From an uncultured Acidobacteriota bacterium (lineage in GTDB: Bacteria > Acidobacteriota > Thermoanaerobaculia > Multivoradales > JAHEKO01): a DNA stretch of 33,341 nucleotides. Every line of letters begins with the position of its first letter. Within the stretch, counting starts at the first letter, position 1. This document shows, in pieces, positions 1-33,341 of the stretch. Under the pieces are notes generated by a model that worked only from the letters and a program-made list of their open reading frames with translations, was not told where the DNA came from and searched no databases. Location: positions 1 through 33,341 of the forward strand of contig CAVQNG010000013.1 in the NCBI GenBank assembly GCA_963713825.1. Direction: 5' to 3'. The translations under genes and the position numbers were made by a program.

Positions 1-1
1 C

Positions 2-79
2 CACTGTGAACCGCTGTCTGAAGAATCTCTCGAAGCGTGCCAATCCATCGTGGCCGAAGCGGACTCCAAATTCGCCTGA
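2..79 (+). CDS. Possible 3' end of an upstream gene (partial)
   Basis: Open frame from the window edge, HCEPLSEESLEACQSIVAEADSKFA*, ending in TGA at 77-79; no homology recognised. Confidence 0.3.
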   Translation, partial: HCEPLSEESLEACQSIVAEADSKFA

Positions 80-171
80 GGAAGATGTCAGCCAAATAGT
101 GGCACGGGTCCTCGCCTGACCCCTTTCCAGAGTACTCAAGTGGACGGGTGTATCACCCTGATTCGTCGGGG

Positions 172-198
172 TGGCAGAAGTGTGTCCGTGTAGGTACT
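172..198 (+). promoter_or_regulatory. Degenerate copy of the putative ECF promoter (TGGCAG-N17-TACT)
   Basis: Shares the spacer TGTGTCCGTGTAG and downstream TACT.GGTAGA.GGGAATC with the copies at 8644 and 11877; the -35 is diverged. Confidence 0.5.
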
Positions 199-217
199 GG
201 GTAGAAGGGAATCTGTG

Positions 218-308
218 GCGCCTCGACAAAGGCACACCTGGCAAAGCCCAAAGCCGCAAAGCCACGGGTCCTCGTTACTCGCTGACAAGACCGCCGGGCT
301 GCCGAAGG
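218..308 (+). ncRNA. c-di-GMP-I (GEMM) riboswitch, copy 1, P2 stem degenerate
   Basis: GACAAAGGCACACC...GCCGCAAAGCCACGGGTCCT...AAGACCGCCGGGCTGCCGAAGG matches the GEMM layout; the 3' strand of P2 reads CCCAAAG instead of CCCAGGG. Confidence 0.7.
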
Positions 309-353
309 CAAACGGGAAGCCGTATCTTTAGACGGAAAGGGTAGGAAACGAGA

Positions 354-536
354 ATGAAGCGCTTTTCACTTGTTGTGGTGCTTGCTGTAATCGTACTACC
401 CGGGCTAGCCGGAGCAGAAACCTTCGACGACTGGAGCGCCTTTCAGGCAGCGGTCGCAGGCGATCTGACGCTCATCGATTTCGAGGGATTTGCTGCTGGC
501 GAAGGGCCCGAGGGAGCCCGGAGTCTCAACCTCTAG
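354..536 (+). CDS. Short secreted protein, probably a truncated cargo gene
   Basis: Sec signal peptide (MKRFSLVVVLAVIVLPGLAGA), purine-rich RBS region, downstream of a riboswitch; only 60 aa and stops 23 bp before the convergent CHAT gene. Confidence 0.55.
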   Translation: MKRFSLVVVLAVIVLPGLAGAETFDDWSAFQAAVAGDLTLIDFEGFAAGEGPEGARSLNL

Positions 537-559
537 TTGGTACAGGTTCCGGGGGCGGG

Positions 560-3500
560 TCACCGCCAATCACCCACTGCCACAAATCCGGCCCAGAAAA
601 AGGGGTGAGTGCTCAAGCCTGCCTCTCGGCGACGCTGTAGTAGTTCGAGGCTTGCCAGGTGCACAGCGTCGCTCGTCGTTCGACTGTCGATGAAACGGCT
701 CTGGTAGAGGAGCTTCATCCACTCTCGTGTCGAATTGTCCTCGACCCGCCACAAGCTCATAATGAGGCTGTCGACGCCAGCCATTTGAAACGCCCGGCGA
801 AGCCCAAATACACCCTCTCCCGCCCACACTTCCCCCACTCCGGTTGCGCAGGCCGACAGCACTGCCCACTCCACTCCAGTGAGGTTGAGCGCCGCAATCT
901 CTTCAGCCGTGAGAATTCCGTCCTCTTCGCCCGGAGCCGCTGCGTCTCTGTGATTGGCTCCAGCCAGGGCCAAACCAGCCAAAAGGAGCGGATTCTCACC
1001 GACCTTCGACACACCACGGCCTGGAGCCTCCTCGGTACCCAGCGCCGAGCGGCACTCGCCTCCAAGGAAGAAGGCATGACTCGCGACGTGGATCACCCGT
1101 CTACCTCCTGACAGAGCCTTGAATGCTGCTTCGCTGGCCGCCGCTTCACTCAGGATTAGCACATGCTCGCTGGTAGGACGCCGGCCGGCACCTCGAGCGA
1201 TTGCGTCTTGCCATAGCTCGGCGATCTCGCGCAACTCCGGCCCTGTTGCCGGCAGCTCAGCGAACTCCAGGTCCTCGAAGCTTTCGCAGGCCGAGAGCGG
1301 CCCACGGTATGAGCCACCGGCCAGGTCATCGACGTTTGATGCCTCAGCCACGATGAGATCCGTTTGGGGTGCGAGGGCAGAGAAGAGACTAGTGTCGTTG
1401 AATGCCGGATCGCCAAGAGCCAACAAATCGTTGCCGTGCTCTGCCTTTGCGAAGCCAATGAGATCTCGTTCCGCCGACAGATAGTGGAGAATCGGGCCAC
1501 CTTCAATCAGATAGCCGCCATCCTCAGAAGGAAGCGCCGAGTAGTTGATGAGGCTTAGGGCGCCGTCAGGTACGACGAACAGAACCTCGAGGCCTTCTAC
1601 CTGCGACGCGACAGGATCCCAGACACGAGTCCGCAGTGATGCGGCGACGGACCGAAACTGTTTCTCTGCCTGTGCGGTGGCCCAAGCAGGAGTTCTTGAG
1701 ACGCCAGAGACCTGCCGCCGGAATTGCTGTACGAGGTGGTCGATATCGAGGGCTCTTCCCAGCGGGACGAGCGCTGGCTCTCCACCTCCGCTCCTGAGGA
1801 CGAAGGCTACATACCAAGCCTCGCCGGGACCCTCTTCTGTACCGCTCTCGCCGCCGAAAGCGGTGCGATGAAAGCGTGCCACACTGAGAAGTCCGGTCCC
1901 GGGGGGCAGATTCCCCTTCACCTCTTCCAAGCCAGAATCCTTGACCCTGAGTCGAGATCGAAATGAAGGACTGCTCTCCGCCAGTTTCCTCTCTGCCAGA
2001 TCTCGTTCATTACGAGCTTGGCGCAAGAGGGCTCGGTGTATTTCTGCCTGCTCTGGACCTTGAGACCCTTGCACTGCGAGGAAGGCCAATCTGTTGCGAG
2101 CCTCAGCCAGCTCCATCGCTTGAAGAGATACTTCAGAATTCGGATGTACCGAAGCCCATTTGTGGCGCTCCGCCATCTCATCCAGCACTATCGCCCTCGA
2201 GCGAATCAATGAATCGAAGGCCTTCTCTACTGGTCCAGGTCTCGCATCAGCAAGAAGTATCGAGAGGATGAGACTGAGCCCCGACTCGTGTGTCGCCGCG
2301 TAGTGCAGACCATGCCTCTCTGCAAGACCTGCGAGATTCTGGCGCAACTGCTCACGCAGAATCCTGTCGGCATGCAGAGCCGACCCCAGTGCCTCGTCGA
2401 GATTGCCGGTTCTCGCCAGACATTGGGCTACCTTCAGTTGACCCGCCAGGGCCCCGGGATTGTCCGGGCCCCACTCGTTGACGAGAATGGACACGGCTCT
2501 CCGATACAGAGGGAGAGCCTTCTGGAAGTCCCCCAGCTTCGCGCTCAGGTCCGCCAGCGAGTTCAAGTTAGACGCGACGCGATCCTTCTTGCTCCCAAAC
2601 GCCCTCTCATCGATCTCTAGAGCTCGCTCGAACGCCTTTCTGGCCCCTGAGAAATCCCCAAGCTCCATTAGGATCTCACCATGTTTTCTCAACCCTACAG
2701 CTACCTCCGGATGATTCTCATCCCAGAAGTTCTGCCGGATCGCAAGAGCGCGTTCCGTCAAGTCTTTCGCAGTGTTCAGGTCTCCTTCTTGAATCGAAAT
2801 TTCGGCGAGACCCAGTAGCGGATGGGTCATGGACTCGTGCTCAGCACCTAGGCTCTTGTCAATTATTGCCGCCGAACGTTCATAGGAACGTCGAGCCTGC
2901 TCGTACTCGCCCAGGTCTACTAGGAGGCTCGCCTGGTCATTGAGCGTCCACGCCAGCCATGGATGTTCCGTACCGAAGTGCTCCTCGATTACCGCTATCG
3001 CTCGCTCGCGGTACTGCCGAGAAGAACCAAGATCTCTCCGCGCCGCCAGCAGTGTGGCGTACATAGCGAAGGTGGCGGCGGAATTGGGTGACGGGTGGCG
3101 CTCGTGAATCGCAATGGCGCGCCGGTAGGTGTCCTCCGCCAGGTTCGGTTCGCCCATAAACCACAGTAGAAGAGCCAGATTATTCAACGAGTCAGCCAGC
3201 TTAGGGTGCTCGGGACCCAACACCTCTTCCCTGATGGCGACGGCCTGCTCCATCAAGGGTCGCGCCTCCTGGTACATGCCCAACTCCCACTTCAAGTAGC
3301 CCAAGCTGTGATAGCTCTGTGCTAGGTCTGGATGCCTGGGTTCCAGTTCCGCTTCTCGAATCGCGAGAGCCCGTTCGTAGAGAGCTTCGGCTTCTGCCTG
3401 ATCGCCGGAGGCGGCGAGGACGTTAGCAAGGCCATGAAGGGGAACCGTGACATCGAGGCTATCCGGACCGGATGCGATTTCGAAGATCTCAATTGCGTCT

Positions 3501-4093
3501 TCGTACTGTCTTTTCGCCTCTTCCAAACGGTTCGTCTGTCGATAGAGTCCCCCCAGATACTGGTGAATCAGCCCAACCCGTCGATCTGCGGATCCCACTG
3601 CTTCCTGGTAGATCCCGAGTGCACGCAGTTCAAGAGTCTCCACCGCCGAGAAGTCGCCTCTCTTTTCAAGAACTTTGGCCTTCTCAATCAGACTGTCGGC
3701 CACCAGCGGGTGGTTTGCCCCGAGGTCTTGCTCGCGAATTCGCAGAGCGCGATCCGCCAGCTCCAGGGGTTCGGCCTGACCGGCCTTTCCTCCGCGCCAG
3801 AGGGCTTCGACCAGAAGATCGAGAACCTCCGCTGTTTCTAGGGAGTCGCGCCCGTTATCGGCTTCGGTTCTGGTGAGCAATTCGCGAGCAGTGAGTTCCG
3901 CCGTCGCGTAGTCACCGGCTGCGATCAGACCTTGAACAGCCTTTGTGCTGGTCCTCTCTTGCAGCGAGAGGTTGCGGTCCTCGAGCCTGACCACATCTTG
4001 GACGGCCTCGGCGGGTGGAATCAACGCTGGCGCTGTGACGCTTCCTAGCAGAAGCGCACAGGCACGAGCTACTTTACGACTACACATGACCAT
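560..4093 (-). CDS. TPR-repeat CHAT-domain (caspase-like, clan CD) protease with predicted signal peptide
   Basis: About 12 kinesin-light-chain-type TPRs (LGPEHPKLADSLNNLA); CHAT motifs VVPDGAL, IHVASHAF (His), VLSACATG (Cys), SLWRVED, HPFFWAGF. RBS GGAGGT abuts ATG 4093, so the true start may be ATG 4087. Confidence 0.95.
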   Translation of the reverse strand: MVMCSRKVARACALLLGSVTAPALIPPAEAVQDVVRLEDRNLSLQERTSTKAVQGLIAAGDYATAELTARELLTRTEADNGRDSLETAEVLDLLVEALWRGGKAGQAEPLELADRALRIREQDLGANHPLVADSLIEKAKVLEKRGDFSAVETLELRALGIYQEAVGSADRRVGLIHQYLGGLYRQTNRLEEAKRQYEDAIEIFEIASGPDSLDVTVPLHGLANVLAASGDQAEAEALYERALAIREAELEPRHPDLAQSYHSLGYLKWELGMYQEARPLMEQAVAIREEVLGPEHPKLADSLNNLALLLWFMGEPNLAEDTYRRAIAIHERHPSPNSAATFAMYATLLAARRDLGSSRQYRERAIAVIEEHFGTEHPWLAWTLNDQASLLVDLGEYEQARRSYERSAAIIDKSLGAEHESMTHPLLGLAEISIQEGDLNTAKDLTERALAIRQNFWDENHPEVAVGLRKHGEILMELGDFSGARKAFERALEIDERAFGSKKDRVASNLNSLADLSAKLGDFQKALPLYRRAVSILVNEWGPDNPGALAGQLKVAQCLARTGNLDEALGSALHADRILREQLRQNLAGLAERHGLHYAATHESGLSLILSILLADARPGPVEKAFDSLIRSRAIVLDEMAERHKWASVHPNSEVSLQAMELAEARNRLAFLAVQGSQGPEQAEIHRALLRQARNERDLAERKLAESSPSFRSRLRVKDSGLEEVKGNLPPGTGLLSVARFHRTAFGGESGTEEGPGEAWYVAFVLRSGGGEPALVPLGRALDIDHLVQQFRRQVSGVSRTPAWATAQAEKQFRSVAASLRTRVWDPVASQVEGLEVLFVVPDGALSLINYSALPSEDGGYLIEGGPILHYLSAERDLIGFAKAEHGNDLLALGDPAFNDTSLFSALAPQTDLIVAEASNVDDLAGGSYRGPLSACESFEDLEFAELPATGPELREIAELWQDAIARGAGRRPTSEHVLILSEAAASEAAFKALSGGRRVIHVASHAFFLGGECRSALGTEEAPGRGVSKVGENPLLLAGLALAGANHRDAAAPGEEDGILTAEEIAALNLTGVEWAVLSACATGVGEVWAGEGVFGLRRAFQMAGVDSLIMSLWRVEDNSTREWMKLLYQSRFIDSRTTSDAVHLASLELLQRRREAGLSTHPFFWAGFVAVGDWR

Positions 4094-4141
4094 ACCTCCC
4101 GCCTAGCTCAACGGTTGGCTTGTCTGCTGACCCTCAAAGGG

Positions 4142-4873
4142 TCAGCGCGGAAGCCGCTCCAGCAGGGCGAGGGCTTCGGACTCCATCTCGCCCGCGAGGT
4201 CCACCACTGCTTCCAGCTCATCTCTGGCCGCCTGAACATGACCTGCTCGCAGAAGGGCCTTGGCCAGATAGAGGCGTGCTCTCTCGAGGTACGGTGTGGG
4301 GGCCAACGCGACAACGCGCCTGAAACTCTCGATCGCCGGCTCGGTCGCCCCTGTGTGGAGATAGCAGACCCCTAGAAAGAAGTGAGCTGTGGCGTCTGCG
4401 GGATCCTGTTGGGAGGCTGCCTCGAGTCCCGGAAGCGCACGCGAGTAGTTCCCGGCGGAATAGAGTTCCATGGCTTGTTGAAAGTGTGCCTCCGCCTGCC
4501 CCCCCGAACTTCTTAGCAGCGGGACCTCGTAAGGAGGTGGCTCAAACCAAGCCAGCTCTGCCAACTCGGTCCGGCCTAGACGCTCACCTTCCGATCGGGT
4601 CATCCAGAGAGTGACTCCCAACCCGACGATGAGCACCGCAGCAATCGCCATCTTCACCCAACGCTGAGCAATGAAGGTCACGAGCACGCCGCCTTCTGTC
4701 GAATCGGCAGATTCGATGACGGAATCTCGCAAGGCGACCAGCTGCTCTAACGCCGTCTGGCACTCTCGACAGTCGACCAAGTGGTCTTCAAAGGTCTCGG
4801 ACTCGCCCTCGGAGAGATTGCCAACAAAGTAGCTCTCCACCAACTCGTCATTCAGCTCTTGTAGACACGCCAT
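4142..4873 (-). CDS. Zinc-finger (zf-HC2/ZAS) anti-sigma factor with one TM helix and C-terminal TPRs
   Basis: FEDHLVDCRECQ (HxxxCxxC), TM WVKMAIAAVLIVGLGVTLWM, then TPR helices; directly downstream of the ECF gene. Start ATG 4873 or GTG 4885 (ORF track gives 4891). Confidence 0.9.
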   Translation of the reverse strand: MACLQELNDELVESYFVGNLSEGESETFEDHLVDCRECQTALEQLVALRDSVIESADSTEGGVLVTFIAQRWVKMAIAAVLIVGLGVTLWMTRSEGERLGRTELAELAWFEPPPYEVPLLRSSGGQAEAHFQQAMELYSAGNYSRALPGLEAASQQDPADATAHFFLGVCYLHTGATEPAIESFRRVVALAPTPYLERARLYLAKALLRAGHVQAARDELEAVVDLAGEMESEALALLERLPR

Positions 4874-4887
4874 CGGCCTGATCACTA

Positions 4888-5469
4888 TCAATAGTGCCCG
4901 TGCTTGCTAGTTTGTGACAGATCATCGAGATTCTTACGGGCTCTGCGCAGGGCACGGAGCTTTCGCTGGCGGGCCGCGGCCGGGCGAATACCGACGCGAT
5001 CTGCGATCTCCGAGAGGCTCAAGTCCTCAACCAGCCACAAGCGCAAGATCTCCTGGTCCCGGGGTTCTAATCGCGCCAGGCTGATTCTGGCTAGTTCCAG
5101 CAGCTCACCTCGTCCGCAATCCGATTCCGGGTCACCTTCGTCTCCAGTTGACTGGAAGGACTTCAGCCGATCGATGCGCTGCTCCCCGCGAAAGTGCGCT
5201 CGGATGATGTTTCGGATGGTCCCACCGACAAAGGCCGGCAACCTGTCCTCATCTCGAAGTCTGCCCTGGCGAAGGGCCTGAAGAACCTGAAGCATGGCTT
5301 CTTGCGCCAGGTCTTCAGCATCGACGACAGAATCCACTCGCACGAGTGCTATCAGATAGGCCGACCTCCGAAATCGGGAGACCAGCTCTTCCTCAGCCGC
5401 TCGATCGCCGCCGCGAATTCGGCCAGCGAGTGAGGACTCAACCGTGTCCGCTGTCCCAGCACTAGGCAC
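4888..5469 (-). CDS. ECF-type sigma-70 factor (sigma 1)
   Basis: 193 aa; region 2 (DAEDLAQEAMLQVL...FVGGTIRN) and region 4 HTH (LEPRDQEILRLWLVEDLSLSEIADRVGI). Confidence 0.93.
   Translation of the reverse strand: MPSAGTADTVESSLAGRIRGGDRAAEEELVSRFRRSAYLIALVRVDSVVDAEDLAQEAMLQVLQALRQGRLRDEDRLPAFVGGTIRNIIRAHFRGEQRIDRLKSFQSTGDEGDPESDCGRGELLELARISLARLEPRDQEILRLWLVEDLSLSEIADRVGIRPAAARQRKLRALRRARKNLDDLSQTSKHGHY
4893..4919 (-). promoter_or_regulatory. Putative ECF promoter inside the 3' end of sigma 1, facing the anti-sigma gene
   Basis: Minus strand TGTCAC-AAACTAGCAAGCACGGG(17)-CACT: same boxes and spacing as the leader copies, with an unrelated spacer. Confidence 0.65.
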
Positions 5470-5533
5470 CAGCAGATCCCTCCAAATGGAACCGTTTCAG
5501 GCTATCACGCGACCTTTCAGATGTCGTCCGACC

Positions 5534-5560
5534 TGTCACACATGCTCCTCTTGCGACACC
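5534..5560 (+). promoter_or_regulatory. Putative ECF promoter TGTCAC-N17-CACC
   Basis: Same boxes and 17-nt spacing with a different spacer, upstream of the truncated riboswitch. Confidence 0.6.
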
Positions 5561-5576
5561 TTCTAACTGAGAAGAA

Positions 5577-5608
5577 GCGCCTCGACAAAGGCACACCTGG
5601 GAAAACCT
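5577..5608 (+). ncRNA. Truncated c-di-GMP-I riboswitch (5' part only)
   Basis: GCGCCTCGACAAAGGCACACCTGGGAAAACC is identical to the 11923 and 13859 copies, then jumps directly to the RBS AAAGGAG. Confidence 0.7.
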
Positions 5609-5622
5609 GAAAGGAGACCGCA

Positions 5623-7041
5623 ATGGGACGAACCTCGAGACGAGTCAGCCTGGTGGCAATGTTGATCGTGCTGTTCGGCACTGTGGCCAGCAGCGCCAAC
5701 CTGATCAGCTATACCACGTGGTCAGCCAACCGTAATCGAGTCATGGTCATGGACGACACAGGGGCCAATCCTCTCGAAATCTACCTGGGCGTAAAGTTCT
5801 CACCTTATGGGCTGAATCACACAATCTCTCCCCAACGGTCAGACGGAACCTGGGTCGCCTTTCGGGACACAGACATCGATATGGGTACGGGATCTGCGCT
5901 CTATAAGGTCAAGGCCGACGGGTCGGGCTTCACCAAGGTGCTCTGCAGCAGCTACGACGGTGAGAGCGGAGTCCCTCACAGCTCCATATCTGGCTCTCGG
6001 TGGTCACCTGACGACCGCTGGATTGCTGTTCAAACGTACGAGGGCATTGCGCTGGTTTCGGTCGACTTCGAAGTGGGCTTGGGTGCCGTCGACGAGGCCT
6101 GCGCAGCACCGCTTCAGTTCATCTACCCGGACCCCGATTGGGACCCAGTCTGGGTCCTGGAGTCACGTGTGGCGTGGAACCTCGACGGGACCCAAATGGC
6201 ATTCATTGAGATCCTCAATTTCAGAGATCCGGACACCGAGCAGATTCGAATTGTCGTTCTCGAACGTCAGGAGATCGGTTGGAGGCGAGTGCGCGAGGTG
6301 TCGACCGATGTCGAGCTCTTCGGCAAGTGGCCGTGGTCTCTCGATTGGCAGCGCGGCGGGGATCTCCTGGTGATCCACACCCTTGAAGGCAGCGGACCGC
6401 AAGGAGTGTTCTGGATCAACTGGATCGATATCACCAACGGAGAGTGGGGATATGTCACTGCAGGCACAAGCCCGAGTTGGTCTCCGGACAACAACCATCT
6501 GCTCATCGTTGACGAAAGGGGAACGATCATCAAGTGGCTCTACCCGGAGGGGCCTGGAGAGGTCTTGGGCTCGGGAGAGTCCCCTGAGTGGCAGAGAGAC
6601 GAGCTGTCTTTCACCTGCGAGATTGATGCAGACTGCGACGACGGCAATCTGTGCACCGATGACGAGTGCGTCTCTGGCAATTGCAGCAACTCTCCCAACT
6701 TCCTGGTGTGTGACGATGGCAACGAGTGCACGGACTTCGATGGCTGTAATGAGGGTCTCTGTGTTGGACAGCCCATCTCCGACGGTACCCCTTGCGACGC
6801 TGGGTATTGCTGCGGTGTGATGTGTGTCGAGTTGGCTTGTGACATCGACAGCGACTGCGACGATGAAGATGCCTGTACGATCGACACTTGCGTCTTCGAT
6901 GCGGTCAATCCCTGCGCAACGCATTGCGAGTACGCACCCGATCCCGCTTGCCCAAGCTGCTTGCCGAAGGGCACACCGTGCGACCCGGAGATACCTTGCT
7001 GTTCGGGGATGTGTCACCCTGTCAAGGGAACGTGCAAGTAG
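5623..7041 (+). CDS. Secreted TolB/PD40-like beta-propeller protein with Cys/Asp-rich C-terminal repeats
   Basis: Signal peptide; WSPD motifs; CDDGNxCTxDxC repeats; ends CCSGMCHPVKGTCK; RBS AAAGGAG. Confidence 0.85.
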   Translation: MGRTSRRVSLVAMLIVLFGTVASSANLISYTTWSANRNRVMVMDDTGANPLEIYLGVKFSPYGLNHTISPQRSDGTWVAFRDTDIDMGTGSALYKVKADGSGFTKVLCSSYDGESGVPHSSISGSRWSPDDRWIAVQTYEGIALVSVDFEVGLGAVDEACAAPLQFIYPDPDWDPVWVLESRVAWNLDGTQMAFIEILNFRDPDTEQIRIVVLERQEIGWRRVREVSTDVELFGKWPWSLDWQRGGDLLVIHTLEGSGPQGVFWINWIDITNGEWGYVTAGTSPSWSPDNNHLLIVDERGTIIKWLYPEGPGEVLGSGESPEWQRDELSFTCEIDADCDDGNLCTDDECVSGNCSNSPNFLVCDDGNECTDFDGCNEGLCVGQPISDGTPCDAGYCCGVMCVELACDIDSDCDDEDACTIDTCVFDAVNPCATHCEYAPDPACPSCLPKGTPCDPEIPCCSGMCHPVKGTCK

Positions 7042-7063
7042 TAGTTCCGAAGCGCCAGAACTC

Positions 7064-7093
7064 GGGCCGGGCCTCGCGCCCGGCCCTTCTTCT
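7064..7093 (+). terminator. Intrinsic terminator
   Basis: GGGCCGGGC-ctcgc-GCCCGGCCC hairpin followed by TTCTTCT. Confidence 0.75.
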
Positions 7094-7136
7094 CTCGCAC
7101 TTGAAATCTCAGTTGGGCAGGAGTAGCGTCTGACTT

Positions 7137-7222
7137 ACCTCGACAACGGTAAACCTGGTCAAAGCCAGGGACACAAAGCTACGGGTCTTACCTCATCGAG
7201 AAGATCGCCGGGCTGCCGAAGG
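7137..7222 (+). ncRNA. c-di-GMP-I riboswitch
   Basis: CCTCGACAACGGTAAACCTGGTCAAAGCCAGGGACACAAAGCTACGGGTCTT...AAGATCGCCGGGCTGCCGAAGG; C-G to U-A compensatory change at the base of P2. Confidence 0.85.
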
Positions 7223-7268
7223 GTGGAGATTGAACTTCTAGTCGCAAAGGCGTAGCAAAGGAGGTCTA

Positions 7269-8620
7269 ATGCGCTCTTGGATTGCTTGTCTTGCTCTCCT
7301 CTTCCAGGTCGTATCTGTGGCACAGGCACAGCAGACAATTCGCGTCAGTGTGGCCAGCGACGGCACCGAGGCAAATGGTGGAAGTGCGGATCCAGCTCTC
7401 AGTCCAAACTGCCGATTCGTGGCCTTCCATTCCACCGCCTCCAACCTTGTTGAGGGTGATACCAACGGAATGCTGGACGTTTTTGTCCACGACAGATGGC
7501 TTGGAGAGACAACCAGAGTCAGCATTGCCGGCAACGGCGCTCAAGGAAACAGCGATTCGTCCCATCCGGCGCTTAGCGATGACGGCCGCCTCGTGGCGTT
7601 TTCTTCCGCATCCGATAATCTGGTCCCGCTCGATACGAACGGAGAACGTGACGTCTTTGTCCACGACCGCACGACGGGAGAGACAACCCGGGTCAGTGTG
7701 GCGAGCGACGGCAGTCAAGCAGTAGGTGGGTGGAGCCGCCCCGACCTCGACATCAGTGCTGACGGCCAAATCGTCGCTTTTCATTCCTGGGCCTCGAATC
7801 TGGTCCCGCTCGATACGAACGGAAAAGCGGATATCTTTGTCCACGACCGCACGACGGGAGAGACAACCCGGGTCAGTGTGGCAAGCGACGGTGCTCAAGC
7901 AAACGGCGGGTCCACCTTTCCAGCACTGAGTGCTGACGGCCGCCTCGTGGCGTTTTCTTCCCACGCATCGAATCTGGTCCCGCTCGATACGAACGCATGC
8001 GGAGGATATCTTCGTCCACGACCGTTTGACGGGCCAGACAACTCGGGTCAATGTCGCCAGCGACGGCAGTCAAGCAGTAGGTCGGAGGAGCTTTGCACCT
8101 GACATCAATCACGACGGCCGCTTCGTGGCGTTTGTTTCAGATGCACAGAACCTAGCACCAAACGACGGGTACGACGGGGCCGATTCGTTTGTCCACGACC
8201 GACAAACGGGCGAGACCATTCTTGTCAGCGTAGATAGTCAGGGAGTAGGAGGAAACGATTGGTCCTACAACGTATGGATCAGTGCAAACGGCCGGGTCGT
8301 CGTTTTCACGGTCTGCTGCTGACAACCTCGTTTCAGACGACACGAATCTCGTAGAGGATATTTTTGCTCATGACTGGGGGACAGGAAAGACCGTCCGGGT
8401 AAGCCTCGCTGATAACGGGGACGAGGCGAATGACCTTAGTCTTCGTTTGAAGGCGGCGATATGTAGTAATGGCAGAGCCTTCGGATTCTCATCAGTCGCC
8501 TCGAATCTAGTTCAGGGAGATTTGAACGCATTTCCCGACGTGTTCATCCGTGACTTTGGTCTCTTCGCCGACGGCTTCGAGTCCGGCGACACCTCGGCCT
8601 GGTCGGATTCTGTGCCATAG
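7269..8620 (+). pseudogene. Secreted beta-propeller repeat protein (TolB-like, 'DTNG.xDVFVHDR' repeats) with FADGFESGDTSAWS tail; two frameshifts
   Basis: Signal peptide and RBS GGAGG; the repeat continues across ORFs 7269-8102, 7930-8322 and 8282-8620; one extra G near 8001 and one near 8310 would explain the shifts. Confidence 0.8.
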
Positions 8621-8643
8621 GAGATCACCTCAGACGGAAGGGT

Positions 8644-8670
8644 TGTCACGTTTGTGTCCGTGCAGCTACT
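8644..8670 (+). promoter_or_regulatory. Putative ECF promoter TGTCAC-N17-TACT
   Basis: TGTCACGTTTGTGTCCGTGCAGCTACT, repeated leader motif. Confidence 0.65.
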
Positions 8671-8688
8671 AGGTAGAGGGAATCGGAA

Positions 8689-8801
8689 GCGCCACGCAAA
8701 GGCACACCTGGGAAAACCCAGGGCCGCAAAGCCACGGTTCCTCGTCTCCTTCGCGACGGAGTCCCGCCACGAAGGACCCAAGACCGCCGGGCTGCCGAAG
8801 G
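8689..8801 (+). ncRNA. c-di-GMP-I riboswitch with an extra hairpin inserted in P3
   Basis: AAAGGCACACCTGGGAAAACCCAGGGCCGCAAAGCCACGG...AAGACCGCCGGGCTGCCGAAGG. Confidence 0.85.
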
Positions 8802-8846
8802 GTGAAAGGTGAGGCTAACTGTAAATACAGGAAGGAGAACGGATCA

Positions 8847-10028
8847 ATGAAGGATCTGCTTTGGGCAACGCCGATCGTTCTGGTCTTGCTTATCACAGTC
8901 CCTGCCCCCACTAACGCAGGCGAGCCAACTCTTGACATCATCTTCGCAAACGAGGGCCAGAGGAACAGAGTCTGCCTTGGTGACGGCGTCGGGGGCTTCA
9001 CCTGTAGCGACGTTAGCGCCAATACAGACATGTCGTGGGGCGTGGCGCTGGGCTACGTGGATGGCGATCTCATACTCGATGCCGTTCTTGCGAATCGCCT
9101 TCAAAGGAACCGGATCTGCCTCGGAGATGGTGAGGGTGGCTTCAATTGCAGCGACGTAAATACTGACACGCTTTGGTCGCAGCTCGTGGCGCTCGGCTTT
9201 GTGGACGGTGATCAGATACTGGATGCCGTCTTCGCAAATAATGGTGAAAACCGCCTGTGCCTCGGCGACGGCGTAGGAGGTTTCACCTGTAGCGACGTCA
9301 GCACCGACACGAACCATTCGTACTCTGTGGCGCTGGGCTACGTAAATGGCGACCAGAAGCTAGACGCCGTCTTCTCGAATAACGGTAGGAACCGCGTCTG
9401 TCTGGGTGACGGTGTCGGGGGCTTTACCTGCAGCGACATCAGCACCAATACACAGCATTCCCAGGGCGTAGCACTCGGCTATGTGGACGGCGATCAAACG
9501 ATTGACGCTGTCTTCTCGAATCTCGACTTTGCCCAGCCGAACCGCGTCTGTCTGGGTGACGGCGCTGGGGGCTTTACCTGCAGCGACGTGAGCACCGATA
9601 CGAATGGCACAAGGTATTTGGCGCTTGGCCACGTTGACGACGATCAGACGCTTGATGTGGTCTTCGCAAATGGCAGCGATGCTCCAGACCGGGTCTGCCT
9701 CGGCGATGGTGGCGGGAGGCTTCTCATGTAGCGACATTAGTACTGACACGTTTCGCGGGGAAACGGTGGCTCTCGGCTTTATCGACGGGGACCAGGCGCT
9801 CGACGCCGTCTTCGGCAATGCTGGTCGGAACCGCCTTTGCCTGGGTGAGGTGTCGGGGGCTTTACCTGCAGCGATATCAGCTCCGACGAGAATGGCTCGT
9901 ATGGCATGTCACTCGGCTTTATTGACGACAACCCAAGAATCTTCGCCGACGGCTTCGAGTCGGGCGATACCTCGGCCTGGTCGGAGTGCGGTGCAGTGCC
10001 ACCCGCTCAGCTTGTCCTCCAGAGCTAG
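8847..10028 (+). pseudogene. Secreted FG-GAP/VCBS-like repeat protein with IFADGFESGDTSAWS tail; compensating frameshifts
   Basis: Signal peptide after RBS GGAG; about 7 repeats of VALGYVDGDxxLDAVFAN..NRVCLGDGxGGFTC; +1 shift near 9716 and -1 shift near 9848 restore the original frame; tail at 9939-9983. Confidence 0.8.
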
Positions 10029-10059
10029 GCCTCGAGACCAACTCTTTGCTTAACCGGGT

Positions 10060-10085
10060 TGTCACGTTTGTGTCCATTCAGTACT
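10060..10085 (+). promoter_or_regulatory. Putative ECF promoter TGTCAC-N16-TACT
   Basis: TGTCACGTTTGTGTCCATTCAGTACT. Confidence 0.6.
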
Positions 10086-10103
10086 AGGCAGAGGGCATCG
10101 GAA

Positions 10104-10212
10104 GCGCCTCGCAAGGGTAAACCTGGCCAAAGCCAGGGCCACAAAGCTACGGTCCTCGTCTCCTTCGTGACGGAACCCCGCCACGAAGGAAAGACCGCCG
10201 GGCTGCCGAAGG
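10104..10212 (+). ncRNA. c-di-GMP-I riboswitch with P3 hairpin insertion
   Basis: AAGGGTAAACCTGGCCAAAGCCAGGGCCACAAAGCTACGGTCCT...AAGACCGCCGGGCTGCCGAAGG; covarying P2. Confidence 0.85.
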
Positions 10213-10249
10213 GTGAATGGTGGCCCTGTCTGTGGAAAAGGAGTTTGGT

Positions 10250-11599
10250 GTGAGGTTGGCAGCGATGTCCCTTGGAATGAGCGTGCTGATCGCCGGCTCG
10301 ATGAGCGCCCAAGGCCCCGTTCCGGTAGGTGAAGAGTTCCAGGTCAACACCTACACAACGAGTGATCAACGTTTCCCAGCGGTTGCCGTAGAGCCCGATG
10401 GCGACTTCGTGGTGGTCTGGTGGAGCCGTGGATCTTCAGGAACGGACTCGTCTTGGACCAGCATCCAGGGGCAGCGCTACGATTCCGATGGCTTCCCTGT
10501 GGGGGGCGAGTTCCAGGTCAACACCTATACTACGAATGGGCAAACAGCGCATTGCGTAGCTGTCGACCAGCATGGTGACTTCGTCGTGGTGTGGCAAAGC
10601 AATAGCGCCAGTTCGTCTGGGACGGATACAAGCTCATACAGCACCCAGGGGCAGCGTTACGATTCCGATGGGCTTCCTGTGGGGGGTGAGTTCCAGATCA
10701 ACACATATACAACGAATTTTCAGGGTCAACCATCTGTTTCCATCGACCAGGATGGTCGCTTTGTCGTGGTATGGCTGAGCGAGGGATCGTCTGGCACAGA
10801 CACCGACGTGATGAGCATCCAGGGTCAGCGTTACGACTCCAATGGCCTTCCACTGGGCGGCGAGTTCCAGGTCAATACCTATACGACAGCAGACCAGAAA
10901 TGGCCAGCGGTTGCCGTAGAGCCTGATGGAGACTTCGTGGTTGTGTGGACCAGCGAAGGCTCGTTCGAAACGGACACCGATAGCTACAGCATCCAGGGAC
11001 AGCGCTACGATTCCGATGGCTCCCCTCTGGGGGGCGAGTTCCAGGTCAACACTTACACAACGTCGGATCAACATGACACATCTGTTGCCGTCGACCAGGA
11101 TGGTGACTTCGTGGTTGTGTGGAGGAGCCGTGGTTCGTTGGGAACGGATACAGACGGTAGCAGTATCCAGGGGCAGCGCTACGATTCCGATGGCTTCCCT
11201 GTGGGGGGCGAGTTCCAGGTCAATACCTATACGACCAGTTTCCAGAGTCAACCATCCGTTTCAAGCGATCAGGATGGTGGCTTCGTCGTGGTGTGGAGGA
11301 ACTTGGGAAGATCAGGAACGGATACAGACGGCGTCAGTATCCAAGGGCAGCGCTACGATTCTGATGGTCTCCCAGTGGGAGGCGAGTTCCAGGTCAACAC
11401 CTACACTACGAGCTATCAATATGAACCAGCGGTTGCCGCAGGCCCCAATGGAGGCTTTGTGGTGGTGTGGGCCAGCGACGGCTCATACGGCACGGATACC
11501 GATTATTTCAGCGTCCAGGGGCAGCGTTACACGCTTCCGGTCTTCCTAGACGGCTTCGAGTCCGGCGACACCTCTGCCTGGTCAAACACCGTTCAGTAG
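10250..11599 (+). CDS. Secreted repeat protein (7x ~60-aa 'GEFQVNTYTT' repeats, probable beta-propeller) with FLDGFESGDTSAWS tail
   Basis: Tandem repeats GGEFQVNTYTT..P.VA...G.FVVVW.S.G...SIQGQRYDSDG; GTG start at 10250 after AAGGAG (ORF track starts at 10217). Confidence 0.85.
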   Translation: MRLAAMSLGMSVLIAGSMSAQGPVPVGEEFQVNTYTTSDQRFPAVAVEPDGDFVVVWWSRGSSGTDSSWTSIQGQRYDSDGFPVGGEFQVNTYTTNGQTAHCVAVDQHGDFVVVWQSNSASSSGTDTSSYSTQGQRYDSDGLPVGGEFQINTYTTNFQGQPSVSIDQDGRFVVVWLSEGSSGTDTDVMSIQGQRYDSNGLPLGGEFQVNTYTTADQKWPAVAVEPDGDFVVVWTSEGSFETDTDSYSIQGQRYDSDGSPLGGEFQVNTYTTSDQHDTSVAVDQDGDFVVVWRSRGSLGTDTDGSSIQGQRYDSDGFPVGGEFQVNTYTTSFQSQPSVSSDQDGGFVVVWRNLGRSGTDTDGVSIQGQRYDSDGLPVGGEFQVNTYTTSYQYEPAVAAGPNGGFVVVWASDGSYGTDTDYFSVQGQRYTLPVFLDGFESGDTSAWSNTVQ

Positions 11600-11627
11600 C
11601 TAGCCCCACCACCCTCTAAGCTTCAGT

Positions 11628-11657
11628 GGGCCGGGCCTTGCGTCCGGTCTTTTCTTT
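11628..11657 (+). terminator. Intrinsic terminator
   Basis: GGGCCGGGC-cttgc-GTCCGGTCT followed by TTTCTTT; related to the 7064 hairpin. Confidence 0.7.
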
Positions 11658-11876
11658 GCCTAGCCCCCGGGGGTAGGCCCCTGTCCTCTTGGGACCCCGC
11701 GCGGCTGGAGCACAGGTCCAGGGATATAAGCACCTCCACCCTCGCCCGTCACCTCATCTGTCCCAGCGAGTACCAAGGCAACATCTCCTCTCGCCAAGGG
11801 CCTAGCCGTCCAGACCGGGTTCGGCCCTCAGTACAGTCTGAGACAGGCTGGGACAGGAACAAATTCCAATGTCGCC

Positions 11877-11903
11877 TGTCACGTTTGTGTCCGTGTAGCC
11901 ACT
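11877..11903 (+). promoter_or_regulatory. Putative ECF promoter TGTCAC-N17-CACT
   Basis: TGTCACGTTTGTGTCCGTGTAGCCACT. Confidence 0.7.
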
Positions 11904-11922
11904 TATAGATAGGGAAGTAGAA

Positions 11923-12025
11923 GCGCCTCGACAAAGGCACACCTGGGAAAACCCAGGGCCGCAAAGCCACGGATCCTGAGTCTGGCTATTCCGCAGGGGA
12001 TCGGGACCGCCGGGTTGCCGAAAGG
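11923..12025 (+). ncRNA. c-di-GMP-I riboswitch
   Basis: GCCTCGACAAAGGCACACCTGGGAAAACCCAGGGCCGCAAAGCCACGGATCCT...GGGACCGCCGGGTTGCCGAAAGG. Confidence 0.85.
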
Positions 12026-12061
12026 AAGATGGATAACCCTTTGAAGCGGGAGGACGGAACG

Positions 12062-13774
12062 ATGAGACACGTGCGATGTCTGTTGATGTTGACCGCAGTG
12101 AGTTTCTTGGCGCAGCCGGCTCTGGTGGAGGGAGAGACCATCACGATCAGGGCCTATATCGACGGCGTCAGCCAGCTGCACCTTTCAGGGTCAGACGCCA
12201 CTTGGAATCACCTTCAGTGGCAGGCACCTGGCCTGTTCGATGGAGCGGTTGAGCCGACTGTGATCAATGGGGTGGAGTGGTACGCCACATTCGCCGATGG
12301 TCGTTGGTGCATCGATTGCTGGTCGGACACCTTTACCGGTGTCTCGCCGGCACTGCCCGGCAGCGAATTCCCGGTCAGCTTGACGCCCGTCTCTGCACGA
12401 GGATCTGCGTCGATCGCCGAGTATCCATCGGCCACGAACAACTACACCGTGGTCGTGGAGTTCAATGACGATGAAGGCGCGGGTGCTGTTTGGTACGAAG
12501 TCGTCCTCGATATTGCGATGGACTGCGAGATGAATTTTTCTGTACCCATCTACGATGGGCAGACGTGGACGCACAATTGTGACGCCCAGGTCAACGGAGT
12601 CGTAGTCCCGGATCCTGGATGCCCGGCGGTGACCGAGATTTTCTGGGATTGGGGAGATGGCGCTGAAGACTCCTCGTGGTTTCCCGCGTTCCACAGTTAC
12701 GGAGCGAACGGGACCTATTCTGTAACGGTCACCGCGGTCGATGGCGCTGGCGATACGGTCTCGGACTCGATCGACCTGGAAATCGCCGGCTGTGAGCCGC
12801 TGCCGTCTGCACCGGGTGACGTCGGCGAGGGGCTGGCCCTTTGGCTGGTGGCCGACTCGGGGATCTCACACTGGAGCAACTGGGTCAGTCAGTGGAGGGA
12901 TCAGTCGGATCAGGAACGGCACCTCTACCAGTGGAGCCGATCTCTACAGCCAGAGCTGGTCGAAAACGTGGTGAACGGGCACGATGTCCTTCGGTTCGAT
13001 GTCGATTCCCTGCCCTTCGATGGGGAGTTCCTGGTCGATTCCAACTACACCATCTTTGTGGTCGAGGGAAGAGATCGGTTCGGGCTGGCAAACTTCTTCG
13101 TCGGCGGCAGCGATCCGATGCCCAATGGCAATCTCGTGATCGGCTACGAGGGCGAAGACCTGCTCCGCCTGGCTCATTTCGCCAACGATCTCGATGCCGC
13201 GGTGCCGAGCTATGTCGGCATCCAAGAGTTCGCCTTGACCACCTTCGCCTTCGACAGGGCGGTCGGGCGCTCGATTCTCCGCTTCGGCGAAGAGATCGCC
13301 AGTGACGACAATACCCTGCCGTTGGTCTCCTACGGATCGCCGGCGATTGGGAGCTTCTATGCGTTCAACTACTTTTACGGTGGAGACATCGCGGAGATGG
13401 TCTTCTTCGATCGGCCTCTGGCCTGTGGGGAGCGTGCAGCCGTGGAGCTCTATCTGGCCGACAAGTACGGCCTGGAGCTCGCGTACGCCGACGCGATCGA
13501 GCTATGTGCGGAAGCTCCCATTCTCGAGATCGTAACGGAGGTCTTGAACATCGATCTCCAGGAGGGGATATCGACTTCACTCGCTGCGAAGCTGGAGTCA
13601 GCTCTTGCCGCTCTCGAGGACGCGCGAGCCGAGAACGACCAGGCTGCGATCAACACCCTCGGGGCTTTCATCAATGCGGTGGAGGCGCAGCGGGGCAAGA
13701 AGATCTCCAACGAAGATGCCGACCGGCTGATTGGCGTAGCAGAGGAGATCATCGCTTTCCTGGCAGGACCATAG
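12062..13774 (+). CDS. Secreted multidomain protein: PKD domain, ConA/LamG-like domain, C-terminal helical (FIMAH-like) domain
   Basis: Signal peptide after GGAGG; WDWGDG..HSY...GTYSVTVT (PKD); LALWLVAD..VSQWRDQS..GDIAEMVFFDRPL..VELYLADKYG; AFINAVEAQRGKKIS. Confidence 0.85.
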   Translation: MRHVRCLLMLTAVSFLAQPALVEGETITIRAYIDGVSQLHLSGSDATWNHLQWQAPGLFDGAVEPTVINGVEWYATFADGRWCIDCWSDTFTGVSPALPGSEFPVSLTPVSARGSASIAEYPSATNNYTVVVEFNDDEGAGAVWYEVVLDIAMDCEMNFSVPIYDGQTWTHNCDAQVNGVVVPDPGCPAVTEIFWDWGDGAEDSSWFPAFHSYGANGTYSVTVTAVDGAGDTVSDSIDLEIAGCEPLPSAPGDVGEGLALWLVADSGISHWSNWVSQWRDQSDQERHLYQWSRSLQPELVENVVNGHDVLRFDVDSLPFDGEFLVDSNYTIFVVEGRDRFGLANFFVGGSDPMPNGNLVIGYEGEDLLRLAHFANDLDAAVPSYVGIQEFALTTFAFDRAVGRSILRFGEEIASDDNTLPLVSYGSPAIGSFYAFNYFYGGDIAEMVFFDRPLACGERAAVELYLADKYGLELAYADAIELCAEAPILEIVTEVLNIDLQEGISTSLAAKLESALAALEDARAENDQAAINTLGAFINAVEAQRGKKISNEDADRLIGVAEEIIAFLAGP

Positions 13775-13812
13775 CCGGACTGCCGAAGAGAGGTGGCACG
13801 GAAGAGATTTCC

Positions 13813-13839
13813 TGTCACGTTTGTGTCGGTGTAGCCACT
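13813..13839 (+). promoter_or_regulatory. Putative ECF promoter TGTCAC-N17-CACT
   Basis: TGTCACGTTTGTGTCGGTGTAGCCACT, one mismatch to the 11877 copy. Confidence 0.7.
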
Positions 13840-13858
13840 TATAGATATGGAAGTAGAA

Positions 13859-13972
13859 GCGCCTCGACAAAGGCACACCTGGGAAAACCCAGGGCCGCAA
13901 AGCCACGGGTCCTCGTCTCCTTCGCGACGGAAATCCGCCACGAGGGACCCAAGACCGCCAGGCCGCCGAAGG
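13859..13972 (+). ncRNA. c-di-GMP-I riboswitch with P3 hairpin insertion
   Basis: 5' half identical to the 11923 copy; 3' end AAGACCGCCAGGCCGCCGAAGG. Confidence 0.8.
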
Positions 13973-14020
13973 GCAAGCGAGGAAGTTGTGACCTCATACC
14001 TGTGAGGGGAAGAGAGGAGA

Positions 14021-17000
14021 ATGGCGATGAAAGAAGTCGGGATGCAAGGTTCTAGGCCAATGTATCTGGTGCTGGCGCTGATCGTACTGTGGTTGCTCCC
14101 AGGGGGGCTGTTCGCGAACGTCGCAGTGCTGGCCTTCGAGGTCGAGGCGTTCGACCTCCAGACGGGGCTCGTGGTCGAGATCGACCCGATGGCGACCCTT
14201 GAGGAATCCGACGGTGACTTCAGTTTCGGCTATCACGCCGACAGGTCCACTCACACTGTGTTGGTCCCCAATGTGGTCGCGGGAGTCGAGATCGCCTTTC
14301 TCGACGCCACCTACTTCGACGAGGTCACCTACGGGGAGGTGGCGGACCTGCCGTTCACGGCAGATTTCCCAGATGAGCCCTTCGAGGCCAGCGATACGGT
14401 CGTATTGAAGACCGGCCTCGGCGAGTACTTCAAGATCGGAAACGCCGACGAGAGCCTCGACTTCGTCTCTTTCGACTACGCGGCTCTCCTCGACAGCACC
14501 CTGCTCTAGAACCTGTCCCTGGAGAATCTGTCGTGTTGCTCGCCAGTGCCACTCAGCCTCCTGCCGGGCTTTCCACGAAGGAGTGGGAGGCGATTCGGGC
14601 TCTAGTAGAGACAGATCAGTACGGGATGACTCCGACTGCGGGAGCCGAGGCACAGAGCTACGAAGCACGCAACGCAGAGCATGCGCTCACAGCCCGCTTG
14701 AGCCGCAGGGAGTGACTCTCAAATCGCTCGGAGAAGAAGACTGGACCCTGAGCTTGTCCGTCCGAGCCTATGGCTGCGGAGGGATGACCGAGGTTCCGAC
14801 AGCCCGTGAACTCATAGCGGCTGGGAACCGGCTCGAATACCGCTCTGGAGATCTAGTGGAGTGGTACATCAACGACGCCAGTGGCCTGGAACAGGGCTTC
14901 ACCATCGCCGCACCACCGCCGGGAGAGAGGGCTGAAGCCTTTAGCGTTGCTATGGAGATCTCAGGCGATCTCGTTCCTCGATGGATCGAGGAGGGATCAT
15001 CGCTTGCGTTGGAGACAGCCGTCGGGAAACCGGCCCTGCGCTACGCCGGTCTTGTGGCTTGGGACGCCGAGGGCCGGGACCTTCCAGTGCAGATTGCCTG
15101 GGCTGGAGACCAGCTAAGTCTTGTGGTCGATGATTCCTCTGCGGTTTATCCCGTAGCCATCGACCCCTTGTTTACCGAAGAGGCCAAGCTTCTCGCCAGC
15201 GACGGAGCAGGAGCCGACAGGTTCAGCTATGCGGCTGCCATCTCCGGCGACACGGCTGGTGGTGGCAGGCTTGACGATGACGGCGGCACCATTCGGGCTC
15301 GGCCTACGTCTTCACGCGCAGCGGCGGCGACCTGGACCCAGCAGGCCAAGCTGACCGCCGGCGACGCAGCGGCGGACGACCAGTTCGGCTCATTCGGTGG
15401 CGGTCTCGGGCGACACGGCCGTGGTCGGGGCGTAGCGGCGATGACGACGACGGCGGCGAATTCCGGCTCGGCCTACGTCTTCACGCGCAGCGGCACGAGC
15501 TGGACGCAGCAGGCCAAGCTCACCGCCGAGCGACGGCGCGGCGGGCGACGACTTCGGCTATTCGGTCGCGATCTCGGGCGACACGGCCGTGGTCGGGGCA
15601 GTCTTGGACGATGACGACGACGGCATCGACTCCGGCTCGGCCTACGTCTTCATGCGCAGCGGCACGAGTCTGGACCCAGCAGGCCAAGCTGACCGCCGAG
15701 CGACGGCGCGGCAGGCGACTACTTCGGCATTCGGTGGCGGTCTCCGGCGACACGGCCGTGGTCGGGGCCATGACGATGACGACGACGGCAGCAATTCCGG
15801 CTCGGCCTACGTCTTCACCCGCAGCGGCAGCGACCTGGACCCAGCAGGCCAAGCTCACCGCCAGCGACGGCAGCGGCAGACGACTACTTCGGCGTATCGG
15901 TCGCGGTCTCCGGCGACACGGCCGTGGTCGGGGCCTATGGCGACGACGACAACGGCACGGATTCCGGCTCGGCCTACGTCTTCACGCGCAGCGGCACGAG
16001 CCTGGACCCAGCAGGCCAAGCTGACCGCCAGCGACGGCGCGCGCAGCGACTACTTCGGCTATTCGGTGGCCATCGTCCGGCGACACCGCGGTGGTCGGGC
16101 GCATACGGAGACGACGACCTCGGCTCGCGATTCCGGTTCGGCCTACGTCTTCGTGCGCAGCGGCACAAGCTGGAGCCGAGCAGGCGAAGCTTGCGCCGAG
16201 CGACGGAGCGGAGGCGACAATTTCGGCTCTTCGGCTGCCATCTCCGGCGACACCATTGTGGTGGGTGCATACGGAGATGATGACCTCGGCTCCTATTCCG
16301 GTTCCGCGTACGTCTTCACCCTCGTGGTGGTGGATGCGGACGCGGATGGCGTCCCCAACAGCACCGACAACTGCCCGACCGTCGGCAACACCGACCAGTT
16401 GAACTCGGATGCGGATGCTTACGGCGATGCATGCGACAACTGCCCCGCTGTCACAACGCGGATCAGTGGGACACAGGACTTCGACGGCCGCGGGGATGTC
16501 TGCGACAACTGTCAGTCGGTAGCGAACTTCTCCCAGATCGACCTTGACGGCGACCTTGCAGGAGACCTCTGCGACATCTGCCCTGCGGATCCGTGGACGA
16601 ATGCAACGCGGACCCCGAAGGTTCAGGAGGAGGCGAAGTGCCTGCCGACGAGGGCGGTGAGATCGAGACCGGCGATGGCGGTGCGAACCTCTCCCTACCG
16701 CCCGATTCTCAGTGAGGACACGACGATTACCGTCACGGCACGGTGTTCAATGATCCAGAGGCCGATCTCGCATTGACCCCGGCACAAACGGTTGGGTCAG
16801 CGACTGAGCGTCTACGACTTCCAGCCCGATGGTTGGAGTTCACCTATCCTATCCAGATCACCATCGTTCTGGATCTGAGCACAGTACAGCCGCCGCTCGG
16901 GGACAATCAGAGGAGGCGCCCTGACCCTCTATTTCCAGACCGAATCGGGTGACCTGGCACCCATCGCCCCGATTAGGGTTACCCGCTCCCTGAGCCCACT

Positions 17001-17522
17001 ATCGAGTCGGAAATTGCCACCTGCACAGCCTGGATCGAGCACTTCTCTGTCTACGCACTCGTAGCGCCACTCGATGCAGATGCGGACGGGATTCTCGATA
17101 GCTTCGATGGCTTCGTCGATGTCTGTCCCGACGACCCGAATATCGTGGATGGCTTCCTGCAACCTCTCGTCGAGCTCGTTCCGGCGAGCCAGGCCGAAGC
17201 CCCACTGCCCGACAAGGCGTTCAAGTCGAATCGAACGCTCCCGATGAAGCTCGGCTATTACTGTGGTGCAGCACCGTTGACCGATCAGAGTGGGGTTTCC
17301 CCACCGCAGATCCTGGAACTCTGGCGTGTCGGTGACGCGGAGCCGCTCGATGTCGTGGACCCAGACAGCGGCGAGGCGAATGACAATGGCGTCTTCTTCC
17401 GGTACACAGACGACCACTGGACCTACAACTTCAATACCAAGGGTCTCCCACAGGGCACCTACGAGATTGTGATCAAGGTGCCGGATGGAAGGAACTTCAA
17501 GGGAGGGTTTGTGCTGAGGTAG
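14021..17522 (+). pseudogene. Large secreted adhesin-like protein (signal peptide, N-terminal beta domains, FG-GAP repeats, thrombospondin type-3 repeats, C-terminal PxKF-like domain), multiply frameshifted
   Basis: Fragments join across frames: 14021-14509, 14533-14715, [92 protein letters not shown]. 14021-14509 could instead be a separate gene. Confidence 0.7.
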
Positions 17523-17551
17523 GTTATCGGTCGGATGGTCGGTGTCTTCTG

Positions 17552-17580
17552 AGGCCGGGCTTCGTGCCCGGCCTTTTCTT
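17552..17580 (+). terminator. Intrinsic terminator
   Basis: AGGCCGGGC-ttcgt-GCCCGGCCT followed by TTTCTT. Confidence 0.8.
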
Positions 17581-17732
17581 GTGGTTCCACTGGATGCAGG
17601 CGACCCTGCTACCCATAGCAGAGGTCTCCGACGCATAGCCTTCTGGCTATGTCTCCTACCCGTCAAGAGGGGTTCCCAACCACCTCTTCGGGTATGTCGG
17701 TCTTGTCAGATCTCTGCTAACACAGCTGTACA

Positions 17733-17816
17733 GAGATAAAGGCAAACCTGTCGCGAGGCAGGGGCGCAAAGCCACGGGTCTGGGCAAGTCACTGCCGAGA
17801 TCGCCGGGCTGCCACG
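17733..17816 (+). ncRNA. c-di-GMP-I riboswitch upstream of sigma 2
   Basis: AAAGGCAAACCTGTC-GCGA-GGCAGGGGCGCAAAGCCACGGGTCT...AGATCGCCGGGCTGCC; canonical GNRA loop; P1 pairing is weak. Confidence 0.8.
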
Positions 17817-17871
17817 AGCGTCGCAAGTTGGTGGAGTCGAGCGACTCCGCCGCAGCGGGGAGTCTGTACGG

Positions 17872-18714
17872 ATGGGTGTGACCTCGAGGCTTATCGAGTG
17901 GGTTCCTGGTCTTCCAGCGAAGGAAATGGAAGAGGCCTGGGATCGCTTCCTGAGCGAATACGCCACCCTCATCCTCCAGGTCGTCCACCTCTTCGAGCGG
18001 GACCCGGACCGGGTCGATGATTGCTTCCTTTTCGTCTGCGAGCACCTGAAGAGAGATCGCCTCAGGAGGCTCCGGCGTTTCAAGGCTGATGGCACGGCGT
18101 CGTTTCCAACATGGCTCCGCGCCGTGGTGCGCAACCTCTGCCTCGACTGGCGCCGCCAGCGATTCGGTCGCCCTCGGATCTTCCGCTCGATTGCCCGCCT
18201 GCCCGAAGTGGATCAGGAGGTCTTCCGCTGCATCTACTTTCGAAAGCTGAGTGAAAACGAGACCCTGCATACGGTCAGGGCGCTCCACCCGGCCCTGGAT
18301 CGCGAAGAGCTCGCTGCGAGCCTTGTGCGCATTCGCGCCAGCCTCAGCCCGCACCAGTCGTGGCTGTTGGCCTCGCGCAATCCCTACGTGGAATCGCTGT
18401 CTCGGAACGCGGATGTCACCAAGGGAGACGCTCGGGAAGCGGAACTGCCCGATCCCGATCCGGATCCCGAGACCGAGGCATCGGGTCGAGAGTTTCTCCG
18501 TGCCCTTCGCCGGGCCATGGACGGCCTGCCATCAAAAGAAAGGTTGCTGCTGCGGCTTCGCTTCGAGCAGGAGCTGACCCTGGAGGAGATCGCGGAGCTG
18601 ATGCAGCTGGGCAGTGCGGTCAAGGCACAAAGATTCCTACAACAGGTGCTTTCGAAGACGAGAGAGCAACTCCTGATGCAGGGAATCGAGTCCTTGTCCG
18701 TGAAAGAGAAGTAG
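17872..18714 (+). CDS. ECF-type sigma-70 factor with a long insertion between regions 2 and 4 (sigma 2)
   Basis: AWDRFLSEY, SFPTWLRAVVRNLCLDWRR (region 2); LPSKERLLLRLRFEQELTLEEIAELM (region 4); 280 aa. Confidence 0.88.
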   Translation: MGVTSRLIEWVPGLPAKEMEEAWDRFLSEYATLILQVVHLFERDPDRVDDCFLFVCEHLKRDRLRRLRRFKADGTASFPTWLRAVVRNLCLDWRRQRFGRPRIFRSIARLPEVDQEVFRCIYFRKLSENETLHTVRALHPALDREELAASLVRIRASLSPHQSWLLASRNPYVESLSRNADVTKGDAREAELPDPDPDPETEASGREFLRALRRAMDGLPSKERLLLRLRFEQELTLEEIAELMQLGSAVKAQRFLQQVLSKTREQLLMQGIESLSVKEK

Positions 18715-18740
18715 CCGGGAGCGAAGACTCCGGGCCGGGT

Positions 18741-19499
18741 ATGAGCGAAATGATCGACGAATCGGACATCACCAGGCAGATTCCCCTCGTTGCGGGCTCG
18801 GGTAGTCGAAGAGGCGCACGCTGTCCGACACCGGGGCAGCTGGCGGCCTATGCCGACACACGACTGGATGCGACCGCGCGGGCAAGAGTGGAGGAGCACC
18901 TCGCCGATTGCACCTACTGCCTGGGGCAGGTCGGGTTTCTGGTTCGCGAGTCGCGAGAGACGGAGGCAACACCGCTACCTTCGCGCCTGATCGAGACGGC
19001 TCGCGAGAGGCCCACTCGTCGGTTGAGTCTCGTGCCGGTGCCGGCGCTGGCGGCGCTGGCGGCCACAGCCCTGCTGTTGGTCGTCGGATTCGTCTGGCAG
19101 CCGGACCGTGCCCTGGCTCCCTTCAGCCCGGCTGGTCCTGGAGCGGAGCGCTCTGGTCGAGCTTCCAGGAGAGTTCCGATGGATCGCACCGTCCGCAACG
19201 GAGGGTTGGCTGCGGTGGCGCCCCGGATCCTGCTGCCGATCGATGAGGAGGTCGTCCGTCAGCTCCCCATGGAGATCCGCTGGTCGAGCTCGCCCGGAGC
19301 CCTGCAGTACTCTGTCCAGGTGCTGAGCCTCGCCGGTGATTTGGTCTGGGAGGGCTCGAGCGCCGGGGAAGCGACCGTGGTTCCGTCGGACGTCGCACTC
19401 GAGCCAGGACAGAGGTACTACGTCTGGGTGGAAGCGCGGCTTCCCTCTGGCGACACCTCAAAGTCCGATGCCGTTGCCTTTCGCGTAGCTCCCGATTGA
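18741..19499 (+). CDS. zf-HC2 anti-sigma factor with one TM helix and a C-terminal Ig-like beta domain
   Basis: CPTPGQLAAYAD..VEEHLADCTYC; TM LAALAATALLLVVGFVW; IRWSSSPGALQYSVQV..LEPGQRYYVWVEA; start re-assigned to ATG 18741. Confidence 0.88.
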   Translation: MSEMIDESDITRQIPLVAGSGSRRGARCPTPGQLAAYADTRLDATARARVEEHLADCTYCLGQVGFLVRESRETEATPLPSRLIETARERPTRRLSLVPVPALAALAATALLLVVGFVWQPDRALAPFSPAGPGAERSGRASRRVPMDRTVRNGGLAAVAPRILLPIDEEVVRQLPMEIRWSSSPGALQYSVQVLSLAGDLVWEGSSAGEATVVPSDVALEPGQRYYVWVEARLPSGDTSKSDAVAFRVAPD

Positions 19500-19526
19500 C
19501 GGGGGCCGCGTTCGATCGGGGAAGAC

Positions 19527-22469
19527 ATGATTCCCCAGTACACCGTTTGGGTGCCCGTGATTTCGCTGGTGCTGACCTTGGCGCCGGGGATCCTCGCGGC
19601 CACGGAATCCGGAACAGCCGACGAGCTCCTGGCCCAGGCCCGAGAGCTCTATGTGCAAGAGGGGCCCGCGCAGGCCTTGCCGGTCTACGAGCGGGCCCTC
19701 GACCTCTTCCGCCAGGGGCAGGACCCGCTCGGTGAGGCGATCACCCTCGGCCTGATCGGCAACTGCCACAAACGACTCGGGGACTACGAGCGAGCCGGCG
19801 AGCTCCTGGAGCAAGCGCTCGCGATGAAGCGTCAGCTCGGCGACCGCCTCGAAGAGGGCAAGACCCTGAGCCACCTGGGCCTGCTCTCCTGGGAGCTCGC
19901 CCGATACGACACGGCGATCCTGTACTTCGACGAAGCGATTGCGATCGGCCAGGAGCTGGGCGATGCGCAGCTCGAAGGCTCGGCCCTCAATAATCTGAGT
20001 CTGGTTTACGACGAGCTGGGCGACTACGAGCGTAGTCTCGAACAGTACCGCAAGGCTCTGGAGCTCTACAGCCGCACCGACTTCCCGCGCGGCGAGAGCG
20101 ACACCCTCGGCAACATCGGAGGGGTCTATTACCTCCTGGGGCGGTATCGGGAGGCCATGGACTATTACAGGAAGGCCCTGGCCATCAGCGAGCAGCTGGA
20201 GTCGAAACCCTCCATGAGCCAGGACCTCGGCAACCTGGCGCTGTGTCACCTCGGCCTGGGTGAGGTCTCCGAAGCCCTGGAGCGATTCGACCAGGCCCTG
20301 TCCCTGGCCCGCGAGGCCGGGCTCGAAAAGGAGACCGCCGATTGGCTCAAGGGCAAGGGTGACGCCTACCACGACACCGGGCGTCACAGCGAGGGCCTGG
20401 AGCTCTACCGCCAGGCTCTCGAAGCCTACGAGTCCGCCAGCCTCAAGCGGGAGCTGGTCGAGGCCCTCAACGAGCTGGCCGCCCTGCACCTGAGCCTGGG
20501 CGATCTGGCCTCGGCCGAGGCCTACCAGCGGCAGGCACTCGAGCTGGCACGCTCCATTGGGTTCACGCGAGGCGGTGTGGCGAGCCTCAGGTCCCTGGGA
20601 GAGCTGGAATGGCGCCGCGAGCGCTACGAAGAGGCTGCGACCTTCCTTCGCGAAGCCCTTTCCGGGGCAGTCGACCTCGACGACCCGAACCTGGCCGCCT
20701 CGTGTAGGACACAGCTCGTGCTCACGTTGCGGGATCAGGGAAAGCTGGAGGAGGCAGTCGACCTGGCAGGTTCGAGCGCCGAGATCGCGCGCGACCTCGA
20801 ATCCAAGTTGCATAGGGCCGAAGCGCTCTATACGTTGGGTGACCTCGAGCTGCGGACAGGCGAGCCGAGCCGGGCGCTGGAGCATTTCCAGGAAGGCTCG
20901 GTTCTGATCATAGGTCTGGGGGAGCCGGAGATCGCCTGGCAGCTGGCCCACGGTCGGGGAAGGGCGCTGGAAGCGCTCGGCCGGGACGAGGAGGCCGTCG
21001 CTGCCTATCGGCAAGCCGTACAGCTCATCGAAACCGTCCGCGAACGTCTGCGCGAAGAGCGCTTTCGCTCTGGATATCTGGAAGACAAGCACGAAGTCTA
21101 CGTCGATCTGTCCCGACTCCTGGTAAGCCTGGATCGACCCGACGAGGCGTTCTCCTACGCCGAGAAGCTGAGGGCGCGGAGCTACCTCGATCTCTTGTCC
21201 GATGCGCCGATACCGAGGCTCACCGGCGAACAGAAGCGTCGGGAGCTGGAGCTTCGCCAACGCATCCGGGGTCTGCAGCGGAGCCTGGGTGAGGAGGCTG
21301 CGTCAGAGTTCGAGCCCCGCCTACGAGCGATGGAGGCCTTCGCCGCCGAGCTCGAGCAGGCCGAGCGGGAATACGAGGACTTCCTCGCCGGCCTCCGGGA
21401 TGTGGATGCCGATCTTGCGGCCACCTGGTCGTTGTCGGTGCCCGCGGCGGAGGAGATCCGCCAGGCGCTACCGACACATACGGCCCTGGTGGAGTTCGTG
21501 GTTGGCAGGGATCAGGTCCTGGTCTTTCTGTTGTGCCGCGAGCGGTTCGAAACCCTCGTCGCACCGCTGAATCGCAAGGACCTGAGGGCCAAGGTCGAGC
21601 TGACGCGACAACTGATCCAGAAGCGCGGCGGCTCCGACTGGCGCTATCCGGCCGCCAGCCTCGCCCAGGCCCTGATCGAGCCCATGGAAGCGCGGGGGTG
21701 GCTGGAGGGGGTGCGCAACCTTTACCTGGTCCCACACGACAGCCTGCACTATCTACCCTTCGCGGTGCTACCGCGGGGGTCCGAAGGGAGACTTCTGGTC
21801 GAGGACTATCGGCTCACGTACCTGCCTTCTGCGGGAACCCTTGTGCTTGCGAAAGCGGGTGATCGACGCGAGGAAGACCTCCTGGCGATGGCACCTCAGA
21901 GCAGTCGCCTTCGCTATTCGGAGACCGAGGTGCGCGCCGTGGCCGAGGCCTTTCCGGCGAGCCACAGGGTCCTGGTCGGAGAGCAGGCCACGGAGAGCTC
22001 CTTCAAGACGCTCTCCAAGGACTTCAGGGTGCTGCACCTGGCGACCCACAGCACCTGGAATCGACTGAATCCGCTGCTCTCCGCGCTGCAGCTGGAAGCG
22101 GGCGAGGGCGAGGACGGCCGGCTCGAGGTCCACGAGATCCTCGACCTGTCGTTGGGCGCCGATCTGGTGACCCTGAGCGCCTGCGAAACCGCCCTCGGTA
22201 GCGGCTATTTCGGAGAAACGCCGGTCGGCGACGACTTCGTCGGACTGACCCGGGCCTTCCTCCATGCGGGCAGCCGCACCGTGTTGGCCAGCTTGTGGGA
22301 GGTCGATGATCGATCGACGCTGGAGCTCATGCGGAGCTTCTACCAGCACCGGGATGAGCGGGGTCCTGCCTCGGCCCTGGCCGAAGCCCAGCGTTCGAAA
22401 CTGGCGGGCCCGACCGCGGCAGACCCTTACCAGTGGGCCGCGTTCGTGGTCGTGGGGCCGTCACCATGA
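19527..22469 (+). CDS. TPR-repeat CHAT-domain protease with predicted signal peptide
   Basis: Signal peptide; about 11 TPRs; LVPHDSLHYLPF, LHLATHS (His), TLSACET (Cys), ASLWEVDD, PYQWAAF. Confidence 0.95.
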   Translation: MIPQYTVWVPVISLVLTLAPGILAATESGTADELLAQARELYVQEGPAQALPVYERALDLFRQGQDPLGEAITLGLIGNCHKRLGDYERAGELLEQALAMKRQLGDRLEEGKTLSHLGLLSWELARYDTAILYFDEAIAIGQELGDAQLEGSALNNLSLVYDELGDYERSLEQYRKALELYSRTDFPRGESDTLGNIGGVYYLLGRYREAMDYYRKALAISEQLESKPSMSQDLGNLALCHLGLGEVSEALERFDQALSLAREAGLEKETADWLKGKGDAYHDTGRHSEGLELYRQALEAYESASLKRELVEALNELAALHLSLGDLASAEAYQRQALELARSIGFTRGGVASLRSLGELEWRRERYEEAATFLREALSGAVDLDDPNLAASCRTQLVLTLRDQGKLEEAVDLAGSSAEIARDLESKLHRAEALYTLGDLELRTGEPSRALEHFQEGSVLIIGLGEPEIAWQLAHGRGRALEALGRDEEAVAAYRQAVQLIETVRERLREERFRSGYLEDKHEVYVDLSRLLVSLDRPDEAFSYAEKLRARSYLDLLSDAPIPRLTGEQKRRELELRQRIRGLQRSLGEEAASEFEPRLRAMEAFAAELEQAEREYEDFLAGLRDVDADLAATWSLSVPAAEEIRQALPTHTALVEFVVGRDQVLVFLLCRERFETLVAPLNRKDLRAKVELTRQLIQKRGGSDWRYPAASLAQALIEPMEARGWLEGVRNLYLVPHDSLHYLPFAVLPRGSEGRLLVEDYRLTYLPSAGTLVLAKAGDRREEDLLAMAPQSSRLRYSETEVRAVAEAFPASHRVLVGEQATESSFKTLSKDFRVLHLATHSTWNRLNPLLSALQLEAGEGEDGRLEVHEILDLSLGADLVTLSACETALGSGYFGETPVGDDFVGLTRAFLHAGSRTVLASLWEVDDRSTLELMRSFYQHRDERGPASALAEAQRSKLAGPTAADPYQWAAFVVVGPSP

Positions 22470-22567
22470 GGTCAGGAATGAATTTCCTCTGGCCCGTGTC
22501 CGTGCAAGAAAAGCAGGGAATGGAACTTCCATACAGAGAGGAACGCTGATCCGAAGGAGGTCACGCC

Positions 22568-24451
22568 ATGACACGGAGAGACTCGACACTCTACTTGTTC
22601 CCCAAGGCTCTACTTCTTCTGATCGGTGTGCTACTGCTGAGCTCGCCATCCTTCGCTCAGGATCCGATCCCGACCGCGGCCGACCCCTCTTCGGCCGAGC
22701 AGGAGACCTTCGATTTGGAGGTCACGGTTACCGGTGACAACTTCAGCAAGGACTCGGAAGTCCGATTCCTGCGCACCGGAACTGAAGACCCAGGGGGCAT
22801 CCATGTCAAGAACGTCAAGGCCCAGGGTCCGAAGACCCTCAAGGTCCTCATTGACGTTTCAGCGGAAGCGACGGTTGACGATTTCGACATCGAGGTCATG
22901 AGCCGCGGCCGCACCGGCAAGGGCACCGAGCTGTTCCGTGTCCTCGAGAAGAGCACCGGATCGGACTCGACTCCACCGGGCGAGATTTTCGACCTGAGGG
23001 TGGTCGATTCGACCTACTGGAGCGTCACGCTGGAGTGGACGATGCCCGCCGACGATGGCTTCGATGCAAGCAGTGGACCGGTCCAGACCTGCTATCTCAA
23101 GTGCGCACCGCCTGGTGAGCCGCTCGTGAGCTGCCGTTGTGCCGGCAGCTTCCTGGAGGATCCCTACTCCTGGGGGAATCCGTGGTCGACCCAGGTTTGT
23201 CAAGCCTACCGGGATGCCGAGTTCCCCCTGCTCCAGGACACGGAGTATGTCTTCGCGGTCGCCTGTAGGGACGAGAACATGTTCAATGTCAGTGAGTACG
23301 TCGAGGTGTCGGGCGGAAGAACGAGCTCATTCAGCGAAGTGCAGAGCACCGAGTGGAGGAGCCAGGAGGTACCCGCGGCTCTCGACGTCAGTCTCGGTCA
23401 CGCGTTCGACCTCGACGGCGACCCGCTCATCGTCGGGATCTTCAACGGCAGCACTCGGATTGTGAGGGGTACCTGGAACGGCTCTTCGTGGGCCTGGAGT
23501 CCTCCAGAGGATCTCGCCACCTCTTCCGGAGCTTTCGCGATGGATCCTTGGGGTCAGCCTGCGTTCGCTGGGGTGGAGACCGTCGGCCGCCAGCAGGAAG
23601 GCGTTATCTACACTTATTTCGACGGCTCTGGCTGGACTGCGGAGCTCGTCTCCTCCCTGGGGCGAAAGGTCCGGCCAGCAGCACTGGCCATTGCGTTCGA
23701 CCCGACCTCCGGGGAGCCGGTGATCGCTTATAGCACGGTGGGCGATCGCAGTGGCGATCAGCTCTATCTGGCCAGGCGAACTTCGAGTGACAGCTGGGAA
23801 ATCGAGGCAATCGTTGCGGGCGCGTTTCGCGACATTTCACTCGCTTTCAGCGCCGCAGGCGAGCCGGGCGTGGCCTATGGTTGGTATATCGACGAGTACT
23901 CACAGCCGGATATCATCGATGTTGCGGTAAAGCGCACGGATGGCTGGATCCACGAAACGGTGACGCCAAGCAATACCTACAACTGGGGATATTTCCAGTT
24001 GGAAAGTGGGCCGGGGTCTGACGACTTGTGGCTCGCCTCCGATTCCGGTCTCTGCGAGCGTCACTTGCCCGGGGATTGGGTCTGCGAAAGGCGAGAGTTC
24101 AACAATTGGGGCGCGCCCTGGTTTGCGGTCGATAGCGAAGGACAGGCTCTCGCTGCGACTCGGGGTGCGGCACCCAGGGAACCGGGCTTGACGCTCCTCA
24201 GCCGCGACCCGGTGAGCTTGGAGTGGTCGGTCGAGTATGTCGATCATTATCAGCAGTACGCTTGGCCGAGCGGGCCTCCAGCCTGGGATCAACTGCACCT
24301 TGGCCTGACTTCCAGTGCTTTGCCCGCAGGAACTCCGTTCCTTCCGAACTCGCCGACCCTGTCGTGGGCGTGGAATGTGTGCGCTGAATCGTATTGCGAG
24401 TCCAACTTCGCGGAATACCACCTCTACTTCGCCTGGAAGGAGACTCCCTAG
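22568..24451 (+). CDS. Secreted protein with Ig/IPT-like, fibronectin-III and beta-propeller-like regions
   Basis: Signal peptide after AGGAGG; VTVTGDNF; DSTPPGEIFDL..SVTLEWTMPADDG (Fn3); EPVIAYS..LYLARR. Confidence 0.8.
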   Translation: MTRRDSTLYLFPKALLLLIGVLLLSSPSFAQDPIPTAADPSSAEQETFDLEVTVTGDNFSKDSEVRFLRTGTEDPGGIHVKNVKAQGPKTLKVLIDVSAEATVDDFDIEVMSRGRTGKGTELFRVLEKSTGSDSTPPGEIFDLRVVDSTYWSVTLEWTMPADDGFDASSGPVQTCYLKCAPPGEPLVSCRCAGSFLEDPYSWGNPWSTQVCQAYRDAEFPLLQDTEYVFAVACRDENMFNVSEYVEVSGGRTSSFSEVQSTEWRSQEVPAALDVSLGHAFDLDGDPLIVGIFNGSTRIVRGTWNGSSWAWSPPEDLATSSGAFAMDPWGQPAFAGVETVGRQQEGVIYTYFDGSGWTAELVSSLGRKVRPAALAIAFDPTSGEPVIAYSTVGDRSGDQLYLARRTSSDSWEIEAIVAGAFRDISLAFSAAGEPGVAYGWYIDEYSQPDIIDVAVKRTDGWIHETVTPSNTYNWGYFQLESGPGSDDLWLASDSGLCERHLPGDWVCERREFNNWGAPWFAVDSEGQALAATRGAAPREPGLTLLSRDPVSLEWSVEYVDHYQQYAWPSGPPAWDQLHLGLTSSALPAGTPFLPNSPTLSWAWNVCAESYCESNFAEYHLYFAWKETP

Positions 24452-24513
24452 ACCTCCTTCATCGGCGACGCGGCAGGCAGCGGTACCAGGGTAAATCCTT
24501 CGAACAGTCACCG

Positions 24514-24545
24514 GCGCCGGGTCAGGAGACCCGGCGCTTTTCTTC
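24514..24545 (+). terminator. Intrinsic terminator
   Basis: GCGCCGGGTC-agga-GACCCGGCGC followed by TTTTCTT. Confidence 0.8.
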
Positions 24546-24672
24546 CCGAAGGTCTCACTCGCGGGAGACCTCCGAAGCCTGCAGGTCCAAACGCCCTCGA
24601 CCGAAGGTCTGATGATCCCGGCCACTCACCAGGTGATCGAAGCCTGATTGGCGAGTGGGTGAAGTCGAAGGC

Positions 24673-24734
24673 GTGTCCGTGTAGTCAGGTAGGAGATGCC
24701 CATGATGGGTTTGTTTCCGCCTCGACGAGGGCAC
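24673..24734 (+). other. Eroded remnant of the promoter/riboswitch leader
   Basis: GTGTCCGTGTAG (24673) and CGCCTCGACGAGGGCACA (24718) match parts of the repeated leader. Confidence 0.5.
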
Positions 24735-24835
24735 AAATGGTTGGCCGAAGAGTTCCACCTACGGCGCTACAGGTCGAAACTTTGTTGCCGCTGACGTGGG
24801 GATCTCGGGTCCAGCAAGACGAAAGGAGAGTTGTG

Positions 24836-26236
24836 ATGAGAGTCGCCTCGGGAAGTGCGTTTTGGTGTGTAGTGCTGAGCCTCGTTTGCACCGCCGCCTG
24901 GGCGGCGGAGCCTGCGGTCGTCTTTGTCGACGACGCGCGGGTAGGAGCCAAATCCATCATGGTGATGGATGTCGATGGTGCCAATCGCACGGAAGTCTTT
25001 CGAACCGCAAAGCGATATGGAGACGGAGCCGGTGGCCCATGGCTCAGTCCTTCGATCTCACCGGATGGCCAGTGGGTCGCCTACGTCTACGAGGAAGGTG
25101 ACGAGGGCCCGGGCTGGGCCGTCTGGAAGACGACTAGTGCGGGAAGCCCTCCGCAGATGCTGCTCTGCAGCAGTGGACCAGACGGTGTTGTGGTCCTGGA
25201 GACACCCCAGTGGTCGCCGGATGGAACCGAGATCGCCGCCGTGAGAAGAGACTTTCTCAATGGTTTTCAATCCGTCGTCATCATCCCGGCGGATGGGCTT
25301 CAGTGTGGCATCGAGCAGCCGGAGGTCGTGTACTCCTCTGCCGGGGGTGGCTTGAGCCCGGGTGTCACCTGGAGTCCCGACGGTGCAAATCTCGCCGTCC
25401 TGGAATCAGACGACAACGGTGTCGACCTTCTGACGGTCGTACCGCGTTGGGGCGGAGGAGCGCTCACCTATCAGGTCGTCTGGCCGGCGGAATTCCTCGA
25501 CGGGCTGCTGTACAGGGAGCCCCATGCCCTGGACTGGCAGCGGGCCGGCAGCCTGGTCTTCGCTCTGGACACCTATTCGGAGAGCGCCGCCGAGCGGGTC
25601 GATACGGTGTGGTTGCTCCAGGTGATGGGAACCACCGCAATCGCCACGCCGATCGGCGAAGGGCAGTCGCCGACGTGGGCCCCCGACGATTCCCAGCTTC
25701 TCTTTGCTGGTCCCCAGGGTCTCACGAGAGTCACGTTCCCTGGGGGAGGAACCGAGTTTCTCGGCTCGGGTAGCGATCCCGACTGGAAGCGTGGGGCGCT
25801 GGCTGTCTGCGGGGACGGGAGCTGCGAAGGCGCTGAAGGCCCGTGCAATTGCCCGGCTGACTGCGATGATCCACCCTCCACCGAGACGTCATGCACGGAC
25901 TTTGCCGACAACGACTGCGACACGTTCGTCGACTGCGACGACACCGACTGCTCGGTCGACCCGGTCTGTGCGGTGCCCTACTGTGGCGACGGGTTCTGTG
26001 ACGAGGACGAGAGCTCATGCACTTGTGCCGAAGATTGTGGAGCGCCGCTCACGGTAGAGTCCGACTGCAGTGACGGTCTGGACAACGACTGCGACGATGC
26101 GATCGACTGTGATGACCTGGACTGCAGCGATGACGAGAGCTGCGCTTCCGGCGGCGGCAATCCCGGAGATCCCTGCACCAGCGGTGCCGATTGTCTCTCC
26201 GGCCTCTGCCATCCGGTGAAGCACACCTGCAAATAG
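24836..26236 (+). CDS. Secreted TolB/PD40-like protein with Cys/Asp-rich repeats; paralog of 5623-7041
   Basis: ATG 24836 after AAAGGAG; signal peptide; ISPDGQWVAY, WSPDG, LDWQR; CGDGxC and DNDCD repeats; ends CLSGLCHPVKHTCK. Confidence 0.85.
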   Translation: MRVASGSAFWCVVLSLVCTAAWAAEPAVVFVDDARVGAKSIMVMDVDGANRTEVFRTAKRYGDGAGGPWLSPSISPDGQWVAYVYEEGDEGPGWAVWKTTSAGSPPQMLLCSSGPDGVVVLETPQWSPDGTEIAAVRRDFLNGFQSVVIIPADGLQCGIEQPEVVYSSAGGGLSPGVTWSPDGANLAVLESDDNGVDLLTVVPRWGGGALTYQVVWPAEFLDGLLYREPHALDWQRAGSLVFALDTYSESAAERVDTVWLLQVMGTTAIATPIGEGQSPTWAPDDSQLLFAGPQGLTRVTFPGGGTEFLGSGSDPDWKRGALAVCGDGSCEGAEGPCNCPADCDDPPSTETSCTDFADNDCDTFVDCDDTDCSVDPVCAVPYCGDGFCDEDESSCTCAEDCGAPLTVESDCSDGLDNDCDDAIDCDDLDCSDDESCASGGGNPGDPCTSGADCLSGLCHPVKHTCK

Positions 26237-26261
26237 TCGCGCCGGGTCAGCGGTAGCCGAT

Positions 26262-26290
26262 GGGCCGGGCCTCGCGCCCGGCCTATTATT
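26262..26290 (+). terminator. Terminator-like hairpin, possibly bidirectional
   Basis: GGGCCGGGCCTCGCGCCCGGCC is identical to the 7064 hairpin and lies between convergent genes. Confidence 0.7.
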
Positions 26291-26395
26291 GTCCAGCCAG
26301 AATCATTGGATAGTGACCCTTGAGCACGGTTGGTGGAGGGACTGTAGTCCCTTGGACCGCTGCGGAGGAGTTGGGTAACAGCGAGGCTTGCCCGG

Positions 26396-27427
26396 CTACT
26401 CGGTCGAGTAGAAACCCAGCCAATTTTGGAGACGCCGGTCGAGCTCTGCGGCCTTGACGCCGAGGTGCTTCTCCAGGAGCTCGGGAGTGGCGGCGGCACC
26501 GTCGGCGAGCTCGGCGAGAAAGGTGCGAAATCGCGGCCCGAGCTCGGGGTCGAGGAGGAGGTAGCGGACCAGGAGAGTGCTCTGCTCGTAGTCGTAGGAG
26601 TTGGGAGCGCTGTCGAATTCTTCGGGTCTTGCAGAAACGAGGCGCTCGACACTGCCGACGGCGCCGGTCTCGTAGCCGAGTCGGAGGCGCTTCGCCTGCC
26701 CTTCGGCACCCACGAGCCCTCCTAATGGCTGAATCGCCTCGGGAGTGGCGGTGTCGCCCAGCGCATCGGCCAGGCCTTCCGAGAGCCAGCGGGGAAGATT
26801 GCCTCCAAGGGTCCTTCGATTCACCAAGTGGGTGAGTTCGTGAACGAGAGTCTTGGCGAAGTCTTCCGGTCGAGTCGGGTCGGCCCAGATCGCCGTGTAG
26901 CCCCGGCTCGGGCTCGAATGGGCGGCATAGCCGGACGCATTCATTCCCTGCTGGCGCGCGAAGCTTTCGTAGTCGACACGCTCGGCGAACAGAAGGATGG
27001 TCTCGACTGGCTCGCCCAAGGGAGTCACTCCCAGGCGCTCCACGTAGGTGTCGTCGAGCTCGGCAGCCAAATGGTCGCAGCTCTCCAGCAAGAGAGGGTC
27101 GGTAGCATCACCGAGCCGAGGGTAGGCACCACAAGTGCCTTCACGGCCACCTCCATCGAGGTGAGCGTGCGCCTCTTCCAGCAGCTCGGCGGAGGCCGGA
27201 ACCCCGGGCCGCGGCTCCGGCCGCGACGAGACGACGGTGAATCCGGTCGAGGTCTCGGGATCGATGGTTCCGGACTGATGTCGGCTGACGGAGTTCGATG
27301 CGCCGTCTTGATGTGTAGCCTCCCCAGGTTCAGAAGGTTTCTCCGGTCGGCTCCTGGCAGCCCAGACCCAGAGCAGGGCGGCGAGCAAAAGCAGAACCAG
27401 CAGGAGTCGAACGAGGGGGCGAGTCAT
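26396..27427 (-). CDS. Membrane-anchored or secreted zinc metallopeptidase (gluzincin, peptidase MA/DUF1570-like)
   Basis: N-terminal hydrophobic helix; TLVHELTH (HExxH) followed by PRWLSEGLA. Confidence 0.8.
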   Translation of the reverse strand: MTRPLVRLLLVLLLLAALLWVWAARSRPEKPSEPGEATHQDGASNSVSRHQSGTIDPETSTGFTVVSSRPEPRPGVPASAELLEEAHAHLDGGGREGTCGAYPRLGDATDPLLLESCDHLAAELDDTYVERLGVTPLGEPVETILLFAERVDYESFARQQGMNASGYAAHSSPSRGYTAIWADPTRPEDFAKTLVHELTHLVNRRTLGGNLPRWLSEGLADALGDTATPEAIQPLGGLVGAEGQAKRLRLGYETGAVGSVERLVSARPEEFDSAPNSYDYEQSTLLVRYLLLDPELGPRFRTFLAELADGAAATPELLEKHLGVKAAELDRRLQNWLGFYSTE

Positions 27428-27542
27428 GGAGAAGGGTGAGAAGCCCTTGACTGGAGAGCGTCGGTCGATTGAAATAGGGCCCCCAATCGGCAGCAGTCCC
27501 CTGGGGATGCCTCGATCTCAAAGGAGAAAGGAGACTATCGTT

Positions 27543-29069
27543 TTGCGACACTGGAAGAAAGTCACGGGTTGGACCCTGCTCACGGCCTTCTTTGCAGTCG
27601 GCACCCTGTTGGCTCAGGATCCCGTCCGTCATTTGCAGTTCATGGTGGGGGAGAGGGCGACGATTCTCGATCAGGTCGAACGGCAGGGTTACTCCTACGT
27701 TCGAGGTACGAAAGAGGGCGGCAGCTCCTACACCTACTACGAGGATCAGCGCTCGGATCAGTGCATCGTTGCGCGGACCCTCGATGGCAGGGTCGCCTCC
27801 ATCGTCTACGCGCCGGAATTCGATTGCAACAATCAGCAAGGTGGAGACAGCGGCTGGGGGAGTGGCAGCTCTTCGTACGGCGCGACCCTCTACCGTGACC
27901 TCAATTTCTCGGGTACGAGTCAGAGCTTCAGCGATGACGTCTCCGACCTGCGTGGTTCTTACGTCGGCAATGACACGGTGACCTCCGTACGAGTCAGCCG
28001 CGGCTGTCGGGCCCGTCTCTACGCCGACGCCAGCTACCGCGGGGCCTACCTCGAAGTCGATCGCGATATCTCCGATCTACGCGGCACGCGGGTTGGCAAC
28101 GACTCGGTCACCTCGGTGCAGGTGAGCTGTAACGGTGGCGGTGGTGGTTGGGGCGGTGGCAGTGGCAGCGCTGGTGGCAGCTCTTCGTACGGCGTGACCC
28201 TCTACCGGGACTTGAATTTCTCGGGAACCAGCCAGACCTTCACAGAAGACAGCTCCGATCTGCGCAGCTCCTATGTCGGCAACGATAACGCTACCTCGGT
28301 GCGCGTCAGTCGGGGCTGTCGGGCGAGGCTGTACGCCGATGCGAATTACCGTGGCGCCTACCTGGAGGTGGACCGTGACATCTCGGATCTGCGCGGCACC
28401 CGGGTCGGTAACGACACGGTGAGCTCGGTGCAGGTGCGCTGCGATGGGAGTAGCAGTGGCGGTGGCTGGGGTGGCGGTAATCCCAGCTACGGGGTGACGC
28501 TCTACAGGGACCTGAACTTCCAGGGAAGGGGCGAGAGTTTCAGCGAAGACGTTGCCGATCTGCGCAGCTCGTACGTCGGCAGCGATACGACGACGTCGGT
28601 ACGGGTTGGCCAGGGCTGTCGGGCCCGGCTGTATGCCGATGCCAACTACCGGGGCGCCTATCTCGAGGTGGACCGCGACATTTTGGATCTGCGGGGCACC
28701 CGCGTCGGTAACGATACAGTGAGCTCGGTGCAGGTGCGCTGCGAGGGAGGTGGTGGTGGATGGGGTGGGGGAAGCGAAAGTGGTTGGGGTGGCGGGAGCT
28801 CGAGCTACGGCGTGACGCTGTACCGCGACCTGAACTTCTCAGGCGCGAGCCAGACCTTCAGCGACGACGTCTCCGACCTTCGTGGCTCCTATGTCGGCAA
28901 CGACAACGCTACCTCCGCGCGGGTCAGCCGGGGCTGCCGCGCACGTCTCTATGCCGACGCCAACTACCGTGGTGCCTATCTCGAGGTGGACCGCGATGTC
29001 TCGGACCTGAGAAACACGCGGGTCGGCAACGATACGGTGACTTCGGTGCAGGTGCGCTGCGATCGCTGA
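27543..29069 (+). CDS. Secreted beta/gamma-crystallin (protein S-like) repeat protein, 4 domains with Gly-rich linkers
   Basis: 4x LYRDLNFSG..GND..TSVRV..LYADANYRG..GNDTVSSVQV; N-D-x-x-T/S-S Ca-binding motifs; likely TTG start at 27543 after AAGGAG (ORF track starts at 27426). Confidence 0.88.
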   Translation: MRHWKKVTGWTLLTAFFAVGTLLAQDPVRHLQFMVGERATILDQVERQGYSYVRGTKEGGSSYTYYEDQRSDQCIVARTLDGRVASIVYAPEFDCNNQQGGDSGWGSGSSSYGATLYRDLNFSGTSQSFSDDVSDLRGSYVGNDTVTSVRVSRGCRARLYADASYRGAYLEVDRDISDLRGTRVGNDSVTSVQVSCNGGGGGWGGGSGSAGGSSSYGVTLYRDLNFSGTSQTFTEDSSDLRSSYVGNDNATSVRVSRGCRARLYADANYRGAYLEVDRDISDLRGTRVGNDTVSSVQVRCDGSSSGGGWGGGNPSYGVTLYRDLNFQGRGESFSEDVADLRSSYVGSDTTTSVRVGQGCRARLYADANYRGAYLEVDRDILDLRGTRVGNDTVSSVQVRCEGGGGGWGGGSESGWGGGSSSYGVTLYRDLNFSGASQTFSDDVSDLRGSYVGNDNATSARVSRGCRARLYADANYRGAYLEVDRDVSDLRNTRVGNDTVTSVQVRCDR

Positions 29070-29184
29070 CCTCCGGGGGTCTCTCCGGATCGTGGCCCTC
29101 GGCTCCGCCGAGGGCCCTCTTGTTTCTCCATGAAACGGGTTCCTCTCTGGTTCGGCTTGTGAGGTTGGCTAGAATTCCTCCTGC

Positions 29185-30870
29185 ATGCTGCGCTTTTTGC
29201 GCCTCACCGTCATCGCAGGGGCTACCGGCTCGTTTCTCTGTACTGGGACGCCGGCCGTCCAAGCTTCGTCGTTGAGGTTCGACGACCGCAGCGCGGGTTC
29301 GGGTCTGGAGATCGTCACATATTCGGGCAGCGTCGAGAAGCCGCACATCCTGGAGTCGGACGGCAACGGCGTCTTGGTGCTGGACTACGACGGCGATGGG
29401 TACCAGGATCTCTACTTCGTGGCGGCGTTCAGGATTCCAAGGCGCGACGAAGCGGAGGAGGAGCGGAGCGCTCTCTACCGCAATCTCGGCAACGGCACCT
29501 TCATCGAAGTGAGCCGTCAGGCCGGTGTCGGGGCTCGCGTCTACGGTCACGGTGGCTGTGTCGGGGATTACAACGCCGATGGGCTTCCCGACATCTACCT
29601 CACCGCCTACGGCGACAACATTCTCTATCGCAACAATGGCGACGGCACTTTCACCGCCGTGACGGACGCGGCCGGCGTGGCAGAGCCGGCATGGAGCATC
29701 GGGGCGACTTTCCTCGATGCGGATGGCGACGGCGATCAGGATCTGTACGTCGGCAACTACATCGTCGCTCCATGGGAAGAGATCCTGGCAGCCCGACGAA
29801 CGCGCCGTTGGCGGGGCAAGGTGGAAGTGATGGACGGGCCCAGGGGGCTCGTCGAGGCTCCCAACACCTTCTACTTGAATCGGGGTGATGGAACCTTCGA
29901 GGACGCAACTGAATCCTCCGGCCTTGCTGAGGGTCGCCTCGGCTACACCATGGGTGTTGCCAGCTTCGATTACGACAACGATGGTGCCCCAGACATCTAT
30001 GTGGCCAACGACAGCACAGCCAACCGCCTCTACAAGAACCATGGCGACGGTACTTTCGAGGAAGTCGGCACCTGGACTGGGAGCTCCTACAACGCCGATG
30101 GGCGGGTGCAGGGAAGCATGGGCGTCCACTACGGCGACTACGACGGTGACGGCTGGTTCGATATCGGGGTCACCAATTTCGCTCTCGACTACTACGCCCT
30201 GTACCGCAACCTGGAGGGTGAGCTGTTCCAGGACGAGTCTTTCAACTCCCAGCTCGCAGTGACGAGCTTCGCGCCTCTGGGATGGGGTGTCCTGTTCTTC
30301 GACGCGGACAACGATCGGGATGTGGATCTCTACTTCTCGAACGGGCACATCTACCCGCAAGTGGATGAGGACGATTCCCTCGGCGAAACCTACCGCCAGC
30401 ACAACCAGCTGCTGCTGAACGAGGCCGGCAAATTCCACGATGTGAGTGGCGAGGCCGGCGATGCGTTCGAGGTGAAGCTATCAAGCAGGGGAGCTGTCTT
30501 CTTCGATCTGGAGAACGACGGTGACCTGGATCTCGCAGTGAGCAATCAGGACGAGAAGCCCAACCTCTTCGTGAACAGCTCGCCGCCCAGTTCTTGGCTC
30601 CGTGTCGATCTGCGTCAGGCTGCGGGCAACCGCCGTCCTCTGGGCTCGAGAGTCGAGGTGGAGGTCGAGGGGTCGAAGCAGATCCGCGAAGCTACCTCCG
30701 GTGGCTCGTACGCTTCAGAGCTCGATCCGCGACTCCATTTCGGTTTGGGCTCGGCAACGAAGGTCGATCGGATGTCAGTCCGTTGGCCGGATGGGCGGCG
30801 GTCTGCATTCGTGGATCTTCCAGCAAATCGGCAGGTGGTGATCTGGCGGCCGGAGGGGCAGGTCGAGTGA
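29185..30870 (+). CDS. CRTAC1 / ASPIC-UnbV family protein (FG-GAP/VCBS repeats)
   Basis: DYDGDGYQDLYF, LYRNLGNGTF repeats, MGVHYGDYDGDG, C-terminal SGGSYAS..RLHFGLG..VRWPDG. Confidence 0.92.
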   Translation: MLRFLRLTVIAGATGSFLCTGTPAVQASSLRFDDRSAGSGLEIVTYSGSVEKPHILESDGNGVLVLDYDGDGYQDLYFVAAFRIPRRDEAEEERSALYRNLGNGTFIEVSRQAGVGARVYGHGGCVGDYNADGLPDIYLTAYGDNILYRNNGDGTFTAVTDAAGVAEPAWSIGATFLDADGDGDQDLYVGNYIVAPWEEILAARRTRRWRGKVEVMDGPRGLVEAPNTFYLNRGDGTFEDATESSGLAEGRLGYTMGVASFDYDNDGAPDIYVANDSTANRLYKNHGDGTFEEVGTWTGSSYNADGRVQGSMGVHYGDYDGDGWFDIGVTNFALDYYALYRNLEGELFQDESFNSQLAVTSFAPLGWGVLFFDADNDRDVDLYFSNGHIYPQVDEDDSLGETYRQHNQLLLNEAGKFHDVSGEAGDAFEVKLSSRGAVFFDLENDGDLDLAVSNQDEKPNLFVNSSPPSSWLRVDLRQAAGNRRPLGSRVEVEVEGSKQIREATSGGSYASELDPRLHFGLGSATKVDRMSVRWPDGRRSAFVDLPANRQVVIWRPEGQVE

Positions 30871-32930
30871 GCATCCTCCTCAAAAGGAAGCTGCTTGCGC
30901 TTTGTTCGGCTGTCCTGGTTTGGGCGCTGTCATCTGGTACGGCGCTGGCCCAGCCGCCTCAGACCGGATCCGGCCCTCCGGCCGGAAACCTCCAGAGCCG
31001 ACTGCAGAAGGCTACAGGGCTGATGCAGAGCGGTGAGAGTGAGGCAGCAGAGGCGGAGCTGCAGGCGATTCTCGAAGTCGCTCCCAAGCATGGTCCCGCC
31101 AACCTCATGCTGGGACAGATCCGTCTGCAGCGTGGGGATCTGGATGCCGCTCGAGGCAATTTCGAGATAGCGGTGGGTTCGAAGGTGCGGCGGCCCTACC
31201 TGGCCTGGTACCTTCTCGGTCGTAGCCAACTCGAGTCGGGTCAGCCCGAGGAGGCTTTGGAGTCCTTTGGGAGAGCTCTGGAGAACACGCCGCAATTCGG
31301 TCCAGCCCTCCTGGCTCGATCCAAGGCAGCGATCCGGCTTGGCGACCTGGAGCAAGCTGCTTCGGATCTGGATAAGGCCCGCAGCCTCGAAGGCTCGGGG
31401 GTGGAAGCAGCTCTCCTGCAGTCAGGGGTACTTCTGGCGCAGGGGCGGGAGGACGAAGCAGCGGCGCTACTCGAGCCCCTGGCGGAGACAGCGGCGGATT
31501 CCAGCGAGAGTCAGGCCGCCCGAATGCTCCTGCTCAGTCTGGGTGGCGCAGAGGAAGTGCAGCTGCTGCGTCGGTTGGTAGGGGAAAATCTGCAGCTCGC
31601 CAGGAGCTATCTGGCTCTTGGCCTGGCTGAGATGCGAGTGGGGGAGACCGAGAGAGCTGCCAACGCCCTTCGAATCGCCCTGGAGATCGACGACCAGGAC
31701 CCGGTGCCGTGGCTACTCCTGCAATCGATATCTGACGATCCGAGCCTGACTTCATATCCCGAATTCTTCCCCGACCTCGAAGGCAAGCTCGAAAGGGCCC
31801 GCAACCCCCAGGTGACGGGAGCATCGGTGGAGGCCGAGGCCGAGTCCATCCTGGGAGAGAGGCCGTTCCATGTGCCAGCGCGCTTGACTCTCGTTCTGGA
31901 TGCCGAGGCGCGTGAGGATTCGTGGACGGCTCTCACCGGCTACCGCCAGCTAGTGGAGTGGCTGCCGGGGATCCCTTCCCTCCAAGCCAGAGCTGCCAGG
32001 GTGGCGCACACCATGGAAGCCGAAGATCTGGCCACTTGCCTTGCCCAGCGTGCGATGAGGTCGATGCCGGAAGAGGCTTCGCTCTACTATCTGCTGGCGG
32101 CCATCGAGTCCGAGGCTGGAGAGTGGGAGGCTTCATCGCAGTCTTGCCGGAAGGCGATCGAGCTTGGATTGGAGGAGGCACCGCTCTATCTGACCCTGGG
32201 ACGGGTCGAGTTCGAACAGATGCACATCGGAGAGTCCATCGCCTCCTATGCCAAGGCCGTGGAGCTGGACGCCGATGCCGATCGAGCCGTTCCCCGGTTC
32301 GCGCTGGCGACGCTCTCCACCGAGGAGTTCGATGCTCTTCGCAGCCTGATGGCGGCCGAACTGGAGCGCGATCCGAATGGCGAGAACACGCTGTACACCC
32401 TCGGCCTGATGAGCCTGCGGGAGAACGAGCTCGAAGCGGCTGTGGAGTACTTCGAGAGACTCTCCGTCCTCTTACCTGACGACACCCAGGTGCAGCACCA
32501 CTTGGGAACCGCGTACATGCGGGCAGGAGAGAAGGAGAATGGCAAGGCTGCTCTGGAGCGGTTCCGAGAGTTGAAGGCGGCCGAAGAGGAGGCCTGGGTC
32601 GAACACAATCAGGCCTACCGCAAGAAGCTCGAGGCTCAGGACGCCACGGCGGCAGGCGATCCGGCAGAGGCACTCAGGATCTACAACGAGCTGGCCTCCG
32701 TTGGGTTGGCGGAGCCGGACGACTATCTCGCCGCCGGGTCGCTCTATCTGCAGACAGGGGACTATGAACGAGCCTACGGTTGGTTCGAGCAGTTCCTCAC
32801 TGCCAATCCCTACAGGCGAGAGGCCCTCGAAGGCCTGAGCGAGGCGGCCGAAGGGCTAGGCCGCACCGAGATTGCCAACCAGGCCCGCGCCCGCGCCGAC
32901 CTCCTCGCCTGGCCCTGCTCAGTCGACTGA
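30867..32930 (+). CDS. Exported tetratricopeptide repeat protein
   Basis: GTG start overlaps the upstream TGA (GTGA); signal peptide ending ALA-Q; many TPR helices. Confidence 0.85.
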   Translation: MSILLKRKLLALCSAVLVWALSSGTALAQPPQTGSGPPAGNLQSRLQKATGLMQSGESEAAEAELQAILEVAPKHGPANLMLGQIRLQRGDLDAARGNFEIAVGSKVRRPYLAWYLLGRSQLESGQPEEALESFGRALENTPQFGPALLARSKAAIRLGDLEQAASDLDKARSLEGSGVEAALLQSGVLLAQGREDEAAALLEPLAETAADSSESQAARMLLLSLGGAEEVQLLRRLVGENLQLARSYLALGLAEMRVGETERAANALRIALEIDDQDPVPWLLLQSISDDPSLTSYPEFFPDLEGKLERARNPQVTGASVEAEAESILGERPFHVPARLTLVLDAEAREDSWTALTGYRQLVEWLPGIPSLQARAARVAHTMEAEDLATCLAQRAMRSMPEEASLYYLLAAIESEAGEWEASSQSCRKAIELGLEEAPLYLTLGRVEFEQMHIGESIASYAKAVELDADADRAVPRFALATLSTEEFDALRSLMAAELERDPNGENTLYTLGLMSLRENELEAAVEYFERLSVLLPDDTQVQHHLGTAYMRAGEKENGKAALERFRELKAAEEEAWVEHNQAYRKKLEAQDATAAGDPAEALRIYNELASVGLAEPDDYLAAGSLYLQTGDYERAYGWFEQFLTANPYRREALEGLSEAAEGLGRTEIANQARARADLLAWPCSVD

Positions 32931-33341
32931 CGCGGATGGGTTGGAGGCTCGTCCGGGTGGCCACGAAAGCGTCCTGGGGCTTGAGACCTGGGTCCTGGGC
33001 GACTCTCTGCTCATCGTTGGATGTACTGGGCCACGCACGAGGCTCTCCCCCGTCGTCCTGGGCCTCCGGCTGGAGACCTCGTACGCGGCCTTGCACCTTT
33101 GTACTCCTAAGCCCTTAAGCCACTATGCCCTCAATGGTGCCCGAGGTTCGTTCGGGTGGTTCGTCAGGGGGTGCCACGTCGAGCGCAGCGCTAGGACCAT
33201 CGCAGAGCACACACGATCCGGCGCGATGACGTGACAAGGTGGCGGCCCGTCCGTTGCAGTCTGAGTAGCCGACGCCGTCCCCTAGGCGAGCCACCTGGAC
33301 GGACCTCCAGACGACTCACTTGCGGTAATAGGTTCAAGGTC

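Follow-up and report, generated by a model that had tools for sequence, protein, structure and literature searches.

Putative sigma-protease modules and predicted c-di-GMP-I leaders in a surface-gene island of an uncultured sediment acidobacterium

Introduction

Vc2 of Vibrio cholerae is a c-di-GMP-I riboswitch. In Clostridioides difficile, a multi-riboswitch regulon is described that controls surface and virulence genes (PMC6200980). In the RseA/DegS/RseP system of sigma E, an outer protease is the first to cut the membrane anti-sigma, and an intramembrane cut follows (PMC10028731; PMC11506125). For DdvS/DdvA of Myxococcus xanthus, it was proposed that a CHAT domain makes the first cut before intramembrane proteolysis, and the available text of that source reports DdvA-like fusions only from Myxococcota and one Comamonas (PMC11506125). 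CHAT-domain proteins also occur in the conserved gene neighbourhood of the ECF54 group, for which proteolytic control was proposed (PMC8999054; PMC7826278). Caspase was not found in PMC7826278, and CHAT contexts of additional groups may be given in its supplements.

The locus described here belongs to an uncultured sediment acidobacterium. The window, i.e. the whole stretch of DNA analysed (33,341 nucleotides), is one contig of a metagenome-assembled genome. This genome of 5.4 Mb is a draft of 38 contigs, so that copy numbers may reflect strain mixing. Two operons (triads), each encoding an ECF sigma factor, a zinc anti-sigma factor and an exported TPR-CHAT protein, are located one on each flank of an island that, judged from its sequence, is regulatory and lineage-specific. 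The individual parts are known; of such a combination the literature searched gave no account, in line with the initial annotation, which knew of no described system of this kind. Taken as a whole, the locus is best explained as a two-input surface-gene island built from sigma-protease modules and c-di-GMP leaders, a reading held with a confidence slightly above even. Housekeeping-type promoters, membrane spans and signal peptides were called by eye throughout.

The left-hand triad and the type-1 sigma family

The left-hand triad is encoded on the minus strand, and promoter-like sites of the same type lie within it and divergent to it:

4888-5469, minus strand: ECF sigma 1, 193 aa, type-1 family
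4142-4891, minus strand: anti-sigma 1, zinc motif HxxxCxxC, a single hydrophobic span, TPR domain on the outer side
560-4093, minus strand: TPR-CHAT protein 1, 1177 aa, signal-peptide-like N-terminus (by eye), H1006/C1082 motifs
4893-4919, minus strand: internal promoter-like site TGTCAC-N17-CACT within the final sigma 1 codons, 5' of anti-sigma 1 and CHAT 1
5534-5560, plus strand: divergent promoter-like site TGTCAC-N17-CACC, facing ORF 5623

Sigma 1 consists of regions 2 and 4 only (sigma-70 r2, 7e-09; r4, 4e-08; TIGR02937, 1.9e-20). Anti-sigma 1, whose true start is likely the ATG at 4873, shows the sequence HLVDCRECQ, matches zf-HC2 (E 0.0065) and NF052375 (5.9e-07), and has a single membrane span by eye. 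The type-1 sigma family is widespread in Acidobacteriota, and the sigma gene is usually followed by genes for a zinc anti-sigma factor and then a TPR-CHAT protein. This order is kept in most of 45 loci, with variable cargo genes. Six type-1 triads are present in the genome, all six with homologues of ORF 5623 divergent to them.

Two positions in these loci carry the promoter-like motif. At the sigma/anti-sigma junction, within the terminal codons of the sigma gene, GTCAC-N17 is found in 6/6 copies of the genome itself and in 35/41 other loci; the motif with yAC at -10 is present at 27 of 50 junctions, against a background of 0.0095 per 150 nt. In 25 of these 27, GTCAC is read in one frame with TCA as a Ser codon, a codon that accounts for 13% of Ser codons in the type-1 sigma genes examined, and an anti-sigma start bearing an RBS follows 20-35 nt 3' of the junction motif. 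Upstream of the sigma gene, the motif occurs divergently in 14/42 loci versus 0/42 in the direction of the sigma gene (background 0.0096 per 320 nt, Acidobacteriota), and three sister genomes show it divergent to sigma in 6/9 loci. The same -35 and -10 blocks with 17-nt spacing thus recur at two fixed type-1 positions in several acidobacterial classes. A tie between GTCAC-N17-yACT and the left-hand (type-1) sigma family is supported by these sequence comparisons.

Aptamer leaders and their surface-protein cassettes

Between and beyond the triads, leaders, cargo genes and terminators are arranged on one strand:

172-208, plus strand: decayed class-A leader promoter, GTGTCCGTGTAG box kept at 182, GTCAC -35 gone
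221-306, plus strand: aptamer 0, 45.5 bits, the weakest, first hairpin with several non-standard pairs
354-536, plus strand: remnant cargo ORF, truncated, 60 aa, signal-peptide-like start
5571-5624, plus strand: truncated aptamer remnant, limited to the 5' half and continuing into the RBS of ORF 5623 (E 0.0055, own model R1)
5623-7041, plus strand: secreted propeller-like protein with Cys-rich tail
7064-7086, plus strand: terminator hairpin
7101-7129, plus strand: housekeeping-like promoter TTGAAA-N17-TAGCGT (by eye), 5' of aptamer 1
7139-7221, plus strand: aptamer 1, 68.0 bits
7269-8620, plus strand: secreted PD40-repeat protein, in three frames in this assembly
8644-8670, plus strand: class-A promoter TGTCAC-N17-TACT, 5' of aptamer 2
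8691-8799, plus strand: aptamer 2, 50.9 bits
8847-9731, plus strand: secreted FG-GAP-like repeat protein
10060-10085, plus strand: class-A promoter variant TGTCAC-N16-TACT, 5' of aptamer 3
10106-10210, plus strand: aptamer 3, 48.6 bits
10217-11599, plus strand: secreted GGEFQVNTYTT-repeat protein
11628-11650, plus strand: terminator 3' of the GGEFQVNTYTT-repeat gene
11877-11903, plus strand: class-A promoter TGTCAC-N17-CACT, 5' of aptamer 4
11927-12023, plus strand: aptamer 4, 63.0 bits
12062-13774, plus strand: secreted protein matching PKD and FIMAH
13813-13839, plus strand: class-A promoter TGTCAC-N17-CACT, 5' of aptamer 5
13862-13970, plus strand: aptamer 5, 48.8 bits
14021-16776, plus strand: cargo, a 162-aa signal-peptide ORF, then FG-GAP_2 / thrombospondin-3 repeats with repeated frame shifts
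17551-17575, plus strand: terminator of the related family
22490-24451, plus strand: leader remnant (GTGTCCGTG box at 22496, aptamer absent) and 627-aa secreted ORF, no known family
24673 to ~24760, plus strand: leader remnant with aptamer fragments
24836-26236, plus strand: ORF, paralogue of ORF 5623
~26262-26284, plus strand: terminator of the related family

The c-di-GMP-I leaders of the initial annotation proved genuine: a cmscan search of the window with Rfam returned seven aptamers at or above the gathering score, all on the plus strand and with 45.5-68.1 bits. RF03167 (cut-off 59 bits) is the best model for three of them (63-68.1 bits) and RF01051 (cut-off 35 bits) for four (45.5-50.9 bits). 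With RF01051 alone, in a search of the organism's own genome, all seven exceed 35 bits; the genome holds 31 c-di-GMP-I aptamers above the cut-off in total, and 13 GGDEF genes. In an alignment of 20 aptamers, the seven of the window and 13 from four sister genomes, 21 columns show no variation, among them AA.GG, C.CAAA and GCC.G. For the three aptamers that score best with RF03167, identity as the GGC variant was rejected, the distinguishing position being canonical: ..GCAAAGCC.. is kept in 7/7 aptamers, and the G of the GGC-variant consensus is found in none. At the position that distinguishes the two Rfam consensus lines (..GCAAAG.. versus ..GCGAAG..), which we take to be a ligand contact, all seven read CAAAG.

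The seven aptamers are positioned 35-55 nt ahead of start codons. Six precede ORFs with signal-peptide-like N-termini (by eye), and the seventh precedes sigma 2. No terminator is located between aptamer and start codon in the expression platforms, and control is therefore probably exerted at translation start. Pairing between RBS and aptamer is above that of shuffled sequences in two of the seven leaders (clearly at 8691, and at 0.03 for 7139) and no different in the other five; as a clue to the direction of switching it was set aside. Control of these leaders by c-di-GMP as ligand is predicted. The terminators at 7064, 11628, 17551 and ~26262 belong, as previously suggested, to one family (GGGCCGGGCC..GCCCGGCC followed by a T-rich stretch). 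Part of the array is decaying; frameshifts affect two cargo genes, and three leaders survive as remnants.

Most cassettes had been described as a promoter joined to an aptamer. This arrangement applies to 4/7 aptamers in the window and 11/31 in the genome; the others (3/7 and 20/31) have different upstream sequences and would use other promoters. Among the window exceptions, the leader at 221 has a decayed motif, that at 7139 a housekeeping-like promoter and that at 17732 a third type. TTGAAA-N17-TAGCGT is not listed by the consensus promoter scan and is therefore a by-eye call only. In the four cassettes with GTCAC-N17-yACT, the motif stands about 25 nt ahead of the aptamer. Exact TGTCAC-N17-CACT has three matches in the window versus 0.02 expected, a number reached by none of 100 shuffles; with up to two mismatches allowed, 33 matches versus 25.9 expected are no longer above chance, and this search is uninformative. 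Genome-wide, the loose pattern gave 225 matches versus ~178 expected and was set aside. Of the strict motif, the 5.4 Mb contain 17 sites, namely eight in class-A leaders, five divergent to type-1 sigma genes, one near a triad and three elsewhere.

The array may have arisen as a c-di-GMP surface regulon by tandem duplication of leader and gene, the motif hitch-hiking and the triads being unrelated neighbours, an explanation that we consider unlikely. It would account for the near-identity across ~75 nt of class-A leaders, whose common motif represents one evolutionary event and not ten, and for the many genome aptamers (the 20 mentioned above) on other promoters. It also fits the distribution of the fusion: with none in 400 other Acidobacteriota sampled, the promoter-aptamer fusion is confined to the lineage of the window genome, and among 45 related sigma loci elsewhere only one has an aptamer within 7 kb, the other 44 lacking one nearby. 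On four other contigs, type-1 triads are likewise without an aptamer, either anywhere on the contig or over a distance of 18 kb. Mere hitch-hiking is, however, hard to combine with the recurrence of the motif at the two type-1 positions across acidobacterial classes, with the fact that the likeness of leader subfamilies begins at the GTCAC block and is gone upstream of it, and with the location of all 10 intact class-A leaders on contigs that hold triads. GTCAC-N17-yACT thus appears to be more than a by-product of leader copying. In G033, a genome of a sister family, the same layout is found with aptamers on the strand opposite to sigma, and two aptamer leaders bear the motif.

Since the motif is tied by comparison to the type-1 sigma family, the two-input design is the best reading for four cassettes of the window and 10 of the genome. 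Of the expected co-occurrence across Acidobacteriota, motif and type-1 sigma loci occur together; linkage of triads to aptamers, seen at one of the 45 related sigma loci, is by this comparison lineage-specific.

A second triad behind a predicted riboswitch

The right-hand triad is co-oriented with the cassettes and is itself preceded by an aptamer:

17635-17720, plus strand: sigma 2 leader with palindrome ATAGCC-N4-GGCTAT (17635-17650), CTACCC..GGGT repeats and TGTCGG-N17-TAAC
17732-17817, plus strand: aptamer 6, 68.1 bits, 54 nt 5' of the sigma 2 start codon
17872-18714, plus strand: ECF-type sigma 2, 280 aa, regions 2 and 4 joined by a long linker
~18741-19499, plus strand: anti-sigma 2, motif HxxxCxxC, a single hydrophobic span, outer domain ~130 aa
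19527-22469, plus strand: TPR-CHAT protein 2, 980 aa, signal-peptide-like N-terminus (by eye), H841/C886

Sigma 2 matches TIGR02937 (4e-22) and, weakly, r2 (6e-04), with ~115 aa separating the regions; anti-sigma 2 carries HLADCTYC (zf-HC2, 3.5e-05) and a single membrane span by eye. On the basis of Pfam and TIGR profile matches and zinc motifs, both triads of the initial annotation are real. The aptamer precedes sigma 2 in 4/4 copies of the genome itself and in two of three sister species bearing the gene; in the remaining species, only a weak element resembling an aptamer (30.6 bits) is found. In a consensus fold of five leaders, the stretch behind the aptamer pairs with the region of RBS and AUG, and 2/3 modelled pairs of P1 in the sigma 2 leader are non-standard. 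Among distant homologues of sigma 2, no common upstream motif was seen, and this comparison yielded no targets of sigma 2. The second triad is itself a predicted target of a riboswitch and not a proven regulator of the array. A more far-reaching version, in which c-di-GMP licenses the sigma cascade twice, by deciding whether the sigma 2 module is made and through a portable leader of ECF promoter and aptamer at each surface gene, is regarded as tentative, with the odds rather against it.

The CHAT proteins and their possible partners

The CHAT domains of both proteins are full-length (PF12770; CHAT 1, E 1.5e-57, profile positions 3-289 of 289; CHAT 2, E 5.9e-63, 3-288 of 289). H841 and C886 of CHAT 2 are matched in the alignment (E 4e-06) to the H and C in LTILCHGE and LGACET of Csx29 chains, which are presumably the catalytic residues of Csx29, and H1006 and C1082 of CHAT 1 lie in motifs resembling the dyad motifs of CHAT 2. 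Full-length CHAT 2 retrieved only TPR proteins among solved structures; the Csx29 match came with the CHAT domain alone. Both CHAT proteins are putative caspase-like proteases with a His-Cys dyad.

A model of CHAT 2 (residues 150-980) with the outer domain of anti-sigma 2 scored 0.68, folded without alignments and possibly aided by memory of the solved DdvA structure (the fused form); the best of three controls scored 0.00. The mark applied to this contact score is reached by 51/78 solved complexes and 2/108 mismatched pairs. At least 20% of the contacts are shared between runs, with a partner pLDDT of at least 67. The predicted contact involves residues 684-711 of CHAT 2 and, in the numbering of the modelled anti-sigma ORF, residues 320-328 and 352-373. 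The model supports binding of CHAT 2 by the outer domain of anti-sigma 2; triggering of sigma release by the protease is suggested by analogy only.

The TPR-CHAT proteins might instead have no part in regulating the anti-sigma factors and serve, under sigma control, as periplasmic proteases that process the secreted cargo or as scaffolds that anchor it. Being located downstream of the internal sigma-type promoter, the CHAT genes are plausible regulon members, the cargo consists of secreted repeat proteins, and even for DdvA, in the text available, cleavage is not shown (PMC11506125). We nevertheless judge such a role improbable: the sigma-anti-sigma-CHAT order is conserved while cargo varies, the model supports contact of anti-sigma 2 with CHAT 2 (0.68, against 0.00 for the best control), and DdvA combines both parts in one polypeptide (PMC11506125).

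Another possibility, modelled on DdvS/DdvA, is that the triads are phage-sensing switches and that the island responds to phage by defence or by remodelling of the surface. This is very improbable, given that genes adjoining the triads encode secreted repeat proteins and that PADLOC, applied to 19 proteins of the window, returned a generic TPR only and no defence family. The defence reading, having no PADLOC support among these 19 proteins, was rejected.

Proposed mechanism and its implications

In the favoured reading of a two-input surface-gene island, sigma 1 would be made from a housekeeping-type promoter and then kept at the membrane by anti-sigma 1, with the exported TPR-CHAT protein docking on the outer domain of the anti-sigma factor. 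An envelope signal would cause TPR-CHAT to make the first cut in the anti-sigma factor, following the DdvA proposal. A type-1 sigma factor, once free, would transcribe the class-A cassettes, whose leader RNA would permit translation only at the right c-di-GMP level, resulting in a two-input gate. As several genes combine an aptamer leader with a promoter typical of a neighbouring sigma factor, two signals probably must coincide. The internal promoter in the last codons of sigma 1 would provide negative feedback, and the second module, made only if c-di-GMP permits, would add a further layer.

If the more far-reaching version with its two levels of c-di-GMP licensing is true, a plug-in AND-gate cassette, copied before unrelated genes, would build a surface repertoire by duplication. 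The fusion of an ECF-type promoter to an aptamer would be a compact natural two-input gate, for which simple reporters suffice, and a riboswitch before an operon of ECF sigma factor, anti-sigma factor and protease would tie c-di-GMP directly to trans-envelope signalling. The triad with a promoter in the last codons of its sigma gene would represent a split counterpart of DdvA with many natural variants in Acidobacteriota. Together with these variants, the predicted contact surface may offer a route to how CHAT-linked anti-sigma factors switch.

Comparison with known systems

The logic of the proposed cascade is that of RseA/DegS/RseP, but the first cutter would be a caspase-like CHAT protein and not a serine protease of the DegS type. 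As in ECF54, an ECF sigma factor adjoins a CHAT-domain protein; ECF54 is described, in the text available, from Actinobacteria and without an anti-sigma factor (PMC8999054; PMC7826278). The type III-E craspase (Csx29 with Csx30 as substrate, and an ECF-type sigma factor) likewise has a TPR-CHAT protein proposed to free a sigma factor from its inhibitor (PMC10028731). Craspase is cytoplasmic, RNA-guided and CRISPR-linked (PMC10028731), whereas the proteins of the island are exported, nearby Cas genes are absent, and the anti-sigma factor is a classical zinc protein.

DdvS/DdvA shares the ECF sigma factor, the single-pass anti-sigma factor with zinc motif, the periplasmic TPR-CHAT part and the His-Cys dyad (PMC11506125). 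In both triads and in related loci, however, anti-sigma factor and TPR-CHAT protein are separate genes, and this split family is spread widely across Acidobacteriota. Secreted repeat proteins are encoded next to the triads, CBASS or CRISPR next to DdvA (PMC11506125). By analogy, the triads may work like DdvA, yet they are not members of the DdvA type.

With c-di-GMP-I riboswitches (GEMM-I, RF01051 / CL00126), the leaders share the aptamer fold and conserved core, as well as the many copies per genome and targets that are mostly secreted or surface proteins. They differ in expression platforms that have no terminator and in three aptamers that score higher with the GGC-variant model while the canonical A is kept. 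They differ further in that ten leaders carry a fused ECF-type promoter, and that one aptamer class is placed before an operon of sigma factor, anti-sigma factor and protease.

Two sigma/anti-sigma/TPR-CHAT triads

The window carries the two complete triads proposed in the initial annotation; each has a sigma factor, a zinc anti-sigma factor and an exported TPR-CHAT protein, the left triad being of type 1 and the right one of type 2.

Genes of the two triads
4888-5469, minus strand: left sigma (sigma 1), ECF type
4142-4891, minus strand: left anti-sigma with an HxxxCxxC motif, one hydrophobic span and an outer TPR domain
560-4093, minus strand: left TPR-CHAT protein (CHAT 1), 1177 aa
17872-18714, plus strand: right sigma (sigma 2), 280 aa with an unusually long linker
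about 18741-19499, plus strand: right anti-sigma (anti-sigma 2)
19527-22469, plus strand: right TPR-CHAT protein (CHAT 2), 980 aa

Judged by their sequences, both sigmas are ECF-type. CHAT 1 and CHAT 2 begin with a stretch that resembles a signal peptide by eye, and both keep the His and Cys motifs; H841 and C886 of CHAT 2 align with the matching residues of the craspase protease Csx29 (E 4e-06). A structure model of CHAT 2 (residues 150-980) with the outer domain of anti-sigma 2 scored 0.68, the best of three controls 0.00; 51 of 78 solved complexes reach the score mark, against 2 of 108 mismatched pairs. Contact agreement between runs was at least 20%, and the partner pLDDT at least 67. The modelled contact involves helices just ahead of the CHAT domain, including R846 near H841, and would leave the long outer linker of anti-sigma 2 free. 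The model thus supports contact of CHAT 2 with this outer domain; its score expresses a model's confidence rather than a measurement, and memory of a solved relative may add to it.

The c-di-GMP-I aptamers

The window is one entire contig (C13) among the 38 of a 5.4-Mb genome. An Rfam scan found seven aptamers of the c-di-GMP-I clan in it, all on the plus strand and at or above the gathering score, which bears out the riboswitch leaders of the initial annotation.

c-di-GMP-I aptamers in the window (Rfam)
221-306, plus strand
7139-7221, plus strand
8691-8799, plus strand
10106-10210, plus strand
11927-12023, plus strand
13862-13970, plus strand
17732-17817, plus strand

A looser scan of the window yielded no more than four further matches, all weak and sRNA-like; three of them coincide with terminators. 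For three of the seven aptamers the best model is the 'GGC' variant of the same clan. All seven read ..CAAAG.. at the single visible difference between the two Rfam consensus lines; on this basis the window aptamers are taken as ordinary members of c-di-GMP-I despite the variant-model scores. The copy at 221-306 contains several non-standard pairs. Since the genome encodes 13 GGDEF-domain genes, the ligand is plausibly made by the host. In the window leaders 35-55 nt separate the aptamer from the start codon and no terminator lies between them, so control at the start of translation is more likely.

Cassettes and leader classes

Co-oriented ORFs with signal-peptide-like starts lie between the triads and beyond the second one, and their products include PD40, FG-GAP and PKD-type repeat proteins. 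Their leaders sort into three classes, A, B and C.

Leader elements in the window
8644, 11877 and 13813, plus strand: class-A motif TGTCAC-N17-(C/T)ACT, about 25 nt upstream of the aptamer
10060, plus strand: class-A motif with a 16-nt spacer
7064-7129, plus strand: class-B leader, a terminator followed by TTGAAA-N17-TAGCGT (promoter assigned by eye, not listed by the consensus scan)
upstream of sigma 2, plus strand: class-C leader, palindromes followed by TGTCGG-N17-TAAC

The related terminators expected among the cassettes are present, four in number. Several copies are decayed: in the one at 172-536 the -35 block is gone, as is the greater part of the ORF, the leader of ORF 5623 keeps its promoter but only half an aptamer (E 0.0055 with a model built here), and ORFs 22568 and 24836 retain leader fragments only. 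Two cargo genes are frameshifted, with several changes of frame at 7269-8620 (three ORF pieces) and repeated out-of-frame stretches at 14583-16776; these are either pseudogenes or assembly indel errors in repeats.

Each triad adjoins one of two paralogous secreted proteins (5623-7041 and 24836-26236), composed of a propeller-like part and a Cys-rich tail ending in CHPVK(G/H)TCK, with aptamer remnants alone in their leaders. Two unrelated cargo proteins end in the same C-terminal motif, DGFESGDTSAWS..V (8560-8620 and 11540-11599), which runs on into the following class-A leader and thereby suggests a duplicated unit reaching from the gene tail through the next leader. Beyond the island, 26396-32930 encodes an HExxH-like ORF, a beta/gamma-crystallin repeat protein, an FG-GAP/ASPIC (CRTAC1-like) protein and a TPR protein.

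Many aptamer leaders lacking the GTCAC motif contain the palindrome yACCC-N4-GGGTG about 35-45 nt ahead of a -10-like TAxxxx, often with ATAGCY-N4-RGCTAT just upstream. They occur in the window (17635-17700), on contigs C12, C30, C5, C3 and C1 of the same genome, and in leaders of the relatives G001, G002, G004, G008 and G033 (loci L030-L059). Three of the four genomic ATAGCY-N4-RGCTAT sites lie at most 170 nt upstream of aptamers. Both palindromes look like operator sites of regulators, which would give riboswitch leaders a second kind of transcription input.

A probable promoter motif of the type-1 sigma family

The class-A leaders are near-identical within this genome and therefore prove little on their own about motif function; it is the sigma family that supplies independent evidence. 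The genome holds six type-1 triads (C13, C15, C3, C7, C8 and C28) of about 40% mutual identity, each with a divergent secreted-protein gene and (T/G)GTCAC-N17-xxCT in the intergenic region. A strict form of the motif has only 17 sites in the 5.4-Mb genome. Class-A leaders account for eight of them, another five lie divergent to type-1 sigma genes, one lies close to a triad, and the remaining three have other positions. The motif occupies the same divergent position in 6 of 9 type-1 sigma loci from three sister genomes. An alignment of 13 members of the family served as query against a public genome collection, and 45 of the loci obtained, nearly all from Acidobacteriota, were analyzed; the divergent motif was found in 14 of 42 usable loci versus 0 of 42 in the sigma's own direction (background 0.0096 per 320 nt).

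GTCAC-N17 also recurs at the sigma/anti-sigma junction, in all six of the genome's own copies and in 35 of 41 other loci; with yAC at -10 the count is 27 of 50 loci, against a background of 0.0095 per 150 nt. GTCAC keeps one reading frame in 25 of these 27 sites, which makes its TCA a Ser codon, even though TCA has a share of only 13% among the Ser codons of the genes concerned. Some 20-35 nt downstream come a ribosome-binding site and the start of the anti-sigma gene, and the window copy (4893-4919, minus strand) is the third exact match of the motif. The junction pattern marks a promoter embedded in coding sequence, and the type-1 sigma family very probably has GTCAC-N17-yACT as its cognate promoter. 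It would drive anti-sigma and CHAT, a negative feedback, together with the target on the divergent side. Judged by eye, most of the sigma genes have a TAGAAT-like -10 of their own. In G033, a genome of the sister family, two aptamer leaders adjoining type-1 triads (C3:4471 and C5:33272; L041 and L052) carry GTAAC-N17-TCTT in place of GTCAC-N17-yACT, which may serve a different sigma paralogue as its promoter.

The riboswitch ahead of sigma 2

An aptamer lies directly upstream of the sigma gene in all four type-2 triads of the genome (C13, C14, C15 and C16). A sigma 2 homologue was identified in 7 of 60 relatives. Three of these belong to the same genus, and in two of the three an aptamer scoring above the cut-off occupies the corresponding place. 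In the third (G002, L003 631-723) an aptamer-like element reaches only 30.6 bits and has the G that is typical of the GGC variant; it is a copy in decay or else a variant of altered ligand choice. No aptamer was found ahead of the four more distant homologues. In a consensus fold of five leaders, pairing joins the stretch just 3' of the aptamer to the region of the ribosome-binding site and AUG, and a conserved hairpin shows compensatory changes. The fold hints at a possible 'on' switch; the P1 modelled for this leader is poor, which weakens that hint.

Distribution of the triad-aptamer linkage

The linkage of leaders to triads expected by the initial annotation holds for part of the genome: 17 of its 31 aptamers above the cut-off are on four contigs with arrays and triads, the other 14 elsewhere under other leaders. 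No aptamer was found near four of the genome's type-1 triads. Contig C15 (20 kb) has the layout of the window: five aptamer cassettes accompany one type-1 and one type-2 triad, the genes of both triads being frameshifted. At the start of C14 and of C16 a class-A cassette precedes a type-2 triad. Leaders form the start or end of several contigs, so repeats probably break the assembly.

Across Acidobacteriota, where the initial annotation called for a test of co-occurrence of triads, motif and cargo, triads and motif occur together, as the divergent and junction sites attest. Aptamers lie within 7 kb of only 1 of 45 related sigma loci of other genomes. That locus, in G033 (another genus of the family), has three aptamers on the strand opposite the sigma, as in the window, and G033 has two further aptamer leaders with the motif elsewhere. 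The two sister species in which a search at E 1e-18 gave no type-1 sigma show the motif at none of their 17 aptamer matches. The exact promoter-aptamer pattern occurs eight times in this genome and in none of 400 sampled other Acidobacteriota. The triad-aptamer linkage is narrow. Old and widespread as the triads therefore are, their union with c-di-GMP aptamers is a recent local invention, spread through duplication.

Proposed mechanism and comparison with known systems

From the observed positions of aptamers, triads and motif and their conservation, a two-step control can be proposed in which a type-1 sigma would fire the class-A promoters and c-di-GMP would gate translation. By analogy with DdvA and craspase, the exported TPR-CHAT protein may act on the outer part of the anti-sigma. 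In craspase, the cutting of Csx30 by Csx29 is reported to relieve the inhibition of a sigma factor (PMC10028731). DdvA, the Myxococcus xanthus anti-sigma of DdvS, unites both parts on one polypeptide, and for it a first cut by CHAT is described as proposed and not yet shown (PMC11506125). The triad would work alike, but the fusion that defines DdvA is absent from it, and a PADLOC scan of 19 window proteins matched no defence family beyond generic TPR. ECF54 is reported to have adjoining CHAT proteins and to lack an anti-sigma (PMC8999054). A literature search for a c-di-GMP riboswitch combined with an ECF sigma factor returned no relevant match. Multi-riboswitch control of surface genes is already known from Clostridioides difficile (PMC6200980).

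Follow-up and report, generated by a model that had tools for sequence, protein, structure and literature searches.

The locus analyzed here raises the question of why a predicted caspase-like protein is encoded directly behind an ECF sigma factor and an anti-sigma factor, and whether it could be the enzyme that sets this sigma factor free. In the window, the whole analyzed stretch of 33,341 nucleotides, three minus-strand genes were confirmed, encoding the sigma factor (4888-5469, 193 residues), the anti-sigma factor (4142-4873) and a TPR-CHAT protein (560-4093, 1177 residues). The middle open reading frame extends to 4891; its start consistent with the family is the ATG at 4873, which gives a protein of 243 residues. 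The sigma factor gene begins with GTG, with GGAGGG 8 nt upstream, and its product matches Sigma70_r2 (E 7.3e-9) and r4 (E 4e-8) in Pfam as well as the NCBIfam model sigma70-ECF (TIGR02937; 73.2 bits, cut-off 42.9). With sigma-2 and sigma-4 domains only and a length of about 200 residues, it is an ECF (group 4) sigma factor. The triad described in the first-pass annotation is thus borne out by the open reading frames and the Pfam matches. That annotation also called the genes co-transcribed, in agreement with their shared strand, the short gaps of 14 and 48 nt and the lack of any terminator-like site found between them, features from which we infer transcription as one unit.

Judged from gene adjacency only, the product of the middle gene would bind and sequester the sigma factor. 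Its cytoplasmic part carries a ZAS-type motif, C3...H31-x3-C35-x2-C38 (4760-4867, minus strand), that all 23 aligned family members share without change; the Pfam zf-HC2 match, at 17 bits, falls short of its cut-off of 22.2, and the AF2 model shows the three helices of a ZAS-type (class I) anti-sigma domain (residues 9-17, 22-34 and 36-58). The single hydrophobic segment detected by hydropathy coincides with a modelled helix at residues 68-93, the predicted transmembrane helix (4595-4672, minus strand). Beyond it lie a conserved extracytoplasmic motif, LAWFEPPPYEVPLLRS, with an invariant R121 (residues 107-122; 4508-4555, minus strand), and a TPR ectodomain of three repeats (residues 126-240; 4154-4498, minus strand) that matches TPR_16 (E 1.1e-13) and is modelled as six helices with pLDDT 97-98. 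The anatomy originally ascribed to this protein, with a zinc motif, one membrane-spanning helix and an extracytoplasmic TPR domain, therefore stands. We regard the juxtamembrane motif as a candidate recognition or cleavage element. It is non-helical, yet modelled with pLDDT 85-94, and only about 7 residues separate the transmembrane helix from the next helix; since the model gives the conserved PPY...LR motif an ordered structure, the protein lacks an obviously free linker for cutting.

The invariant C...HxxxCxxC motif would also suit a cytoplasmic redox or zinc sensor of the RsrA type, in which thiol oxidation would free the sigma factor while the periplasmic parts stay idle in release. We consider this quite improbable, as a transmembrane helix and a conserved ectodomain with its own invariant motif would serve no purpose in a sensor that works only in the cytoplasm, and many anti-sigma factors with a ZAS motif are not redox sensors. 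On the other side, the authors of the work on DdvA, a fused ZAS-TM-TPR-CHAT anti-sigma factor, raise a possible second, ROS-based input (PMC11506125).

The third gene product combines TPR repeats (TPR_12, E 4.8e-74) with a CHAT domain (PF12770, E 1.5e-57, residues 816-1175), an assignment to which the homologue alignment, the AF2 model and fold matches also point. Both motifs singled out in the first-pass annotation, IHVASH with the catalytic His and LSAC with the catalytic Cys, are present in the CHAT caspase-like domain (residues 733-1177; 563-1897, minus strand), with H1006 encoded at 1076-1078 and C1082 at 848-850. All 35 homologues keep H1002, H1006 and C1082, and the invariance of the dyad argues for a role of catalysis in the family. 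The residues directly following the dyad are unusual: position 1007 is Ala in place of the Gly found in 33 of the 35 homologues, and position 1083 is Ala in place of an Asp or Glu that is likewise found in 33, so that the activity of this particular protein may be altered. Domain and His-Cys dyad together place it in clan CD, and by sequence and model it looks like a caspase-like protease. The protease domain superposes on separase (5fby_A; Z 21.7, rmsd 3.4, 321 residues aligned), the C-terminal 840 residues on the whole of Csx29 (7y9x_B; Z 25.6, 570 aligned), and a Foldseek search with the model retrieved DdvA (8rot_A) at E 2e-11; the likeness to DdvA holds at the fold level, a sequence-level match to it not having been found. 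The preceding TPR superhelix of 13 repeats (residues 44-590; 2324-3964, minus strand; AF2) resembles peptide-binding TPR proteins in VIA-align, namely APPBP2 (Z 38.3) and Rap/NprR (Z 23-27), and is likely a sensor of a protein or peptide.

The TPR-CHAT protein is probably exported to the periplasm. By eye its N-terminus, MVMCSRKVARACALLLGSVTAPALIPPAEA, resembles a Sec signal (residues 1-30; 4004-4093, minus strand); the AF2 model leaves residues 1-40 disordered, and paralogues of the protein carry similar N-termini. A crude heuristic flagged a signal-like N-terminus in 24 of 35 members of the CHAT family, one of them doubtful, and none in the other 11. The signal peptide claimed earlier accordingly holds as a signal-like segment that recurs in paralogues, but not throughout the homologues. 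Were the protein cytoplasmic instead, it might cut a cytoplasmic target in the way Craspase cuts Csx30; its fold does match Csx29, and the signal-peptide call is a heuristic one. We think this very improbable in view of the recurring signal-like N-termini in paralogues, the position of the conserved TPR part of the anti-sigma factor outside the membrane, and the gene content of the window: in PADLOC none of its 19 proteins matches a defence model beyond generic TPR models, neither cas genes nor Cas7-11 were found, and there are no CRISPR-related Rfam matches. In this respect the locus is CRISPR-free, as first described.

To see whether the three genes belong together, we consider their occurrence. 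Pfam finds 11 CHAT matches in the genome, every one within a sigma/anti-sigma/CHAT locus; of these ten loci, six belong to type 1 and four to type 2, and in each the CHAT gene follows the anti-sigma gene. In other Acidobacteriota, among the 70 CHAT loci whose upstream sequence spans 1900 nt or more, sigma and anti-sigma genes of this kind lie directly upstream of CHAT in 17 and this pair is absent from that position in 49; the profiles are narrow, and the sigma profile matches somewhere in 46 of 80 fetched loci. Over 17 triads the pairwise identities of the three proteins correlate (r 0.80-0.85). No fusion to CHAT (PF12770) turned up among 12 long relatives of the anti-sigma factor, which counts against descent of a split switch from a DdvA-like form but is weak evidence in itself. 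Secreted repeat proteins always adjoin the triads, and in two variants, L019 and L022, the anti-sigma and CHAT genes are separated by a gene for a CarboxypepD_reg outer-membrane barrel or for a subtilase.

Divergent to the triad, on the plus strand, the window encodes a predicted secreted protein of 472 residues (5623-7041) with weak PD40 beta-propeller matches and C-terminal Cys-rich repeats, and a promoter-like motif, GTCAC-N16-ACACCT (5535-5561, plus strand), points at this gene. Its paralogues flank six of six type-1 triads, and the secreted PD40/Cys-rich genes facing these triads share the promoter-like motif GTCAC-N16-CnAC. In its strict form the motif has 43 matches genome-wide; 13 are intergenic with a downstream open reading frame, and 11 of these precede secreted proteins on contigs that carry triads. 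The divergent gene is thus a predicted sigma target, the sigma factor that reads the motif being presumably that of the triad. The sigma operons themselves seem, by eye, to have a housekeeping-type -10 box rather than GTCAC, so CHAT would escape the control of its own sigma factor. Seven c-di-GMP-I riboswitches were found in the window (45.5-68.1 bits, none below the Rfam gathering threshold), one of them directly before the sigma gene of the second triad. These riboswitches and the PD40/Cys-rich genes that face every type-1 triad with a shared motif are new here.

The constant presence of secreted repeat proteins, the 49 loci without the regulatory pair directly upstream and the intervening barrel or subtilase, an arrangement also described for ECF54, are what one would expect if CHAT were a secreted effector acting on envelope or foreign proteins, for example the PD40/Cys-rich neighbours, and a mere passenger in the sigma operon. 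This is unlikely in our estimate, given the strict order at ten of ten loci, the apparent housekeeping-type promoters of the sigma operons and a complex prediction that passed, if weakly, with all controls at or below 0.03. In that prediction, residues 330-1177 of the TPR-CHAT protein and residues 93-243 of the anti-sigma factor reached a score of 0.56 (runs 0.56, 0.57 and 0.55), the best of three control pairs reaching 0.03; the runs share at least 84% of contacts, with partner pLDDT of at least 83. Of 157 solved complexes, 116 attained the mark, as did 2 of 215 mismatched pairs; these counts hold only roughly for this pair because we used our own alignments. Passes at 0.60 or under comprised no more than 18 of those 157 complexes, together with both passing mismatches, and the pass may partly reflect likeness, since the structure of the fused DdvA has been solved. 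The structure prediction proposed in the first-pass annotation thus separates the pair from its controls, but as a low-scoring pass, and weakly suggests that CHAT binds the anti-sigma ectodomain.

Binding of this kind would equally serve a TPR-CHAT protein that sits on the ectodomain as a co-receptor or steric shield, rebuilding a DdvA-like module non-covalently and blocking RseP; the cue would then make it leave or cut itself, after which RseP or a general protease would remove the anti-sigma factor. In the excerpts of PMC11506125 the bulky TPR-CHAT of DdvA blocks RseP, its dyad mutants behave like wild type without phenotype under the conditions tested, and autocleavage was not seen. The atypical residues beside both catalytic residues and the ordered juxtamembrane motif fit this picture as well. 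The dyad that is invariant in every homologue speaks against it, and we rate it as rather unlikely, though the strongest of the alternatives.

The reading we tentatively prefer, at somewhat less than an even chance, is a split switch of the DdvS/DdvA type with CHAT as site-1 protease of the anti-sigma factor, in which the computed domain anatomy, conserved synteny and promoter-like motif are joined by export, binding, cleavage and a cue that we infer. The Zn-motif domain would hold the sigma factor at the membrane, and the small TPR ectodomain would share the periplasm with TPR-CHAT, exported on its own. Once the 13-repeat array reads a protein or peptide cue in the periplasm, CHAT would become active and cut the anti-sigma factor outside the membrane (site 1); the RseP-like M50 protease that the genome encodes (PF02163, 225.8 bits, G000:C3:1471191-1472414) would then cut the transmembrane helix (site 2). 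The freed sigma factor would transcribe the divergent PD40/Cys-rich gene, and probably also neighbouring secreted-protein genes, from GTCAC-N16-CnAC promoters. The general logic first proposed, in which a caspase-like protease of the periplasm is linked to a membrane anti-sigma factor, is retained here, tempered by the unusual catalytic flanks, the ordered motif, the low-scoring complex prediction, the 49 CHAT loci without the regulatory pair directly upstream, the 11 homologues without a signal-like N-terminus and the DdvA dyad mutants without phenotype. It is doubtful, though conceivable, that the genome holds six type-1 and four type-2 insulated caspase switches, each with a dedicated exported TPR-CHAT site-1 enzyme and with double-gated outputs. 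If so, an outside cue (through the promoter) and c-di-GMP (through the leader riboswitch) would together gate the secreted beta-propeller/Cys-rich proteins, and the type-2 riboswitch before the sigma gene would let the c-di-GMP level determine how readily the proteolytic switch responds. More generally, the riboswitches suggest an envelope proteolytic switch tied to second-messenger control. As the proposed enzyme and its substrate are naturally two proteins here, binding and trans-cleavage are directly assayable and the idea that a protease frees the sigma factor can be tested directly, with the predicted target promoter as a possible reporter of release.

Regulated intramembrane proteolysis of anti-sigma factors is classically represented by RseA/DegS/RseP and RsiW/PrsW/RasP. 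The locus shares with these a single-pass anti-sigma factor, an M50 protease in the genome and, as proposed, a first cut outside the cytoplasm ahead of the M50 cut at site 2; the classical site-1 enzyme is a shared serine or metalloprotease, whereas the one proposed here would be a module-specific, clan-CD caspase-like protein of the same operon. ECF54 of Actinobacteria, by the excerpted account (Huang 2015 via the Casas-Pastor 2021 supplement), likewise has CHAT/TPR proteins and a barrel or subtilase in its neighbourhoods, as in L019 and L022, but belongs to another phylum and has no recognisable anti-sigma factor, where our triad has a ZAS/TM/TPR protein between sigma and CHAT. The parallel to type III-E Craspase drawn initially holds for the TPR-CHAT fold (model residues from about 331 to 1177, Z 22-26) and for the link of a caspase-like protease to an ECF-type sigma factor (Cas7-11/Csx29 cutting Csx30, with RpoE). 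Craspase, however, is cytoplasmic, RNA-guided and bound to Cas7-11, whereas the protein described here is predicted to be exported, lacks cas genes around it and has a membrane anti-sigma partner. The closest known system is instead DdvS/DdvA of Myxococcus xanthus (PMC11506125, PMC6061681; PDB 8ROT, 8RW5), of which the locus looks like a split, two-protein form; we found no such form in the published literature. Common to both are an ECF sigma factor adjoining a single-pass anti-sigma factor with a ZAS motif, a TPR-CHAT part that carries a His/Cys dyad and faces the periplasm (here predicted from the signal-like N-terminus), an RseP-type site-2 protease at hand and a similar promoter style (GTAA-N16-CGT for DdvS, GTCAC-N16-CnAC here). 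In contrast to DdvA, TPR-CHAT comes from its own gene, set off by a stop codon and 48 nt, and starts with a signal-like segment, and the anti-sigma factor retains only a three-TPR ectodomain; there are 6 + 4 paralogous copies per genome, and in place of a CBASS/CRISPR regulon the locus is surrounded by genes for secreted beta-propeller/Cys-rich proteins and by c-di-GMP riboswitches. The authors proposed CHAT as the site-1 protease of DdvA, a role that in the excerpts is still only proposed; enzyme and substrate form one chain there. According to the same excerpts, DdvA-like anti-sigma factors occur only in Myxococcota and one Comamonas; the family described here, present in 31 of 301 sampled Acidobacteriota genomes, widens this range to another phylum.

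The window carries three open reading frames arranged head to tail on its minus strand, and the ORFs themselves, their Pfam matches, an invariant zinc motif and a His/Cys dyad confirm the set of sigma factor, anti-sigma factor and TPR-CHAT genes observed in the first-pass annotation. The ECF sigma factor of 193 residues (4888-5469) matches Sigma70_r2 and Sigma70_r4 in Pfam (7.3e-9 and 4e-8) and the NCBIfam family sigma70-ECF (73.2 bits, cut-off 42.9). The anti-sigma ORF is listed at 4142-4891 from a TTG codon; we place its start at the ATG at 4873, giving a protein of 243 residues, since this fits the M-x-C start common to all 23 aligned family members. The TPR-CHAT protein of 1177 residues (560-4093) matches TPR_12 (4.8e-74) and CHAT (1.5e-57). 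As the intergenic gaps measure only 14 and 48 nt and no terminator-like site was found between the three genes, their co-transcription is plausible from the sequence.

The anti-sigma factor begins with the motif C3...H31-x3-C35-x2-C38, invariant in the family alignment, followed by a single transmembrane helix (residues 68-93), a conserved segment at residues 107-122 (LAWFEPPPYEVPLLRS) in which R121 is invariant, and three TPRs (residues 126-240). In the structure model of this protein (mean pLDDT 85.3), the conserved PPY...LR segment is non-helical yet confidently modelled (pLDDT 85-94) and lies immediately N-terminal of the TPRs. Only about seven residues connect it to the transmembrane helix in the window protein, while the aligned orthologs have variable linkers, rich in Pro, Ala and Ser, of up to about 60 residues. 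The PPY...LR motif may serve in recognition or cleavage, or merely belong to the fold.

In an AF2 model of the TPR-CHAT protein, built on an alignment of 35 sequences (mean pLDDT 81.7, pTM 0.75), residues 1-40 are disordered, a TPR superhelix spans 44-590, and a helical linker (592-727) leads to the CHAT domain (733-1177). The top Foldseek match to this model is separase (9hn0_B, E 3.7e-14), and the search also lists DdvA, the fused anti-sigma factor of Myxococcus (8rot_A, 2e-11), and Csx29, the TPR-CHAT protease of Craspase (8eey_B, 2.3e-9). With VIA-align, the whole of Csx29 (7y9x_B) superposes on residues 339-1177 (Z 25.6, 570 residues aligned) and the separase protease domain (5fby_A) on residues 615-1177 (Z 21.7, rmsd 3.4, 321 aligned). 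For the N-terminal TPRs, VIA-align finds likeness to peptide-binding TPR receptors (APPBP2 with Z 38.3, phage Rap or NprR with Z 23-27); DdvA is absent from the 50 VIA-align entries listed, though Foldseek lists it. At the sequence level, a phmmer search of PDB sequences with the CHAT domain alone gave no significant match, and PDB sequence searches with the full-length protein and two profiles (A1 and A2) returned generic TPR matches only.

The catalytic dyad H1006/C1082 is invariant across all 35 aligned CHAT homologs, as are H1002 and two further cysteines, C936 and C1014. A conserved disulfide between these additional cysteines would fit an extracytoplasmic protein. Judged by the same alignment, the window protein is unusual at the two positions directly after the catalytic residues: Ala follows the histidine, where 33/35 homologs have Gly, and Ala follows the cysteine, where 33/35 have Asp or Glu. 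Its N-terminus starts basic and contains a hydrophobic core and an AEA motif, and its paralogs have similar N-termini; a signal-like N-terminus was flagged in 24 of the 35 family members by a crude heuristic rather than a dedicated predictor.

Analysis of the organism's own genome (5.4 Mb, 38 contigs) revealed 11 Pfam CHAT matches, all of which fall, according to BLAST searches of our own ORF set, in ten loci with sigma and anti-sigma genes just upstream. Six loci are of the type found at 560..5469 of the window (type 1), namely this one on contig C13, those on C3, C7, C8 and C28, and a fragmented copy on C15; the other copies are about 40% identical to the window triad. The remaining four, on C13 (17872-22469), C14 and C16 and again in fragments on C15, form a second type with a sigma factor of 280 and a CHAT protein of 980 residues. 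The second-type triad of the window lies on the plus strand, with the sigma gene at 17872-18714, the anti-sigma gene at approximately 18711-19499 and the CHAT gene at 19527-22469. The C3 and C7 copies of type 1 are near-identical and may represent one locus assembled twice. Both C15 triads (1541-5904 and 14884-19558) are broken into several ORF pieces, one CHAT piece containing a TGA codon; these and the C3 anti-sigma gene (C3:255448-256263), which ends in a shifted frame, are either decaying paralogs or assembly errors. Type-2 triads are followed by a secreted protein of 627-770 residues and no clear family (window 22568-24451, plus strand; C14:8750-10927; C16:7208-9526), whose last ~150 residues are similar to the C-terminus of the product of 24659-26236 (plus strand), a PD40/TolB-like protein.

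Beyond this genome the CHAT family is large, with more than 3840 matches as a lower bound. We fetched 80 CHAT loci from species-representative genomes, mostly of Acidobacteriota with some Eisenbacteria, Krumholzibacteriota and Rokubacteria, and searched them with sigma and anti-sigma profiles built from the proteins of the own genome. Where at least 1900 nt of upstream sequence was available (70 loci), both genes lie directly upstream on the same strand in 17, the sigma gene only in 4 and neither in 49. Sigma matches occur anywhere in 46/80 loci, several with intervening genes and many divergent. In locus L019 a CarboxypepD_reg outer-membrane barrel (2615-5860) is encoded between the anti-sigma and CHAT genes, and in L022 an SH3 outer-membrane barrel together with a subtilase (3353-5786); these intervening genes recall the neighborhoods of actinobacterial ECF54 sigma factors. 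Across the 17 triads the pairwise identities of sigma factor, anti-sigma factor and CHAT protein correlate (r 0.80-0.85), which fits inheritance as a unit and is no proof of contact. The anti-sigma family has a patchy distribution. Among close relatives, 3/41 genomes contain it at E <= 1e-20, the own genome counted; across the phylum it is present in at least 31 of 301 sampled genomes and at least 22 of 187 genera, where the genome count includes the own and one unpublished genome (G087) and is a lower bound because nine candidates per genome were scored.

Divergent from the window triad, a gene at 5623-7041 (plus strand) encodes a secreted protein of 472 residues with weak PD40 matches and C-terminal Cys-rich repeats. 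Next to each of the genome's type-1 triads stands a paralog, with four in tandem on C8, and relatives adjoin triads in three fetched loci (L010, L012 and L044); in other species, 8 of 10 proteins encoded divergently upstream of triads carry a beta-propeller repeat (PD40 in six, Kelch and FG-GAP in one each). The intergenic regions between sigma and divergent genes share the motif [TG]GTCAC[GA]-N15-C[ACT][AT]C[TC], located about 55-90 nt 5' of the start codon. The alignment of its copies, the genome search and the tandem C8 genes show that it points at the divergent and secreted-protein genes. The strict pattern has 43 occurrences genome-wide. Thirteen of them lie between genes with an ORF downstream, and in 11 of these 13 the ORF encodes a secreted protein on a triad contig. 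The divergent and secreted-protein genes are the probable targets of the switch, and we infer that the triad sigma factor is the one that reads this motif.

Reading the element from the opposite direction, as WWYGTGAC upstream of the sigma genes and hence as an autoregulatory -35 box, was considered and rejected: the repeated copies are conserved only on the other side, and in front of three of the tandem C8 paralogs the motif follows a terminator and no sigma gene is close by. By eye, a TAnAAT box can be read upstream of most sigma operons, 25-45 nt from the start and weak in the window copy; it suggests housekeeping-type transcription of these operons rather than autoregulation.

Rfam identifies seven aptamers of the classes c-di-GMP-I or c-di-GMP-I-GGC above gathering score on the plus strand of the window, most of them in the leaders of genes for secreted PD40, FG-GAP or PKD proteins. 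Six lie at 221-306, 7139-7221, 8691-8799, 10106-10210, 11927-12023 and 13862-13970, and the conserved leader behind four GTCAC promoters is a c-di-GMP-I riboswitch, the GTCAC-N16-CnAC motif lying about 46 nt upstream of the aptamers at 8691, 10106, 11927 and 13862. The seventh, a c-di-GMP-I-GGC aptamer (17732-17817), has its end 55 nt upstream of the type-2 sigma gene, and this class directly precedes the sigma gene in each of the genome's four type-2 triads (elsewhere at L006 3913-3998, L007 2398-2484 and L005 14775-14860). In the leader of the gene at 5623, only the first ~30 nt of an aptamer are left (5575-5608, plus strand), running straight into the ribosome-binding site; the leader has the look of a decayed promoter-riboswitch cassette. 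Downstream of the aptamer at 221-306, an ORF of 60 residues (354-536, plus strand) with a signal-like N-terminus runs convergently towards the CHAT gene's 3' end; we rejected it as a conserved peptide partner, as the genome holds no paralog, and it may represent either the remnant of a gene or a small peptide that is secreted.

The first-pass annotation interpreted the CHAT protein as a ligand-gated site-1 protease of the adjoining anti-sigma factor. In complex predictions of CHAT residues 330-1177 with the anti-sigma ectodomain (93-243), using alignments of our own making, the pair scored 0.56 (runs 0.56, 0.57 and 0.55), with contact agreement of at least 84% and a partner pLDDT of at least 83, versus 0.03 for the best of three controls. 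Of 157 solved complexes 116 reach the mark for this score, as do 2 of 215 mismatches; scores of 0.60 or below account for only 18 of the solved complexes and for both mismatches that pass. The prediction lends weak support to binding; likeness to DdvA may also contribute to the score, since the fused protein is solved. The genome encodes an RseP-type M50 protease. Cleavage of the anti-sigma factor by CHAT at site 1 is our leading, if tentative, hypothesis, and it is a proposal for DdvA as well.

The nearest known counterpart of the locus is DdvS/DdvA of Myxococcus xanthus. According to the published account (PMC11506125), DdvA is a ZAS-TM anti-sigma factor whose periplasmic part of about 900 residues is a TPR-CHAT module with a His/Cys dyad, solved as a dimer. 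Its authors propose that CHAT, induced by a signal, performs the site-1 step by trans cleavage of the linker before RseP acts; DdvA without TPR-CHAT is removed in an RseP-dependent manner, dyad mutants behave as wild type, and the authors consider the role of CHAT not validatable until the cue is known (PMC11506125). The only DdvA-like proteins they report come from Myxococcota and from one Comamonas (PMC11506125). In our literature search we found no published description of a split form. PF12770 was present in none of 12 long matches to the anti-sigma profile, which is weak evidence on fused anti-sigma::CHAT relatives. The Casas-Pastor 2021 supplement, in the sections available, mentions CHAT neighbors only for actinobacterial ECF54, which it describes as lacking an anti-sigma factor. 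No defence genes were found in the window. The initial interpretation is supported in part: the locus is best classed with DdvS/DdvA, as a split variant, and not as a parallel to Craspase signalling. DdvA joins the ZAS-TM anti-sigma factor and the periplasmic TPR-CHAT module in one chain, and the window locus therefore represents this design in split form; the layout of its GTCAC-N16-CnAC motif resembles that of the DdvS promoters (GTAA-N16-CGT).
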